Assembly (NCBI GenBank): GCA_017694295.1
Contig: JADINA010000039.1
Span: forward strand, 22,957-86,956
Length of the DNA stretch: 64,000 nt
DNA from: Candidatus Alloenteromonas pullistercoris
GTDB taxonomy: Bacteria > Bacillota_I > Bacilli_A > RFN20 > CAG-826
Reading direction: 5' to 3'
Made by a program: the position numbers and the translations under genes. Shown here one piece after another: positions 1 to 64,000 of the stretch. Position 1 is the first letter of the stretch, and each line of letters starts with the position of its first letter. The notes under the pieces are model-generated. The model saw nothing but the letters and a program-made list of their open reading frames with translations. It was not told the DNA's origin and did no database searches.

Positions 1-1111
1 TCCCGATGGCGTGCAAACTTATGCCGGTTGGGTTGGATTCCGCGCTTGATTGGGCCGGAGCCAGAAGTGCCTGGAATATGGGGTAGGAAAGGCAAAGCAA
101 AAGGATGGAGAGGAGGGCCGAGACGGTCCTGGCCATCGTGCCGACGTCTTGGACGAGCCTTTCGGCCCCCTCCTTATCGCCTTTCCCGAGCAATTGCCCC
201 TCGACCACCTGCATGGCCACCCCCGTCCCCTGGGCGAAAAGGTAGATGATGGAGGTGAAGGTAATTAAGTAGTTGCGGAGGTTTTGCTCAAGCACCCCGA
301 CCGAGAGGTTGATGATGACGGCGAGGACGAGCTGCGAGGCCTGATAGGAAAGCGTTTCGCCCGCCGTCGGGAGGCCAATGCCAAGAAGCCGGCGAAGTAT
401 CGACCCGGGAAAGGGGCGGAGCAACTTAATGGAAAGCGAGGCCCCGACCGTCTTCTTATAGAAAACGTAGGAGGCGATTAAGGCCACTAGGCGCGATAAA
501 TCGGTGGAGATGGCGACGCCATAGAGCTTCTCCATCTCCGTAAGCCCGGGGATGCCGAAGATGAAGATGGCCCCGACGATGGCGTTGACCGCATTGCTTA
601 TGAAGGCGATGGCGGTCGGCGGGACCATCCGCTTATTGGCCCGCAGAAAGGAGGAGAATACGTTGGTGAGGGCTTGAAAGACGAAGCTTGGGGCGGTGAG
701 GGCTAAGAAGGCCTTGGCGAAGGGGATGACGTTTTCCTTCACCCCCATCCAGGAGAACACGAAGAAGGAGAAGCCGAAGACGGCAAGGGCGACGATGACG
801 CCTATTAAGAGGTTGAGGTAAAGCGAAAGGGGGTAGATTTTCTTGGCCGACTCATCGTCGCCTTTGCCAACGAGCTGACAAAGCAAAATAAGCGAGGAGG
901 AGCTTAGGACCGAGAAAGAGACGAGGAAGATGTTGGCGATCTGGTTGGCCTGGCTCACCCCGTTGGAGGCTAAGGGGATCGGGGTAAGCAGGAACTGGGT
1001 GACATAGCCCATCGCCACCGAAAGGATGAGCTCGAGGAAGACGGGCACGGCCATTTTGACGATGGCTTTGTTGCGGGCGAAGGCGCCGATGATGGGAAGA
1101 GGCTTTTCCAT
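1..1111 (-). CDS. MATE family efflux transporter (3' end runs off the window)
   Basis: Manual translation from ATG at 1111 gives MEKPLPIIGAFARNKAIVKMAVPVFLELILSVAMGYVTQ...FLRANKRM...PTAGETLSYQ...GQLLGKGD. This is a hydrophobic MATE-type pattern, open to the window edge. Confidence 0.85.
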   Translation of the reverse strand, partial: MEKPLPIIGAFARNKAIVKMAVPVFLELILSVAMGYVTQFLLTPIPLASNGVSQANQIANIFLVSFSVLSSSSLILLCQLVGKGDDESAKKIYPLSLYLNLLIGVIVALAVFGFSFFVFSWMGVKENVIPFAKAFLALTAPSFVFQALTNVFSSFLRANKRMVPPTAIAFISNAVNAIVGAIFIFGIPGLTEMEKLYGVAISTDLSRLVALIASYVFYKKTVGASLSIKLLRPFPGSILRRLLGIGLPTAGETLSYQASQLVLAVIINLSVGVLEQNLRNYLITFTSIIYLFAQGTGVAMQVVEGQLLGKGDKEGAERLVQDVGTMARTVSALLSILLLCLSYPIFQALLAPAQSSAESNPTGISLHAIG

Positions 1112-1200
1112 ACCGTGGCAATGCTATGCTTATTCGTAGAATAAAACAAGATGGAAAAAGGCCGTTTTCGGGCCAAAAAGCAAAAAAGTCGGATAAAGGC

Positions 1201-1665
1201 CTAGGAAGCGGAAAAGTCGCCTAGATGAAGCGAGGAATAAACCTCCAACGCCTCATCGTCGCTTGGCGCCTCGAAGCGGTTTGACCAATACTCTGGCAAA
1301 GGCAACTCGACCATCTCGAAATAGGCGTAGCGGCGTTCCTCCTGCTCAAATAGGGAAAGGATCTTCGCTAGGTCATCAAAGGGTACCGGGTTAGCCTCGA
1401 AGGCCGAGTTGACCTCGCTTGCCTCCTTGAAGCGGTTGGTCCCACCGAGGATGATGCCATCGTGGGTGCCCCGCTCGACGTAAACCTCGATGCCCTTCAT
1501 GGAGCCGCGAAGGGCCAAATATTCGCCATAGTTTGACTCAAGCGATTCGACCTGCCCAAGCCCTAGCGGCTCCTCAAAAGGGTCGCTCGCCCCGCCGCAG
1601 GCGCTTAATGGGACGGCAAGAAGCAACCCCAAGCAGGCAATCGCCCTATTCATCCTTCTTCCCAT
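1201..1665 (-). CDS. Uncharacterised lipoprotein with KG-x-E-x-Y / GGTNR-x-K motifs
   Basis: Start moved to ATG 1665, which has AGGAGG just upstream. Lipobox LSAC. Shares motifs with the ORF at 62171..62647. Confidence 0.7.
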   Translation of the reverse strand: MGRRMNRAIACLGLLLAVPLSACGGASDPFEEPLGLGQVESLESNYGEYLALRGSMKGIEVYVERGTHDGIILGGTNRFKEASEVNSAFEANPVPFDDLAKILSLFEQEERRYAYFEMVELPLPEYWSNRFEAPSDDEALEVYSSLHLGDFSAS

Positions 1666-2578
1666 GGCCGTCCTCCTTTTTCTTCCTATAAATAGACGCG
1701 CCAAGGTCAAGCGAAGTCGCAAGTAGGCTGAAGGCAAGCAGCAAGCTTGGGCCCAAAAGGATGCTCCCCATGAAGTCGATGGGGAAGAAGGCGACCATCG
1801 AGAGGTTAAGCAAATAGGGGTTTGCGGAATAGGAAATGATGAACCAAAGCGAAAAGAAGGCGGCTAAGCCAAGCAAGGCGGCATAGGCCAAAAGATGCTT
1901 TTTTAAGGGCAAGGGAGTTAGGTACATATAGACGACAAGCAAGGCGGAAAGAAGATAAATGGGCAAGACGTCGAAGGCATAGGGTGAGGAGGCCTCGAAG
2001 GAAAGGGAGGAAAGAAGAAGATCCCCAAGGAAATAAAGCGCGATGAGGCACACAAAGCCCCGAAAAAGGCCATAAAGCAAGCCCCAAACCCCGACGAAAT
2101 GGAATTTGACCTCACTTTTGCGCGATTTAAGCATCAAATAAGGGGAAAGCCCGCAATAAAGGAAGCCAAGCAAAAGGGCGTCAAGCGGGTAAACGGCCGT
2201 ATATCGCCCATCCAATAGGGAATTGAGAGTCCCGTTTAAACAGAATACGGCTATAAGCAAAACGGAAGCAAAGCCAAGGATGGCCATCGTTAGCCCAAAG
2301 GCGAAATAGAAACCCTTGGAGCGCGGCTTAACGTAAGCGAAATAGGAAAAGAAAAGGAGGGTCGGGAGGCCCAAAAGAAAGCAAACGTACCCGGGCGCGG
2401 CGGAGCCAAGATAGGCGAACCCGGAGCCGTAATCGTGGATGAGGAAGGTGAAGAAGAGGAAGAAATAGATGCTAGCGACCAAGGAAAGCAAAACGAGCCC
2501 CACCCCCTGGGCGAGGCGGATGCTATGGGAACGGCTGGCCTTTTGGGCCGCCATCTCCGCTTTGCTTAACCCGTCCAT
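1646..2578 (-). CDS. Polytopic membrane protein, function unknown
   Basis: 310 aa with about 8 hydrophobic segments; tightly packed with its neighbours. Confidence 0.7.
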   Translation of the reverse strand: MDGLSKAEMAAQKASRSHSIRLAQGVGLVLLSLVASIYFFLFFTFLIHDYGSGFAYLGSAAPGYVCFLLGLPTLLFFSYFAYVKPRSKGFYFAFGLTMAILGFASVLLIAVFCLNGTLNSLLDGRYTAVYPLDALLLGFLYCGLSPYLMLKSRKSEVKFHFVGVWGLLYGLFRGFVCLIALYFLGDLLLSSLSFEASSPYAFDVLPIYLLSALLVVYMYLTPLPLKKHLLAYAALLGLAAFFSLWFIISYSANPYLLNLSMVAFFPIDFMGSILLGPSLLLAFSLLATSLDLGASIYRKKKEDGHGKKDE

Positions 2579-2581
2579 CCT

Positions 2582-3697
2582 CTATTCCCCCTCCGAAACC
2601 AGGCTTTGGAATATCGGCTCAAATCGATAGGAAGCCCCCGAGTAGTCGTTATCGTCCTCGTAATCGAGGTAAAGCCTATTTAAGCCTATTATCTCCCCGC
2701 GGCTATTTATGTCGATTATGTTGGCCCCAAGGTGGCCTTCTAGGTAGGTGCATCCCTCCCCCGATTTTAGCCCATAGCAAAGGGCGATCGCCTCATCGGG
2801 ATCGCGAGAAGCCGAATAAAGGGCGCAGAAGTCGTTTTTGTGGTCATGTCCGACGAACATCGCCTTGGCCCCAAGCTCGCTGGCTTTATCGAAAAGCCCG
2901 GAATCCTCGTATCCGCAATAAACCCGGGTTTCCCCTAGCCCCGGCACCTCCCAGCTCTCCTCGCCCATGTCGCCGGAATAGTCGAATAGGGTCCCGGGGC
3001 AAGAGGGGTCATCCGAATATTCCCCAAGTTGGCCGCGGAGCCGATAGGCGTATTCGTATTGCCATAGCCCGATGTGGAAGAAAAGCGATTGGGGGACGCG
3101 GTATCCGTCTTCCCTCTGTTGCTCTTCAACCATCTCTGCGTACCAGTCGATCTGGTCTTGGTGGATGACGTCGTAAGGGAGGGAGAGGCCGCTTGGGGAA
3201 AGCTTGTTGGAATCGAGGACGTAGAGGCTATGGACCCTTTTGCCGAGGTAAGTCAAATCGATGACGAAGTTCGATGCCCCGAAGACGTCGTCCCCGGGGT
3301 TATCTTTGTTGAGGCATTTGGGATAGCTTAACGCCAAGTCGGTCGGGTAGGAAAAGGGATAAAGCCCCTGCTCGTCGTGGTTGCCCCAGGCCAAGGCGAA
3401 ATGGCTTAGATCGGATTCCTCGAGGGTATCGAGCAATTCGCGATACGTCTTCTTGTCGGCTAAAAGCACCTGATCCCCGGTGAGGATCACCATGTCGGCG
3501 TCGGAGAAATCGATTAGGGCGCTTAAATAGGCCTTCTCACGGCTTAAATCGCTATACATCCCCCAATGGCAGTCGGCCAGCTGGATGATGCGGATGCCGT
3601 CCTCGCCGATTTCCACAAAGCTTCGGTATTCGGGCGATTCGACTGCGCAGCCGGAAAGAAGGAAGGGCAAAAGCGATAAAGCGGCCTTCCCCTTCAT
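2582..3697 (-). CDS. Lipoprotein calcineurin-like metallophosphoesterase
   Basis: Lipobox LSGC; motifs DCH, GDQ, GNHD and GHDH. Confidence 0.85.
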   Translation of the reverse strand: MKGKAALSLLPFLLSGCAVESPEYRSFVEIGEDGIRIIQLADCHWGMYSDLSREKAYLSALIDFSDADMVILTGDQVLLADKKTYRELLDTLEESDLSHFALAWGNHDEQGLYPFSYPTDLALSYPKCLNKDNPGDDVFGASNFVIDLTYLGKRVHSLYVLDSNKLSPSGLSLPYDVIHQDQIDWYAEMVEEQQREDGYRVPQSLFFHIGLWQYEYAYRLRGQLGEYSDDPSCPGTLFDYSGDMGEESWEVPGLGETRVYCGYEDSGLFDKASELGAKAMFVGHDHKNDFCALYSASRDPDEAIALCYGLKSGEGCTYLEGHLGANIIDINSRGEIIGLNRLYLDYEDDNDYSGASYRFEPIFQSLVSEGE

Positions 3698-3698
3698 G

Positions 3699-4556
3699 CT
3701 ATTCCAAGGGGTGCTCCCCGTCGTTGAAATAAAGTATCCCGAGGCAATGGGGGCCGCAATGGCAGGAGATGGTGGCCCCGGCGGTGGTCGCGTAGACGCG
3801 GCGGAAGCCGGCCTGCTTAACCCGCTCCACCACGGCTTCGACGACGTCCTCGGGGGCGGTCGAATAGGTGACGAAGCAAATCTCGCGGTCGGGGTTGTTG
3901 TATTCGGAAAGGGTGTCCTCGACGTAATTGAGGACGACCTTCTTCATCGGGCCGCGGTATTTCTTCCCCGGGCCCATCTTCCCGTCTTTGACGTAGATCT
4001 CGGGCTTTAGGCCAAGCAGGTTGGCCCCAAGCATGGCGAGGGCCGAGCAGCGGCCGCCCTTATAAAGATAATTGACCGACTCAAGGGAGAAGGAGGCCTG
4101 GTCGAAGGGGACGCGGGCGTTTAGCGCCTCGACTATCTCCTCGGGAGAGGCGCCTTTCTCGCGGAGGCGGCAGGCGTATTCGGCTTGCAACGCGATGCCG
4201 GTGGAAAGCGATTTGGTGTCGATGACGTCGACTTTCCCCTCGAATTTATCGGCGGCGATCTTGGCATGCTCGCAAGAGGAGGAGATGCCTGAGCTAAGCG
4301 AGAAATGGATGACGTGGTCGTAATCGGCAAGAAGCGAGGCGAAGTATTCGCCATATTCGATTTCGTTGATGGCGCTGGTCTTGGGGAGCTGGCCCGATTC
4401 CTTGACGTAGGCGTAAAGGTCATCGGGGGTTATCTCCCCGTCAAGCCCGGTTTTGTCGCCGAGAATCAGGGTGAAGGGGATGGTCTTGATGTCCCATTCC
4501 CTTAAAAGCTCCTTCGGGAGATCGATCGTCGTCTCGGCCGAGATGCATATTCTCAT
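3699..4556 (-). CDS. DegV family fatty-acid-binding protein (FakB-like)
   Basis: Motifs PKTS, LSSGISSS, VIDTKSLS, YLYKGGR and TISCHCGP. Confidence 0.92.
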   Translation of the reverse strand: MRICISAETTIDLPKELLREWDIKTIPFTLILGDKTGLDGEITPDDLYAYVKESGQLPKTSAINEIEYGEYFASLLADYDHVIHFSLSSGISSSCEHAKIAADKFEGKVDVIDTKSLSTGIALQAEYACRLREKGASPEEIVEALNARVPFDQASFSLESVNYLYKGGRCSALAMLGANLLGLKPEIYVKDGKMGPGKKYRGPMKKVVLNYVEDTLSEYNNPDREICFVTYSTAPEDVVEAVVERVKQAGFRRVYATTAGATISCHCGPHCLGILYFNDGEHPLE

Positions 4557-4637
4557 TTTTGCTTTCTCCTATTAGATTAATGGGCATTAGCCCCAAACAA
4601 ACAAATTATAAAGGCAAAGGCGGTTTGGGTAAAACGC

Positions 4638-5690
4638 CTATTTACGGCCCTTATGGGGATACTTTTCGTATACGCGATGGTAATATTCCTCCCAAAGAGC
4701 CCGCACCCGCTCCTTGGAATAGTATTGGCTTAGCGATTCCGCCTTTTTGGCTAAATCGGCGTAATAGGAAAAATCGGAGGAAAGGCGCTTGATCTTTTCG
4801 TCGAAGCCATCGACATCATGGGCGCAGTCATAGTCGCCTAGGAGGATCTCCTTATACAAATCGAGGTCGCGAAGCAAAAACGGGACGCCGCAGGAGGCGG
4901 CTTCGAGTATGGCCATCGGGAAAAGCTCGGCGAAGCTCGGCATGAATAGAAGCGAGGCGGCGTTATACACCTCGTTCATCCCCTCCCTTTTGACGATGCC
5001 GAGGAATTTGACGTTATCCGGCGGGTTGTCCATCACCTTCTTTAGCTCTGAATACCCATCGGTCATCCGCCCGAAGCTAAAGCCCCCGGCCCATAGAAAA
5101 GTCAGATTTGGGTTGCGCCTAGCGCATTCGACAAAGTCAAGCACCCCTTTCCTAGTCTGCACTTGCCCCACGCCCAAGACAACGAAGGCGTCCTTACTGA
5201 TCCCAAGCTTCCCCCTTATGGCTTCCTTCTCTTCGCTTGGCAAAGGGTGGAAGGAGGCGGGGTCGACGTAATTGGGGATATAGGTGATCTTATCCTCGGC
5301 TATTCCAAGCTCCATCAACGGCTTTTTGTAAATCGGGTTGACGACCACGATTTCATCGGCTTTCCTGTAGAAGCGGCGCACATAGGACTTGAAGATGGCG
5401 AATATCGGCTTTGGCAGTTTTATCGAGCCATCGAGGGTGTCGGGGAGGAAATGGACGTAGCAGACGTTGACCGTCTTTTTGCCCATGCGCAGGTAAAAGG
5501 TCGGGTTGACGGTGTGGACGTGGTTGATGTCGGCTTTGCCCTTATCCCCTTTGCAAAGGACCCTAAGCCCCTTTATCCCCTTAACCAGGGCGACCTGCTC
5601 CAAATAGGCGGAGCCGACCCCCTGCCCTTCCACCGAGGTGGCGGCGGAAAGCATCCTGACGGTCAAAGTTTTGCTAGATTCGTTTGCCAT
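4638..5690 (-). CDS. GT4 glycosyltransferase, CpoA-like glycolipid synthase
   Basis: GQGVGSAYLEQ, VHFLPDTLDGS, GQVQTRKG and ELFPMAILEA (E-x7-E) motifs. Confidence 0.88.
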   Translation of the reverse strand: MANESSKTLTVRMLSAATSVEGQGVGSAYLEQVALVKGIKGLRVLCKGDKGKADINHVHTVNPTFYLRMGKKTVNVCYVHFLPDTLDGSIKLPKPIFAIFKSYVRRFYRKADEIVVVNPIYKKPLMELGIAEDKITYIPNYVDPASFHPLPSEEKEAIRGKLGISKDAFVVLGVGQVQTRKGVLDFVECARRNPNLTFLWAGGFSFGRMTDGYSELKKVMDNPPDNVKFLGIVKREGMNEVYNAASLLFMPSFAELFPMAILEAASCGVPFLLRDLDLYKEILLGDYDCAHDVDGFDEKIKRLSSDFSYYADLAKKAESLSQYYSKERVRALWEEYYHRVYEKYPHKGRK

Positions 5691-5723
5691 ATGCGCTTAG
5701 TTTAGACCCCTTAAAGGCAAAGG

Positions 5724-5744
5724 AAAAGGCCGGTTTCCCGGCCT
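5724..5744 (-). terminator. Intrinsic terminator after tRNA-Thr
   Basis: AGGCCGG/CCGGCCT stem followed by a T-run on the minus strand. Confidence 0.7.
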
Positions 5745-5755
5745 AATGTCCTTGT

Positions 5756-5829
5756 TGGTGCCCTCACCCTTAGTCGAAAAGAGGTCTGATCCTTACCATG
5801 GATCCGTTCTACCGCTGAACTATGAGGGC
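5756..5829 (-). tRNA. tRNA-Thr(GGT)
   Basis: Acceptor stem GCCCTCA/TGAGGGC with encoded ACCA. D-stem GTTC/GAAC; anticodon stem GATCC/GGATC with loop ATGGTAA; T-loop TTCGACT. Confidence 0.9.
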
Positions 5830-5975
5830 GGTGCGGGGCTTTTGCCGCGCATTGCGTATTATAGGGAAGAGGGCAGGGGCAGGCAAGAGGGAGTTTTGCC
5901 TACTTTCGCTTTATCGATAAAAGGGGGAAAGCCGGCGCTAGGCAAAAGGCGAGGCCGCGTATAAACTACACGCGT

Positions 5976-6815
5976 ATGCGTTCACTTAATAGGCAAAGCG
6001 GAAAGGAAAGGCGCGCTAAGCGCATCCCGGAGATCGATTTCCTCCGCGGCCTGGCCATCTTCTTAATGGTCCTTGACCACCTTTGCTTCGATTTGACGAT
6101 GCTGCCGGGGCTAGTGAAGCAATTCGCCTCGAACTTCTCGATCATCGGCAGCCATCCGCTTGATGGGTTATATAATCTTGGGTTTGCCATCGAAACCTCC
6201 CCCTGGCGCGACGCCGGGCACATCGTCTTCGTCGGTGTCTTCTGCCTTCTTAGCGGCATCTGCTGCACCTTCTCGCGGAACAACTGGAAGCGGACCGGGC
6301 TGCTTTTCCTTTTCGCCTGGATCATCAAAATCGCCTTCTTCCTCTTCGGCTATTACTCTGACGACCCCTCGATGTATATATATTTCGGGATGCTCGATAG
6401 CCTTTTCATCGCCCATCTGCTTTACACGATAAAGGAGCATTTCCTTAAGGACAAAGCCTATGACTTGGCCATCGGGCTCGCTTTCGTCTTCTTCACCCTC
6501 ATGCTGACCAGCCCCTCCCCCTACTATCCAGATGGGCCGATCGACGCGCTTAAGAACCTTTGGATGATGTTCATCGGGCAAGCCGCCGTCGGGGGCGATT
6601 ACATCCACCCCCTCCCGGTCATCGCCTTGCTTTTCATCGGGGCCTTCCTCGGGAAGTGGCTCTATAGGGAAAGGCGAAGCTATGCGCCCTTTCTTAAGAA
6701 AGCCGAGCCCTTCCCCTTCTTCGGCCGCCATAGCGCCCTCATCTATTTGATCCATCAGCCTATATTGGCCGCCATATTGCTTTGCGTCTGCCTCGGGCTT
6801 GGATACCGCATTTAA
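5976..6815 (+). CDS. DUF1624 / heparan-alpha-glucosaminide N-acetyltransferase-like membrane protein
   Basis: Motifs RIPEIDFLRGLAIFLMVLDH and GRHSALIYLIHQP. Confidence 0.85.
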   Translation: MRSLNRQSGKERRAKRIPEIDFLRGLAIFLMVLDHLCFDLTMLPGLVKQFASNFSIIGSHPLDGLYNLGFAIETSPWRDAGHIVFVGVFCLLSGICCTFSRNNWKRTGLLFLFAWIIKIAFFLFGYYSDDPSMYIYFGMLDSLFIAHLLYTIKEHFLKDKAYDLAIGLAFVFFTLMLTSPSPYYPDGPIDALKNLWMMFIGQAAVGGDYIHPLPVIALLFIGAFLGKWLYRERRSYAPFLKKAEPFPFFGRHSALIYLIHQPILAAILLCVCLGLGYRI

Positions 6816-6827
6816 GAGGTATTAGGT

Positions 6828-8399
6828 ATGAAGATATACGATTTGTTGGAGAAAACCGCCCTTAGCCAGAGTAAGGAGGTGGCCTTGGTGTTCGAAAGGG
6901 CGAGGATAAGCTATGGGTCGCTGCTAACTCGGATACAGAAGGACGCCGAGCGGCTTGCCGGGCTTGGGTTAGGCGAGGATGACGTCATCGCCATCAACCT
7001 CCCAAACTGCGTCGAGGCCGTGAGTTTGCTTTACGCCTGCGATTACCTTGGGGCCATCGCCTACTTCATCCACCCCCTCACCCCCGATGAGCAGCTGCTT
7101 GGCTATTTGGAAAAAGCCAAGGCCAAGGCCCTATTTTGCCTTAACATCGACGCCAAACGGATCGCTAGCAAGGCCAAATCCAAGGTCATCGGGGTCAACC
7201 CCTATTCCGACGGCAATGCTTTGATGAAATTGCTTTCTTTCCTTAAATCCGGGGTCTTGGGGAAAAAGGCCCTGACTAGACTAAGGAGAAAGAAGGCGAA
7301 CCGCTCGGATAAGCCCGACCTCGCCCCATCGGTCTACCTCAATTCCGGGGGGACCAACGGGGAGCCTAAGGTCATCATGCTTTCCTCTTCCGCCATCGCC
7401 GACCTCTCCTCCAGGGGCTTTGACATCATCCCCATCAAAGACGGGCGGATGGCCAAGATGTACACCGTCATCCCCTTGTTCCATGGCTTTGGCTTAGCCA
7501 TGGGCGTCTGCACCCCGCTTAACGCCGGGGGGCAAGTAGTCTTAGACCTCAAATTCCACCCCGAGAAGGCCATAAGGCGGATGAAAAACGGCGAGGCGAC
7601 CGTCATCATCGGGGTCCCGGCCCTTTATAACGCCTTGCTCAATAACCCCGGTTTTGTTGGGCCGGCCGCCAAAAACCTCATCGCCGCCTTCGTCGGGGGC
7701 GATTCGGTGACCGGGTCGCTGCTAAATCGCTTCGACAAGGCCTGTGCGATAAGTGGCGGGCATTGCCGCCTATTTGAGGGCTATGGCCTCACCGAGACGG
7801 TGACCGTCACCAACGTCAACACCGCCTTCGCTTCCAAGCCCGGGACGGTCGGAAAACCTTTAAAAGGAATTGAGGAATTGATCGTCGACCCGGAGACCTT
7901 AAAGCCGCTAGAGCCAAACCAAAAAGGGGAGATACTCATTTCCGGCCCCACCTTAATGAACGGCTATTTCGGCGACGAGGAACTCACAAACAAGACCTTC
8001 GTCGAAATAAAGGGGAAACGCTACGTCAGGACCCGCGACCTCGGGAGCCTTGACGAAGAGGGCTATTTGACCTTCTATAGCCGGCTGCGCCGCGTCGCCA
8101 AGGTCAAGGGGGTCATGGTCTGCCCCGCCGATTTGGAGAGGGTTTGCCTGGAGGATGAGGCGATTTACGAATGCTATTGCTACGCCAAAAAAGACGAGGA
8201 GCTCGGGGAGGCGCTGCATTTGGCCTTGGTGAAAAACCGGGCTTCATCCGATTCCGATGACACCATCTTGGAAAGGCTATTCGCCAAGATAGAAAAGCAA
8301 TTGCCGATTTACTATAAACCTAGAGGCGCCGTCTTCCTCGATAAGCTTCCCCGGACCAACGTCGGCAAAGTCGACGATGCGGCCTTCAAGGATAAATAG
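6828..8399 (+). CDS. AMP-binding (acyl-CoA synthetase-like) enzyme
   Basis: Motifs SGGTNGEPK, PLFHGFG, EGYGLTE, TRDLG and LPRTNVGKVD. Confidence 0.9.
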   Translation: MKIYDLLEKTALSQSKEVALVFERARISYGSLLTRIQKDAERLAGLGLGEDDVIAINLPNCVEAVSLLYACDYLGAIAYFIHPLTPDEQLLGYLEKAKAKALFCLNIDAKRIASKAKSKVIGVNPYSDGNALMKLLSFLKSGVLGKKALTRLRRKKANRSDKPDLAPSVYLNSGGTNGEPKVIMLSSSAIADLSSRGFDIIPIKDGRMAKMYTVIPLFHGFGLAMGVCTPLNAGGQVVLDLKFHPEKAIRRMKNGEATVIIGVPALYNALLNNPGFVGPAAKNLIAAFVGGDSVTGSLLNRFDKACAISGGHCRLFEGYGLTETVTVTNVNTAFASKPGTVGKPLKGIEELIVDPETLKPLEPNQKGEILISGPTLMNGYFGDEELTNKTFVEIKGKRYVRTRDLGSLDEEGYLTFYSRLRRVAKVKGVMVCPADLERVCLEDEAIYECYCYAKKDEELGEALHLALVKNRASSDSDDTILERLFAKIEKQLPIYYKPRGAVFLDKLPRTNVGKVDDAAFKDK

Positions 8400-8420
8400 G
8401 AAAATATATAGGAAGCAAAG

Positions 8421-8455
8421 AAAAGGCGTGGTTTCGCTTGAAATCCCGCCTTTTT
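8421..8455. terminator. Bidirectional intrinsic terminator
   Basis: AAAAGGCG...CGCCTTTTT hairpin between convergent genes. Confidence 0.7.
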
Positions 8456-8473
8456 GATTTTAAAAGGGTTTAC

Positions 8474-9754
8474 TTAAACCTCCACGCCGAATAGGTCGTA
8501 GGGCCCGCGGGAGGATATCCTCACCTTGGCGATGTCGCCGATTTCATGCATCTTAGGGGAATCCATGTAAACTCCCCCGTCGATGTCGTCTGGGGCGTTG
8601 TAGGCGGTGGAAAGCAAATAGCCTTTATCCGATTTGCCGATCACCATCCCCTCAAGCACCTGCCCGATCCGGGCTTTATTAAGCTGCTCGGAGATCTCGG
8701 CTTGGCATTCCATTAACCGGTCCCGGCGCCTTTCCTTTTCCCTTTCGTCGACCTGATTGGGGAGGGAATAGGCGGCGGTCCCCTCCTCGCGGGAATAGGC
8801 AAAGCAGCCCATGTGGTCGAAGCGCTGCTTTTTCAGGAAGTCGATGGTCTCCTCGACGTCCTCTTCGCTTTCCCCGGGGAAGCCGGCGATGAGGGTGGTC
8901 CTGATGACGGCGTCAGGGCAACGATGCCTAATGTAGGCGAATAGGTCTTCCATCTCCTTTTTGCCCCCATGGCGGTTCATAAGGCGGAGGAGCTTGTCGG
9001 AGGCGCTTTGGATGGGGATGTCGAAATAGTGGCAAATCACCCGGCTATCGGCTATGAGGTCGATTAGTTCCTTGCTTATCTCGCTAGGGTAAAGGTAAAG
9101 GAGGCGAATCGAATAAAAGCCTAGGCCCTCAAGCGCCCTAAGAAGGTCGACGATATCGGGCTTTTTGTGAGGGAAATCGCTCCCGTAGACGGTCGTGTCC
9201 TGCGAGATGATCGATATTTCCCTAACATCGCGGCTAAGCAATGACTTCGCCTCCTCAATAATTTCCTCAAAGGGCCTTGAGGCAAAGCGGCCCCTAATAT
9301 AGGGGATGGCGCAGAATGAGCAGAAATTGTCGCATCCCTCCGATATCTTCAAATAGGCGGTATGGGGGATGGTGGTCAACACCCGGCTTTGCATCCTTAT
9401 CGGGGAAAACGATTCCCCGGTGAGCTCGGTTAGGATCTTGGGCAGCTCGTTATAGTCTTTAATCGGGATGAGGCGATCGATCTCGGGGATCTCCTTTTTG
9501 ATGTCCTCGAGGTAGCGGGTGGCGAGGCAGCCGCAGACGACGAGCTTGGCTTTCGGGTTAGAGGCGGCGCAATCGAGGATGACGCCGATCGACTCCTTCT
9601 TCGCCGAGAGGATGAAGGCACAGGTGTTGATGAGGATGAGGTCGGCCCCCTTGGCCGAATCGACGACCCTCGTCCCCTTAGGGAAGCAAGAGAGGATCAT
9701 CTCGGTGTCGATGCGGTTTTTGGCGCAGCCAAGGGTAACGCAATATAGCTTCAT
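8474..9754 (-). CDS. rimO: Ribosomal protein S12 methylthiotransferase
   Basis: Motifs LGCAKNRIDTE, INTCAFI, radical-SAM CDNFCSFC, IRLLYLYP and APDDIDG (TRAM). Confidence 0.93.
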   Translation of the reverse strand: MKLYCVTLGCAKNRIDTEMILSCFPKGTRVVDSAKGADLILINTCAFILSAKKESIGVILDCAASNPKAKLVVCGCLATRYLEDIKKEIPEIDRLIPIKDYNELPKILTELTGESFSPIRMQSRVLTTIPHTAYLKISEGCDNFCSFCAIPYIRGRFASRPFEEIIEEAKSLLSRDVREISIISQDTTVYGSDFPHKKPDIVDLLRALEGLGFYSIRLLYLYPSEISKELIDLIADSRVICHYFDIPIQSASDKLLRLMNRHGGKKEMEDLFAYIRHRCPDAVIRTTLIAGFPGESEEDVEETIDFLKKQRFDHMGCFAYSREEGTAAYSLPNQVDEREKERRRDRLMECQAEISEQLNKARIGQVLEGMVIGKSDKGYLLSTAYNAPDDIDGGVYMDSPKMHEIGDIAKVRISSRGPYDLFGVEV

Positions 9755-11241
9755 TTGGCGTCCCGCTTGGCTTTTTTTAGCTTCGGGAGCAATCCCTCAA
9801 TCCTAGAGCAAAGCGCGGAGAGGGAATCAAGGCGCCAGGTCCAGTTGACGTCGTCGACGATGCCAGGCACGTTAAGCCTGGCCTCCGTCCCAAGGCCGAG
9901 GATGTCCTGGGCCGAGAGGATGGCAAAGCGCCCTTCTTTATTAAGGCAATAGGATATGAGGGCGTCGACGATGTCCAAATCGTGGCAGCCGTGCTCAGTC
10001 AAAGCCTTCCGCCAGCTTTCCTGCTGAGACGAGGGCAAGGAGGCGAAATAGCCGCGGGCGGTGTCGTTATCGTGGGTGCCGATGTAGCAAACCGAGTTGG
10101 CGGAGTCGTAGCCGGGCTTTTTCGCGATGGCGTCGTCATCGAAGGTGAACTCAATGACGTTCATCCCCGGGAAGTTGTAATGGTCGCGAAGCGTCAAAAC
10201 CTCAGGGCGAAGATCGCCTAGATCCTCGGCGATGATCTTGATCTCTGGATGGTCTTTAAGCAGGCGATCGAACAAAGCATATCCGGGGGCCTCGATCCAT
10301 TCCCCCTCGATGGCGGTTGGGCAGGAGGCGGGTATCTTCCAATAGGTGTCGAAGGCCCTAAAGTGGTCGAGGCGGATGTAATCGTAAATCTTGGAGTTGC
10401 GGACGATCCGGTTGATGATGAAGGCGAAATCGGTCGCCACCAGTTTATCCCAATCATAGATCGGGTTGCCCCAGCGCTGCCCGGTGGCGGAGAAATAATC
10501 GGGCGGAACGCCGGCGATGAAGGTCGGCTGCTTGCTGGAGGGATCAAGCAGGAAGCTATCCTGGCTCGCCCAGACGTCGCAGGAATCGAAGCCGACGTAG
10601 AAGGGGATGTCGCCGATGATCTCGATGTTCTTAGAAAGCGCGTAGGCATGGAGCTTGCCCCATTGCCGATAAAGGGTCATCTGCAGCCAAACCTCGAAAT
10701 CGTAGTCCTCTTTGTCCTTCCCCGCGAACGGCTTCCTTCCCTTTATCCAATCGCGGTCGGCCCAGTTGTCCCAGCTGCGCTCGTCGCGGCGCTTGAACAT
10801 CATGAAGGCGGCGAAGTCCTTTATCCAAGGCTCCTTTTCTTTGAATTCCTCTAGGCAAGAAGGGTCTTTTTCCATCTGCGCCTCAAAGGCCTTATGAAGA
10901 AGCGGGAGCTTGTATTCCCGGCTCCTTTCGTAGCTCACCTTCCCCGGGGTCGGCTCAAACGGGGGGAGGTGGTCGAGGTAGCCTTCCTCGGCTAGGTCGA
11001 ACAGATCGACGTAAAGCTCATCCATGGCGAAGCTCGAAAACGGCTGATAGGGGGAATGGCCGTAGCCAAGCGGGTTGAGCGGCAATATCTGCCAAAGGGT
11101 GAAGCCGCCTTTATGCAATGAATCGACGAAGTCGTAGGCGTCTTTTCCGAAGTCCCCGACCCCATGGGCGCCCGGAAGCGAGGCGACGGGGAGCAAGACG
11201 CCCGCCCTCCTTGCGGCGACACTGAATTTGATTTGGCTCAT
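9751..11241 (-). CDS. malQ: 4-alpha-glucanotransferase (amylomaltase, GH77)
   Basis: Motifs WQILPLNP, GVPPDYFSATGQRWGNP, RLDHFRAF, AEDLG and GTHDNDT. Start set at ATG 11241. Confidence 0.93.
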   Translation of the reverse strand: MSQIKFSVAARRAGVLLPVASLPGAHGVGDFGKDAYDFVDSLHKGGFTLWQILPLNPLGYGHSPYQPFSSFAMDELYVDLFDLAEEGYLDHLPPFEPTPGKVSYERSREYKLPLLHKAFEAQMEKDPSCLEEFKEKEPWIKDFAAFMMFKRRDERSWDNWADRDWIKGRKPFAGKDKEDYDFEVWLQMTLYRQWGKLHAYALSKNIEIIGDIPFYVGFDSCDVWASQDSFLLDPSSKQPTFIAGVPPDYFSATGQRWGNPIYDWDKLVATDFAFIINRIVRNSKIYDYIRLDHFRAFDTYWKIPASCPTAIEGEWIEAPGYALFDRLLKDHPEIKIIAEDLGDLRPEVLTLRDHYNFPGMNVIEFTFDDDAIAKKPGYDSANSVCYIGTHDNDTARGYFASLPSSQQESWRKALTEHGCHDLDIVDALISYCLNKEGRFAILSAQDILGLGTEARLNVPGIVDDVNWTWRLDSLSALCSRIEGLLPKLKKAKRDAK

Positions 11242-11318
11242 AGCTATTTGCTTTTCCTTTCTTTTTTCCAAAATTGAGGCCGAAGCCTTATAACCGATTT
11301 AAATGATAGCACCGTCTT

Positions 11319-12212
11319 CTATTTCCATAAATGCCCGCCGCTTGCTTTCCTTAGCCGCCTTTTTTGCTTAAGCAAGGCCCAATCGGATTTGAAGCGGAGG
11401 TAATCGAAGGGATAGGCGAAAGCCGGGCCCAATAAAGCCGTAAGCAGCGACACCGGGATGAAGAGGTAGACGACCGGGACGAAGCGGATCTCCCCGGCGT
11501 AGCGGTAAGTCATGAGAATCGGCGGCAAATAGGGATAAAGCCAGCCGAGGACGGGATCAAGGATATGCCCCGGGCCCATGGTGAAGGAGGAGTTGAAGTA
11601 TTTGTTCTCAACGTCGATGAACTCCAGCCAGCTTTGGTGGTAGAGGGTTAGGTTGAGGAATAGGCCGTTAAAGAAGATGATGGCCTGCACGAAGCAAAAC
11701 ATGAGCGGCATCGCCCAAAGGCGGTGGTAGTTAAGCTTATGGAAGCCCTCGCGCACCATGACGATCGCGACTATAAGCAAAGGGGCGTGGCAGGAGTAGA
11801 AGCGGAAGCACTCAAGCACCCCATCGAGGCTATGGAGATCGATGCCGACTAGCGAAGTCGGGTAAATGAGGATCACCAAAGTCGAGATTATCCCCATGTA
11901 ATACATGTAGTCTTTCGCGTATTTCCCGCCCCATTTCCAAAGAAACGGCTCGGCGATGACCAAGACGGCGCATAGGTTCTCCCCCGTCGAGCGGGCCAAC
12001 GCATAAGGCCATTCGGCGGCGTAGAAGGGGTTAAGCTGCTTAAGAAAATGGAGGGCGAAGTTGACCCAGAGGATGATGGAGACGAACTTCTCGGAGAAGG
12101 CCTTGCCGGCGAGGTGGCAGATCTGCACGCATATTATGACGAAAACCGCCGTCGCCAAAAGGCAATAGACGAACGGGAAATTCGCGAATTCGACGCCGAG
12201 CGGGCCGGGCAT
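11319..12212 (-). CDS. Integral membrane protein, YwaF/TMEM164-like
   Basis: Multi-pass protein with NLC, YP and RFYSCH motifs. Confidence 0.6.
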   Translation of the reverse strand: MPGPLGVEFANFPFVYCLLATAVFVIICVQICHLAGKAFSEKFVSIILWVNFALHFLKQLNPFYAAEWPYALARSTGENLCAVLVIAEPFLWKWGGKYAKDYMYYMGIISTLVILIYPTSLVGIDLHSLDGVLECFRFYSCHAPLLIVAIVMVREGFHKLNYHRLWAMPLMFCFVQAIIFFNGLFLNLTLYHQSWLEFIDVENKYFNSSFTMGPGHILDPVLGWLYPYLPPILMTYRYAGEIRFVPVVYLFIPVSLLTALLGPAFAYPFDYLRFKSDWALLKQKRRLRKASGGHLWK

Positions 12213-12213
12213 G

Positions 12214-13386
12214 CTATTTCACCCGCCTAGGCCCCCCGACGGCCATCTCGGCCTCTTTGACGAGCTCGGCCCCATAGTAACTGCGGGCCGCCTTCAAGAA
12301 CAAAGGCAGGTCGCGGGGGTAGAGGAAGGCGATGACGCTGCCGGCGAAGCCCCCGCCCATGATGCGGATCGCCCCTTGCCCGAGGAAGGGGCGGAGGCGG
12401 TCGATCGCCTCTTGGGGCGAATGAGGGTAATGGAGGGGGACCATGGTGTTTTGTAACAGCTTCTCGCTGCTATACCCGGATTCGTTGATGAGGCGGAGGA
12501 AAGTGGCGACGTCTTTGCGCTTAACGGCCTGCCTCGCCTCCTCAACCCGGCGGTTCTCTTGATAGAAATGGGTGGCGCGCAGCTTGGCGATCTCGCTTAC
12601 GCCCTCAGTTGGCATAGAGACCGCGGAGAAGAACTCCTCGGGCGAGACGTCGCGGAGATAACGCTTCCCGAACATCTTTTCGGCGACGTCAAACATATCC
12701 TGGCTTATTGAGGCGTAATGGGGGGTGAGCCCGGCGTGGGAGCCACCGGAATTGATCAAAACCGGATGCAATGGGAAGCCCCACTCCAGCGGCTCGACCG
12801 TTGGCTCGTTTGGGTCAAGGAAATCAACGTAGCAAAGCCCGCCATAGCAGGCCCCGATCTGGTCTAGTAGCCCGCAAGGCTTCCCGAAATAGGCGTTTTC
12901 GGCGTATTGGCTTATCTTGGCCATATTAAGCGGATCGAGGGCGTTGCCGTTATAAAGGTCATCGACGATCTTGGCGATGAGCGATTCGAAGCAAGCCGAG
13001 CTCGAGACCCCGGCCCCGCGGAAGATGTCGGATTCGAGGTAGGCCTCAAATCCCCCGAGCTTATACCCAAGCTCCCTCATCTTCGCCATCACCCCCTTGG
13101 CGAGGGAAAGCGAACTATGGGATTCGGCGGGGTTGGGGCTAAGGTCGCCAAGCAAATCGAAGCTCGCCTCGCGATACCCTTTGGAGACGATCCTCACCCG
13201 GTCGTCATAGGTTTGCCTGACGGCGGCCACCGTCCCCATGTCGACGCCGGAAAGAATGCAAAGCCCATGGTTGTGGTCGGTGTGGTTGCCGATTATCTCC
13301 ATCCGGCCATGAGCCGAATAAAGGCGGTCGGGGTCAAGGAAAAAATGGCGCTTGAACCCTTCCCAAACTTGCTTTTCGTCGATCAT
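12214..13386 (-). CDS. galK: Galactokinase
   Basis: Motifs GRMEIIGNHTDH, GAGVSSSA, GKPCGLLDQ and RIMGGGFAG. Confidence 0.92.
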   Translation of the reverse strand: MIDEKQVWEGFKRHFFLDPDRLYSAHGRMEIIGNHTDHNHGLCILSGVDMGTVAAVRQTYDDRVRIVSKGYREASFDLLGDLSPNPAESHSSLSLAKGVMAKMRELGYKLGGFEAYLESDIFRGAGVSSSACFESLIAKIVDDLYNGNALDPLNMAKISQYAENAYFGKPCGLLDQIGACYGGLCYVDFLDPNEPTVEPLEWGFPLHPVLINSGGSHAGLTPHYASISQDMFDVAEKMFGKRYLRDVSPEEFFSAVSMPTEGVSEIAKLRATHFYQENRRVEEARQAVKRKDVATFLRLINESGYSSEKLLQNTMVPLHYPHSPQEAIDRLRPFLGQGAIRIMGGGFAGSVIAFLYPRDLPLFLKAARSYYGAELVKEAEMAVGGPRRVK

Positions 13387-14888
13387 TGGCGATATCCCTC
13401 CAGCGCTTTGGCTATGAATGCGTCTAGGCCCTTTTGGCCTTTTTCGTTGTCCTTGAATACGGCGACGTCGGAAAGTATCCGGCGGCAGACTAATGCCAAA
13501 TACGATTCGACGCTTTGCCCGTTTCGAAGGTGTTCCAACAATGGCTCAAACCCGGATAAATCGGGGTAAAGCGAGATGGCTTGGGCGTCGCCTAGCCCCT
13601 TGGCCACGGCATCCTTGGCCTCCTCGGTTTGCCTTTTTAGCCGGCCAGGCAAGACGAAATAGCCGGCCGCCTCGATGAGACCGATGCCCTCTTTCTTAAC
13701 GTGGTGGCTTTCCGGGTGGGCGTGGAAGATGCCGTCGGGGTATTTATCGTCGCAGCGGTTGTTGCGCAAAATGAGGAAGAGGCGGTATTCGCCGTCGACT
13801 TGCCTCGCTATCGGGGTGACGGTGTTATGGCGTGTCTCCCCATCGAAGGGAATGATGAGGTTATCCTCATCCGCATAGTCGCGCCATGCCTCGAAAATGG
13901 CAGAGGCCAGCTTTGCGACTTTGTCTTTGCTTTTGCCCCTAAGTATCAAGGCGGTGTCGTAGAAATCGGCCTGCTCGAGGGTGACTTCTCCTTCTAAATA
14001 GGCTTTCCTCGCCTTCGCTTTCAATAAGGGAAGAAGATGGGCCCCGCCTTGGAAATGCTCGTGGTCGAGTATCGAGCCCCCGACGATGGGGAGGTCGGCG
14101 TTGGAGCCGAGGAAGTAATGCGGGAAGAGGGTGACGAAATCAAGCAGGCAGCGGAATATGTGCTCCCCCATCCCCATCGGGTAATGGGAGGAGGCGAAGA
14201 CGATGCAATGCTCCGGGTAATAGACGTAAGGGGAGTATTGGAGGAAATAGTCCTCCCCGTCAAGCGAAAGCGGGATGTAGCGGATATTCCCCCTCGCCGG
14301 ATGCTTGGGATTCCCTTTGTAGCCGATGTTTTCCTTGCACAAAAGGCATTTGGGGTAGCCTTTCGACTTGAAGGTGAGCAATTTGGCGATCGCCTTGTTG
14401 TCCTTCTCCGGCTTGGAGAGGTTGATCGATATCTCTAGCGGCGAGCCTTTGGCAAAATCAAAGGGGAAGACGATGTTGCGGTCGACCCGGGTTTTGGCGA
14501 TGTATTGGTTAGCGATGGAAAGGGAGTAGAGGAAATCCGTGGCCTGCTTGGGATGGCCTTTCTTTATCTTATCCAGGCAATAGGCGGCGACTTCGTTTGG
14601 GGAGGGGGAAAGTAGCCCTAGGCAATAGGCGGCGATGCGCTCCGCCTCGCCCTCCTCCTTCCCGGAGTCGACTAGCGCCTCGATAAGCGGATCGACTAGC
14701 GGATCGGGGACGGAAAGGCTTTTTATTTCCTTTTCGTCGATCTCCCCTTCATAGGGGGCATCAAGCCCAAGCTCGCGTAGCAGCAGGTTTTCCTTATAGA
14801 TGGCATCAAGCCCAGATAGCCCCAAATGGGCCTTGGCATAGCAAAGCAACTTTCCGGCAGCAAGCGAAAGCCTCTCCTCGACGTTCAT
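13383..14888 (-). CDS. galT: Galactose-1-phosphate uridylyltransferase (type II)
   Basis: Motifs INLSKPEKD, YPKCLLCKEN, NADLPIVGGSILDHEHFQGG and KKEGIGLIE. Confidence 0.93.
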   Translation of the reverse strand: MNVEERLSLAAGKLLCYAKAHLGLSGLDAIYKENLLLRELGLDAPYEGEIDEKEIKSLSVPDPLVDPLIEALVDSGKEEGEAERIAAYCLGLLSPSPNEVAAYCLDKIKKGHPKQATDFLYSLSIANQYIAKTRVDRNIVFPFDFAKGSPLEISINLSKPEKDNKAIAKLLTFKSKGYPKCLLCKENIGYKGNPKHPARGNIRYIPLSLDGEDYFLQYSPYVYYPEHCIVFASSHYPMGMGEHIFRCLLDFVTLFPHYFLGSNADLPIVGGSILDHEHFQGGAHLLPLLKAKARKAYLEGEVTLEQADFYDTALILRGKSKDKVAKLASAIFEAWRDYADEDNLIIPFDGETRHNTVTPIARQVDGEYRLFLILRNNRCDDKYPDGIFHAHPESHHVKKEGIGLIEAAGYFVLPGRLKRQTEEAKDAVAKGLGDAQAISLYPDLSGFEPLLEHLRNGQSVESYLALVCRRILSDVAVFKDNEKGQKGLDAFIAKALEGYRQ

Positions 14889-15874
14889 TTTCCTTCCTCC
14901 GGAATCTCAAAGAAGCGGTAGCAATTGGTTTGGACGTCCTTTTCCCCGGCTTTGACGATAAACGAGTCGAAGCGGTCGCTCCGCTTGACCGGCTCGCAGG
15001 TGAAGGAGGCGTAGCGCCCATCCTTCCGTCCCGAGGCATAAGTAAGCGAGGATGGGGAATTGGAGGTGAAAACCTGGACGGCGGGGGCGCTCGTCAACAT
15101 CTTCATCCCAAACCTCCGGCCCCTGGCCTCGAATTCCCCAATCGGCCCATCGAAGACGAAGGCGTGGTCATAGCCTTTTAGCCGCGGGTTAGCTTGCAAT
15201 TCGGGGGCAAGGATATCGCGGGTGACGCGCTTAAAGCGTCGGAAATCCAAAGCCGGGCTCACCGGCTTGACCCCCAAGGGAAGCAGCTCCCCGTCATAAT
15301 AGGCGGCAAATGAGGCGTTTATCCGGAAAGAGATGTTTTCTAGCCCCGTCTCGCCCAAATCGAAGTAAAGGTGGTTGGTGAGGTTAAGCGGGGAGTCGCG
15401 TTTGGGAGTGGAGACGTAAACCAAGTCGAACCCGGGCACGCCGGAAGTCACGGTGTAGACGGCGTGAATGTCGACTTCCCCCGGATAGCTTTCCGCGTCG
15501 GGGGAAAAGGGGAAGGAGAAAATCACGCACACCTTCTTTTCGTCTTGCCGGATTTTATAATCCCACCTTTTGAAGGATAAGGCGATGGAGGAGGAATGGA
15601 GGCTATTGGCCCCTTCGTTGGCCTCAAGGCGATACTGCTTTCCGCCTAGCTCGTACCTCGCCCCCTTTATCCGCCCGGCCACCGGGGCGATGGTCCGCCC
15701 GAAATAGCCTTTGCATAGGCGATAGGAGAAGGCGTTGGCGGACATCTCCTCGCCTTTAAACCGGATCGAATCAACCCCGGCCCCGACGTCGCTTAAGGTC
15801 AAACCAAAACAAGAGGATGGATCCTCGATCGCGATGCTAACGTGGCCAGATCCGCTTTCGACTTTCACTTCCAT
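14885..15874 (-). CDS. galM: Aldose 1-epimerase
   Basis: Motifs APVAGRI, NEGANSLH, NLTNHLYF and GYDHAF; first gene of the galM-galT-galK cluster. Confidence 0.88.
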   Translation of the reverse strand: MEVKVESGSGHVSIAIEDPSSCFGLTLSDVGAGVDSIRFKGEEMSANAFSYRLCKGYFGRTIAPVAGRIKGARYELGGKQYRLEANEGANSLHSSSIALSFKRWDYKIRQDEKKVCVIFSFPFSPDAESYPGEVDIHAVYTVTSGVPGFDLVYVSTPKRDSPLNLTNHLYFDLGETGLENISFRINASFAAYYDGELLPLGVKPVSPALDFRRFKRVTRDILAPELQANPRLKGYDHAFVFDGPIGEFEARGRRFGMKMLTSAPAVQVFTSNSPSSLTYASGRKDGRYASFTCEPVKRSDRFDSFIVKAGEKDVQTNCYRFFEIPEEGK

Positions 15875-16007
15875 AACAACTAAACTCCCGGGCTAAGCCC
15901 TCGTCCATTGGCTAGATTATAATCTAGAGGGCGAAGACAAGGGAAGATAAAGATGGCGGGGAGCTTGCTTTTTTTGCCCCTAGCGCCCTTTCATGGGGAA
16001 AAGGGGT

Positions 16008-17591
16008 TTAGAGGAAGGGGGCGATGATGCGCAATATCGCCCAATAATACTTGTTCTTCCTTTCCAAGAAGGCGTAACGCTCCTTGGTTATGAGCTCGCT
16101 TTTCTCGATGCTTTGCAGGTAATCCTGCCTCATCTTGGCAATCGAGGGGTCGCCGAAAAGCAAGGTCCCGTTCTCGAAGTGGAGGTAAAGGCTCCTATAA
16201 TCGAGGTTGATGGTGCCGACGCTGCCGACGGAGTCATCGACGATGAACATCTTCTCGTGGACGAATCCCGGGGTGAACTCGTATATCCTCACCCCCGCCT
16301 CCATAAGCGGCCCGTAATAGCTTCTGGTCAAATTGAAGACCGCCTTCTTATCCGGGATATGGGGAAGGAGCAACCTGACGTCGACCCCGCTTTTGGCGGC
16401 TTGGCAGATGGCGTTTTGCATCTCCTCGTCTATCAATAAGTAGGGGGTGGCCATGTAAAGGCGATGCTTGGCCGAGTTTATAAGGGAAAGGTAAACCCTC
16501 TCCCCGACCGCCTCCCCGTCGAAAGGCATGTCGAAATAAGGCAAGACGAAGCCCTCGCCTTTGGGCAATCCGCCGATCTCATCGGCATAGACGGAAGAGG
16601 CATAAGGGGCCTTGTCGAAAGAAGAGAAGCCCCCCTCTTTCGCCCCAATCGCCCCATAGGTCGAAAGGAAGGCGTAGGTATAGGCCTCAACCGCCTCGCC
16701 CTTGACCATGATCCCGTTATCCTTCCAAACCCCGAATCGTTCCTTCCTGTTAATGTATTCGTCGGCCAGATTGAAGCCGCCGGTGAAGGCGGTGTGGCCG
16801 TCGATGATGAGCATCTTCCGGTGGTCGCGGTTGTTTTGGCGGACGTCGAGGAAAGGACGGAAGCGGTTAAACGGCTTGGCCTTTATGCCATAGCGCGCCA
16901 TCTCGGAGGCAAAATCGCTAGGAAGGGTCGTGAGGCACCCGACGTCGTCATAGACGATGCGGACGTCGACGCCTTGGCTTGCCTTCTCCTTCATAATCTC
17001 GAGCATCGAGGAGAAGAAGGCCCCCTCCCTCTCGATTATGAAAAACTCAAGGAAGATGTAGTGTTTGGCCTTTTTAAGCTCTTCAAGCAAAGGCTCGAAA
17101 AGGTCGTCCCCAAGCGGGTAATAGGTAACCTGGCTATGGCCATGGGGGGCGAAGCCATGGACGTTATAAAGGTAATTGGCGATGCCTTGGTATTCCCCAA
17201 AGCGGGCAAGGAACTCGCCCCATTGTTCCTTCTCTATCGGGGTTTTGAGGGAGTCGCGGAGCTTATGGCTTTGCTCGAGGCGGAAGCGCTTGCTGTTTTG
17301 CTTGTTGCCGAAGATGAGGTAGAGGAAGCCCCCAATGCCCGGGAGAAGAAGGATGACGAGCACCCAGGAAAGGCGATAGGCCGAGGGGGAGGTGGAGTTA
17401 TAGGCCAATAGGCCGAGCACCGCCCCGAAGGCGTAGACGGCGACGATGGCGAAAAGGGAATAGGCCGGGGAGACGCCGCTCCAATCGCTTAGCCAAAGGA
17501 AGAAAAGGAAGAGCCCGGCGAATTGGCATAGGATCAAAAACCCGATGATGGCCTTGGGCCAAAACCCTTTGCTAAGCAGTTTCTTGATCAT
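16008..17591 (-). CDS. cls: Cardiolipin synthase
   Basis: N-terminal membrane segments and two HKD motifs (DHRKMLIID, VHEKMFIVD). Confidence 0.92.
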   Translation of the reverse strand: MIKKLLSKGFWPKAIIGFLILCQFAGLFLFFLWLSDWSGVSPAYSLFAIVAVYAFGAVLGLLAYNSTSPSAYRLSWVLVILLLPGIGGFLYLIFGNKQNSKRFRLEQSHKLRDSLKTPIEKEQWGEFLARFGEYQGIANYLYNVHGFAPHGHSQVTYYPLGDDLFEPLLEELKKAKHYIFLEFFIIEREGAFFSSMLEIMKEKASQGVDVRIVYDDVGCLTTLPSDFASEMARYGIKAKPFNRFRPFLDVRQNNRDHRKMLIIDGHTAFTGGFNLADEYINRKERFGVWKDNGIMVKGEAVEAYTYAFLSTYGAIGAKEGGFSSFDKAPYASSVYADEIGGLPKGEGFVLPYFDMPFDGEAVGERVYLSLINSAKHRLYMATPYLLIDEEMQNAICQAAKSGVDVRLLLPHIPDKKAVFNLTRSYYGPLMEAGVRIYEFTPGFVHEKMFIVDDSVGSVGTINLDYRSLYLHFENGTLLFGDPSIAKMRQDYLQSIEKSELITKERYAFLERKNKYYWAILRIIAPFL

Positions 17592-18066
17592 CGTCCCTTT
17601 CGCCTAGCATAGAGGCGGCCAAATATAGCCGGCGATAGCCGCATTCATAACGGGAAAGCGCCTTGATGGCGCGGATGTTTTCCCGTCTTTCCCCTTGCTT
17701 GCTTAGCCTCTTGATGAGCCCGCGATATCCCTTTTCGTCGTCGGGGGAAAGGGGATGGACGCGGGTTTCCCCAAGCAATAACGGCTTGAAGGCAAGACAA
17801 AGGCGGAGCAAAACCCGGGAGGCGGGGTCAATAAGCAAGCTATCCGATTCGTCCTGATTGAAATAGTGAAGCCCCCCAAAAGGAAGGGGGAGGCGCTCAA
17901 AGGCCCCGGTAATCGTGACCTCCCCAAGGTCAGGGAGATTGACTGAGACGGAATTGGCGTAAAAAAGGGAGCCGCTCTCAAAATAGGGAAGCAAGGCAAA
18001 CCCGCCTTTTCCCTTCTTAAGCAAAAAGCCCTTTCCGTCAGAAATGGCTAAGACGCGCTTGCCCAT
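17572..18066 (-). CDS. Hypothetical protein
   Basis: Fills the gap in a same-strand operon and overlaps both neighbours. ATG 18066 follows a GAGG RBS. Confidence 0.5.
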   Translation of the reverse strand: MGKRVLAISDGKGFLLKKGKGGFALLPYFESGSLFYANSVSVNLPDLGEVTITGAFERLPLPFGGLHYFNQDESDSLLIDPASRVLLRLCLAFKPLLLGETRVHPLSPDDEKGYRGLIKRLSKQGERRENIRAIKALSRYECGYRRLYLAASMLGERDDDQETA

Positions 18067-18980
18067 GGCTTTGACCTCTCTATCCCTTTGGGGATATTGC
18101 GGAAGCATATCGAATAGGCTTTTTTGGAGTGCCCTTTGGCGTCGCCGTCATGATCGAGGGCGAAGTAGGCAGAGGCGTCGAGCCCGTTTTTCAGCCGGGA
18201 AAAGATGGCCTCGAATTTGAATTTGGCCTCGCTAAGCAACTCAAGGTAGGACTTATCGTCCTCCCTCCCCGAGGAGGGATGGATCCATTTGGCCTTGGAT
18301 TTGTTTAAGCAGTCGATTTCCTCATCGGCTTTGGAGGCGAAAAGAGGATAGGACATGGAATAGCCAAGCGAATTCTCCCCCATAAGCCGGAGAAGGGGCC
18401 GCTTTAAGGGCAAGCAAGAGGTCAAAAAGGTCTGAGTTGCGCAGAAATCGGCGTAGGAGGAGAGGAAGGCGCCTTCGCCGATGAGCCCGCTTTCGGCCCA
18501 AAGGCGGTCGATCTTCTTTAGCGCCCCGCTTCCGATCCTTAGCCCCCAAACCCGTCCCCGGGTTTTGTCTAGTTGCCTTAGCCTTCTATCCAGCAGCGCC
18601 TCAAAGCGGCCATGGCTGGCCTTGGTAAAGCCCTTTAGCCCCCCGCCTAGCTCAAACCCAGAACGGTAAAAGATATAGGGGTGAGCGGTCGAGTCGAGGC
18701 AATAATGGAGGATGAGGCCATAGACGTAGGAAGAAAGCTCGGTATCGTCTTCGCACTCTGCAAGGAAGGAGGAATATAGGGCGTAGGAATCGGCGTGATG
18801 GAGGGCCTCCCCGCATTCGTTGGCCTCCTTGGCCCCTTGTTTTCCCTGCCAAGGCAAGGTGCCCCGGTATAGGAAGGGGTCTGGGCCTTGCGAGCCCAGG
18901 CGAAAACAAGGCAAATCGAGGTCGAGGTGGAGGGAAGCCACCTCGAGGGCAAGGCGGTCATGGGAATAGCAGGCCGGCAT
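18048..18980 (-). CDS. Zinc-dependent phospholipase C family protein
   Basis: N-terminal MP-x4-H, plus GSQGPDPFLY, HYCLDSTAHPYI and HGRFEALLD. Confidence 0.8.
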   Translation of the reverse strand: MPACYSHDRLALEVASLHLDLDLPCFRLGSQGPDPFLYRGTLPWQGKQGAKEANECGEALHHADSYALYSSFLAECEDDTELSSYVYGLILHYCLDSTAHPYIFYRSGFELGGGLKGFTKASHGRFEALLDRRLRQLDKTRGRVWGLRIGSGALKKIDRLWAESGLIGEGAFLSSYADFCATQTFLTSCLPLKRPLLRLMGENSLGYSMSYPLFASKADEEIDCLNKSKAKWIHPSSGREDDKSYLELLSEAKFKFEAIFSRLKNGLDASAYFALDHDGDAKGHSKKAYSICFRNIPKGIERSKPWASAS

Positions 18981-18985
18981 CTTGG

Positions 18986-20422
18986 TTAATCCTGATCGAG
19001 GGCCTCCAAGCCCTTCTTCACCTTGGTTTTGCGGTTATGGGCGTTTTTGACGAATAGGAAGGTGATGGCCGCCACCGCGACGGCGATGAGGGCGTATAGG
19101 GGCAAGAAGGAGAAGCTAAGCCCGGGGATGAGGATAAGCAACCCGAATAGGCATGGGGTGATGGTTTGGGCCGCCATCGAGGAGGCGTAGTAGTAGCCGG
19201 TGAAGGCCCCGACCTTCTTCGAGTTGCAAAGCTCGACGACCATCGGGTAGGAATTGACGTGGACGAGGCTGAAGCCGAAGCCTTTAAGCACCCAGACGAT
19301 GTACATGTAGACGGGAAGGGGGTTGGTGGTCCCAGGTTCGGGGGTCGCCACCGGGATCGAATAGGAGCAGATGACCCAAAGCAATAGCCCGGCGACGACG
19401 ATTAGCAAGCCAGACATCACCGTCCACTTCCTCCCGATCCAGGAGGCGAGATAGCCGCCGGCGAGGAAGCCAAGCACCGAGGCGACGCCGCCGACGATGG
19501 TGACGACGGAGGAAAGGTTGGTGCCGCATTGGAGCCAATAATAGGTGTAGTTGCTTAGGAAGGTGTTGATGCCATTATCGGCCATGAACCAGAGGAACTC
19601 GGCGACCAGGATTAGCCAAAGCATGATCTTGTTGCCTTTGGTCATCGGGGCGTCGTCATCGACTTTGTCTTCAGTCTCCCCATCTCTTTCGCCCCAGGCC
19701 AGTTCCTCTGCGAGGTCGCGGGAGAGCTTATTCTCCTTGACCGTTAAGGCGAGGACGAGGCAGGAGACGATAAGAAGGGCCGAGGCCACCAAGAAGGGGG
19801 TCTCGATGACCCAGATGTTGTTGAAGGCGTTTTCGGCCCCCTTGATGGGGAGGCCGCCTTTGCCTAGGTAATCGCTTAATACGAGGAACATGGCAAGGAA
19901 AGTCGCGCAGGCCCCGCCGAGGTAGCCCATAATGTTGATGATGCCGTTGGCTTTCGAGCGGAACGGCTTCGGGGTGAGGTCGGGCATGAGGGCGACGGCC
20001 GGGTTGCGGTACATCATGGCGAAGAAGACGACGATCGCCATGACGCATATAAGGCCGGCTAGGCTATGGTAATGGAAGGCGACGGGGATGAAGGGGAAGG
20101 CGACGGCGCACACCAAAGTCCCAATCAATATATAGGGCATCCTTTTGCCGATTTTGGTGTGGGTTTTGTCGCTTAGCCGCCCGAAGATGGGAAGCAGCAC
20201 CAAGGCCGCCAGATTGTCGAGGGCCATGACCATGCCGACAAGGTATTGGACCTCCTCGGCCTCATCGGCCCCAAGGGCCTCCTGGAGCAATTCGGTGAGC
20301 ATCGGCGAGCAATACGAATCGTATACCTGCCAAAGAAGCAAGATGCCGAAGAAGGCGAAGCCGATGAGGAAAGTCCGTTTGTAGTTTAGCTTATACGGGG
20401 GTTTGCTTTGGGTGTTTTCCAT
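18986..20422 (-). CDS. MFS sugar transporter (SLC45/maltose-sucrose-like)
   Basis: Motifs TFLIGFAFF, GRLSDKTHTKIGKRMPY, VALMPDLTP and NSYPMVVEL. Confidence 0.88.
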   Translation of the reverse strand: MENTQSKPPYKLNYKRTFLIGFAFFGILLLWQVYDSYCSPMLTELLQEALGADEAEEVQYLVGMVMALDNLAALVLLPIFGRLSDKTHTKIGKRMPYILIGTLVCAVAFPFIPVAFHYHSLAGLICVMAIVVFFAMMYRNPAVALMPDLTPKPFRSKANGIINIMGYLGGACATFLAMFLVLSDYLGKGGLPIKGAENAFNNIWVIETPFLVASALLIVSCLVLALTVKENKLSRDLAEELAWGERDGETEDKVDDDAPMTKGNKIMLWLILVAEFLWFMADNGINTFLSNYTYYWLQCGTNLSSVVTIVGGVASVLGFLAGGYLASWIGRKWTVMSGLLIVVAGLLLWVICSYSIPVATPEPGTTNPLPVYMYIVWVLKGFGFSLVHVNSYPMVVELCNSKKVGAFTGYYYASSMAAQTITPCLFGLLILIPGLSFSFLPLYALIAVAVAAITFLFVKNAHNRKTKVKKGLEALDQD

Positions 20423-20500
20423 TGGTTATTTTCCCTTGACGCGTCAAGCGAATTCTAAACCCTCGCTAGGCGTTTGGGAAGGCGGGATGTGGTCTTTTGC

Positions 20501-22588
20501 CTAATTCGCGGCTTTGCGCATCGCCTTCCTTTGCCTCCTTTTGCCTTCGTTCCTTTCCCTTGCCAAATCCAGCCTATCCCCAATATAGGAGAGAAGGCGG
20601 TCGGCAAGGCAAAGATAAAAGGAGCCGGGGGAAAGAAACTCGGGGAAGAGGAAAAAGGAAAGGAAAAGCAAGAAAAGAAGGAGAAAGCAAAGGTGGGCGA
20701 AGCCACTATAAGAGGAGACAAGGCAAAATCCAAGGGGGAGGCAGAGCAGGAAAAGGAAGGCAAAGGAGCCAGTCGCCTTAAGAAAGGCAAAAAGGAGCAT
20801 TTTCCAATCGGGTTTAGCGAAGAAAATGGCAAAAAGGGCGAATGAAAGCATGAAGGCAAAAGAGCAAATGGCCACCCAAAGCGAGGGGAAGAAGGCACTA
20901 AGCAGCCCAAAAAGGGCGTATCCAAGAAGCGGGACAAAGACCAAATAGCCCCACTTGCCCGCCTTCCCCTGAATCGAAAGGGCAAATAAAAGCAAAAGCA
21001 AGGAAAGGGTATTGCCCAAAAGAGGGTAAACAAAGCCCTTATCCGAAAAGGCGAATAGCCCGATGGGCAAGGCGATGGCGAATATCGCCGCAAGGGCGAG
21101 GGAAAATCCATAAGTCCAGCCGCCGCGTAGAAGCGGGATGCGCTCGGCAGGCGAATACCCCTTTGCCTTCGCCCCGCCTTTTAGCAAGCTCAAAACCGGA
21201 AGGAAGATGAAAAGAAGGGAGAGGTAGCCTTTAACGTCGGGGATCAAAAAGGAGGTCGATTCGTTGATGCCGTGGACGGAGATGGCGAGGAAGGAAAGAA
21301 GGGAACAATAGGCGATATTGCGATCAGCCTTGAAGGCCTTAATGAGCCAAATCACGTAGCAAACGATAAAGAAAAGATAGATGAGGCAGCGTAACGCCCC
21401 GCCCGAGCAAAGCAGATGGATCGGGCCGTTATGGACGAAGAACATGTTGTTTAGCGAGGTGGCCCCGGTGTCGAACATGGCGCTTAAAAGGTGGCCGAGG
21501 TTATATTCCCCGACGCCAAAAAGGAAGCGGATGGGGTCGTCTTTAAGCATGTTGACCGCCCCAAAGTATATGTCGCGGCGCGACAAAATGGTCGGGCCGG
21601 AGGAGAACTGTAGCGAATCGAGGAAGTTGCGGGCGAACCGGCTTAAGACGTCCTCCCCGCCGAAAACCTCGAAATAGCCAAGCAAAAAAAGCGTAACCGG
21701 CAAAAGGATGGAAAGCGATAAGGCCAGGCAATCGCGAAGCGGATGCCGCTTTAATGTCAAGGCGAAGCGAAAAACCCCAAAGGCGGCGATGACGGCGATC
21801 GCGATGAGGATCGAGGTCTTCGAGACGACAAAGAATAGCTCGACCAAAAAGAAACAAAGCAATACGTAGTTTAGGAAGAAGGGGCGCTTGGAATGGAGGT
21901 AGCAAAGGGCGAGGCAGCCAAACACCAGGCACGTCCCGAAGGTGTTGCGGTTGTAGAAGAAGCTTTCGGGCACGAGGTCGGAGTCCAGCGCCTTCTCGCT
22001 ATGGAAATACTGGGCATAGGCCTCCGGCTCCTTGAAGAAGGAATAAAGGCAGGCGAAGAAGGCGACGAAAACGACCCCAAAGAAAAAGAAATTGAGGGAA
22101 TAGCCGCCTTTTAGGCAGGAAGGCAAGACGGCGAAAAGCAAATAGAAATAGGCGCAGCCAAGGAGGTAACTCAGGATGTAGCGGACCCTATCCGAAAGAG
22201 CAAGGGCGTAGGAATACTGGGTGGCGGTCCCGTCTAGATGGACGGTGAAGCCGCTGACTTCCGAGGGGAAGACGAGCAAGGCCACTAGGTTGCCAAGGAA
22301 CAAAAGCGAAACGGCGAGTAAAACCGGCCAATTGAGCTTCGGCCTCGCGTATTTGTAGGCGGCTAGGCAAAAAAGGGCGATCGAAAGGACTGAGGCGGCA
22401 TAGCAAAGCCCATACTCAATTGGGTCCATGCTCAAGTGGTTTGGCTCGTTGAAGAAGGCGATGGCCTCCGAGCAATACGCCCCTAGGCAAATAGAGAGCA
22501 GAAACAGCCCGGCAAGCAGGAAAGGCGGCGCATTCCGTGACCTTCCCAAGCCGAATATCGAAGCGAGTTTTGCGGGCATATTGCGCAT
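20501..22588 (-). CDS. Large O-antigen ligase / Wzy_C-like polytopic membrane protein
   Basis: 695 aa with many TM segments. Carries FFYNRNTFG, SKTS, a large loop with SRRDIY, FGVG and VHNGPIHLLCSGG, in the WaaL/O-OTase layout. Confidence 0.7.
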   Translation of the reverse strand: MRNMPAKLASIFGLGRSRNAPPFLLAGLFLLSICLGAYCSEAIAFFNEPNHLSMDPIEYGLCYAASVLSIALFCLAAYKYARPKLNWPVLLAVSLLFLGNLVALLVFPSEVSGFTVHLDGTATQYSYALALSDRVRYILSYLLGCAYFYLLFAVLPSCLKGGYSLNFFFFGVVFVAFFACLYSFFKEPEAYAQYFHSEKALDSDLVPESFFYNRNTFGTCLVFGCLALCYLHSKRPFFLNYVLLCFFLVELFFVVSKTSILIAIAVIAAFGVFRFALTLKRHPLRDCLALSLSILLPVTLFLLGYFEVFGGEDVLSRFARNFLDSLQFSSGPTILSRRDIYFGAVNMLKDDPIRFLFGVGEYNLGHLLSAMFDTGATSLNNMFFVHNGPIHLLCSGGALRCLIYLFFIVCYVIWLIKAFKADRNIAYCSLLSFLAISVHGINESTSFLIPDVKGYLSLLFIFLPVLSLLKGGAKAKGYSPAERIPLLRGGWTYGFSLALAAIFAIALPIGLFAFSDKGFVYPLLGNTLSLLLLLFALSIQGKAGKWGYLVFVPLLGYALFGLLSAFFPSLWVAICSFAFMLSFALFAIFFAKPDWKMLLFAFLKATGSFAFLFLLCLPLGFCLVSSYSGFAHLCFLLLFLLFLSFFLFPEFLSPGSFYLCLADRLLSYIGDRLDLARERNEGKRRQRKAMRKAAN

Positions 22589-22623
22589 TATATACGCCTA
22601 ACGCGATAAAGGGTAGGAAGCAT

Positions 22624-22651
22624 AAAAAAGCCGCCCTCTTGCGGGGGCGGC
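22624..22651 (-). terminator. Intrinsic terminator after the TasA-like gene
   Basis: GCCGCCC/GGGCGGC stem followed by TTTTTT on the minus strand. Confidence 0.75.
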
Positions 22652-22677
22652 CATTTGCCGAAAGGCGAAGTCGGATA

Positions 22678-23589
22678 TTAGGCGCCGACGTAGGTGTCGA
22701 GGCCGGTGAAGCCTAGGACGACGTTGACGAGCCCGCCGTTGGCGGCGTCGGAGATGGCACAGGTACCTTCGAGCCAGATGGCGCAGGTGAGGTAGATGCT
22801 CTCGCCGCCTTTGATGGTCCCAACATAGGTCGAGACGTCGGTGGTGTTAGCCTCAACTCCTTTGCCGTCTTGATCCTCGATTGAGGGGATGGTGGCGATG
22901 GTCGAGTAGAAGTTCTCGGCGTCCGGTTCGGAATAGGTGGCAAGGGTTCCAGCGTCATCGACATACTTGTCATCGACGTCGCTGAGGTTGTCGTTGTTCA
23001 TGAAGACGAGGTTCCCGGCCGAGGTGAGGTCGGTCATGGCGTGGGTGCCGGTCGCGGAAGCCTGCTTGGCGATGGCGACCCGAATCCAATCGGCCATGGC
23101 CTTGTCTTCGCTGTCATCGCTTTGGACCGGGTTGATCCGGGTGTTTTCCGGATCGAGGTAGACGTCAAGCGAGCCGATGCCTGATTCGGCGGTGTTGGTG
23201 ATGGTCAGCGAGAACTGGACGAACCCGGTGTCGCCATTGTATGCGACATAGCCATCCGGGGTGTTGTCATCGCTGAAGGAGGAATTGCCGGAGGAGACGT
23301 AATCGGAATAGAAATAGGTCCCGTCTTTCGAGGAGAGGTCGATGAGGGGAGCGGACCCGAAGTTGGCGGTGGCCGAGGCGGTCCCGTTGCCGGTGGCCTC
23401 GTTTATCCCTTTGGGGTTGCCGATTGAGATCGCGAGGCTGCCGTTGGGGTTTTTGGCGGTGATGTTGCTGATGGAGGCGCTCGCGCTGCGGGAGGTGGTG
23501 AACCAGGCGTAGGTGGCGGTGGCCCCAGCGGCGACGGTGCCGACGGTCAAGGCGCTGAGGGCGACGAGAAGTTTGCTTTTGGTTTTCAT
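22678..23589 (-). CDS. Secreted protein with SipW-type signal peptide (candidate major filament subunit, TasA/camelysin-like)
   Basis: MKTKSKLLVALSALTVGTVAAGATATYAWF leader; acidic Ser/Thr/Gly-rich body; C-terminal IWLEG. ATG 23589 has a GAAAGGA RBS. Confidence 0.75.
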   Translation of the reverse strand: MKTKSKLLVALSALTVGTVAAGATATYAWFTTSRSASASISNITAKNPNGSLAISIGNPKGINEATGNGTASATANFGSAPLIDLSSKDGTYFYSDYVSSGNSSFSDDNTPDGYVAYNGDTGFVQFSLTITNTAESGIGSLDVYLDPENTRINPVQSDDSEDKAMADWIRVAIAKQASATGTHAMTDLTSAGNLVFMNNDNLSDVDDKYVDDAGTLATYSEPDAENFYSTIATIPSIEDQDGKGVEANTTDVSTYVGTIKGGESIYLTCAIWLEGTCAISDAANGGLVNVVLGFTGLDTYVGA

Positions 23590-23731
23590 GAAAAAGAAAT
23601 CCTTTCGTTTTCGGCTCAAAATAGCCGGTGCGTCGGGATTCCAATGGCTTTAACGTAACAACGCTAAATATGTTTGGGCAATGCTCCGCAAGTCCGGCTT
23701 TGGGCGAGCCGCTTCCTTGTTCGGCGAGGCT

Positions 23732-23760
23732 ATGATACTAGGGGGAGGGAGGTTAATCAA
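23732..23760 (-). promoter_or_regulatory. Sigma-A-type promoter for the TasA-like gene
   Basis: TTGATT-N17-TATCAT on the minus strand, implying a leader of about 135 nt. Confidence 0.55.
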
Positions 23761-23899
23761 GAGGGCAGTCAACAAAAATCGGCCTTCGCGCGGGCAAAGA
23801 ACAAAGAAATGCCAAGCGTCGGCGAAACAATCTTTTTCTATTTATCAGTTCGCCCCTTTGCTATAATTCGACCGAAACAAATGCTTTGAGGCCGGGAAG

Positions 23900-24286
23900 A
23901 TGGATAGGAAAAAGAAAATAACGCTGGCGGCGATCGGGGCGGTTAAGGCCGCGATCATCGTCTTCGGGCTCGTGGTGTCGATAATCGTCATCGCCACCTA
24001 CATTTCCCCCGAGGAAAGCGGGGACTACCTGACGCAGAACGTCGCCGAGAACGGCCCGTTCATCGGCTGGCTGCAAAATAACCCCACCCCATTCTTCCTG
24101 CTCATAGTATTGCCACTATTGATAATCTTGGCCGCCGACATCGTCTATTTGGTCTATTTCGCCCTCAAGCGCGAATCCAAGCTAAGTGAGAAAGAACGCG
24201 ACGCGATCGCCGAGAAAGCCAAAGAAGAGGCGAGGGCCGAATTGCTTAAGGAACTAGGCGAGGAGGAAAAAGGGCAAGGCAAGTAA
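23900..24286 (+). CDS. Small two-TM membrane protein with charged C-terminal tail
   Basis: 128 aa with two hydrophobic helices. Upstream TGCTATAAT and a downstream hairpin plus T-run. Confidence 0.75.
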   Translation: MDRKKKITLAAIGAVKAAIIVFGLVVSIIVIATYISPEESGDYLTQNVAENGPFIGWLQNNPTPFFLLIVLPLLIILAADIVYLVYFALKRESKLSEKERDAIAEKAKEEARAELLKELGEEEKGQGK

Positions 24287-24307
24287 GCCCCACCCCAGCT
24301 AACCTTT

Positions 24308-24340
24308 AGGCGCCTCCCCTATGGGGAAGACGCTTTTTTC
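24308..24340 (+). terminator. Intrinsic terminator
   Basis: GCG.CTCCCC/GGGGAAGACGC hairpin followed by TTTTTT. Confidence 0.6.
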
Positions 24341-24371
24341 TTGACATGCCCGCCTCCTCGCCTACAAAATA

Positions 24372-24458
24372 GCCGCGTGAAAAGCAAAGCCAGGGAAACC
24401 TGGCGGCGCAAAACTAAAGGGCCTACCCCGAATCGGAACGGCAGCCAGTTACCCCGGA
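24372..24458 (+). ncRNA. GEMM-I (cyclic-di-GMP-I family) riboswitch, A20 variant
   Basis: GCAAA-GCCAGG-GAAA-CCTGGC-GGCGCAAAACTAAAGGGCCTA...GGCAGCCAGTTACC follows the GEMM-I layout. It lies downstream of a TTGACA box at 24341. Confidence 0.85.
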
Positions 24459-24614
24459 AGGAAGCGAAGCCGAGCTTCGTGGGCAACTGAGCGCGGTCTA
24501 GCCTCTTTCCCGATAAGGGCTGAAGGCCTTTTTCCCCGGAAAAGCGATTCCAATGGTATGTCCGGGGAGGATGCCGAGCGCGGATAATGTCCGCGGCCTG
24601 GAGGTTTTTTCGCT

Positions 24615-25592
24615 TTGGCCAAGGAAGACAAAATCAAAAAGCCGAAGGAGAAGAAGCCACGCAAGCAAGGCAAAGGCGAGAGCCTGCCGAAGATCGACGC
24701 CCCGGGGATGCTTGGTCAAAGCACGCCGGAGAAAGTCGCCAAAAGGCATAGGCGCCGCACCATCGCCGCTTTCGTGGCCTCGATAAGCTCCGCGGTTTTG
24801 ATCGCATTATCGATCATCGCCTTTTTGGGCCGGGTTTCCGGCAATTTCACCGTGACCATCGACCCCCGGGACTACACCAACCGCCTGACCCTGAGTCAAG
24901 GGATAGACGGATCGCGCACGCCGACGTTATTAGGCTCTGGCATCGAAAACGCCAAGCCGATCGCCGCAAGCGAGGTGTTCCGCTACCTCGAAAACGAGGT
25001 CTACCCGCTTCCGAAACAAGAGGCGGAGGGCTCGCATAACTACGAGGTCGGCGAGGGCGAGGAGCGAAGCGCCTACGCCATGGTCTACACCTTCTACCTC
25101 CACAACCAAACCGACGAAGAGCTGCCCTACCGGCATAGCTTCTTCATCGAGAGTTACAGCTCCCCGACCAACGACGCGCTTGAGCCATATGAGTATCTGC
25201 GCATCGCCCTTTACGTAAACGAGCCCGCCTCCTTCCCCGGGGACGAGGAAACGCACGAAAAGGAAATATATGGGCTGGAATCGAATTACCCGGGCACGGG
25301 CGAGGGGGAAAACGACACGCGTGAATGCGTCTCCTCCTTCACTGGCCCAGTCGATGAAGACGGCAACCCGATAACCCGCTACCCCCGCACCGATTCGGGG
25401 GAGGAGAGTAGCGGCTATTGCACCCCCTTCATCGACTCCACCGGCCACATAATCGACGAAACCAGGACCATCCTCCCGCTGCAGACGCTCCGCTACACGG
25501 TCGTCGCCTGGCTTGAGGGCTTCGACCCCGAATGCCGGGGAAAGGCCCCCGAGGGGGCTTCCATGACTTTCCGGATGGAGTTCGACGCCTGA
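24615..25592 (+). CDS. Membrane-anchored paralog of the WLEG-type filament subunit family
   Basis: TTG start after GGAGG. Lys-rich N-tail, one TM segment, then YTFYLHN, YLRIAL and VVAWLEGFDPEC. Confidence 0.7.
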   Translation: MAKEDKIKKPKEKKPRKQGKGESLPKIDAPGMLGQSTPEKVAKRHRRRTIAAFVASISSAVLIALSIIAFLGRVSGNFTVTIDPRDYTNRLTLSQGIDGSRTPTLLGSGIENAKPIAASEVFRYLENEVYPLPKQEAEGSHNYEVGEGEERSAYAMVYTFYLHNQTDEELPYRHSFFIESYSSPTNDALEPYEYLRIALYVNEPASFPGDEETHEKEIYGLESNYPGTGEGENDTRECVSSFTGPVDEDGNPITRYPRTDSGEESSGYCTPFIDSTGHIIDETRTILPLQTLRYTVVAWLEGFDPECRGKAPEGASMTFRMEFDA

Positions 25593-26644
25593 TGGATAGT
25601 GACCTCAAGACGATAAAGAGCCTCCTTCTTTTAGGGGCCTCCGCCTTCATTTTCGCCCTAACCGGGGCCGGGGTCGCGACCTATGCCTTCTTCGACATAT
25701 CGGAGGGGGCGAAGGTCAGCCACCTCGAATTCGGCGTCGATGGGGGCGGGTCGTTGCTGCTTGGGTTAAAGGAAAACCTAAGCGGCGATATAACCTATTA
25801 CCAAGAAGTCGACGACGAAACGCTCTCCCGCCATTACCCGAGCTACTCCCCGGGTGCCTCCTTGTCCCCGGTGTCCTCGATGATGCGGGACAGCTGGCTT
25901 CTCCCCTCCTTCGACCTAAATACCGGCTTCCCGGTGTTTTACGGGGATTATGGGGAATACGACGACCCAACCTCGCCCCGCGTCGCCAGGCAAGGCTATA
26001 TCCAGTTCGAGGCCTATTTCCTTTCTGACGAAGACGGCTACCTCTACCTAGGTCAAGACACGGGGATAACCCCGCTAGAGGAGGAAAACCGGGCAAAAGA
26101 AGAGGAGAAAGAGCTCCCCGATGGGACGCTAGACAAGGTTGTCGAGGGGGTGAGAGTCTCCTTCCTCTCCTGCCTTGGCTATCAGATCCTCGATTGCCGC
26201 GGCGGGGAGAAGGCGACCTACGCCGGGCCGCTTGACATAAACGGGGACGGTTATCGGGAAATAGATTCCTCCGGGAGGGAAATACTCTATGGAGAATATG
26301 AGGGTGAGCCGGTATTCGGCGAACCGCTATCCGAAGAGGCCATAAACCCGGACGGAACCAAAAGCGCTAAGGGGAGCCGACCGCTACTTGAAGAGGAATC
26401 GGCGCAAAACGGATTGACGTTTGCCAAGGAAGAGAGCAAGACGCTTGAAGAGCTTACCAACCCAGGCACCACATCGACCGTCTCCGCCGCCCCGATAGCC
26501 AAGCTAAGCGCCAACGTCCCGGAAAGGACGGTCATCACCATCTACCTCGAGGGATGGGATAAGGAGGTCAACGACCTCGTCGAGGACGGATCGTTCTCGC
26601 TTAAGCTCGAGTTCAACGCATTGCTAATGCCTTTATCGGCATAA
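25592..26644 (+). CDS. Secreted protein with SipW-type signal peptide (WLEG-type subunit)
   Basis: ATG overlaps the upstream TGA. Leader ends GAGVATYAFF; carries GYIQFEAYF, VRVSF and IYLEGWD. Confidence 0.75.
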   Translation: MDSDLKTIKSLLLLGASAFIFALTGAGVATYAFFDISEGAKVSHLEFGVDGGGSLLLGLKENLSGDITYYQEVDDETLSRHYPSYSPGASLSPVSSMMRDSWLLPSFDLNTGFPVFYGDYGEYDDPTSPRVARQGYIQFEAYFLSDEDGYLYLGQDTGITPLEEENRAKEEEKELPDGTLDKVVEGVRVSFLSCLGYQILDCRGGEKATYAGPLDINGDGYREIDSSGREILYGEYEGEPVFGEPLSEEAINPDGTKSAKGSRPLLEEESAQNGLTFAKEESKTLEELTNPGTTSTVSAAPIAKLSANVPERTVITIYLEGWDKEVNDLVEDGSFSLKLEFNALLMPLSA

Positions 26645-26662
26645 AGGAAAGGGAGGAAGGAC

Positions 26663-28210
26663 ATGACCGCTTACTTCGATTACCTGAAGCACATGATAAT
26701 TGAGTTTTTCACCAACTTTGGGCTGTTTTTCTACGACGTCTTTGCCGGGCCTTGGAAAAGGGTGCCCGCCGAGATCGACTACTACAACTCCCTTTATGCC
26801 AACTACTCCCCCGACTTCGGGGCGGGCGGATGGTTCTTCTTCGTCCTTTTCCTCCTTCTTTTGCTAGCCGCGCTGGCCGCTTTCGGATACCTTATATACT
26901 ACCTTATCACCAAATACGTACATTTTAGGGCCAAAACCGAGGACGTAGGCAAATACCGGAGCGAGATTGAGCGGCTCAACCTCGAGCTTTACCACGCGAT
27001 ATCCGAAAAGGACCGGGTCCTCGGGCTTCAGGTCGCCTCCTTATCCGGTATCGCGCCCGTCTCTGAGGCAGGGAGCGCCAAAACCGAGAAAAAGGAAGAG
27101 GAAGGCGAAAAAGACGAAAGGCGCTTCCCCAAGCTTGCCAACGTCGACGCCGAATACCTCACCCCGATGCCGGCCACCAGGTTGCCAGATGACGCCGAGG
27201 GCATCGGCTTAAAGGGCATTTGCGAGCGCTTCCGCCTTTTCTGCGCCTCCCAGCTCGGCCTTTATTACACCATCGACACGATGCGCGAGTTCATCGCCTC
27301 GATCGGGACGAGCAAGATCATCATCCTCGAGGGCATCTCCGGCACCGGCAAAACCTCCTTGCCCTACGCGTTTGGCCGCTTTTTGAAGCATAACGCCACC
27401 ATCTGCTCGGTCCAGCCAAGCTGGCATGACCGCTCCGAGCTACTCGGCTATTACAACGACTTCACCCACCGCTTCACCGAGACCGAGTTCCTGCGGGCCG
27501 TATACGAGGCGACTTACCGCGACGACCTTTCCGTCATCGTCCTCGACGAGATGAACCTCGCCCGCATCGAATACTATTTCGCCGAGTTCCTCTCAATCAT
27601 GGAAATGCCTAACGTCAGCGAGTGGAACATCTCGCTTGTCGCGGCCCCAAGGGAGGATGACCCGCGCCACCTTAACGAGGGGAGGCTCCTAATCCCGCAA
27701 AACATCGTCTTCGTCGGCACAGCCAATAACGACGACTCGACCTTCACCATCACCGACAAGGTCTACGACCGCTCGATGTCGCTTTTCTTCGACAACAAGG
27801 GCATCGCCTTCGAATCGGAATTCACCGAGGCCTGCCCCCTCCCCTACGACTATCTTTCCTCCCTTTTCGCCAAAGCCAAGGTCGATTACCCGCTTTCGGC
27901 GAAGACCCGGGAGAGGTTTGAGCAGCTAGACAGCTTCGTCATCGCCAAGTTCAAGCTGGCCTTCGGCAACCGCATACTCCGCCAGCTTGAATCCTTCGTC
28001 CCCTGCTATTGCGCCTGCGGCGGGACCGAGCTAGAGGCCGTCGACTACATGTTTGAGTCGAAGATACTCAAGAAGTTCGAGGTTTTGAACGTCTCCTTCC
28101 TCCGCGATGAGCTGCTTGAGCTCGATACCGAGCTAAGCAAGCTTTTCGGCAAAGGGGAGTTCAAGCGGAGCAAAGCCAAGATAAGGGGGTTCCTCAAGCA
28201 GGTGTCCTGA
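26663..28210 (+). CDS. Membrane-anchored McrB-like AAA+ NTPase
   Basis: Hydrophobic N-terminal region with a long TM helix and a coiled coil. Walker A GISGTGKT, Walker B IVLDEMN, LARIEYYF and GTANNDDST (McrB-type N-x-x-D). Confidence 0.8.
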   Translation: MTAYFDYLKHMIIEFFTNFGLFFYDVFAGPWKRVPAEIDYYNSLYANYSPDFGAGGWFFFVLFLLLLLAALAAFGYLIYYLITKYVHFRAKTEDVGKYRSEIERLNLELYHAISEKDRVLGLQVASLSGIAPVSEAGSAKTEKKEEEGEKDERRFPKLANVDAEYLTPMPATRLPDDAEGIGLKGICERFRLFCASQLGLYYTIDTMREFIASIGTSKIIILEGISGTGKTSLPYAFGRFLKHNATICSVQPSWHDRSELLGYYNDFTHRFTETEFLRAVYEATYRDDLSVIVLDEMNLARIEYYFAEFLSIMEMPNVSEWNISLVAAPREDDPRHLNEGRLLIPQNIVFVGTANNDDSTFTITDKVYDRSMSLFFDNKGIAFESEFTEACPLPYDYLSSLFAKAKVDYPLSAKTRERFEQLDSFVIAKFKLAFGNRILRQLESFVPCYCACGGTELEAVDYMFESKILKKFEVLNVSFLRDELLELDTELSKLFGKGEFKRSKAKIRGFLKQVS

Positions 28211-28219
28211 TAGAAAACC

Positions 28220-30373
28220 ATGGCTGGGCGTCATTCGTTGCAATTGGCCGGGAGGGCCTACTTCAAGAAGCTGGAGTCGCTACTAAAGACTTCAAAGTCT
28301 TTCGAAGCGCTCAAAAACACCCTCCAAGGCGAGAAAAGCACCTACATCGCCCAGAAGAGCCGCCTTGAGGAGAAGACGCTGGACGACACCTTCATCATCG
28401 AGCTCGAGAAGGGGGTGGCCGCCATCGAGAAGATCACCCGCAACCCCCGCAGCTTCATAAAAGACGAAGACGTCGTGGTTGAGGCGGGAAGGGCGAAGCG
28501 GATATCCTCAAGGACGGTTAGCCACTTGGCCTCCCACACCCAATTCGTCCATTCCGTCGACGAGAAGGGCAACGTCACCCCCGAGAAGCTGCTCGTCCCC
28601 GAATCCGACATCGACTATTGGATTTACGAGAACAGGTTTTTGATGACCCTCATCAACAAAGCCTCAGTGTTCGTCGAGAAGCGCTTCCTCTTCGTCAAAG
28701 ACCATGGCGAGACCCGCGATTCCGAGGTGTTGCTCCTGCATACCCTTTCCGAGGTTGCCGGGGTGAGGTTTGAAGTCGACACCCGGGTCAAGGTTAGCGC
28801 CTTAAGCAAAGACGGCGGGCAGGCGGAGAAAAACGACAGGCTATTGCTGCGCTTAGCCAAGCTGCGCGAGCGGCTCGCCTTCCTTTCCTCCTCGCCCTTC
28901 ATGCAGCTGATGAGGGGCGCCAAAAGCGTCGCCAACCCAATCCACCCGACCAACCTCCTCGTCAAGCACCCCGACTACAAAAAGGCCCTTCGCCTTTGGA
29001 AGTTCATCGATTCGTATAAAGAGCTTGGCATCTCCTATTCGGTTAGCGAATCGAACAAGAAGTTCAAAGAGGATTACGTAACGAAGCTCATGGCCTTGCT
29101 TTCGGAGTCGATATTGACCCTAGAGGCCAACCTTATCGAGAAAGACGAGATCAAGCCCAAGAAAAAGAAAAAGAAGATCGTCCCGAAGGTCATCTTCTCC
29201 CTTGAGGACGAGACTTTCTACGACGGCCGTTTCCTCTATGACCAATTCCCGATGGAAGAAAGGGAAAGGACCACCCCGATGTCCCCGACCGAGGAGGAGG
29301 CGAGGCAATACCGCGAGCAGTTCGAAAGGAAGATCAAATCCGATCGGGCCAAGCGGGCCATCGTCGAGGCCGAGATCGAAAGGGCCAAGGAAAAAGACGT
29401 CGAGGAGGAGGCCAAAGCGAGAAGAAGGGAGCAGGAAAAGCGGAGGCAAGAAGAGGAACGCCAAGCCGCGGTAAGAAGGCTTGAGCTCGAAAGAGCCAAG
29501 CTCGAGGCCGAGAAGAAGAGCCTTGAGGACATAAGAAACCGGGAAAAGGAGGAGCTTGAGAAGCTCCGCCTCACCAGGATCGAGGTATTCCGCCTCGGAC
29601 GAAGCGACAGAGGGCCTTTGGACATGCCCTCGGCCGACAGCACCCCCTACCCCGACCAAAAGCCCTATGAGCGGCCCGGCGGACTCATCATGGCCGATGA
29701 CTCCGGATTGCCCGAAGGCATTGTTGAGGAAGAGGATAAGCCAAGCATCGTCGAGGGCATCGACATCGAAGAGCAAGGCGAGGCCATCCCCACTTTCGAG
29801 GTGGGCATTGAAAAGGCAAGCGAAACCCCCAATATAGAGGAAAATAAACAAGGGGCCATAAAAGAGCCAAAAACCGAAGAAAAGGAAAGCAAGCTCAAGG
29901 CAAAACAAAAGAAGGCGGCGCCCAAGGCGAAAAAAGCCCCAAGCAAGGACAAGGAAAAGCCGGAAAAGAGCGAAAAGAAGCGGAAACCCACCAAAAAGGC
30001 GGTAAAGAAGGAAATAGATAAGGAAAAGGAAAATGAGGTTACCAAGCCCGTTCCTTTGCCTATTGAATCCGATAATGAACAAAAGAGGATAGAGGCGGAA
30101 AAGAAAGAAGAGAAGCCTATAGAGCCAGCTGAGCCAAGCCCCGCGCCCAAGGAAGAGGAAAAGGCAGCGGAGTCTAGCAAAGAGGAAAGCAAAGCCGTGC
30201 CGCCTAAGCGGAAAAAAGGCAAAGCCGCCAGGAAAGCCAAGAAGGATGAGGAGAGGGCGAAGAAGGAAGAGGAAGAGAGGCAAACGCCCCACTTCACCAC
30301 CCTCAAAACCCGTTCCAAACGCGGCGGGCGGAGCTTTGTCAAGGACTACGCGAAAAACCGGAGGAAGGGATAG
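28220..30373 (+). CDS. DUF2357-like protein (McrB-partner type) with long charged, low-complexity C-terminus
   Basis: Motifs NPRSFI, SHLASHT, IYENRFLMTLI and TNLLVKHPDYKKALRLW. The C-terminal half is an E/K/R coiled coil and a K/E/P-rich tail. Confidence 0.65.
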   Translation: MAGRHSLQLAGRAYFKKLESLLKTSKSFEALKNTLQGEKSTYIAQKSRLEEKTLDDTFIIELEKGVAAIEKITRNPRSFIKDEDVVVEAGRAKRISSRTVSHLASHTQFVHSVDEKGNVTPEKLLVPESDIDYWIYENRFLMTLINKASVFVEKRFLFVKDHGETRDSEVLLLHTLSEVAGVRFEVDTRVKVSALSKDGGQAEKNDRLLLRLAKLRERLAFLSSSPFMQLMRGAKSVANPIHPTNLLVKHPDYKKALRLWKFIDSYKELGISYSVSESNKKFKEDYVTKLMALLSESILTLEANLIEKDEIKPKKKKKKIVPKVIFSLEDETFYDGRFLYDQFPMEERERTTPMSPTEEEARQYREQFERKIKSDRAKRAIVEAEIERAKEKDVEEEAKARRREQEKRRQEEERQAAVRRLELERAKLEAEKKSLEDIRNREKEELEKLRLTRIEVFRLGRSDRGPLDMPSADSTPYPDQKPYERPGGLIMADDSGLPEGIVEEEDKPSIVEGIDIEEQGEAIPTFEVGIEKASETPNIEENKQGAIKEPKTEEKESKLKAKQKKAAPKAKKAPSKDKEKPEKSEKKRKPTKKAVKKEIDKEKENEVTKPVPLPIESDNEQKRIEAEKKEEKPIEPAEPSPAPKEEEKAAESSKEESKAVPPKRKKGKAARKAKKDEERAKKEEEERQTPHFTTLKTRSKRGGRSFVKDYAKNRRKG

Positions 30374-30376
30374 CAG

Positions 30377-31204
30377 ATGGTTAGGAAATGGGCCTCGCGC
30401 CTAGTCACCCTCTTCCTCCTCCTTTTGGTGGGCTTTGTCGGCTATTGCCAGGTGTCGATGGTCGTGACGATGAACAAAAACTATGGGGTCCCGAGCGTCT
30501 TCGGCTACTCCTTCCTCTACGTCGCCACCGACTCGATGGAGGGCGACCTCCCCGACTCCCTCCCCGTCGGCACCGGCATCGTCATCCAAGACGTCGACCC
30601 CCATTCGATCGCCCCCGGGGACGTCATCACCTTCTATTATCCGGCCATCAAGGCCCCCGACACCCACCGAGTCCATGAGATAACCGAGGACGAAGACGGA
30701 CATTTAACCTTCTACACCCGCGGCGACAACCTTAACGCCCAGCTGTCCAACGGGCAATGGGACGAAAACTATAGGGAAATCGTCCCCCAGGAGCATTACA
30801 TCGGCAAGGTCGTTAGCCACTCCAAGGCCTTCGGCATCTTCCTCACCTACGTCTCCCCCCAAGTGCCAAGCGACCACAACCACGCCAGGTGGCTTTTCCC
30901 CCTGCTCGTCATCTTGCCACTCGCCATCTGCGCCGCCATCACCATCGCCTCGACGGTGAGGCAGCTTCGCAAGGAGAAAAAAGAGGAAAAGGCTGCTTTG
31001 CTTAAGGCGATGGAGGAAGAGGGCATCGACCAAACCGACGAGTCGCAGGTTTTCTCCTTTGAAGAGAAGTGGCGCTTCAAAAAGGAACTCCGCGAGCAAT
31101 ATGCGGAAGAAAAGGAAAAAGAGAGGAAGAGGCTGCTTAAAGACATGAAAAGGAAAAGGAAAAGCGAGGCCGAGGGGCCTATAATCAGGGAGGAAAAGCA
31201 ATGA
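30377..31204 (+). CDS. sipW: Signal peptidase I, SipW/ER-type (S26)
   Basis: N-terminal TM, VATDSM (Ser), GDVITF, THRV (His rather than Lys), RGDN, YIGKV and a C-terminal TM. Confidence 0.85.
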   Translation: MVRKWASRLVTLFLLLLVGFVGYCQVSMVVTMNKNYGVPSVFGYSFLYVATDSMEGDLPDSLPVGTGIVIQDVDPHSIAPGDVITFYYPAIKAPDTHRVHEITEDEDGHLTFYTRGDNLNAQLSNGQWDENYREIVPQEHYIGKVVSHSKAFGIFLTYVSPQVPSDHNHARWLFPLLVILPLAICAAITIASTVRQLRKEKKEEKAALLKAMEEEGIDQTDESQVFSFEEKWRFKKELREQYAEEKEKERKRLLKDMKRKRKSEAEGPIIREEKQ

Positions 31205-32778
31205 GGAAAAGCATCATGGCCTATAGCGGCCTACTAGTCGCCTCCCTCTTCCTTTTGGGGCTAAACATCGGCTTCCTCCTTTTCATCCTCCTCATCCCCC
31301 TTTCCAGGGGCGAGGCGGTTGAAGGCGATAGGCTCGCCGCCTGCCTTTCCCTTTCCCTTACCGAGGTCGTCTTCGTCTTCCTTTCGGCCTTCTTCCTCCA
31401 CCGCCGCCTAGTCTTGGGGCGGAAAAGGGAATTCCTGCTTGGAAGGTTTGGGGAAGCTAACGACATCTTGCTGGAATCGGAGATGGCCAAAGCCTTCGAT
31501 CGCCTTAAGGGGGAAGGCAAGCAAAAACGCTTCGCCGTCGCCCTCAACATCCTCGGGCCCGATAGCCAAATGCTTTCCTCCTTCCAAGACGAGGTCAGGA
31601 GGAAAACCCTCCGTTTCGTCTATAACTGCCTTAAAGTCAATTTCCCCCTCGACCCAATCGGGATAAACGAGTCAAACGAGTTCCTCCTCGCCCACCTAGA
31701 CGAGGACATGGAGGGCTTTTCCGCCGAGCTTCGCCGCTTCGCCTCCGGGCTAAGCGACTACTTCTCCCATAGCGGAGCCATCCCCTTTGCCACCATCCTC
31801 TTCGGCTTAAGCCAAAAGGGGGCGGAGGAAGGCAAGGCGGGGGTCGCCGCCTTCGAGGAGGCCGAATACGCCCTCCGCCACAACTCCAAAGCCCGCCTTA
31901 GCGGCGACGTCCTCCCCTTTAGCCACGACCTCATCGACCAAGACGCCTCGATCCATTGGCTCGATCAAGACTTGGCGGGCGCGATAAACCGAGGCGAGTT
32001 CATCGTCTATTACCAAGGCAAAGTCGATTTGAAGACCGGCTCCTTCTACGGGGCCGAGGCCCTCATCAGGTGGAAGCACCCCCACCGCGGCATCCTCCCC
32101 CCAAGCGTCTTCGTCCCCTATTGCGAATCTAGCGGCAAAATCGTCGAGATCGACCATTTCGTCTTCAAATCGGTTTGCAAGACGCTTTCGAAATGGAAGG
32201 AAGACCCCGCCCTATGCCGCCTCATCGTCTCAGTCAACCTCTCCCGCCGCACCGTCTACGACCCCGATCTTCTTCCCTTTTTGGCCAAGACGACCGCTGA
32301 ATACGGGGTCGACCCAAGCCAAATGGAAATCGAGCTGACCGAATCGCTCGCGGCCGAGAACCTCGTCTTCATCTCCTCGGTCATCAGGAAGATAAAGGCG
32401 ATGGGCTTCAAGACAAGCATCGACGACTTCGGCATCGGCTATTCCTCCCTTTCGGCGTTAAAGTCGATCCCCTATGACGTCTTGAAGATCGACAAGACCT
32501 TCATCGACGACATCGAGATCGGCGGCAAGTCGAAGGCGATGGTGAGCTCGATCGTGAGCTTGGTGCACGCCCTGGGGATGAAAGTCATCGCCGAGAGGGC
32601 CGAGTCGATGAGCCAGGTCGCCATCCTCTCCACCCTCGGGGTCGACGCCGTCCAGGGCTATTACTTCTCCCGCCCCGTCGACCGGGCCCGCTTCGAGGTG
32701 CTCATAAACGAGGACAACAGGCGGAAGAAAGAGGAAAAAGCGAAGAAGAAGGAAAGCGCGAAGGAGGCAAAGGCATGA
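31201..32778 (+). CDS. Membrane-bound EAL c-di-GMP phosphodiesterase with degenerate GGDEF domain
   Basis: Two TM segments. GAEALIRW, SVNLS, EIELTES, IDDFGIGYSS, KIDKTF and QGYYFS are intact; no GG(D/E)EF. Confidence 0.88.
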   Translation: MRKSIMAYSGLLVASLFLLGLNIGFLLFILLIPLSRGEAVEGDRLAACLSLSLTEVVFVFLSAFFLHRRLVLGRKREFLLGRFGEANDILLESEMAKAFDRLKGEGKQKRFAVALNILGPDSQMLSSFQDEVRRKTLRFVYNCLKVNFPLDPIGINESNEFLLAHLDEDMEGFSAELRRFASGLSDYFSHSGAIPFATILFGLSQKGAEEGKAGVAAFEEAEYALRHNSKARLSGDVLPFSHDLIDQDASIHWLDQDLAGAINRGEFIVYYQGKVDLKTGSFYGAEALIRWKHPHRGILPPSVFVPYCESSGKIVEIDHFVFKSVCKTLSKWKEDPALCRLIVSVNLSRRTVYDPDLLPFLAKTTAEYGVDPSQMEIELTESLAAENLVFISSVIRKIKAMGFKTSIDDFGIGYSSLSALKSIPYDVLKIDKTFIDDIEIGGKSKAMVSSIVSLVHALGMKVIAERAESMSQVAILSTLGVDAVQGYYFSRPVDRARFEVLINEDNRRKKEEKAKKKESAKEAKA

Positions 32779-33494
32779 TTCTCATCATCGGCGAAAACGA
32801 AGACGCCATCCTCTATCTGCGTTCCCGCCTTGTCGACGAGCGTAAGGAAGTCGTCTTCCCCTCGCTCCAGGTATATCGGGGAAGGATGGGCAACGAGGAG
32901 GCGGCCATCGCCTCAATCGGCATCGGGCTCCCATTAGTCGCCATAAACGTCGATAACCTGCTTCGGAAATACGAGCCCTACTTGGTTTTCAACGTCGGCT
33001 CCGTCGGGGCGATTAAGCCCTCCCTCCACCAAGGGGACGTCTTGATCGCGGAACGTTATTACGCCCATGGCATCGACTATTCCGGGGACGGGAAAAACGT
33101 ATACGGGCAGCTAAACGGCCTTCCGCCCTTCTTCGTCGCCGACATGGGGCTATGCGCAAGCGCCGAGAAGGCGGCCTACGAGATCGGGGGACATTACGTC
33201 GAGAGGGGGTCGCTTCTTTCCTCCGACATCAGGATCTACGACGATAAGCCGGTTTTTGACGATCTGCAAAGGCGCTTTGCCGGCAATTCGCGCCTCACCT
33301 GCCTCGATAACTGCTCCTACGCCATCGCGCTTTCTTGCTACTTGCATAACGCCTCCTTGCTAACCGTCAAATCCGTCAACTACGAATCGGGGGAGGAGTC
33401 GCAGCGGCTCAACTTCCGCCGCAAGGGGCTTGAGCTCATGCCCTTCGTCGGCAAAGTCGTCTCGGCGGTGTTGCTCCGCAACTCCAAAATCTAG
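32775..33494 (+). CDS. MTA/SAH nucleosidase (PNP/UDP fold)-like protein with degenerate active site
   Basis: SIGIG, VFNVGSVG, GDVLIA and YGQL match MtnN, but the EME and RAISD motifs read DNC and KSVNY. Confidence 0.7.
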   Translation: MILIIGENEDAILYLRSRLVDERKEVVFPSLQVYRGRMGNEEAAIASIGIGLPLVAINVDNLLRKYEPYLVFNVGSVGAIKPSLHQGDVLIAERYYAHGIDYSGDGKNVYGQLNGLPPFFVADMGLCASAEKAAYEIGGHYVERGSLLSSDIRIYDDKPVFDDLQRRFAGNSRLTCLDNCSYAIALSCYLHNASLLTVKSVNYESGEESQRLNFRRKGLELMPFVGKVVSAVLLRNSKI

Positions 33495-33567
33495 CCTCCC
33501 CGAGGTCTTGCCCTTTATATGAAATATAAAAGTGTTGCCAAGCGCCGGCAAACTTGTAAAATAGACC

Positions 33568-33648
33568 TTGTCAAAGGCAAACTTAGGGCGACCTAGGGGC
33601 GCAAAACTAAAGGGCCTCACGCAGGCAGCCAGCTACCGCAAATGACAA
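33568..33648 (+). ncRNA. GEMM-I (cyclic-di-GMP-I) riboswitch, G20 variant
   Basis: GGCAAA-CTTAGG-GCGA-CCTAGG-GGCGCAAAACTAAAGGGCCT...GGCAGCCAGCTACC, closed by TTGTCA/TGACAA. Upstream TTGCCA-N16-TAAAAT. Confidence 0.85.
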
Positions 33649-33649
33649 C

Positions 33650-36625
33650 ATGGACAGCCGGCAGAAAGCGCATAAAAGCCCAAAGGGGGCGAAAACCGCC
33701 CTCTTTTTCGCCTGCCTTGCCTCCTTCTTCTCCCTTACCCTTGGGCTAGGCGGAGTTACCTTAGCCGCCTATTTAAACGCCGTCGAGGCCAAGGAAAACG
33801 CCATCCTCGACTTCAATGACCTTAGCTCCTACTTCGCCAGGGTCGAGGAAAACGATGGCGAAAGGGTTTTCCACCTTAATGACGAAACCCATCTTCAAAA
33901 CCTGCAAAGGCTCGTTTCCATCGGTTTGTTTGGCCCTAGCGACACCTTCGTCCTCGATAACGACATCTCCTGCACCGGCACACTTTACCCAATCGGGACC
34001 GACGACATGCCCTTCGACTCCACCTTCAACGGCAACGGCCACGTCATCTCCAATTTGCACGTCATATGCGCGGATGGGCGCGACGCCGGGCTTTTCGGCT
34101 ACACCTCGATCAACTCCAGCGTCAAAAATCTCATCCTAAGCGCCCCAAAAATCGAGGTGACCGCAAATTCCAACGATTTCAACGACGACGGGAAAGGCAT
34201 ATCGGGCTCCCCCATAGAGAAGACCTATGGCCCGTTGGCGTCCCTTATGCCGGAAATCAACTTCGTTAGCCAGGATAACATGGCCGTCGACGGCAGGATA
34301 AACGTCAAAAATGGGACCCAACCCGGGCAGACCGCCGTCATCACGGGTTTCCCCGATAGCCTAAGCTCCGGGGAAGCCGAGGTCGAAATACTTTACGAAT
34401 CCAGCGACGAAAACCTATTAACGCTTACCCAAACCACCGACGGCTACCAGGCCGAGTGCAAACCCAACCCCGAATCCAACGCCCCGAACTTCGACCTTTA
34501 CCCGGTAACGGTCGACGCCAAGGCGCAATACGAGGTTAACGGGGTGTTCGGCTATTACGTGCTTGAGCGTTACCAGTTCAACATCCTCGGCAACGGCAAC
34601 GTCTCGACCGCCGTGACCGAGATAGACGACCCCGACGACGAAAGCGACAATCCGGTCCAGATAACCGTCCATTCCGGGGCGTTTAAGACCATCCACCCCG
34701 ATTACGATGAGCATAACCTCAACGTCGGCTTCTTCATCGGCCATTGCGACGGCTCGGCCAACCACCTCGGCCTTTACGGGGGCAACACCAACTCAACCGG
34801 CCAAAACGGGACCATCGTCATCAACTCCGACTCCCGCGTAAGCGCCTATTCGGCCAGGACGCTAATCGGCAAGACCAGGAAAGACAACCCGGTCGACGCC
34901 TCCGCCGGGGACACGATGAACATCATCTACGATTACCGTGGGGCCATCAACGGCACCCCCGACCAAAACGGGCTCATCCACGATTTCGAGCTGAAGGTTA
35001 AAGACTACGAATACGGGCATGCAAACTTTGGATCGGGCTATGGCTTTGGCTCATCGATTAGCGACTACTCCAATAACGGCAGCCCCGATCAGCCGGTGAC
35101 CGATTCCGATTCCCTCAAGCAGCAGCAAAACGCCGAAACCATGACCGAAAACGTCGTGACCAACCCATCGATGAGGGAATACTCCTCCTTCTACCCGGGT
35201 ACCAACCAAACGCTTGCCGACTCCACCACCGAGGCCTATAAGCCATCCTCAAGCAACTGGGAGGTCGGGGAATACTCCGATAACGCCGACACCGCCGAAA
35301 GCGATCCCGGCAGCTTCAACGCCCAGGTCATAGACGGCGGCCTTGGTGCCGGGACGTGGACGAAGCTAAACGAATTCATCAAGCAATATTGGTTCCTGGG
35401 GACTTATACTTACCATCATCAGCTTCGCCTAACTCGGGGATACAACATCAACAACGGCTTCAAGATCTGGTCGACCAAAAACCTTTCGCCGATCTTCACC
35501 GAGAACCTCTTCTACATTAATTTCCATGTCTCCTACGTCGCGACCCGCAAAAAGGGGACGGCCGAGAACCAAAATAGCTTTCAGATACTGTTCAATTCCT
35601 ACAACCCAGAGGTCCGGGGCTATGACAAATGGTCGTTGGGAGATTTAGTCGGCTACAATCCCTACCCCGATGAATGGACGTCCTCTTATTTGCAATACCT
35701 TTTCTGGCAGGACCTATCCAACCCCCAAAACGTCGACTTCACCGACGGCGGCCAGCTCAATGCGCTATATAACCCTGCCGACCATCCGATCATCGACGAC
35801 GGCAAGCTCCATAGCGACGTCATCACCTTGACCATCGACCAGCAAAACGGCACTTGGTGGAGCAACGCGTTCCAGTCGATCCGTAATTGGTGGAAAGATC
35901 TTTGGAACGGGGGAAGCGAGGAGCAAACCGAAAACCGCGAGGCCCGTTACCCGATGTTCGCCTTCGGCATGGGATCCAACGTCCGCCCCAATGGCGGAAT
36001 CTATGCCTCCGAGGACCATCAATCAACCGCGAATTACTACGCCGACTTGATTTATGATGAAAACCAGCAGACATATCAAAATTCGCGCTTCGTCAACTCC
36101 GCGGTTCCCGGAAGCACGATCGCCGACTTAAGGGGAACCCGCCTATTTGACTCCGATAACGGCGCCTACCAAACCTATGCCCCGTCGGGAAGCAGCGAGG
36201 AAGGCTGGGTCGGGACAGCTTTTGGCAGCGGCAACCACTATAACGACAGCGTGCGAGGATATTACAACAATCAGGAACGCGGCTATTTCAATTCCTACTT
36301 CAAGGTCGAAAACGGCACCAAGCTTTACATCCGCGACTTCCAGATCACCTTCACCAACCGGCTTGGCAACACCGAGGACATCATCTACAAAGTCGACTTC
36401 GTCCCAAACACCGACCTAGGCTTCGACGAGAACTCGCAAACCTGGAACGCCTGGCCGGACGATAGCAACGTCCAGATCGGCTTTAACATGGAAAAAACCG
36501 ACGGCGGGGTCAATTTCCGCTTCTACAGGGACAATAGCAACAACGTCTACGGTTATTACAGCAACGCCGCCTATTCGCTTACCAACAACTCCGGATACGA
36601 CGACGCGATTTTGGCGCAGGGGTAA
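33650..36625 (+). CDS. Large secreted protein with GLUG/beta-helix-like N-terminal domain (adhesin candidate)
   Basis: Leader ends GGVTLAAY. Carries PIGT...FDSTFNGNGHVISNL and AGLFGY...VKNLIL; Asn/Ser/Tyr-rich, 991 aa. Confidence 0.7.
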   Translation: MDSRQKAHKSPKGAKTALFFACLASFFSLTLGLGGVTLAAYLNAVEAKENAILDFNDLSSYFARVEENDGERVFHLNDETHLQNLQRLVSIGLFGPSDTFVLDNDISCTGTLYPIGTDDMPFDSTFNGNGHVISNLHVICADGRDAGLFGYTSINSSVKNLILSAPKIEVTANSNDFNDDGKGISGSPIEKTYGPLASLMPEINFVSQDNMAVDGRINVKNGTQPGQTAVITGFPDSLSSGEAEVEILYESSDENLLTLTQTTDGYQAECKPNPESNAPNFDLYPVTVDAKAQYEVNGVFGYYVLERYQFNILGNGNVSTAVTEIDDPDDESDNPVQITVHSGAFKTIHPDYDEHNLNVGFFIGHCDGSANHLGLYGGNTNSTGQNGTIVINSDSRVSAYSARTLIGKTRKDNPVDASAGDTMNIIYDYRGAINGTPDQNGLIHDFELKVKDYEYGHANFGSGYGFGSSISDYSNNGSPDQPVTDSDSLKQQQNAETMTENVVTNPSMREYSSFYPGTNQTLADSTTEAYKPSSSNWEVGEYSDNADTAESDPGSFNAQVIDGGLGAGTWTKLNEFIKQYWFLGTYTYHHQLRLTRGYNINNGFKIWSTKNLSPIFTENLFYINFHVSYVATRKKGTAENQNSFQILFNSYNPEVRGYDKWSLGDLVGYNPYPDEWTSSYLQYLFWQDLSNPQNVDFTDGGQLNALYNPADHPIIDDGKLHSDVITLTIDQQNGTWWSNAFQSIRNWWKDLWNGGSEEQTENREARYPMFAFGMGSNVRPNGGIYASEDHQSTANYYADLIYDENQQTYQNSRFVNSAVPGSTIADLRGTRLFDSDNGAYQTYAPSGSSEEGWVGTAFGSGNHYNDSVRGYYNNQERGYFNSYFKVENGTKLYIRDFQITFTNRLGNTEDIIYKVDFVPNTDLGFDENSQTWNAWPDDSNVQIGFNMEKTDGGVNFRFYRDNSNNVYGYYSNAAYSLTNNSGYDDAILAQG

Positions 36626-36630
36626 AGGCG

Positions 36631-37581
36631 ATGGGCAAAGGCAAAAGGAACCTCATAATCTCAATCGCGGCCTCATTGCTCGCGACCTTTTCCCTTTCTG
36701 TTGCGACCTACGCCTGGTTTTTGACAAGCCTCAAGGCCAACCCCGAGCAGCTCATCCTCAATAGCGGAGTCTCCTCCGTCTACGTCGACATGATGGGCTA
36801 TGCCTGCTCGCTTCGCGGCAACCCCTCTTCCTCCACCTCTGGGCAAATAAGCGAGCCCAACGGCCTTTCGATCGACCGAAGCGGGGACATCGAAGTCTAC
36901 GGCGGCACCCAATCGACCTCGACCGCCACCGTCCACGCCTCCTTCCTCACCCAGATAGACACCTACGACTACCTAAGCCTTTCCCAAGGCGAAGTCGGGC
37001 TGAGCCGGGACTATCTGCCCCGGGTTTACCTCGCCCTTCAATACTCCCAGGATAACGTGGGAGGGTATGTAAGAGCCTATCTAGGCGAACTAAACGAGGC
37101 GGGAGACGGCTTGACGGGGAGCTTAAGCATAACGATGGGCGACCAAGCGCTTTCTGGCTACCTTCGGGTCGCCAATAAGCTCGAAAGCGCCCAATCCATC
37201 GCCGCTTCCGGACAAAGCGACATGATCGACTATTACGATACCGGATCCCTCTCCTTCCCCGCTTCATGGGAAGGCGTCCTCGCCTCAGAGGCCTCTCCGC
37301 TTTATTCCTCCTCTAGCGAGCCGGCCCAGCTTTATGTGCCGGCGCTACAAACCCAGCTTGGCGGGGAGCTTTGCTATTCGGTGGGGTCGCTACTGGAGAT
37401 CTCGGTCGACCCGTTCCAGTTCTATTCCGCCCTCCTTTCCATTTCCGCCTCCAACCCATTGGAGGTTTCTAAGATCGCGATATCCTTCTCCTTCTCGCTC
37501 TACCTTACCTATTCCAACGCCCCCTTTGAGTCGTCCCCGGGGGTCGAATACCCGATAATCAGCTTGGAGGAAGGGGCATGA
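36631..37581 (+). CDS. Secreted protein with SipW-type signal peptide
   Basis: Leader MGKGKRNLIISIAASLLATFSLSVATYAWF. Confidence 0.75.
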   Translation: MGKGKRNLIISIAASLLATFSLSVATYAWFLTSLKANPEQLILNSGVSSVYVDMMGYACSLRGNPSSSTSGQISEPNGLSIDRSGDIEVYGGTQSTSTATVHASFLTQIDTYDYLSLSQGEVGLSRDYLPRVYLALQYSQDNVGGYVRAYLGELNEAGDGLTGSLSITMGDQALSGYLRVANKLESAQSIAASGQSDMIDYYDTGSLSFPASWEGVLASEASPLYSSSSEPAQLYVPALQTQLGGELCYSVGSLLEISVDPFQFYSALLSISASNPLEVSKIAISFSFSLYLTYSNAPFESSPGVEYPIISLEEGA

Positions 37582-38528
37582 AAGGCAAGTTCTCCAAGTC
37601 GCTCATATTGCTTTGCCTGCCCCCGCTAAGCTGCCTTGGGGCTTTAGGCGTCGCGACCTACGCCTGGTTTTCCTCCTTCAGGTCGGCCGAGGCCAACGTC
37701 AACAGCATCCGCGTGGAGGCCCCCGGATTCGACGAATACGGCCTTTATTGCCTATCCATCAACAAACCCGCGGGAGCCGAGGTTTATTCCGGATACCCCG
37801 ATTACGCCTCCTTAGACGACGGCTCAAAGGCGAGCCGGATCTCGGGAAACGGCGACTTCATCGAGATAACCGATGGGTCGGAGGCCGCCTTGATGGAGGA
37901 TATGTTCCCCCTATCGTGCTTCACCTTCGCCTTGTTCTTAGGCGAATCCGACTTCACCTCGTTCCAAATCGGCATCGAAACCTCCTCCTCGCCTTCCGCC
38001 TCCAATTACGTTGAGGTCATAAGGGGCGGGCAAGCGACCTACGAAAGGGTCGTCCTCGCCGGGGCCATCGACGTCTATTCGAAAACCATCCCCCTAGCGG
38101 AGGGGGAATACGCCCCCGGGGCCTTGAATCTAAGCGAGTCGACCATCGCGAAGGTCAATTCCTTCATCACGACCGAGATGGGGGCGCTTGGAAGCTACCC
38201 CAACGTCACTAGGGAGGACCGCTTCGCCTTTAGCCAAAGCGAGGAGCAGGAGCCGGTTTCCTCTTCCCCCTACCGCCTTAATCGCGCCCTCACTGACGAC
38301 GTCATAACCCAAGGGGCCGATTATCTAGTCCTATTCACCGTCGAGTTCTCCGACCTGCCCTCGACCCACATGTCGCCTTTATCTAACGTCGAAGGCGGGA
38401 TCGAGGGAGCGTCTTATTGGCGTTATGACGAGTCCAGCAACCTTTCCACCGCCTATCAGGGGCTAAGCTTCGTTATTGATTCAGTTTCCGTCGTCGGCGG
38501 GTTTTTAAACGAAGGAGGCAGCATATGA
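37578..38528 (+). CDS. Secreted protein with SipW-type signal peptide
   Basis: Leader ends LGALGVATYAWF; ATGA overlap with the upstream gene. Confidence 0.75.
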   Translation: MKGKFSKSLILLCLPPLSCLGALGVATYAWFSSFRSAEANVNSIRVEAPGFDEYGLYCLSINKPAGAEVYSGYPDYASLDDGSKASRISGNGDFIEITDGSEAALMEDMFPLSCFTFALFLGESDFTSFQIGIETSSSPSASNYVEVIRGGQATYERVVLAGAIDVYSKTIPLAEGEYAPGALNLSESTIAKVNSFITTEMGALGSYPNVTREDRFAFSQSEEQEPVSSSPYRLNRALTDDVITQGADYLVLFTVEFSDLPSTHMSPLSNVEGGIEGASYWRYDESSNLSTAYQGLSFVIDSVSVVGGFLNEGGSI

Positions 38529-41476
38529 AAAGCAAAGATTGGCGCTTAAAAGCCATTTACATCGGGTTCGTCTCGCTTGGGATCGCCTATTTGGCCTCAT
38601 TGATCGGCTCTGGGGCGACCGGCATGGGATTGGCCCTTGCCATTTCCTCCTCCATCGCCCTTTTCCTCTTCCTTTCCCTTTGCGGGCTGCTTCTTCTTTA
38701 TAACGCGAAGAAAAGGGACGCCGAGGGGCGGATGAGGAAGGAGGTCATGGGCCAGCTCGACGATCTAAAGAAAGGGACGGCCAAGGTTTCGCCGCGCCGC
38801 TATGGCTTTTATGAGCTCGATTCCTTCCAAGAGGACATCAACTCCTTCATCGCCGCCTATTTAAGCTCCTCCCCCGATTCCGACGCCCCCTTGTATAAGG
38901 GCAAGCGCTACCTTTGCCCAAAAAGCGAATTCGAGGAGGCGATGCTCGAGGAGATAAAGCGAAACCGCAATTACCGCCAAGCCGTGCTCGCCATCGACAT
39001 ACTCGGCCCGGTAAACGAGCAGGCCAATGAAAAAGCCAAGGAAACCATCTTCGCCGCCTTCCCATACGCCATGCTCTCCTTAAGGGAGCCAAGGGGCTAT
39101 TACGCCTATATATACGACGCCGGCAGCGAATCCGAGTTCACCTCGCGGTGCCACCGCCTCCTTTCCGATTACGCCTACCAAAGCCAAGGGGGCGAGGAGG
39201 TTTCCTCCCTTCGCCTTGGCGGGGCCGTCTTCCCCCTTGTCCCGGCGGTCTCCCTCATCGATAGGGCCGAGAAAAGCCTGCAGGCGGAAGGGGATCTAAG
39301 CATCGATTCCGGGGACGGGGAGGCCTTTTTGCCCTCGCCGCGCTCCAACGAGGCGAGCCGGCGCAACATCAACCTCGCCAACTTCGAGAAGCTTTACCGC
39401 CAAACCCTGCTTTCCGATACAAGGGCGCGGCGCGAGCAGTCGATCTCCAAATCCCTCGCCTATTTCCTTGAAAGCGAGGGTTTCGACATCGGGGGGGCGC
39501 TTGAGTATTCCCGGCTTGACGAGAGCTATCGCGTCTATTGCGAGCAAAAGGCGAAAGGGTGCGCCTGCGCCTCGTTTTCCTCCTTTGGCAAATCGATTCC
39601 GGCCAGTTGGCTCGATCCGGCCTTTGAATGCGCCAAAGCCGACTTCCCCCTTTACATCCGCTACCTCAAAGACGCCCCCAAGCCGGTGATGGCCTTGATG
39701 CAGTCGCTTGGGGCCGAATCGGCTTTGCTCGCCCCGATTATCTGGGAAGGGCGCAAATACGGCTTCCTTTATCTCCTAAGCTCCCATTCGAAGGATTTGA
39801 CGCTCGAAGGCTTCGATAAGGCCCATAACCTCTATTCGATACTCTCCTCCTCCCTCATAGTCTCCCGCAACGTCGAGGAAGCGGGCGGGATGAGCAATCT
39901 GCTCGACCAGCTGGCCAAACGAAGCGACAAATACGTCTACTCCATCGACGAGAAGACGTTCCAGATAAAGGAATGCACCGCCAACCTCGAGAAGCGTTTA
40001 GGGGGGAAGGCGAAGGGCAGGCTATGCCACGAGGCCTTCTTCAATAGCCCCACCCCCTGCCTCAACTGCCCCATCCATTCCGGGACCAATAGCTGCATCA
40101 TCTCCTCCATCTCGCCCAAGGAATCGACGGTTTCCCTGGTCAGCAAAAGCAAATCGGGGCTGGCGACCCTCATCATCGAGCCGGCCCAGAAAGCCCCCTC
40201 GGGGTCCTCGCTCGTCGACAAGGCCCTCATCATCCCCTCGCCCAAGGGCTTCCGGGCCATGCTTTCGCGCGAGCTTATCGAGAAGGAGGGCTTCATCCTC
40301 GCCTTCCGGCTCCTCGATTCTGGGCAGAAGCTGCTTGACAACCCCGCCGAATCCAACTCGACCATCCTCCTGCAGGTGCTTGAGAACCTCCAGATCACCC
40401 CATATTACGCCGACGCCTACCGCCTTGACGACGTGACCATCGCCATTCGGCTTAGCGGGCTTACGACCAGAAGCGGCCTTTACAAGGCGGTGGAGACGAT
40501 CCAATCCGCCATAAGCGAGCCGATATCACTTGGCGGAGAGCCCTATACCCCCCATTACGCCTATTGCTCCGTCTCCTACCCAACCGAGGCCGGAAGCGGC
40601 GCCGACATGCTTTCCCTATTGAAGACCGAGCTTTCCCGCAGCGCTGAGTTCGGGGAAGGCTATTTGGCCGAGGTCGGGCGCAATAGCCTCCGCAAAGCTG
40701 GCAGAAGCGAGTATTTGATGGAGCTGCTTGAGGCGAGTTTGGAAAAAGACGCCGCAAGCTTCGGGCTCACCCCGATCGCCGAGACCTCGACCGGGAAGCC
40801 ACGTTATTATGAGGCATTCTTGACCCTACTTGACGAAAACCGGCTTATAAGCTCCTCGGAGCTGAATAGCCTTCTAAAAGACGAGAAGATGAGGCGTGAC
40901 CTCGATTTCTCCGTCCTCCGCGGGCTTGGGGCCCTTTATCGCGATTACGGCAAAGGCCTAATGAAGGCCAGCGGGGTCCATTGCTTCTATTACCGGATGA
41001 AAGCGTCAAGCTTCCTTGACCCCTCCTTTGGGGAATTGCTTGAAAGCCTATTCGCCACCTACCACTTCCACAAAGGGGGGTTGGGGCTTTTGTTCGAGGC
41101 CAAAGACCTCTTCTCCAGAGGCGGCTACGCCCAAGAAGCCATCAAGAAGGCGACGGAAATCGGGGCGAGGATCGGGGTTTACGACTTCGACGCCTCCTCC
41201 TCGGGGTCCGACTTCCCCTACGACGGGCTATCGCTATTCATCTATAGCTCCGGCTTCATCAAGGACACGATGAACTCCGAATCGACGGCTTTGCTTTTGC
41301 TCCAATCGCTAAACCGCATCGGGGTTTCCGGCGGCATGGCGGTCGCTAGCGGCATAATCGACGAGACCGCCCGTTACTACGCCGCCGAGATGGGCTTTAA
41401 GCTAGGCAAAGGCAAGCTTTACGGCTCCTCGCCCATTTCAAAGGAGCGCTTCATCGCCTCGCTTTCCTACAAATAG
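38525..41476 (+). CDS. Two-TM signalling protein with degenerate GGDEF, GAF/PAS-like, GGDEF and EAL domains
   Basis: Cyclase-like remnants (LAIDI, LGGAVFP, YRLDD, SYPTEA), GAF-like LLAPIIWEGRKYGFL, a CHEAFF...PCLNCP motif and EAL-like YEAFL. Confidence 0.65.
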   Translation: MKSKDWRLKAIYIGFVSLGIAYLASLIGSGATGMGLALAISSSIALFLFLSLCGLLLLYNAKKRDAEGRMRKEVMGQLDDLKKGTAKVSPRRYGFYELDSFQEDINSFIAAYLSSSPDSDAPLYKGKRYLCPKSEFEEAMLEEIKRNRNYRQAVLAIDILGPVNEQANEKAKETIFAAFPYAMLSLREPRGYYAYIYDAGSESEFTSRCHRLLSDYAYQSQGGEEVSSLRLGGAVFPLVPAVSLIDRAEKSLQAEGDLSIDSGDGEAFLPSPRSNEASRRNINLANFEKLYRQTLLSDTRARREQSISKSLAYFLESEGFDIGGALEYSRLDESYRVYCEQKAKGCACASFSSFGKSIPASWLDPAFECAKADFPLYIRYLKDAPKPVMALMQSLGAESALLAPIIWEGRKYGFLYLLSSHSKDLTLEGFDKAHNLYSILSSSLIVSRNVEEAGGMSNLLDQLAKRSDKYVYSIDEKTFQIKECTANLEKRLGGKAKGRLCHEAFFNSPTPCLNCPIHSGTNSCIISSISPKESTVSLVSKSKSGLATLIIEPAQKAPSGSSLVDKALIIPSPKGFRAMLSRELIEKEGFILAFRLLDSGQKLLDNPAESNSTILLQVLENLQITPYYADAYRLDDVTIAIRLSGLTTRSGLYKAVETIQSAISEPISLGGEPYTPHYAYCSVSYPTEAGSGADMLSLLKTELSRSAEFGEGYLAEVGRNSLRKAGRSEYLMELLEASLEKDAASFGLTPIAETSTGKPRYYEAFLTLLDENRLISSSELNSLLKDEKMRRDLDFSVLRGLGALYRDYGKGLMKASGVHCFYYRMKASSFLDPSFGELLESLFATYHFHKGGLGLLFEAKDLFSRGGYAQEAIKKATEIGARIGVYDFDASSSGSDFPYDGLSLFIYSSGFIKDTMNSESTALLLLQSLNRIGVSGGMAVASGIIDETARYYAAEMGFKLGKGKLYGSSPISKERFIASLSYK

Positions 41477-41510
41477 AAAAACCCCGGGGGGATAAGCCTT
41501 CCGGGGTTTT
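41477..41510. terminator. Bidirectional intrinsic terminator ending the filament locus
   Basis: AAAACCCCGG...CCGGGGTTTT between convergent genes. Confidence 0.8.
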
Positions 41511-41518
41511 CGCTTGCT

Positions 41519-41965
41519 TTAGCGGTAGACGATGACGGTCCCGTCTTCCTTGGCCTCGACGCGGTCGCCGGTTTTGACGTAGTCGAGGAATTCCTTCCCA
41601 AGTGAATCGACGCACACCATCTTCACCCCGTTCCAGGTGGTGGCGAGGATGATGCCGCTTGCGGCAAGAGGGTCGATGGGCTCGGCGAAAAGCCAGGCCG
41701 AAGGGGCGATCCCCCTGGCCGAGACGGTTTGGATGATCATCCCGCCGGTGGTCGAGCCGATGGTCATGGGCAGGCAAAGGGCCTTGCCGGTTATGTTCTT
41801 GCCAAAGAGGTCTTGGTTGTTCTGGTCGGAGACGATGACTTTTTTGCAGTGGCTGTTGAGGGCGCTTTTCTGGAAGGAGGCAAGGGTGTTGAACCCGCCT
41901 TTGGTGACGGCGGCCTCCCCGTCGAAATGCCCTGGCGCGATGACGCGTCCCTTGAATTCCCTCAT
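41519..41965 (-). CDS. Aconitase X small (swivelling) subunit, DUF126
   Basis: FKGRVIAPG..GEA, ITGKALCLP..GSTTG and a swivel-domain C-terminus; overlaps the large-subunit gene. Confidence 0.85.
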   Translation of the reverse strand: MREFKGRVIAPGHFDGEAAVTKGGFNTLASFQKSALNSHCKKVIVSDQNNQDLFGKNITGKALCLPMTIGSTTGGMIIQTVSARGIAPSAWLFAEPIDPLAASGIILATTWNGVKMVCVDSLGKEFLDYVKTGDRVEAKEDGTVIVYR

Positions 41966-43260
41966 TTTATCTTCTCCTTCCCGACGAGGATGTTGAGCAG
42001 CTCCTCGTCTTTGGCGTAGCGGGCGAAGGTGTAGGTCCTAAGCTTATTCGAGTTGGTGAGCAGCCGCTTGGCCCCGCAAAGGGGGTTATCGGCATACATC
42101 AGGGGGCAGATGCTCGCAAGATGGGCCCCGGAGGCCATTAAGCGGGCGTAGTGCTCGCTCTTCTTGAACTTCTCAACCACCTGGGGGGCGGCGGTGAGGA
42201 CGGTGTAGCAGGTGAGCTTCTTCCTCCCCGTCTCGGCTAATCCCCGCTCGAACTTCTCCGTCCAATCGCAAAGCTGCTTATAGGTAAGATGCGGGCAGCC
42301 GATGAAGGCGCGTTGGGGGGCCTTGTGCTTCTTCTTCCACATGATGGGGTAGGAACGGTAGACGCGCTCGATCTCCTCATCGTCGATGACGTATTCCTGA
42401 TAGCCTTCCTTCAATAGCTTTTCCCCAAGCTCCTTGGCCTCGGGGGTCAAATTCGCCACGTGGTAGAGGCCAACCGCCCCGTTGGAGGCGCTCGCGGCCC
42501 CCATGTCCTTCAAATAGGCGACGGTGTCCTCATCCGGAAGAGGCTTCAAGAAGCGATCGAGCCCCTCGATGTAGGGGACCTTCTCCATGACCTTCATGCC
42601 GATGGCGGACCCCAGTATCTGGGCCTCGGGGGTTTTGGTGGTCTTGACGATGACCCGGAAATCGGCTTTACGACCCTCTTGAGTCAAAAAGCCAAACTCC
42701 GGCACCATCCCAAGGATCGCCCCGAAAAGGTCGATGACCCCGGAATTGCGGTTGCATTTGGCCCCGAGGACCGAGTTGGCGTAAACGACGGCGCTTGATT
42801 CCGCCCAGGAGATGACGTCCCCTTTGCCAGGGATGTTGCCGACCTCTGGCAAATAGCAGGTGCAGGAAAAGGAGTCTTTGTCCTTAAGCCCAACCTTGGC
42901 GAGCATTCCCTCGTATTCCTTCTGCCTTCCGTAGATGATCTTGGTGAAGACGAGCTTCTCAAGCGGGTTGGCCGAGCAAGAGGCGAATTCCATCGGGCGG
43001 GGGTCGGCGGTGAAGCCGCCTTCGGCTTTAAGCCCGGCTTCGATCAATTCGTCCATAAGCGGGTAGATGGTCGTAAGCATCGAGATGCCGAAGCTCGTGA
43101 CCAAATGGCCGGTTTTGTAGGTAAGAGGCACCATCCGCTTGGCCCCGAAGACGTCGCCATAGCGGACCAATACCTCCATCATCTTGGCCTTCGTCTCCCC
43201 CTGCTTGCCGCTTAGGATGTCAAGCTGCTCGGGGGTGAGGGCCATCTTTGGTTGATACAT
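41962..43260 (-). CDS. Aconitase X catalytic subunit, DUF521
   Basis: Motifs SCTCY, WAESSAVVYANSVLGA, GAASASNGAVGLYHV..TPEA, IGCPH and TNSNK. Confidence 0.88.
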   Translation of the reverse strand: MYQPKMALTPEQLDILSGKQGETKAKMMEVLVRYGDVFGAKRMVPLTYKTGHLVTSFGISMLTTIYPLMDELIEAGLKAEGGFTADPRPMEFASCSANPLEKLVFTKIIYGRQKEYEGMLAKVGLKDKDSFSCTCYLPEVGNIPGKGDVISWAESSAVVYANSVLGAKCNRNSGVIDLFGAILGMVPEFGFLTQEGRKADFRVIVKTTKTPEAQILGSAIGMKVMEKVPYIEGLDRFLKPLPDEDTVAYLKDMGAASASNGAVGLYHVANLTPEAKELGEKLLKEGYQEYVIDDEEIERVYRSYPIMWKKKHKAPQRAFIGCPHLTYKQLCDWTEKFERGLAETGRKKLTCYTVLTAAPQVVEKFKKSEHYARLMASGAHLASICPLMYADNPLCGAKRLLTNSNKLRTYTFARYAKDEELLNILVGKEKIK

Positions 43261-43274
43261 GGCTTTTCCTTTCC

Positions 43275-43664
43275 TTAATTCGAATGCGTGGCGAGGTAGG
43301 ATAGCACGGCCGAGGCGGTCGCCTCGTTGGTGGCGAAGGGGATGTCGTAGACGGCGGCGATGCGCATAAGCGCCTTGACGTCGGGGTCATGGGGTTGGCT
43401 CGATAACGGGTCCCAAAAGAAGAAGACGGCGTCGATTTCCCTTTGGGCGATCGCCGCCCCGATTTGCTGATCCCCGCCCATCGGCCCGGAGAGGAAGCCC
43501 CTTACCTCCTGCCCGGTCGCCTCCTTGACGAGCTTGGCCGTATGGCCGGTGCCGACGAGCTCGAATAGGGAAAGGCGTTCCCTATGCGTTGAGGCCCATA
43601 TCGCCATCTGCGGCTTTTTGTTGTCGTGGGCGATAAGAGCCAAGACCTTGCGCCTGTTTTCCAT
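43275..43664 (-). CDS. mgsA: Methylglyoxal synthase
   Basis: Motifs ALIAHDNKK, SGPMGGDQQIGA and FFWDPLSSQPHDPDVKAL. Confidence 0.95.
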   Translation of the reverse strand: MENRRKVLALIAHDNKKPQMAIWASTHRERLSLFELVGTGHTAKLVKEATGQEVRGFLSGPMGGDQQIGAAIAQREIDAVFFFWDPLSSQPHDPDVKALMRIAAVYDIPFATNEATASAVLSYLATHSN

Positions 43665-43814
43665 GCTTTCCTCCTGCCTGCGATTAAAGTATATCGGGCT
43701 AGGGGCGCGCTTGAAATCGGAATTTATGAAAATATTTTCCTTCGGCTCAGTTTGACCTTTATTTTACATAGTGGTTTTTGCAAAAAATAATCAAGCGTTT
43801 ATCGGCACTTTTCG

Positions 43815-43854
43815 TGAAAGCGTTTTCTGAAAGCGCTCACTGAAAACGGTTTCA
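43815..43854. promoter_or_regulatory. Three tandem LacI/CcpA (cre)-like operators
   Basis: TGAAAGCGTTTTCT, TGAAAGCGCTCACT and TGAAAACGGTTTCA at a 13-bp period. Confidence 0.6.
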
Positions 43855-43951
43855 AAGCCGACCCCCCTTGTCATCTTCTCCGCTTGCTTTATATTGTTGC
43901 TGCTTCCCAAGAAGGGAGCAAAAGAAAAAAGGAAAGAAGGAGGTAAGCGAC

Positions 43952-44104
43952 ATGAAGCATGATTACACCGAATTGCTTGAGAAACTCGCTTCCCAAGGCG
44001 CCATGTTCGACGATTCTTACGACAAGGACATCCGACTGGCCTACGAAGCGCCGCGTTTCCCCGAGCTCTTGGTTTCCCCCATCGAGCTAAGCCGCGCGTT
44101 CTGA
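43952..44104 (+). CDS. Small 50-aa hypothetical protein
   Basis: Strong AGGAGGT RBS before ATG 43952; followed by a hairpin plus T-run at about 44125-44167. Confidence 0.6.
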   Translation: MKHDYTELLEKLASQGAMFDDSYDKDIRLAYEAPRFPELLVSPIELSRAF

Positions 44105-44211
44105 TTAGGACTTGCGATCACCCAATCCCCCAAAGGGCTTAACCCCAATGGGGGTTTTTCTTTTTTTGCTAACGCAAAAGAATGGGCCGATCCATCGTTT
44201 TGTTGCCTAAT

Positions 44212-44235
44212 CTGTATTATATGGACATAATATAG
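44212..44235. promoter_or_regulatory. Palindromic operator, probably YtrA-type autoregulation site
   Basis: CTGTATTAT-N6-ATAATATAG overlaps a TTGCCT-N17-CATAAT promoter immediately before the GntR gene. Confidence 0.55.
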
Positions 44236-44583
44236 ATGATGGAAAGCGGAGAACCGATCTACAAGCTCATCGCCACCCGGTATATGGAACTTATCGAGAA
44301 AGGGGCTTTCAAGAAGGGGGACAAATTGCCCTCGGTCAGGGAAAGCGCCCACCTTTATTCGTGCAACCCCATGACGGCGGCGAAAGCCTACGACGAGTTG
44401 GTGGAAAGGGGATACGTCCGCCCATTGCCCCGCTCCGGCTACATCGTCTTGCCCGCCTCTTCCTTTATGCAAAGGAAAAGCGAGCTTTCCAAAGCCGTCA
44501 GCAGGCTTTTGGCCGATGGATGGGAGGGGAAAGAGATAATCGAGGAGGTTTCGCGCCAATGCAAATCGAAATCGAAAAGCTAA
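44236..44583 (+). CDS. GntR family regulator (YtrA subfamily)
   Basis: Motifs PIYKLI, GDKLPSVRE and NPMTAAKAYDEL; short C-terminal domain; precedes an ABC ATPase. Confidence 0.9.
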   Translation: MMESGEPIYKLIATRYMELIEKGAFKKGDKLPSVRESAHLYSCNPMTAAKAYDELVERGYVRPLPRSGYIVLPASSFMQRKSELSKAVSRLLADGWEGKEIIEEVSRQCKSKSKS

Positions 44584-45449
44584 GCAAAAGCTATGACGGC
44601 CGCGCCAAGGCCATCGACGGGCTAAGCGTCCGCATCAACCCCGGGATCACCGCCTTGGTCGGGGAAAACGGGGCTGGCAAATCGACGTTGCTCAGGCTCA
44701 TCGCCGGGGTCATCGACCCCGATGAGGGGGAGGTTATCCTTGGCGATTGCCCATCAAAAGAGAAGAAGACGTCGGTTTTTTTCCTCCCCGACGACCCCTT
44801 CGGCCCGGTTGGCTCCACCATCCGGTCGATGAGGCGGCTTTACGACAACTTCTATTTCTTCGACGAATCTATCTTCAATTCGTGCATCGCCCATTTCTCG
44901 CTTCCGCTTGATAAGCGTCTCACGAGCTTCTCCAAGGGCATGAGGCGGCAAGCCTATCTTAGCCTTGCCCTCTCTTGTTCCGCCCCCATCTTGCTTCTAG
45001 ACGAGGCTTTTGACGGGCTCGACCCTTTGTCGCTAAGCTTCATAAAAGACCGCCTAATCGATTTAGACCCAGGCAAGATCGTCTTAATCGCCTCGCATAA
45101 CACCGAGGCCATAAAATCCATCGCCGAGCGCTTCCTATTGCTTTATAAGGGGAAACTAGGCGAGGACAAGGGGACGGGCGACCTTGGGAAGAACCTCGTA
45201 AAATACCAGGCGATATTCTCCGCAATAGTGAAAAAAGAGGACCTCGAGGCCTATGGGCTTGACGTCATCATGTTCAACAAACTTGGCTCGATCACCAGCT
45301 TCGTCGCGGTTGAGGATGAAGCGGCTTTGGAAAAAATGAAGGAAGGGCTCCATCCAAGCCTATGCGAAGCCGTCGCCATGAGCGAGTCCGAGGCTTTGTC
45401 GGCCGAGCTTTCCTTGGCCAAGAAGAAAGGGGGAAACGAAAATGAATGA
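44559..45449 (+). CDS. ABC transporter ATP-binding protein
   Basis: Motifs GENGAGKS, FSKGM, LLLDEAFDGLD and SH. Start ATG 44559 follows GGAGG. Confidence 0.9.
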   Translation: MQIEIEKLSKSYDGRAKAIDGLSVRINPGITALVGENGAGKSTLLRLIAGVIDPDEGEVILGDCPSKEKKTSVFFLPDDPFGPVGSTIRSMRRLYDNFYFFDESIFNSCIAHFSLPLDKRLTSFSKGMRRQAYLSLALSCSAPILLLDEAFDGLDPLSLSFIKDRLIDLDPGKIVLIASHNTEAIKSIAERFLLLYKGKLGEDKGTGDLGKNLVKYQAIFSAIVKKEDLEAYGLDVIMFNKLGSITSFVAVEDEAALEKMKEGLHPSLCEAVAMSESEALSAELSLAKKKGGNENE

Positions 45450-46554
45450 GCAAAGGAGTAGGCGGGTCAACCTCGGCTACGCCAAGCAGACCGCGCTTTC
45501 CTTCCTCCCCTCCCTTTGCCTTTGCCTCGGCCTTTTCCTCTTCGTCCCGATCGTGGCCTTGCTTGGCAACGGCATCCCTTCGTTTAGCGACCCCTCCTTG
45601 CAGCCGCCTTCCTACTTGATGCATCCGGTAAGCTATGTCGCTGAGCTTAGCGTCCCCGCCTTTGGGCTATCCGCCCTTTTGCCTTTCCTCGCCGAATCAT
45701 ACCGCTACTCCAGGAAAGGGGCCGATTGCTTTTATTCGCTTCCCTTAAAAAGAAGGGCGCTTACCTGCTATCGCCACCTAACGATGGCCATTGGGCTGCT
45801 TCTTGCCTTTTCCCTCGCCTTTTGGCTCTTCGTCTTGATCTATTTCATCGCCGAAACTAGCACCCAAGGTCTCCATGGCGTCCCCAATTATTCCTATTAC
45901 GTCGGGCTTTATGCCTTGTCGCTGCCGCTTCTATTGCTCCAATACGGGATCTCGGGGGCGATTGCCAAAAGCTGTTGCTCCTGGCTTTCCGCTCTAATTT
46001 CCTACTTCACGATAATCGGGACCTCGCTTGGTGCGTATTACCTGCTCATCGTTTTGCCCTTCCTTGATAATATCAACACTTCCGGCCCCTACTCGATGAT
46101 GGCCAACTACATCATCATGGGCCTTAGCCCCGCCACCCCCTGCTCGCTGCTAGTCAACGTATTCAACAGCCGGATAGAGGGAACCTCGGCGGTGTCGTTT
46201 GCCCTAGGCGATTATCTTTCCCTATCCATCTACCTCCTTGCGGGGATCGCCGCCCTCGCTTACCTCTTCCTCGGGAAAGGGAAATCGGGGGAGCGAGCCG
46301 GCGTGCCCTCCGACGCCGATTCGCCGCTACTGCGGCTTGGGCCAAGTTATCTTGGCTTCGTCTTGACTGCCTTCTTAACAAGCGAAGGCGAGTTCTACAT
46401 CCTCTTCCTCATCGTCTTCGTCTTCGGCATGCAATACATCGCCTACGCCATATCCGAGAAGACGTTTAGGATATCACGCTTTGCCTGGATCGCCATCGCT
46501 GCCTCGATGGGTTTGGGCCTCATCTACGGGATGCCGATTGGGTTAACAAACTAA
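45442..46554 (+). CDS. ABC transporter permease
   Basis: Multi-pass protein with D-x-FYSLPLKR; follows the ATPase gene. Confidence 0.75.
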   Translation: MNEQRSRRVNLGYAKQTALSFLPSLCLCLGLFLFVPIVALLGNGIPSFSDPSLQPPSYLMHPVSYVAELSVPAFGLSALLPFLAESYRYSRKGADCFYSLPLKRRALTCYRHLTMAIGLLLAFSLAFWLFVLIYFIAETSTQGLHGVPNYSYYVGLYALSLPLLLLQYGISGAIAKSCCSWLSALISYFTIIGTSLGAYYLLIVLPFLDNINTSGPYSMMANYIIMGLSPATPCSLLVNVFNSRIEGTSAVSFALGDYLSLSIYLLAGIAALAYLFLGKGKSGERAGVPSDADSPLLRLGPSYLGFVLTAFLTSEGEFYILFLIVFVFGMQYIAYAISEKTFRISRFAWIAIAASMGLGLIYGMPIGLTN

Positions 46555-46619
46555 AAGGCCGCAACTCGGCTTTCGCTTTGTAAGGCTAAGGGGTAGAATA
46601 GCGTCTCGGAGGAAAATAT

Positions 46620-47198
46620 ATGGAAAATGAAAGGAAAGCCGCGTTCCTGCCCCTAGGGAAGGGGAACGCCTTAAAGCATCTGACGGCCTCGTCCCTATTG
46701 ACCGCCCTTTACGTCTGCCTTTCCTTTTTCGCTTTGCGCCTAGGCGATTTCGTCCTTACCTTCGCCACCTTGCCCATCATCGCCTGCGCCTTGCTTTTTG
46801 GGCCGTTTGAGGGCTTTTTGATCGCCTGCTTCGGCGAGTTCCTCGTCCAATTCGCCCTTTATGGGCCGAGCCTCACCACCCCGATTTGGATGATCGGGCC
46901 CGCCGTTAGGCCTTTGTTGCTTGGGCTTTTCGCCTTTTTGTCGTATAGGTTTGGGAAAAGGCTAGAGGAGAGGAAGGTCATCTATTTCCTCTCCCTTTCT
47001 TTAACCTCCGTCTGCGTCACCCTTTGCAATACCCTGGCCATGTATTTGGATGCCCTTATTCTCGATTACCCGCTGACGATCGTCTGGCTGACGACGCTAT
47101 ATAGGGGGCTATTGGGGATAGGATTAAGCATCCTAAACGGCTTTTTGGCTTTGCCGCTTCTTAGGGCGCTTAGGGCGTTATTGGGAGGAAAGCAATGA
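46620..47198 (+). CDS. ECF transporter S component (folate/FolT-like)
   Basis: Six-TM protein with LLTALYVCL and LPIIACALLFGPFEG. Confidence 0.75.
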   Translation: MENERKAAFLPLGKGNALKHLTASSLLTALYVCLSFFALRLGDFVLTFATLPIIACALLFGPFEGFLIACFGEFLVQFALYGPSLTTPIWMIGPAVRPLLLGLFAFLSYRFGKRLEERKVIYFLSLSLTSVCVTLCNTLAMYLDALILDYPLTIVWLTTLYRGLLGIGLSILNGFLALPLLRALRALLGGKQ

Positions 47199-47989
47199 AG
47201 GGAAAGCGCGGCAAATTCGCTATATTGTTTAAGCTTTGCGGGCTTATTGAGATTCTTATGGCCTTGGCGGCCCTTTCTTTATTCGCCGCTTTCATCGCGC
47301 TTTCTGCCCAAAAGGAAATGGACGAGGGGACGCTTGGGGCCATCGCCTTATCGATATTGTCATTGCTTGCCCTTATCATCCTATTGGCCCTTCCCTTGCT
47401 TTATCTAGGCAAAAAGGCGAGGCAGGAGGCTCTTTCTTTCGCCCTCTCCTCCCCCTCTTGGCAGCAAGGGGAGGTTTATTTTTCCGCGAAGGATGCCAAA
47501 TTGCCCTATTCGAAGCTCCTCCTCCCCCTTGCCTATGCCAATCGGCGGACCCTCATTGCCCTATTTTCCTTCTTCCTTGCCTTCCTTATCCTAGGCAGTT
47601 TGCCATTCTTCTTTGGGCGCGACGCTTTGGTTATCGCCTGCTGCTACGTCGTTTCCTTCCTTTCCCTTCTTTTACTCGCCTATTTCCTTTTCACCCAGCC
47701 ATTAAGCTATCAAAAAGCCGACATCGAATACTCCTTCGCTACAGAGCGGCTGCTCCTTTCGGCCAGCTCGACCTCTATCAATTCTAGCGCCGCCCTCCTA
47801 TATTCCTTCCCCCTTCTTGGTGTGATAAGCCAAAAACGGCATAATGGGTTCTTGCTTATCTCGGCTTACCTTCCTTTAGACGGAGGAAGGCTCAAGCGCT
47901 TCGATTTGCTTTTCTTCGATAAGGAAATCATCGAACAAGCCGAAAATTGGCTTAAAGGAGGCAAAGGCAATGAGGATCGTCTCGTATAA
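47195..47989 (+). CDS. Hypothetical membrane protein
   Basis: About four TM segments; overlaps both neighbours. Confidence 0.6.
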   Translation: MKGKRGKFAILFKLCGLIEILMALAALSLFAAFIALSAQKEMDEGTLGAIALSILSLLALIILLALPLLYLGKKARQEALSFALSSPSWQQGEVYFSAKDAKLPYSKLLLPLAYANRRTLIALFSFFLAFLILGSLPFFFGRDALVIACCYVVSFLSLLLLAYFLFTQPLSYQKADIEYSFATERLLLSASSTSINSSAALLYSFPLLGVISQKRHNGFLLISAYLPLDGGRLKRFDLLFFDKEIIEQAENWLKGGKGNEDRLV

Positions 47990-48725
47990 CGTCAATGGCC
48001 TTAGGGCGGCCGAGAAAAAGGGGTTTTACGAGAAAACCTTCGCCTTAAATCCCGACGTCCTTTTCATCCAGGAGACGAAGCTTAGCGATTCGCTTAAGCC
48101 CAGGGAAATCGATGGCTATCATCTTTATTTTTCTAACTCCAAGGAAAGGAAAGGCTACTCGGGGACGGCCTGCTATTTAAAGAAAGAGCCCTTAAGCATC
48201 CATTATGGCCTTCATAAGGGCGAATACGACGATGAGGGGCGGCTATTGACCGCCGAATTCCCTTCCTATTTCCTAGTCGGGGCCTACGTCCCCAATTCCG
48301 GGGAAGGGCTTAAGCGTCTTCCCTATAGAATGGAATTTGAGGACCACCTCCGCGAGTACCTTCTTTCTTTAGACAAAATAAAGTCCGTCATCTACTGCGG
48401 CGACCTCAACGTCGCCCATAACCCAATCGACCTAAAGAACCCCAAATCCAATGAGGGGAACGCCGGCTATACCAAGGAAGAGAGGGAAAAGATGGACCAG
48501 CTGCTTGGCTCAGGCTTCATCGACGCCTACCGCTTCCTTTACCCAGAGGGGAAGGACTATTCCTGGTGGAGCTACCGCTTCAAGGCGAAAGAGCATGACG
48601 CCGGGTGGCGGATCGATTGCTTTATAATAAGCGAAAGGCTTAAGGGCGCTTTGCTTTCCTCCCACATGGAAAGGGAGTTCGACTGCTCCGACCATTGCCC
48701 CATCGTCCTCGACATCGATCTTTAA
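47970..48725 (+). CDS. xth: Exodeoxyribonuclease III / AP endonuclease
   Basis: Motifs SYNVNGLRA, QETK, YVPNSG, GDLNVAH, GWRID and SDHCP. Confidence 0.95.
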   Translation: MRIVSYNVNGLRAAEKKGFYEKTFALNPDVLFIQETKLSDSLKPREIDGYHLYFSNSKERKGYSGTACYLKKEPLSIHYGLHKGEYDDEGRLLTAEFPSYFLVGAYVPNSGEGLKRLPYRMEFEDHLREYLLSLDKIKSVIYCGDLNVAHNPIDLKNPKSNEGNAGYTKEEREKMDQLLGSGFIDAYRFLYPEGKDYSWWSYRFKAKEHDAGWRIDCFIISERLKGALLSSHMEREFDCSDHCPIVLDIDL

Positions 48726-49381
48726 AGGACGTAAAGGTAAATCGAAAGAAACATCAATATCGCCCCGAAGAGGACGAAGAAATGGAAGACGGCGTGGAAC
48801 CAAAGGTTTTTCTTCCCGCCTAGGCCATAAAGCATCGCCCCGATCCAATAGGCGACCCCGCCGAAAAGAAGAAGGAGGAAGGCCTCAAGCCTTAAATGGA
48901 CGTAAAGGGGGTAAAAGGCCAAGACGGCGGTTGAGCCAAGGGCGATGTAAAGGACGATGTTGACGACGTTGAACTTCTTCAAATTGACCGAATTGAGGGC
49001 AATCCCGGTGATCGAGCCGGCCCAGACGATGCTTAGGATCGAATAGCCCCAGGCCGGATCGCCTTTTAATCCGACCAGGCAATAAGGGACATACGTCCCC
49101 ATGATGGAAAGGAAGACGAAATCGTGGTCAAGGACCCGAAGCACCCTCTTCCCGCCGTTTTTGGCAAGGCTATGGTAAAGGCAGGACATGAGGAAGGTTA
49201 GGAAGATGAAGGGTAGGTAAATCGAAACGGAGACGATTTCAAGGACGTCGCCGGAATCAATGGCTTTTATGAAGACAAAGGGGGCGGCGATTAAAACAAG
49301 CAAAGCCCCCAGCCCATGGGAGATGGAGTTCCATAGCTCCTGGGCCAAACTATATTGCGGCAATTCCAGCTTCTTTCCCAT
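48722..49381 (-). CDS. Hemolysin III / PAQR family membrane protein
   Basis: Motifs NSISHG, SCLYH, LDH..FLSIMGTY and HAVFHFFV. Confidence 0.9.
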   Translation of the reverse strand: MGKKLELPQYSLAQELWNSISHGLGALLVLIAAPFVFIKAIDSGDVLEIVSVSIYLPFIFLTFLMSCLYHSLAKNGGKRVLRVLDHDFVFLSIMGTYVPYCLVGLKGDPAWGYSILSIVWAGSITGIALNSVNLKKFNVVNIVLYIALGSTAVLAFYPLYVHLRLEAFLLLLFGGVAYWIGAMLYGLGGKKNLWFHAVFHFFVLFGAILMFLSIYLYVL

Positions 49382-49446
49382 ACGGGGAAAATTATAGCCA
49401 ACTAGTTATGGGTGTCAAGTCATCTAGTTATTGTTACTAGATATAA

Positions 49447-50637
49447 TCAAACCGCTTTTGCGCCCTCTTGGTTCCTTTTGCTTAGCTTTTCGGTCATCTC
49501 CAAGGCAAAGGCGAGCAGGAAAATCAAAACCAAAATCCAAACGGGCAGGGCCTTGAAGGTGAGGAATTGCCCTATCGCCCCGAAGAGAGGGGACATGGCG
49601 GTCGCCGCCACGTAGCCGGAGACCATCTGCAAGGAGATGGCGCTTGAGCTATACGACACGCCAAACCGGCGCGGCGCGGCATGGAGGGAAGAGGGGTAAA
49701 CCGGCCCGCAGCCGAAGCCGATGAGAAAGATGGCGAGGATGAGGATGAAGGGGTAGGAGCCGAAGAAAAGGAGGATGGCCCCGATGAAAAGGAAGCATTC
49801 CCCGAGCCTGATGAGGGCGGCATCCCCGAGTTTAAGTGAAAGCACGCCGGAAGCAAGCCGGCTTATGACGATGCCTATAAAGAAATAGGAGGTAAGGGAA
49901 CTCGAGAACCCTTCGTCTTGCCCATAGCCGAAATAGGCGAGGCTGCTGGCCCAGTTGAAGGTCGTCTGCTCGATGGCGATGTAGCAAAATAGGCAAATCA
50001 TGGCGAAAATCACGCCCGGGCGCTTTAGCGTCTTCACTAGCCCCTGCGCATCATCGAGCTTCTCGCCGCGCTGGAGCCGGAAACGGTCGAGTTTGGCCCA
50101 AACCGGGATGATCGAGAGGGAGAGGATGAGGATAATGCCTTGGATGAGGGCAAGGCAAAGCACGGCCTTGCGCCAGCCTAGGCTTTCCGAGGAAAGGAAG
50201 GCGGAGATGATAAAGGGCGAAGTGAGGGCCCCAATGCCCCAGAAGGCGTTAAGGACGTTCATGTGGATGGCCTTATAGTTATTGGCCACGTAGTCGCTTA
50301 AGGTCGAATCGATGGCCCCGGCCCCAAGGCCAAGGGGGATGGCCGAAAGGCAAAGAAGGGGGAAGGAGGATGAATAGGAATAGCAAACGAGCCCGCAGGC
50401 GGTGAGGCAGATGGAAAGGCAAACCGTCCCATAACGCCTTAGATGGCGGTTTAGGAAGGAAGTCGAAAGAGAGGAGATTATCGTCCCGGCGGCGACGATG
50501 GCGGAGACGCACCCCTGCAGCCCCTCGTCGATGCCTAGATCAAGGCAAATGGAAGGCCAGGCCGAACCCAAAGTCGAATCGGGGAGGCCGAGGGAGAGGA
50601 ATATGAGGTAGATAACCACCAATAGGAAGGCGGACAT
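49447..50637 (-). CDS. MFS transporter
   Basis: Motifs SLGLPDS.LGSAWP, GLGAGAID and GCGPVYP; about 12 TM segments. Confidence 0.88.
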   Translation of the reverse strand: MSAFLLVVIYLIFLSLGLPDSTLGSAWPSICLDLGIDEGLQGCVSAIVAAGTIISSLSTSFLNRHLRRYGTVCLSICLTACGLVCYSYSSSFPLLCLSAIPLGLGAGAIDSTLSDYVANNYKAIHMNVLNAFWGIGALTSPFIISAFLSSESLGWRKAVLCLALIQGIILILSLSIIPVWAKLDRFRLQRGEKLDDAQGLVKTLKRPGVIFAMICLFCYIAIEQTTFNWASSLAYFGYGQDEGFSSSLTSYFFIGIVISRLASGVLSLKLGDAALIRLGECFLFIGAILLFFGSYPFILILAIFLIGFGCGPVYPSSLHAAPRRFGVSYSSSAISLQMVSGYVAATAMSPLFGAIGQFLTFKALPVWILVLIFLLAFALEMTEKLSKRNQEGAKAV

Positions 50638-50649
50638 AAGGCAAAGAAA

Positions 50650-51273
50650 TTATGAAAGGGAATCGATGAAATCCCCAAGCAGGAGGTTCTTCATGGCCCT
50701 GGCCGGGAAATAGGCGGCAAGGGAGAAAACCTCGGCTTTGCTTAGCGGATGGGCGGAAAGGAAGGCGAAGCCCTCGGCTTTGGATTTACTCGTCATGGAG
50801 CGGACGTGGCAAAGGAACTCGAGGAAGGCGTAGGCCAAATAGTTGGACTTATCGATCCTCACCCGGGTTTGCCTGATTATGAAGCGGCGGGTCCCAACAG
50901 CGACCTCGCGCATCTTCCTCCCTTCCTCGTTGCAATAAACCTGCTCCTCCCGGTAATGGGGATCGCGGAAAAGGGAGGGAAGATAGCCAAGGAAGCCATA
51001 GGAAATACCAAAGATTTCCTTCCCGTCGGTCACGTATTTCTTGGCTATTATCCGATTGACGTCAAGCTTGGACGATTTTTCCGAAGGGATGTAATGGATC
51101 CCCTGTTGGAAGCGCCTTATGTCCCCGGCGGCCTCGGCTTCGTTTAGCAGCTGATGGACCCGGACGAGGGAGATGTTGGGGAAGGTTTTGGCGATCTCGA
51201 AGGTGAAGATCGGCTCATCGGGGCCGAATTTGGCCTTGAGCCGGCTGACGAATAAGTCTTTTTTCTTGGCCAT
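50650..51273 (-). CDS. DUF6088 / AbiEi-antitoxin-like winged-helix protein
   Basis: Motifs EPIF, GDIRRFQQGIHYIP, KKYV...G and RVRIDKSN..LEFL. ATG 51273 follows GGAGG. Confidence 0.6.
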   Translation of the reverse strand: MAKKKDLFVSRLKAKFGPDEPIFTFEIAKTFPNISLVRVHQLLNEAEAAGDIRRFQQGIHYIPSEKSSKLDVNRIIAKKYVTDGKEIFGISYGFLGYLPSLFRDPHYREEQVYCNEEGRKMREVAVGTRRFIIRQTRVRIDKSNYLAYAFLEFLCHVRSMTSKSKAEGFAFLSAHPLSKAEVFSLAAYFPARAMKNLLLGDFIDSLS

Positions 51274-51410
51274 TGCAGGGTCCTCCAAGGGCGAATTATA
51301 GGGGAAACTATAAGAAGTTGAAATGGGAAAAGGAAAAAAGATTCAGATACCTTGCCTTCCCTTTGGGAGAATAATAACCCAAATCCCACAATATCCGAAA
51401 GGGGGAAAGG

Positions 51411-51440
51411 AAAAGCCCCCGGGCAATTCGCCTAGGGGCT
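51411..51440 (-). terminator. Intrinsic terminator
   Basis: AGCCCC...GGGGCT stem with a T-run, after the 813-aa lipoprotein gene. Confidence 0.65.
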
Positions 51441-51451
51441 AAATGGAACTA

Positions 51452-53893
51452 TCAGGCGACCGACTCGATCGGGGTCAAATCGATCTCAACTTGCCCCGCC
51501 ATGTCGATGACGACCGAATAGGAGGTTTCTACGTAGTAGTTGCCGGAAACGCGGCCGGAGAGGAAGGAAACGGATAGCGATCCCGCCTCCGCGTCATAGG
51601 AGACCTCGAGGCTCCCGTTTTCATAGCTTGCGATGTTATCGCCCCAGACGGTGGTGGCAAGGGAGGTCATGATCGTCCCCTCATACCCGGGGGCGACGCT
51701 GACCGAGCCATCCTCGCCCTCGGTTAAGGCCGCGGCGAAGGGAGTAAGCAAGGAAGGCGGGAGGAAGCTAAGCCTATTGGTGCTGACGTATTCGGTTAAG
51801 GAGGCGAAGGTCCCGGCAGGGTATTCGGTTAGCATGGTCACTTCTCCAAGGGAGTTGGCATTGTAGACGGCGATCGCCCCATCCGCGTCTTCGACCAAAT
51901 AGGTGCCCTGGGAATTGTGGTCAAGCTTGTAGAAGGCGTTGTCCTGGTAGGAGACGACATCGGTCTCGGCGTCGTTTTCCGAGTAAAGCTCGCCCTTCCC
52001 GCCATCTTGGAGATGGTAGTAGCTGACCTGCTTCGTATAGGTCCCGCGGGAATTCTCGCTTTCACCAAACTGGGCGATGAACTCCGAAAGCGACAACGGC
52101 GAAGGGGCCTCGGCGTAGGGATAGAGGAAAATATAGAAGTAGCGGTCCACCCCGGAGAGCTGGGAGACTTGCAAGGCGATGTCGTAGGTAATGCCATCGA
52201 CGGTTATGTTGTAATGCTGCCTTCCCAGTTCTTCGTCATACTCTCCCTCAGTCCAGCCTAGCTCAAGCATAGAGGCGACTAGGCCGTCTTTGGCTTGGTT
52301 AAGGACATCGGGGTTATTGTAGACGAGGGTGGCTTGCCCATAGCCCCCAGCCGAATCGAGCCATGAGTTGCTATTGCACTGGTTGAGGTCGACGTAAGGG
52401 AGGAGGGAGGCGTAATCCGGGCCAAGGTATTTTTCCAATATGGCAAGGGCTTTTTCCCCTGCCACCTCCCAGGTTCCGTCCTCCGGGGCCTCGTAGGGGA
52501 CGTAGACGTAATCAAGCTCGGTCGTCCCGATGTCTTTGACCGTCACCTCGATCGTGCCCGAGACCGTGACCCCGACGTAATCGACGTAGGCGTAGTCGTA
52601 GGTGAAGAAGACGGTGCCGTCGTCATTTAAGGTGATGGTGTAGGTGCCCGGGGTCAAATAGGCCAAAAAGCCGAGGTAGTTATAGCATTGATCGGGCGAG
52701 GTGCTTTGGATGTAGCGCTCGAAGTTATAGCCGGTCTTCAAGGTGTAGGAGCCGTCTTCGTTTATGTCGAAGACCTCGGGGGCGAAGGCCATGCTCGACA
52801 TGAAGCCGGTGAGCTCCGTCTCTTTGGCCTCGTAGTGGCCGGTGGCGTTCATTTTTCCTTCCGCGTCTAGGGAGACCGCGGCCACCAGCCCTAAGTCCTC
52901 ATCGGCGTAGAAGCCAGAGCCGGTTCCATTTTCCTTGTAGGTGTGGAGGATGGCGGATTCGGTGTAGTAATCGACGAACTCGGCAACTGCGCCCTCCCCG
53001 GCCGAGCCGCCGATGCGCTTGACCTCAAGGGTGAAGTTATGGCCCTTCATCGCGTCGAAATAGCCTTGCAGCGCTTCGTGCCCCTCCAAAGTGGGTAAGG
53101 GCGCGACCGGGTCATAGGACTCAAGCTCGGAGACGTCGACAAGCTCGAAATCGAAGGTGATGGTGATGTCGGCGTAAACCGTCGCCCCATCGATAATCAC
53201 CTCGCTTAAGGGCGAGAAGCCGGTGTAAAGCCCGCCGTCGATAAGCCCGTCGGAGACGCGGAAATCGATGGTCCCATGGGGGAGGTCGTAATAGCCGGTT
53301 AGGGCATAAAGGATGCTTTCGGTTAAAGAGGTGTTTAGAGTCGCGAGGTTAAGGGTGAGGTAGTCCTCTTCCTGAGTTAGGACCTGATGGGCCAAAAGGA
53401 GGAAGGGATTCGCGTAATACTCGGCGAAGACGATAGGTTCCCCCTCGAGGGTGAGGCGGGAATCGTAGACGACGTTGTCGGGGAGGAGGGTGTGGGCGAC
53501 GGCATAGCCTTCGCCATCGACGTAAACCTCCTCGTAGGCGTAATAGCGGGTTTCGTCGTATTCGGCGAAATAATACGATGACGGGGTCAAAAAGGATTCG
53601 ATGGTCGAGGGGACGTCCCCAAGCGGCTCCCCGGTGAAGGAGTTGGCCATGGACATATTGAAGGTCCCGCGGAAGGCGATTTCCTCTTCTTTAAGTGCGG
53701 AAAGGGCCGCTTCGGCGTCTATTTCCGGATAACTTTCCGATTCAGATGATTCGGTGCTTGAAGACGAATCCGAGGATTGGCTTAAATCCGAGCCGGTATC
53801 CGTAGGGGTGGAGGAGGCGGTTTCTTCTGGTCCGCATCCTGCGAGAGTAAGGGAGAGAAGGGGCAAGCAGAGCAGGCATGTTTTCCTATTCAT
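51452..53893 (-). CDS. Large acidic lipoprotein, function unknown
   Basis: Lipobox LAGC, Ser-rich linker and a very acidic, Tyr-rich 813-aa body. Confidence 0.8.
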   Translation of the reverse strand: MNRKTCLLCLPLLSLTLAGCGPEETASSTPTDTGSDLSQSSDSSSSTESSESESYPEIDAEAALSALKEEEIAFRGTFNMSMANSFTGEPLGDVPSTIESFLTPSSYYFAEYDETRYYAYEEVYVDGEGYAVAHTLLPDNVVYDSRLTLEGEPIVFAEYYANPFLLLAHQVLTQEEDYLTLNLATLNTSLTESILYALTGYYDLPHGTIDFRVSDGLIDGGLYTGFSPLSEVIIDGATVYADITITFDFELVDVSELESYDPVAPLPTLEGHEALQGYFDAMKGHNFTLEVKRIGGSAGEGAVAEFVDYYTESAILHTYKENGTGSGFYADEDLGLVAAVSLDAEGKMNATGHYEAKETELTGFMSSMAFAPEVFDINEDGSYTLKTGYNFERYIQSTSPDQCYNYLGFLAYLTPGTYTITLNDDGTVFFTYDYAYVDYVGVTVSGTIEVTVKDIGTTELDYVYVPYEAPEDGTWEVAGEKALAILEKYLGPDYASLLPYVDLNQCNSNSWLDSAGGYGQATLVYNNPDVLNQAKDGLVASMLELGWTEGEYDEELGRQHYNITVDGITYDIALQVSQLSGVDRYFYIFLYPYAEAPSPLSLSEFIAQFGESENSRGTYTKQVSYYHLQDGGKGELYSENDAETDVVSYQDNAFYKLDHNSQGTYLVEDADGAIAVYNANSLGEVTMLTEYPAGTFASLTEYVSTNRLSFLPPSLLTPFAAALTEGEDGSVSVAPGYEGTIMTSLATTVWGDNIASYENGSLEVSYDAEAGSLSVSFLSGRVSGNYYVETSYSVVIDMAGQVEIDLTPIESVA

Positions 53894-53953
53894 GTCGATA
53901 TTCCTTTCAAAGCCATTGCTTTATAACATGGGGACGAATAAATGCAAGGGCGA

Positions 53954-54724
53954 CTAGCTTAGCAAAAGCGAAAGCTCCTCGGCGGAGAAACTAACTTCCA
54001 AAGGAAGGTTTTCCTTTAGCTCTTCCTCGCTTTCCGCCCCGATTATGGGGGTGAAGCCAAGGAAGCGGAGGAAGGAAAGCAATGCCTGGCTTGGCTTTAG
54101 CCCTTTTTCCTTCGCCACGCGGCAAATCGCCTCGTTTCTTACTGCCTTTCCCCCGTTAAAGACCCCATAGGCCTCGAGGGCGATGCCCTTGCCAAGGCTA
54201 AGCTCAAGCAGATCCTGGTCGATGCAGGATACGCTCGCCCTCACTTGGTCGACCTCGACCTTATATGGGCATTTGGAGAGCAACGGGTAAAGGTCCATAG
54301 AGGAAAAGTTCGACACCCCGATATGGGAGATAAGCCCCTCCCTCTTAAGCTCGCCAAGGGCGTTGAACGCCTCGATGTTGTCGCTGGAATAGTCGCGCCG
54401 CGGGTGGCCTAGCTCCTCTAGCGGGCAGGGGGAATGGAGCAAGACGAGGTCGAAATGGGTTAGGCCCATTTCCTTAAGGCTAGAGAGGACGCTATAACGA
54501 ACCTCCTCCCGTCTTTTAATCTCCCCAGGCACCTTGGTCGAGATGAACACGCTTTCCCTCTGATAACGGGAAAGAAGGCGCCCCACCGCGGCTTGGTTTT
54601 GGTAATAGGGGGCGCAGTCGAAAAGGCGGTATCCAAGCGAATAGGCGGAATCGATTAGCGTGGCGAGGCTATTTTCGTCCTGGCGATACGTCCCAAAGGC
54701 GGAGCGCGGCAATTTAAGCTTCAT
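53954..54724 (-). CDS. Aldo/keto reductase
   Basis: Motifs FGTY, GYRLFDCAPYYQN, ISTK, DLVLLHSP and IGVSNF. Confidence 0.9.
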   Translation of the reverse strand: MKLKLPRSAFGTYRQDENSLATLIDSAYSLGYRLFDCAPYYQNQAAVGRLLSRYQRESVFISTKVPGEIKRREEVRYSVLSSLKEMGLTHFDLVLLHSPCPLEELGHPRRDYSSDNIEAFNALGELKREGLISHIGVSNFSSMDLYPLLSKCPYKVEVDQVRASVSCIDQDLLELSLGKGIALEAYGVFNGGKAVRNEAICRVAKEKGLKPSQALLSFLRFLGFTPIIGAESEEELKENLPLEVSFSAEELSLLLS

Positions 54725-55928
54725 CTTTCGCTCTCGGAAGCAAAGCCGCGCTTGATTCGCGGTAAATCGAGGAAAGGAGGGAGAGAATGGCGTTATCCTC
54801 TTCGCTTAGGAAGCGGAAGCGGATGTCGGACACCTCGAGGCGGCTTTTCCTCCCCAATAGGTAGCGTTTCTCCCCATCTTCCTTCAAAAAGGCGCTTAGG
54901 GAGTGCTGGAAAAGCGATTCTGGGGTGTATTCGAGGCAATCGTCGAGTTTGGCGAGCTCGGCCATCCGCTCAAGGCAGACGACGAGCAAATCGGCATAGC
55001 CGAGCTTGCTTATCCCGTCCATGTCGGCGATCGAAAGCAGGTGGCGGGCCACCTTCTTGCCTAAACTCTCCTCCAAATTGACTATCCGGTGGGCGAATTC
55101 CTTCCCCCGGTCGAGCAGCTGATCGCTTTTGGGGAAGCAATAGGCCTTCCCTAATGCGAGGCCGAGTGCCTTTTTGGCGTCGAGGTAGCCCCGGCGCATG
55201 TTGGCGGCGATCGAGGAGGGGGTGAAGTCCATGAAGGAGCCAAGGCTTCTCCTGGGCTCGATGGCGAGGACGTTTGGGAGGCGGAGCAATTCCTTGTTGG
55301 GGGGCTCGAGGCCGAAAAGCTTCAAGTCGATGGCCACGATCTCGTTGGCCCCGAGGGAAAAGCAATAGTCGATTGGCAGGTTGTTTTTGTAAAACCCGTC
55401 GACGTAGCGCTTCCCGTTTATCTTCTCGATGGGGAAGACGGGGGCGCAGGCGCTTGAGGCGTGGATGAAGGGGAGGATGTCCTTCTCCTCAATCTCTTTG
55501 GCGTTGACCCGGACTTCCTTAAGAAGGGGGAGCGAACAGCAGACGCAGCCGAACTCGATGCTCGATTCCTTTATTCTCTTGGGGGAGATGTATTTGGCGC
55601 AAAGCTCCTTGAAGGGGGTGATGTCGGCCCCGGCGTTGGTTAAATAGGAGGTGAGGAAACGGCTGGTTTTGTGGATATCGAACTCGGTGATGGTCTTCGA
55701 ATTGAGGTTGATGCCCCCCTTCATGACCTTCTCGGGGGTGATCTCAAGCCAAAGGGATTGGAGCTCGTCGAGGGTTGAGCCCTGGGCGAGCATCGCCCCG
55801 TTTAAGGCCCCGATCGAGGTCCCGACTATGACGTCGAATTCATAGCCATGCTCATAAAGGCAGCGGAGGGCCCCCACTTCGTAGGCGCCCGTCGAGCCGC
55901 CGCCGGCCAAGCACAGTCCGCGTTTCAT
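54714..55928 (-). CDS. Patatin-like phospholipase
   Basis: Motifs GGGSTG, GTSIG and YVDG. Confidence 0.88.
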   Translation of the reverse strand: MKRGLCLAGGGSTGAYEVGALRCLYEHGYEFDVIVGTSIGALNGAMLAQGSTLDELQSLWLEITPEKVMKGGINLNSKTITEFDIHKTSRFLTSYLTNAGADITPFKELCAKYISPKRIKESSIEFGCVCCSLPLLKEVRVNAKEIEEKDILPFIHASSACAPVFPIEKINGKRYVDGFYKNNLPIDYCFSLGANEIVAIDLKLFGLEPPNKELLRLPNVLAIEPRRSLGSFMDFTPSSIAANMRRGYLDAKKALGLALGKAYCFPKSDQLLDRGKEFAHRIVNLEESLGKKVARHLLSIADMDGISKLGYADLLVVCLERMAELAKLDDCLEYTPESLFQHSLSAFLKEDGEKRYLLGRKSRLEVSDIRFRFLSEEDNAILSLLSSIYRESSAALLPRAKDEA

Positions 55929-55960
55929 ACCCGCCCATTATAAAGCAAAGGCGGGATGGG

Positions 55961-56815
55961 CTAAATATGGAATTCGCGGGCTTGCTGGAGTTTGTTGAAG
56001 AATATGGCGGCCGCCGTGTTGTTTTTGTTTTTCATCCGCTTGGGCAGCTCCTCGCGGATGAATTGCTGCCCCGCTTCCTTAATCTCGGATAGGCTAGTAT
56101 GCCCCTGGAACACCTTTCTCCCGAATTCGGCCCCATAGGCGTAGGAGACGTCCATCGCCTTATTGATGACCTCTTTCTTAAACGAGTAGGTCGGGAACCC
56201 GTTGCCGAGCCTCGTCCCATCGTCGACATCGATGACGACCGGGACTTTCTTCACGATCTCGGCGCTTGGGAGATAACGGGGGTAATTGTGGATTATGAGC
56301 AAAACGTCGACGTCGAATTGGAGGAAGGGGAAGGTCGGGATGTTGTCTAGCGCCCCGCCGTCTAGGTAGAAGCGTCTCCCGTCTCGCCTGACCAACCCGT
56401 TGATGAAGGGGAAGGTAACGGTGATGTTAATCGCCTTCTCCAGCTCCTCGCTGCTTTTGCTGCTATCGAGGTAGAAATAATGGGTCGAAAGGGTGTTCAC
56501 ACACGCCCCGGTGACGTAAAAGGGGACTTTGATCTTGCTCGGATCGGTCACCATCGGGGCCAATAGGCGGCTGACGATGCCCCCTTTCAAGGCCTTCATG
56601 ACGTCGCCAAGGCTCCGAAGGTCTATTGTCCTATAGACGTTATCGAGATAGGGGATGTTGCCGCTAGAATAGGCGAGGGCATTGACTCCGCCGATGGAGG
56701 AAGAGGAGATAAGAGCGATGTCACCTTCGTTGATGAAAGGCAAAAGTCCCTCGAGGAAGGCGAGCTGGGCCGCCCCCCTGGCAAACCCGCCGCCCAAAAC
56801 GATGCCAAGCCTCAT
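55961..56815 (-). CDS. Patatin-like phospholipase
   Basis: Start at ATG 56815 (ATGA overlap). Motifs GGGFARG, SSSIG and DGG. Confidence 0.82.
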   Translation of the reverse strand: MRLGIVLGGGFARGAAQLAFLEGLLPFINEGDIALISSSSIGGVNALAYSSGNIPYLDNVYRTIDLRSLGDVMKALKGGIVSRLLAPMVTDPSKIKVPFYVTGACVNTLSTHYFYLDSSKSSEELEKAINITVTFPFINGLVRRDGRRFYLDGGALDNIPTFPFLQFDVDVLLIIHNYPRYLPSAEIVKKVPVVIDVDDGTRLGNGFPTYSFKKEVINKAMDVSYAYGAEFGRKVFQGHTSLSEIKEAGQQFIREELPKRMKNKNNTAAAIFFNKLQQAREFHI

Positions 56816-57528
56816 CCGCGGACCCCAAACTTGGTTTTTAACCGGAAAATAGAAAATATGAGGGCGTTGAAGCCAAATAGGCAAGTCACCCCGAAGCAGA
56901 CGTAATTAAGCAAGGAGGCGAGGGAATCGTTTTCGTAATCGTAGAAGAAGGTCATGGCGAAGCAGATGGCGGAGAAGAGGAAAAGGAAAAGCAGATAGAC
57001 GAAGACGCCCCAAACGTTAAACCGCCTCGCCAATAGGTAGCGGATCCCCCCGATGAGCAAGGTCGCCATGATGAGGCAGGGGAAGAAGAAGCCGAAGCAA
57101 AGTGAAAAGGAGGTGTAGCCGTAGATGCGATCGGGGCTTTGCCCAAAGCTAGGGAAGGAAAGCATAAAGACGGCGGCCCCGCCTAGAAAATAGCCCATGG
57201 CCTTATAGAAGAAAAGGCGCGGCACGCCCTTTTTGGGGATGATGAACTCGTTTAGCAGGAACAACACCCCAAAGGAAAGGACGTAGGAATAGAAGGAAAG
57301 GTGGAAGTTCTCCTTCGGCCCGGAAAGGGCCAAGACGGCGTCGAGGATCGAGCAGATGAGGAAGGCGTTGGCCCCGAGAAGGAAAAGGGTTTGCCGTAAC
57401 GAGATGGCGAACCAATTGAAGGGGAAGCGCTTTTTGTCGAGCCGGTCCTCCTCGACGTAGGGGGTGCCGCAATAGGGGCATTTTGATTCGACCCCTTTGG
57501 TTATGAAGCCGCAATGTCTGCAATACAT
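56812..57528 (-). CDS. Zinc-ribbon plus multi-TM membrane protein
   Basis: MYCRHCG...CPYCG N-terminus followed by about six TM segments. Confidence 0.7.
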   Translation of the reverse strand: MYCRHCGFITKGVESKCPYCGTPYVEEDRLDKKRFPFNWFAISLRQTLFLLGANAFLICSILDAVLALSGPKENFHLSFYSYVLSFGVLFLLNEFIIPKKGVPRLFFYKAMGYFLGGAAVFMLSFPSFGQSPDRIYGYTSFSLCFGFFFPCLIMATLLIGGIRYLLARRFNVWGVFVYLLFLFLFSAICFAMTFFYDYENDSLASLLNYVCFGVTCLFGFNALIFSIFRLKTKFGVRG

Positions 57529-57556
57529 ATTTAAGTCCTGGACAAAATGATAAAGC

Positions 57557-57584
57557 AAAAGGCTCTGCAATTAAAGCAGAGCCT
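57557..57584 (-). terminator. Intrinsic terminator
   Basis: AGGCTCTGC/GCAGAGCCT stem followed by TTTT on the minus strand. Confidence 0.7.
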
Positions 57585-57597
57585 AGTTGCCGTTTTC

Positions 57598-58227
57598 TTA
57601 GATGTGGGAGTTCTCGGCGACCCAGTTGATGAGGTGAGCCGCGGCCCAGAAGGTGTAGATGCCGAGGGTGATGATCGAGAGCAAGGCCCAGATGATCCAG
57701 CGCCCGAGGAAGCCCATGGCGTCGCCAGTGAAGGTGACGTTTCCGCCGCCAAGGGTCATCTTCCCGACGATGTAGTCGATGACGAACTTCAAGCCGACCG
57801 GGTAAAGGAGGCCGAGGGTGAGGCCGGCGATGAAGCCAGCGGCGAGGATATGGAGGAAGAGCATGATGGCACCGCCTTCCCAGGAGCCGGGGACGTCGCT
57901 GCCTTCGATGTAGACGTGCTTGGCGATCCACTGGATGAGCTTCTTGGGGATCCAGAACGAGTAGATGCCGATGGTGCAGATGGTGAGGAGGATCCAAAGG
58001 AGCCACTTGCCGATGAGCTGTCCGCCGGTGCCGTCGAAGGTGAGTTTCTTGCCGTCAACGGTCGTGTTCTTGAAAATGTAGCGAATTGCCGAGGCGATAA
58101 CCCACGGGGTCCCGATGAAGAGGGTGATGACGATGAGGAACGACCAAAGGATGCTATGTCCGAGCAAACCTAGGCCAGATCCGGTGTAACCGCCTTTCTT
58201 GGCGGTTGCGGCGACGTTTTCTGCCAT
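57598..58227 (-). CDS. DUF898/YjgN-like membrane protein with internal repeats
   Basis: Repeated F.G.G..L.G.W..W.LL.IIT.GIY.FW units. ATG 58227 follows AAGGA. Confidence 0.75.
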   Translation of the reverse strand: MAENVAATAKKGGYTGSGLGLLGHSILWSFLIVITLFIGTPWVIASAIRYIFKNTTVDGKKLTFDGTGGQLIGKWLLWILLTICTIGIYSFWIPKKLIQWIAKHVYIEGSDVPGSWEGGAIMLFLHILAAGFIAGLTLGLLYPVGLKFVIDYIVGKMTLGGGNVTFTGDAMGFLGRWIIWALLSIITLGIYTFWAAAHLINWVAENSHI

Positions 58228-58395
58228 TGTCTTTTCCTTTCTTGCGTTTCCGCTTAAGACATTGTGAGTTTGGACTTTGCTCCAAACGGTGTCAATGATT
58301 AATTTCGGCAAAATCGGCTACCTCAAAGAGGTAAATTTTTTCATTCTTTTCATTTTCCTTAGGCCAAGTTAGAAGGCTAGTTGTAAAATCGGGCT

Positions 58396-58983
58396 ATGGA
58401 GACGCTCAGGTTTTCGGAAGATGAGCTAAAGCAGCTCCTGGCCAAAGACGAGAGGCTCGCCCTTGCCATCAAGCGGATCGGGAGGATCAAAAGGGAGGCC
58501 TTCCCCGACCCCTTCTATGGCCTATTCGTCCAAATAGCCGGGCAGCAGATCTCGGGGAAGGCGCTAGAAAGGATAATCGGGAAAACATCCGGGCTAACCC
58601 CGAAGGCCGCTTTGGGTATGGGCATACCAGGGCTTAGGGGAATAGGCCTAAGCGAGGCCAAGGCAAAGGCGATAACCGCATCCGCGAGGAAGTTCGTTTC
58701 CGGGGAATGGGACGATTTGCCCTTACTTAGCGACGAGGAGGTCGAGGCAAATCTAACGGAGATTAAGGGGATCGGGCGCTGGACGGCTGAGATGTATTTG
58801 CTTTTCACCCTCAAAAGGAAAAGCGCCCTAAGCTATGGGGATTACGGGATTAGGAAAGGGATTTGCGCCCTTTTCGGGTATAAAACCCTTTCAAGGAAAC
58901 GCTTTGAGGGGGTGAAAAGGAAGCTTTCGCCCCACTTGTCGCTTGCCTCGCTCTACCTTTGGGAAATAGCCGCCGGGAAATAA
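58396..58983 (+). CDS. DNA-3-methyladenine glycosylase II (AlkA-like, HhH-GPD)
   Basis: Motifs IAGQQIS, GLSEAK, LTEIKGIGRWTAEM and D.GIRKG. Confidence 0.9.
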   Translation: METLRFSEDELKQLLAKDERLALAIKRIGRIKREAFPDPFYGLFVQIAGQQISGKALERIIGKTSGLTPKAALGMGIPGLRGIGLSEAKAKAITASARKFVSGEWDDLPLLSDEEVEANLTEIKGIGRWTAEMYLLFTLKRKSALSYGDYGIRKGICALFGYKTLSRKRFEGVKRKLSPHLSLASLYLWEIAAGK

Positions 58984-58984
58984 G

Positions 58985-59626
58985 CTACTTTCCGAGTTTG
59001 GTGTCGTATCCGGGGTTTTCCTTTGGGCGGAGGGCGTTAGGGTAATTGACGTCGGCTTTGACGTCCTCGGCGATGCGTTGGAGCTTCGTTGCGATGAAGG
59101 AGGCGTCTACTATGTCCTCAAGCACCACTTTTTGCGTGCCGGCGAGGATGTAGATATCCCCGACCTTGCACATCCTCTCGACCAACCCGACCCGGACGTT
59201 GACCGAGGTGATCGAGGGATAATAGATCGAGACGATGGTCGACCCGATGAAGCCCTTTTTGACCAATATCCGCCTTTCGGTGAAGGCGTAATCCTCCTTT
59301 TCCTGCCTTTTGGAGGCGCTTAGGACGCTAGAGAGCCAAATCCAGAAGGGGAGGAGGTGGAAAAGCATGAACACCCCGTATATCAAATAAACGAACCAGG
59401 GGGCGCCGTGCATCACGAACAAAAGGATGCAAAGGAAGGCGACGTCGAAGCAAAGGAAGATGAGGGCCGGGATGGCGAAGCGGAGGACGCTTGAGAGGAT
59501 GAAGGATGATTTCTTCGGCTTCCCCTCCCAAAGGATGGATTCGCCCTCGTTAAGCAAGTCGGCGATCTCCTCCTCCTTGCCCGAATCCCCGCCTTTTTGG
59601 AAATAACGCTCGTCGATTCGCTTCAT
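58985..59626 (-). CDS. Bacterial PH-domain membrane protein
   Basis: LNEGESILWEGKP, two TM segments and YAFTERRIL. ATG 59626 follows AGGAGG. Confidence 0.8.
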   Translation of the reverse strand: MKRIDERYFQKGGDSGKEEEIADLLNEGESILWEGKPKKSSFILSSVLRFAIPALIFLCFDVAFLCILLFVMHGAPWFVYLIYGVFMLFHLLPFWIWLSSVLSASKRQEKEDYAFTERRILVKKGFIGSTIVSIYYPSITSVNVRVGLVERMCKVGDIYILAGTQKVVLEDIVDASFIATKLQRIAEDVKADVNYPNALRPKENPGYDTKLGK

Positions 59627-59717
59627 AATCACGCCTCCTTGGCGATATTTTAACATTCGTGGGGGCAAACAAAACGTTGTTTTGCTAATATAGTGTCGAT
59701 TAAGAGGAATTGGACTA

Positions 59718-61295
59718 ATGGGTTCTTATAAAGACGACATAATCTACCAAATCTACCCCCGCTCCTACGCCGACTCAAATGGCGACGGCATCGGGGACCT
59801 GCGCGGGATAATCGGGAAGCTCGATTACCTTTCCGAGCTCGGGATAACCGCCATCTGGCTTTCCCCGGTTTTCCTTTCGCCGATGGAGGACATGGGATAC
59901 GACATCGCCTCCTATTACCACATCGACCCGATCTTCGGCAGCGACGAGGATATGGATGAGCTTATCGCCAAAGCCAGGGAAAAAGGGCTAAGGATCATCC
60001 TCGACATGGTCTTAAACCACACCTCCAAGGAACACGAATGGTTTAAGCAGGCCCGGCAAAGCAAGGACAATCCCTACCGCGATTACTACATCTTCCGCGA
60101 CTCCCCCAACTCGATAGGCTCGGCCTTCGGGGGATCGGCTTGGGAATACAACGAGCCGACTAACGATTACTATTTCCACCTCTATGCCCCCGGCCAGCCC
60201 GACCTAAACTGGGACAACGAGGCGATGCGCGAGGACCTTTACAAAGCCTGTAACTACTGGCTTGACAAGGGGGTCTATGGGTTTAGGCTCGACGTCATCG
60301 AGAACATCGGCAAGGAAGTCGATCGGGGAATCATCCAAAACGGCCCCACCCTCCATCAAAGGCTCCATGAGCTAAACAGAAAGACCTTCGGACGGGTGGG
60401 CGGGATCTCCATCGGCGAATGCTGGTGCGCCGACGCCGAGTCGCGCCTTCTTTACGTCGACCCGAAGCGCGAGGAGCTTTCCATGGTCTTCCTCTTCGAC
60501 GACTTCACCCAGTTCTACAGCCAGAAATACGAGAAATGGGTGAGGCGGGAATTCGATGCGCGCGATTTGAGGAACGCCATCTTCAAACGCCAATTGACCG
60601 AAAAGGAAAGGTCATGGGACGCCCTTTTCTGGAACAACCACGACCTCCCGCGGGCCATATGCCGGTATGGGGAGCTTGGGGACAGGGCGAAAAAGGCCAA
60701 GTGCTTCTTCGCCGCCACCCTCTTCCTCCGCGGCACCCCGTTCATCTACCAAGGCGACGAGATCGGGATGGTCAACGGGCATTTTAAGTCCAAGGAAGAT
60801 TACCGGGACATTGAGACGCTTAACGCCTTCCCCATATTAAGGGAAAAGGGATTATCGGAAAAGGAGACTTGGGACGCCATCGCCTCAACCAGCCGCGACA
60901 CCGCGAGGATCCCGATGCGCTGGGAGGACAAGCCGGGGTATGGCTTCACCTCCGCCACGCCTTGGCTTGACGGGGGCCCCGATCGTTATTGCGTCGCTTC
61001 CGAGGAAAACGACCCCGATTCCATCCTTTCCTTCTACAAAACGGCCATAAAGCTCCGCAAAAGCGAAAAATACAAAGAAACTATAAAGGAAGGGGATTTT
61101 GCGCCCATATTGACCGAAACCGACCTTTTCGCCTATAAACGTATTTGCGGTGGGAAAACCTTGACCGTCATCGCCAACTTGACAAACGCGAAGCGGGAAA
61201 ACGCCAAAGGCGAAGGGGAATTGGTTTTGTCCAACTACGGGGATGAGGATAGCGAAATCCGCCCGTTCGAGGTCCGGGTATACTGGAAGGAATAA
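59718..61295 (+). CDS. GH13 alpha-glucosidase / oligo-1,6-glucosidase
   Basis: Motifs YQIYPRS, DMVLNHTS, QPDLNW, GFRLDVI, GEC and NNHDLPR. Confidence 0.93.
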   Translation: MGSYKDDIIYQIYPRSYADSNGDGIGDLRGIIGKLDYLSELGITAIWLSPVFLSPMEDMGYDIASYYHIDPIFGSDEDMDELIAKAREKGLRIILDMVLNHTSKEHEWFKQARQSKDNPYRDYYIFRDSPNSIGSAFGGSAWEYNEPTNDYYFHLYAPGQPDLNWDNEAMREDLYKACNYWLDKGVYGFRLDVIENIGKEVDRGIIQNGPTLHQRLHELNRKTFGRVGGISIGECWCADAESRLLYVDPKREELSMVFLFDDFTQFYSQKYEKWVRREFDARDLRNAIFKRQLTEKERSWDALFWNNHDLPRAICRYGELGDRAKKAKCFFAATLFLRGTPFIYQGDEIGMVNGHFKSKEDYRDIETLNAFPILREKGLSEKETWDAIASTSRDTARIPMRWEDKPGYGFTSATPWLDGGPDRYCVASEENDPDSILSFYKTAIKLRKSEKYKETIKEGDFAPILTETDLFAYKRICGGKTLTVIANLTNAKRENAKGEGELVLSNYGDEDSEIRPFEVRVYWKE

Positions 61296-61321
61296 CCTAA
61301 CCGCGTCTTTGCAAAACGATT

Positions 61322-61360
61322 GCCAAGAGGCCAAAGACTTATCCGCCTCTTGGCTTTTTT
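61322..61360 (+). terminator. Intrinsic terminator
   Basis: GCCAAGAGGC/GCCTCTTGGC stem followed by TTTTTT. Confidence 0.8.
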
Positions 61361-61705
61361 CGCCCCTTTAAAGCCCCGCTCTTCCCAAAAGGGGCTGCTC
61401 GACGGTTAACCCAAAGGCGAGGATAGTAAGGCTCAGGAAGAAAGATTTCATTGATTACGTTTTCAATGAATTCGTATTCAATGAATTTGCGTTCAAGTCA
61501 TAAGCGGGAGTAACGAAAGTCCAGCATAAACAACAAGTGGAGAGTTAACCCCGTAACCCCCAGGGGCAGCGTCTGCTTGTGCCAAAAAACATATGTCGCA
61601 TGAGATTTTTGTCCAAAAAGAAAAGTGCCCCGTATGGCTGATTTCAACTGCATAATGAAAATTGTGATGAATGGATAATTTTCCGTTAATCGAGAAAACT
61701 TTCAC

Positions 61706-61905
61706 TTCGTGCGAAGTTCGTGCGAAGTTTAACTTCGCATTGATTTATGCTTTGCATTAGCAATTTGTACTAAACGTCTAATTTTGATTAATTTTTCCCT
61801 GAAATCCTTTGGTTTGACATTCGACCTACATTCCGAAGTAACTACGAACCGGCAGTAGAAAAACTTTGAGTGGCGAACAAACGCTTCGCACGAACTTCGC
61901 ACGAA
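61706..61905. repeat. 200-bp segment bounded by perfect 22-bp inverted repeats
   Basis: TTCGTGCGAAGTTCGTGCGAAG at 61706-61727 and its reverse complement at 61884-61905. Each arm is two 11-bp units. Confidence 0.85.
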
Positions 61906-62170
61906 CTTTTCCTTCATTACGCAGTCAGTTTTTCTCTTCTATAAAGATAAGATTTAAGGGAGCGGGGAGGGAAAGAATTGATGCAAGCAAAACCATTTCT
62001 CCTGAAAGAGAAACTGAGAATCTAGAGAGAGAGTGACCATTTCGTTGTCGGATGCACAAGATTCTAGTTGCTCACTTCCGCACGCTCTTCCAACGGCTTT
62101 TATTACAAAGATTTTTATGGATTTTTCCAGGTAAATGTAAACACAATGATTTAAAAGAGGTAGCAAACAA

Positions 62171-62647
62171 ATGAAAAGAAAATTGAAATTCGCCCTTCCA
62201 ATCTTATGCGCCTTGGCTTTGACAGGATGTCAAACTAACCAAAGCGAAAGCGAAGGAACCGAAGGCAGTTCAGCCCCTTCCGAAGTAACCATCGACCCCA
62301 AATTTGAAGAATACCGGCACGTCCAGTCCGCGTTCAACAAAGGCCTTGAGCTATATGCCTGGAAAGACGGCTCCGAATGGGTTTCGGGCTTGCTAGGCGG
62401 CACCAATCGATACAAAACTGTGGAGGAGATAGTCGACATTCAACAGAATCCGTGCCCGATAGAGATCATGAGGCAAATCCTTTACACCGACTACGAACAG
62501 GACGTTCTGGACATGTGCTACATCTTCATCGTGTCCAACCCACCTTTAGAATCCGAATTGATCCATTCCGGCATAATGGACCAAGAGGAATTGATGTATT
62601 TAATCGTCTTCTTCGGGTTGGAAGAAAACTATTCATACATGTTTTAA
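62171..62647 (+). CDS. Uncharacterised lipoprotein with KG-x-E-x-Y / GGTNR-x-K motifs
   Basis: GAGG RBS and lipobox LTGC; shares motifs with the ORF at 1201..1665. Confidence 0.8.
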   Translation: MKRKLKFALPILCALALTGCQTNQSESEGTEGSSAPSEVTIDPKFEEYRHVQSAFNKGLELYAWKDGSEWVSGLLGGTNRYKTVEEIVDIQQNPCPIEIMRQILYTDYEQDVLDMCYIFIVSNPPLESELIHSGIMDQEELMYLIVFFGLEENYSYMF

Positions 62648-62764
62648 GCCCCAAACCGTCAATAGCCGCTGCTCGAAAGTCAGCGGCATTTCCGCAAGAT
62701 TTTGGTTGGCTTCTCTTACTACCGATTTTAAAAAAATAACGGTTTTCGCTTATTTTTTGGGCCT

Positions 62765-62833
62765 ATTGCCAAACTTGGCACGATTTCAATGCCAAACTTG
62801 GCGCGAAATCATTGCCTAATTTGGCACGAAAGC
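62765..62833. repeat. Three tandem 23-bp repeats with palindromic core
   Basis: ATTGCCAAACTTGGCACGATTTC, AATGCCAAACTTGGCGCGAAATC and ATTGCCTAATTTGGCACGAAAGC. Confidence 0.85.
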
Positions 62834-62871
62834 CGCGGGCTCGCGGTCTATCCGCTGGATGCTGTTAAGCG

Positions 62872-63135
62872 TTAAGGAGTGAATATGTCCATCCGAAGTG
62901 ACGCATCGGTAAACGAATACGGATCCATTATGTAGTCCCGAAGATCCACCACTTCCGGATCTTTGGGCTCTATCCAGCTCATTGTTGCCAGGCTGCCCTT
63001 GAACCCCATCGCCTTGGCGTACTCCCTCGCCTTGTCGATTATCTCTTGGTCCGACATTTTGGCTATTTCTTCCTTGCTGATTTTCCTGATTTCCATATCC
63101 GGTTTCATTATAGACGGCATCGGGAGAATCCCCAA
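62872..63135 (-). CDS. Small hypothetical protein (start uncertain)
   Basis: Protein-like composition but no recognisable motif. Confidence 0.4.
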   Translation of the reverse strand: MGILPMPSIMKPDMEIRKISKEEIAKMSDQEIIDKAREYAKAMGFKGSLATMSWIEPKDPEVVDLRDYIMDPYSFTDASLRMDIFTP

Positions 63136-63235
63136 ATGACGCCTAAATCCCCCGCCGCCAATTATCGGGAACGCAAATTGGCGTTTTGCTATGAAAGCAA
63201 AAAGCCCGATTCCCTCGGGCTTAACGGCATTTTAG

Positions 63236-63311
63236 TGGCGCGCCGGGCAGGACTCGAACCCGCAGCCTAGAGATTCGAAGTCTCTCGCTCTATCCGTTGC
63301 GCTACCGGCGC
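63236..63311 (-). tRNA. tRNA-Arg(TCG)
   Basis: Acceptor stem GCGCCGG/CCGGCGC plus GCCA; anticodon arm AGAGA-CTTCGAA-TCTCT; GGTTCGAGTCC T-arm. Terminator hairpin at 63199-63222. Confidence 0.95.
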
Positions 63312-63389
63312 GCACGAAAGCCATTATACACCCTTATCCCCGCTTAAAGAAAAAGAGGGCCGAAGCCCTCTTAGGCGGAGGAAAGGGGA

Positions 63390-63728
63390 TTATCCTAATT
63401 TCCCCAATAGCTTCTCGTCGGCGTTGACCACGATTAGCTGGCTAAGTGCCTTGGCATCTTTCCCGAAGATGCCCTCAAGGCGGGTTTGCAGCCTTTCCTC
63501 CAAGCCGCGCAGGAAGGAGAACTCCGCCTCCCCCTTCTCGCTTAGCGCCCCATCGCGCCCGCTTAGCCGCAGGCAGTCGCCTGAGGCGAACATCTCGGAA
63601 AGCAAGACGCTGATCCTGGCCTTCGATAGCCCAAGGGAGAGCCCAAGGGCCTTGAAGGAGAAGAGCCCATCCTCCCCTTTGACCTTCCCAATGCCGAGGA
63701 GGACGCGCCGCTTAGTCGATGCTTCCAT
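63390..63728 (-). CDS. Small winged-HTH protein, divergent DtxR/MntR-like
   Basis: HTH-like ALGLSLGLSKARISVLL and LSEKGE; lies downstream of a FeoB-associated-type gene. Confidence 0.5.
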   Translation of the reverse strand: MEASTKRRVLLGIGKVKGEDGLFSFKALGLSLGLSKARISVLLSEMFASGDCLRLSGRDGALSEKGEAEFSFLRGLEERLQTRLEGIFGKDAKALSQLIVVNADEKLLGKLG

Positions 63729-63933
63729 TTTGCTTTTGGCAGCAAGGGCAGCCCTTCTTTTGGCTTTTCCGATACGCCTTGAGCAAGGCCTTCCCCTTGT
63801 CGCCGCATCCGCAGCTTGGCCTTTTGCCCCTTATCCTATTGACGATGCCCAGGATTACGATGAAGGCGAAGAAGCCAAGTACGATGGCAAGAAGGAGATA
63901 GGAGATCCAAGATAGCGAGGCGAGGATCAGCAT
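63712..63933 (-). CDS. FeoB-associated Cys-rich membrane protein-like
   Basis: Single TM segment followed by CGCG and CPCC. Confidence 0.6.
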   Translation of the reverse strand: MLILASLSWISYLLLAIVLGFFAFIVILGIVNRIRGKRPSCGCGDKGKALLKAYRKSQKKGCPCCQKQNGSID

Positions 63934-64000
63934 GCGGCCTCCTTCTTTGCCTTGCTCTTGTCGTAGAAGTAGAGCCCGGTGATCGCCCCGGCGGCAAGAG
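63927..64000 (-). CDS. C-terminal fragment of a membrane protein (possibly FeoB)
   Basis: Reads ...LAAGAITGLYFYDKSKAKKEAAC-stop. Identity is inferred only from the neighbouring gene. Confidence 0.35.
   Translation of the reverse strand, partial: LAAGAITGLYFYDKSKAKKEAAC

Follow-up and report, generated by a model that had tools for sequence, protein, structure and literature searches.

The locus lies within a 64,000-nt stretch of DNA (the window) from Candidatus Alloenteromonas pullistercoris (GCA_017694295.1, contig JADINA010000039.1, positions 22,957-86,956 of the forward strand), the genome of which is 1.42 Mb in size with a completeness of 86.7%. Two adjoining operons are located on the plus strand, and in each of them a promoter-like site is directly followed by a c-di-GMP-I aptamer. 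Operon 1 has seven genes, which encode a membrane-anchored paralogue of the exported proteins, the leader-bearing protein leadB, an McrB-like GTPase, a DUF2357 protein, a SipW-type peptidase, an EAL protein and a protein with a nucleosidase fold. Four products are encoded by operon 2, namely a 991-aa protein, leadC, leadD and a degenerate GGDEF-EAL protein. Throughout positions 24615-33494 and 33650-41476 the genes overlap or are separated by 18 nt at most, and operon 2 is closed by an intrinsic-terminator-like hairpin with a 14-pair stem (41478-41510, plus strand). Nearly all of the features listed in an earlier note on this DNA were found where it had placed them: two GEMM-I riboswitches, a SipW-type peptidase with a Ser/His pair, four genes with A-T-Y-A-[W/F]-F leaders, a membrane-anchored paralogue, an EAL phosphodiesterase, a degenerate GGDEF/EAL protein, a degenerate nucleosidase, a TM-anchored McrB-like NTPase with a DUF2357-like partner, and the tight gene spacing. 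The exception was the "GLUG" label given to the 991-aa protein.

The promoter-like site of operon 1 (TTGACA, 18 nt, CAAAAT; 24341-24370, plus strand; 10/12 matches) ends 3 nt before aptamer 1 (24373-24456, plus strand; RF01051, 63.0 bits), and that of operon 2 (TTGCCA, 16 nt, TAAAAT; 33535-33562, plus strand; 10/12 matches) precedes aptamer 2 (33566-33640, plus strand; 52.9 bits), so that the aptamers begin 3-4 nt past these sites. Both matches exceed the RF01051 gathering score of 35, span model positions 1-87 of 87, and are the only two in the whole genome. The end of aptamer 2 is separated from the following start codon (33650) by 9 nt. At model position 11, a ligand-contacting position, aptamer 2 has G and aptamer 1 has A; conceivably, the latter might respond to a second cyclic dinucleotide. 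The 186-nt expression platform folded no better than shuffled sequences did (z -1.65), and because the two could not be distinguished, the switch was called neither ON nor OFF from structure.

Two further genes lie upstream of the operons, in addition to that of leadA described below. A 128-aa protein with two TM segments and a Lys/Glu-rich tail (23900-24286, plus strand) is also retained immediately ahead of the operon among close relatives; since 127 of the 143 matches of its iterated profile were SipW tails, onto which the profile had drifted, nothing is claimed beyond these relatives. The other gene (20501-22588, minus strand) encodes a 695-aa polytopic, Wzy_C/O-antigen-ligase-like membrane protein with ∼15 hydrophobic segments, for which Pfam and NCBIfam gave no match. 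Its Atlas feature score to Wzy_C clusters was 0.99, and its structural neighbours include a PglL-type O-oligosaccharyltransferase. Present in just 2 of 100 related loci, this protein is a neighbour outside the conserved core.

The peptidase, the GTPase pair and the signalling proteins

The SipW-type (archaeal/ER-type) signal peptidase I (275 aa; 30377-31204, plus strand) contains two TM segments and ends in a charged tail, and its gene starts 3 nt past the DUF2357 gene. The protein passed the TIGR02228 cut-off (52.9 bits against 51.85) and scored 53.7 bits with NF046067, for which the cut-off is 190; because the latter was missed, the enzyme is described as SipW-type and not as an orthologue of Bacillus subtilis SipW. 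Ser53 and His97, which we take to be the catalytic pair, each recur in 139 of the 151 homologues aligned, and the Gly-Asp box in 141 and 115.

The McrB-family GTPase (515 aa; 26663-28210, plus strand) is membrane-tethered: a TM segment (residues 60-78) is followed by a conserved, helical-looking linker and the AAA+ domain. It matched AAA_5 with 22.7 bits (cut-off 22), and when its profile was compared with the PDB, E. coli McrB was the sole family matched (6hz4, 6ut6, 7vsr; E 1.9e-5). In 23 aligned homologues Walker A, Walker B, N355 and D357 are invariant or nearly so, and D358 is conserved in at least 90%. The GTPase also matches the PADLOC candidate model PDC-M26A (133.4 bits). No Pfam match to FtsB/DivIC was obtained with residues 1-150 at E up to 10. 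Its partner, an McrC-N-terminal (DUF2357) protein of 717 aa (28220-30373, plus strand), matched PF09823 over residues 28-196 (33.6 bits, cut-off 23.3) and has a Lys/Glu-rich tail of ∼390 aa, the coiled-coil nature of which was read from composition. A Pfam search of all 717 residues gave no nuclease or any further family, and the tail was also blank at E up to 10.

The membrane protein with an EAL phosphodiesterase domain (525 aa; 31201-32778, plus strand; PF00563, 222.9 bits) is identical to MorA (4rni) in the EAL, N, E-x-T-E, DDFG, K-I-D, AE..E and QGY segments. Judged by these motifs the domain is intact, and the phosphodiesterase is predicted to be active. A second, weak EAL match (44.4 bits) was found in the 983-aa product of the last gene of operon 2 (38525-41476, plus strand), a two-TM protein with a conserved Cys motif, the family profile of which matches GGDEF-EAL tandems. 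This EAL copy is considered degenerate because several motif segments are replaced, as seen by direct reading, and the protein is a candidate c-di-GMP receptor. The 239-aa protein (32775-33494, plus strand) has an MTA/SAH-nucleosidase fold (TIGR01704, 77.8 bits against a cut-off of 73.8). In an alignment to 4qez and 1z5o the three catalytic positions, presumably Glu12, Glu174 and Asp197 in E. coli numbering, read Ala, Cys and Tyr; by these replacements it is a predicted pseudo-enzyme, possibly a ligand sensor. The two EAL genes at the locus are the only ones in the genome, which also contains two membrane GGDEF genes besides the degenerate one, both located elsewhere.

The leader-bearing and membrane-anchored proteins

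A search for the leader motif ATYA[WF]F covered every ORF of 60 aa or more in the 1.42-Mb genome (5976 in total). The motif occurred four times, each time at the locus and no more than 50 residues from the ORF start. The widely conserved leadB family is represented by a 350-aa protein with an ATYAFF leader (25592-26644, plus strand), while leadA (313 aa; 22678-23619, minus strand), leadC (316 aa; 36631-37581, plus strand) and leadD (316 aa; 37578-38528, plus strand) carry ATYAWF. The leadA gene is provided with a promoter-like site (23760-23732) and a terminator (22652-22629) of its own, and Rfam and promoter-site scans of the window found no riboswitch for it. Beyond the leader, leadA is weakly similar to leadC (26% over 228 aa, E 6.5e-7). 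The leadC family is narrow and lineage-specific and has only the leader (35 columns) in common with the leadB family; no homologue of leadD was found among the related loci retrieved. We infer that SipW removes these leaders.

The gene preceding leadB encodes a 325-aa protein (24615-25592, plus strand) that lacks the SipW leader motif and has instead a Lys-rich cytoplasmic N-terminus and one TM segment (residues 53-71). It is a member of the leadB family, 146 ORFs being common to the two iterated profiles. We propose that leadB is the major subunit and the 325-aa paralogue an anchor or base subunit. In related loci the number of β-sandwich subunit paralogues averages 2.4 and reaches 7.

Neither Peptidase_M73 (TasA/camelysin) nor any other Pfam family matched the five leader and anchor proteins at E up to 10. 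The NCBIfam scan likewise gave no match for the five, and at E up to 0.1 it reported no hit to the SipW-cognate signal peptide model, which we take to be TIGR04088. The AF2 model of the leadB family is a confident β-sandwich (pLDDT 90.6, pTM 0.84), while that of leadC, built from a 26-sequence alignment, is poor (pLDDT 56.6). When the leadB model was compared with known structures by VIA-align, the top row was the TasA fibre 8aur_A (Z 6.0, rmsd 3.8, 141/233 residues aligned), and 12 of the top 14 rows were subunits or adhesins of strand-complemented pili; all of these matches (Z 4.1-6.0) fall short of Z 7-8, which the tool itself gives as its noise level. In a Foldseek search of the PDB nothing was retrieved at E ≤ 1e-3, and 8aur ranked 46th (E 0.46). 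A complex prediction with two mature copies of leadB (residues 33-350) scored 0.02 against a mark of 0.42, which we treat as no answer and weigh neither way.

A similarity of the leadB family to superoxide dismutase appeared in the PDB profile matches at E 0.017-0.15 only and was taken as chance.

The first gene of operon 2 (33650-36625, plus strand) encodes the 991-aa adhesin-like protein, which has an N-terminal hydrophobic segment and a large ectodomain. Its designation as GLUG-type was not upheld, as Pfam Glug gave no match at E up to 1; Atlas neighbours including Glug clusters scored 0.76-0.80, which is below the threshold, and serve as leads only. Homologues of this protein were found in 4 of 100 loci.

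Conservation of the module and comparison with known systems

In a collection of 185,579 species, 586 of the 600 candidate contigs listed were confirmed to carry the module, so that it is present in at least 586, and the best 80 loci were examined, 48 of which were well flanked (at least 3 kb upstream and at least 5 kb downstream). Among these 48, DUF2357 adjoins the GTPase gene in 46, SipW lies on the same strand within 6 kb in 47, and the subunit family is present in 47; these counts use iterated profiles built from the same loci and cover the 80 loci with the greatest similarity to the query. In 31 of the 47 loci with SipW, it lies on both sides. The synteny of McrB/DUF2357 with SipW and the subunit genes, on which the earlier note had made its reading depend, is thus seen in 46-47 of 48 well-flanked loci, from both Bacilli and Clostridia. 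In a sample of ten SipW matches, nine passed TIGR02228. Some loci carry a DUF2357-SipW fusion, one of which (L054:9828-12824) was recognized by both Pfam and NCBIfam. The data support the view that SipW, leader substrates, the TM McrB-like GTPase and DUF2357 form one conserved unit.

At closer range, the GTPase was found in 32 of 41 related genomes and, within the genus, in 22 of the 24 genomes sampled. With this query no homologue was detected in the remaining 9 of the 41, including G009, which is listed as 100% complete. The arrangement of the genes is conserved within the genus and also in a second family of the same order. The DUF2357 orthologue of G015 is 58% identical over 729 columns (by BLAST without composition statistics; it was missed with them). 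In the genome studied here, two SipW, two McrB-like and two DUF2357-like genes were identified, all within two paralogous modules. Orthologous aptamers are located upstream of the same operon in relatives: by hand comparison, 14 of 26 full-length orthologous loci have a same-strand upstream aptamer, and 4 of the other 12 have less than 1.2 kb of contig upstream. In the best 80 wider loci, 34 contain at least one aptamer, on the strand of the operon every time, and an Rfam recheck confirmed 16 of 16. No upstream riboswitch was found in 21 of the 48 well-flanked loci.

A class with this composition, CoCoPALM, was named by Bell, Makarova, Wolf and Koonin (eLife 2024; PMC11090510) in one paragraph that contains no experiments. 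As described there, its GTPase has an NxD motif with a second acidic residue and an FtsB-like TM and coiled-coil N-terminal domain, the adjoining DUF2357 McrC homologue has a coiled-coil extension and usually no active nuclease, genes of a signal-peptidase family are associated, and the class branches among CoCoNuT-like systems (PMC11090510). The present locus agrees in its NxD GTPase on a TM helical N-terminus, its nuclease-less DUF2357 protein with a long charged extension and the signal peptidase alongside. It is a CoCoPALM-class member; the class is named in print and uncharacterised, and our literature search found no later paper or experiment on any member. Thus, the part of the earlier reading that stands is the conserved SipW/leader-protein/McrB/DUF2357 unit behind riboswitches, whereas the word "undescribed" has to be dropped. 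The main text of the CoCoPALM paper contains no c-di-GMP, riboswitch, EAL or subunit families (PMC11090510), whereas the locus described here has two riboswitch-led operons, turnover and receptor genes, and a defined β-sandwich substrate family.

Partial likenesses to several better-known systems were also noted. Compared with E. coli McrBC, the AAA+ core with Walker A, Walker B and an Asn/Asp signature is alike, as is the McrC-N gene directly downstream; the signature reads NxD instead of NxxD, and both the DNA-binding N-terminal domain and the PD-(D/E)xK nuclease are lacking, the GTPase being membrane-tethered and found in an export context. The tapA-sipW-tasA operon of B. subtilis and sipW-bsaA of Clostridium perfringens are reported to place a dedicated SipW beside substrates with a G/A-T-aromatic-A-aromatic-F leader, and are said to be regulated by protein repressors or temperature, not by riboswitches. 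The locus resembles them in having SipW beside leader substrates and an anchoring or accessory paralogue adjoining the major subunit, but its leader proteins are outside the TasA/camelysin Pfam family and it includes an NTPase, of which, to our knowledge, these matrix-fibre operons have none. In Clostridioides difficile, c-di-GMP riboswitches control type IV pili (PilB/PilT ATPases) and sortase-anchored adhesins; the position of a cyclic-dinucleotide riboswitch directly upstream of surface-filament or adhesin genes of Bacillota is common to both, but the SipW peptidase and the McrB-derived NTPase are peculiar to the present locus. Archaeal filaments, namely the Pyrobaculum bundling pili (7ueg), Sulfolobus threads (7pnb) and the Natrinema Tafi pilus (9p0a), matched the leadB model at Z 4.8-4.9, below the noise mark, and have no sequence similarity to it; the signal peptidase of the locus is of the archaeal/ER type (TIGR02228). 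We know of no McrB-like partner of such TasA-like or donor-strand filaments in archaea.

A possible fibre machine and its alternatives

Taken as a whole, the locus is on balance probably best explained by a c-di-GMP-gated, SipW-processed surface fibre with a coupled McrBC-derived GTPase pair; we infer both the assembly of the fibre and the role of the GTPase. According to this model, c-di-GMP produced by the two membrane GGDEF enzymes of the genome would bind the aptamers and turn both operons ON. SipW would cut off the ATYA[WF]F leaders, and the freed β-sandwich subunits would form a surface fibre via strand complementation, for which the uncleaved paralogue would provide the membrane anchor. 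Accessory or tip components would be the 991-aa protein and those leader proteins that are specific to the lineage. At the cytoplasmic face, the GTPase ring and its McrC-like partner would be physically coupled to SipW, and GTP hydrolysis would gate or drive the processing and release of subunits. The EAL enzyme of the operon would lower c-di-GMP as a negative feedback, with the degenerate GGDEF-EAL protein acting as receptor. The host, an uncultured gut bacterium, is probably wall-less: no PF00905 transpeptidase was matched in the 86.7%-complete genome, and Mur_ligase_M gave a single weak match. A membrane-rooted fibre would suit such a host, because the cell appears to have no wall.

A bolder form of this model, advanced only tentatively, is that CoCoPALM is a GTP-powered surface-filament machine of a hitherto unrecognised kind, in which a membrane-tethered GTPase ring, coupled to SipW via the McrC-like partner, hydrolyses GTP to process TasA-like subunits and pass them into a fibre anchored in the membrane, and which the whole c-di-GMP network (two cyclases, two riboswitches, one phosphodiesterase and one degenerate receptor) serves in small-genome, apparently wall-less gut Bacilli. 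If true, a device for protein export or filament assembly would have arisen from the motor of a restriction enzyme, and there would be a third way to power surface fibres, in addition to the ATPases of type IV pili and chaperone-usher/sortase systems. No new category is opened, the class being already named. The module is widespread among Bacillota of the gut and rumen. Since both riboswitches and both EAL genes of a 1.4-Mb genome are located at the locus, its signalling logic is directly testable.

It seems rather unlikely that the exported proteins are separate adhesins, coat proteins or enzymes that form no polymer, with the GTPase pair serving as a regulator or quality control of SipW export. 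Such a reading would fit the lack of a significant match to any fibre subunit, or to the TasA Pfam family, and the heterogeneity of the leader families, in which leadC and leadB share the leader alone; the 991-aa protein, for its part, is adhesin-like by weak Atlas neighbours only. However, related loci have several β-sandwich paralogues, one of them uncleaved and membrane-anchored, a pattern typical of multi-subunit filaments, and the top structural neighbours are nearly all pilus or fibre subunits.

We consider it very improbable that the function of the module lies in cell division or the remodelling of membranes, with SipW substrates associated with division or the envelope of wall-less cells. 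The FtsB-like N-terminal domain reported for the class (PMC11090510), the lack of a transpeptidase match in the genome and the standing of the module as a conserved core feature of small genomes would all agree with such a function. Nevertheless, FtsB/DivIC was not found by Pfam in the N-terminus of the GTPase, the c-di-GMP riboswitch and the dedicated EAL and receptor genes point to a conditional, lifestyle-type function, and 9 of 41 related genomes, including one listed as 100% complete, showed no homologue with this query.

The most improbable alternative is a role of the McrB/DUF2357 pair in anti-phage defence or another conflict, as a system of the McrBC/CoCoNuT kind merely travelling with surface-protein genes. 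Its descent from McrBC, the PADLOC match and the branching of CoCoPALM among CoCoNuT-like systems (PMC11090510) would agree with such a role. However, no nuclease or effector domain was detected, a membrane anchor stands in place of the DNA-reading domain, and the fixed position of the pair between the subunit genes and SipW, the SipW fusions, the genus-wide presence and the leading riboswitch are not typical of a mobile defence island.

Layout of the two operons and family assignments

An ORF listing and family scans bore out the gene set claimed in the earlier note. A promoter-like site (24341-24370, +) leads straight into aptamer 1 (24373-24456, +), a c-di-GMP-I riboswitch (RF01051, 63.0 bits), which is followed by operon 1, composed of seven tightly packed genes (24615-33494, +). 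A second promoter-like site (33535-33562, +) stands ahead of aptamer 2 (33566-33640, +), of the same family (RF01051, 52.9 bits), and of the four genes of operon 2 (33650-41476, +), which is closed by a terminator hairpin with a 14-pair stem (41478-41510, +). Both proposed GEMM-I riboswitches were recovered by their Rfam model, and the claimed tight spacing was also found: in both operons, neighboring genes overlap or are separated by no more than 18 nt. In the Rfam alignment, model position 11, which we take to be the ligand-contacting G20 of Vc2, is A in aptamer 1 and G in aptamer 2. In some GEMM-I RNAs, a G20-to-A change goes together with recognition of 3'3'-cGAMP. Because of this difference the two aptamers may differ in ligand preference, which is a lead rather than a result.

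The proteins of operon 1 fell into the families that had been proposed for them. The McrB-like NTPase (26663-28210, +) is an AAA_5/McrB-like GTPase with a single N-terminal transmembrane (TM) segment, followed by the DUF2357 partner (28220-30373, +; 33.6 bits against a cut-off of 23.3) and the SipW-type peptidase (30377-31204, +), which passes the TIGR02228 cut-off (52.9 vs 51.85). The GTPase also matches the PADLOC candidate-defence model PDC-M26A in two stretches (133.4 bits), while the same library gave no match for the DUF2357 partner or SipW. The EAL phosphodiesterase (31201-32778, +; 222.9 bits) retains, on alignment, all catalytic segments present in MorA. The protein encoded by the last gene (32775-33494, +) has a PNP_UDP_1/MTA-SAH nucleosidase fold. 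Glu12, Glu174, and Asp197 are functional residues of MTA/SAH nucleosidase; in an alignment to solved enzymes, these positions are occupied by Ala, Cys, and Tyr, in agreement with its description as degenerate.

In operon 2, the 983-aa protein (38525-41476, +) has a weak EAL match at its end (44.4 bits), and this EAL part is all that Pfam alone detects. Over positions 570-1004, a profile of its family (15 sequences) matches GGDEF-EAL tandems, among them those of DosP, MorA, LapD, and FimX, which supports its reading as a degenerate GGDEF/EAL protein. Three cysteines within residues 501-516 of this product (C501, C512, and C515) are invariant across the 15-member family, and may make up a motif that senses metal or redox state. 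The GLUG-type label given to the 991-aa protein was not confirmed by Pfam or by its Atlas neighbors.

Conservation of the McrB/DUF2357 pair with SipW and subunit genes

Synteny of the McrB/DUF2357 genes with sipW and the subunit genes in other genomes had been set as a test of the proposal. Of 41 related genomes, 32 have a homolog of the GTPase; among them are 22 of the 24 genomes sampled from the genus, as well as genomes from other families of its order. Within 20 kb of sequence around these matches, a recurrent order was observed: anchor paralog, leader subunit, GTPase, DUF2357, SipW, EAL, and nucleosidase fold. It is present in five relatives (G015, G004, G007, G005, and G017) and in G026, a genome of a different family, and the GTPase-DUF2357-SipW trio was found in further families too.

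A wider survey by pattern scan, using one genome per species, yielded at least 600 candidate stretches, and 586 of the 600 listed were confirmed. The best 80 of these at least 586 loci were examined with profiles iterated on the retrieved loci themselves; they come from MAGs labeled Erysipelotrichaceae, Bacilli, Acholeplasmataceae, Anaeroplasma, Ruminococcus, Oscillospiraceae, Lachnospiraceae, and Christensenellaceae. In the 48 well-flanked loci among these 80 (at least 3 kb upstream and at least 5 kb downstream), a DUF2357 gene lies immediately 3' of the GTPase gene in 46, a same-strand SipW-type gene within 6 kb of it in 47 (on both sides in 31 of the 48), and the subunit family is represented by one or more members in 47. 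Nine of ten sampled SipW calls pass TIGR02228. The McrB/DUF2357 pair therefore belongs to the SipW/subunit system.

In locus L054, DUF2357 (residues 68-167) and SipW (residues 779-960) are parts of one 998-aa protein (9828-12824). A protein of equal length in locus L108 (11682-14660) has the SipW part, and its DUF2357 part was detected by our in-house profile only. Both of these fusion proteins (~1000 aa), with the SipW-type peptidase at the C-terminus, come from Ruminococcus-labeled MAGs.

Leader genes, cyclic-dinucleotide genes and a second module

Across the whole assembly (1.42 Mb; 5976 ORFs with 903,701 residues), the ATYA[WF]F motif is found four times, each time at this locus and among the first 50 residues of its ORF. 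These are the four leader genes of the earlier note, and the motif is not there by chance. Riboswitches precede three of them, leadB (25592-26644, +), leadC (36631-37581, +), and leadD (37578-38528, +), while leadA (22678-23619, -) lacks an aptamer and has a promoter-like site and a terminator to itself. Adjoining leadA is a gene (20501-22588, -) for a 695-aa Wzy_C/O-antigen-ligase-like membrane protein, with a counterpart in only 2 of 100 related loci. Because PglL-type O-oligosaccharyltransferases are among its structural neighbors, this protein could glycosylate a surface protein.

The only two RF01051 matches and the only two EAL-domain genes in the assembly, which is 86.7% complete, are in this locus. 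The only GGDEF genes found in it lie elsewhere, as a tandem pair coding for membrane proteins on contig C35 (locus L113, 3885-6012; 78.3 and 76.6 bits). By hand comparison, 14 of the 26 full-length loci that are orthologous in the 41 relatives have an upstream aptamer in operon orientation, and in 4 of the 12 loci lacking one the contig extends less than 1.2 kb upstream. Ten of these aptamers were used to build a covariance model, which detected 54 sites in 100 loci; at least one was present in 34 of the 80 wider loci, where every match was on the operon strand. All 16 sites rechecked with Rfam were confirmed, two of them scoring best as the RF03167 GGC variant (L051, 2061-2136; L096, 18483-18557). 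Several related operons are preceded by two or three c-di-GMP-I aptamers in tandem (L071, 6145-6340; L051, 1910-2140; L088, 14081-14280; and L069, 122-445, with three).

A second, paralogous module, without a riboswitch, was found on contig C33 of the same assembly (locus L027, 4091-13043, -). It encodes a GTYAAL-leader-like protein (251 aa), a SipW-like protein (296 aa), a multi-TM McrB-like protein (593 aa), and a DUF2357 protein (373 aa; 30.4 bits). Each core gene is present in exactly two copies in the assembly, one per module. These four genes of the second module are followed by genes for a Listeria-Bacteroides-repeat lipoprotein-like product, a leader-like protein of 211 aa, and a secreted protein of 884 aa.

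Predicted subunit fold, class assignment and proposed mechanism

Profiles of leadB and of the anchored paralog converge (178 and 151 ORFs, 146 of them common, in 74 loci). The AF2 model of the leadB family, based on a 70-sequence alignment (pLDDT 90.6, pTM 0.84), comprises an N-terminal helix, corresponding to the leader, and a beta-sandwich. Foldseek found no significant match for this model. In a VIA-align comparison with 48,161 chains, the TasA fibre ranked first (Z 6.0, rmsd 3.8, 141 residues), below the level of Z 7-8 that unrelated models often reach. Twelve of the top 14 rows, all below that same mark, belong to strand-complemented pili or fibres, either as subunits or as adhesins; they include CS17, CfaB, CooA, FimH, Sulfolobus threads, the Natrinema Tafi pilus, and Pyrobaculum bundling pili. 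The likeness of the leadB model to fibre subunits is suggestive only. The leadC family is narrow (38 proteins), gave a poor model, and has the leader alone in common with the leadB family.

The earlier note had put the system forward as a candidate undescribed one; however, its class has already been named. Bell et al. (eLife 2024; PMC11090510) describe a large clade of NxD-motif McrB GTPases, fused to an FtsB-like transmembrane and coiled-coil domain and linked to signal-peptidase family proteins, with coiled coils on McrB and McrC homologs alike. They named it CoCoPALM and deferred its treatment to a forthcoming publication; the words c-di-GMP, riboswitch, and EAL do not occur in the main text. 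The signature given there is "NxD, usually followed by E or a second D", and the GTPase studied here fits it: N355 and D357 do not vary across 23 aligned homologs, and D358 is nearly invariant. Literature searches gave no further treatment of CoCoPALM, of McrB GTPases in pilus assembly or with signal peptidases (from 2023 on), or of SipW with McrB or with a c-di-GMP riboswitch. The class is named but uncharacterized, and the locus is a well-preserved member of it. The observation made in the earlier note is confirmed and its interpretation partly supported. What is new here is so in detail, not in kind: a complete c-di-GMP circuit that converges here, a subunit model, and a second paralogous module.

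Positive residues come after the single TM segment of the GTPase, and in the DUF2357-SipW fusions the partner is attached to the cytoplasmic N-terminus of the peptidase. For these reasons, the GTPase ring and its partner should lie on the cytoplasmic face, beside SipW. The fusions also suggest that the DUF2357 tail is coupled to the cytoplasmic tail of SipW. In the mechanism that we propose, a cyclic dinucleotide would turn both operons on, SipW would cut the leaders, and the subunits would build onto the uncleaved, membrane-rooted paralog, with processing and release gated or powered by the GTPase pair. The EAL enzyme would provide negative feedback, and ligand sensing would fall to the degenerate GGDEF-EAL protein and the inactive nucleosidase fold.

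The PF00905 transpeptidase was not found in the assembly (we do not call it absent, since the assembly is 86.7% complete), and Mur_ligase_M gave a single weak match; on these grounds the cell may be wall-less. A membrane-rooted fibre would make sense for such a cell. DNA near-identical to 24300-34200 (0.39-0.47 of sampled words) was present in chicken-gut and faecal metagenome runs from four studies besides the probable source sample.
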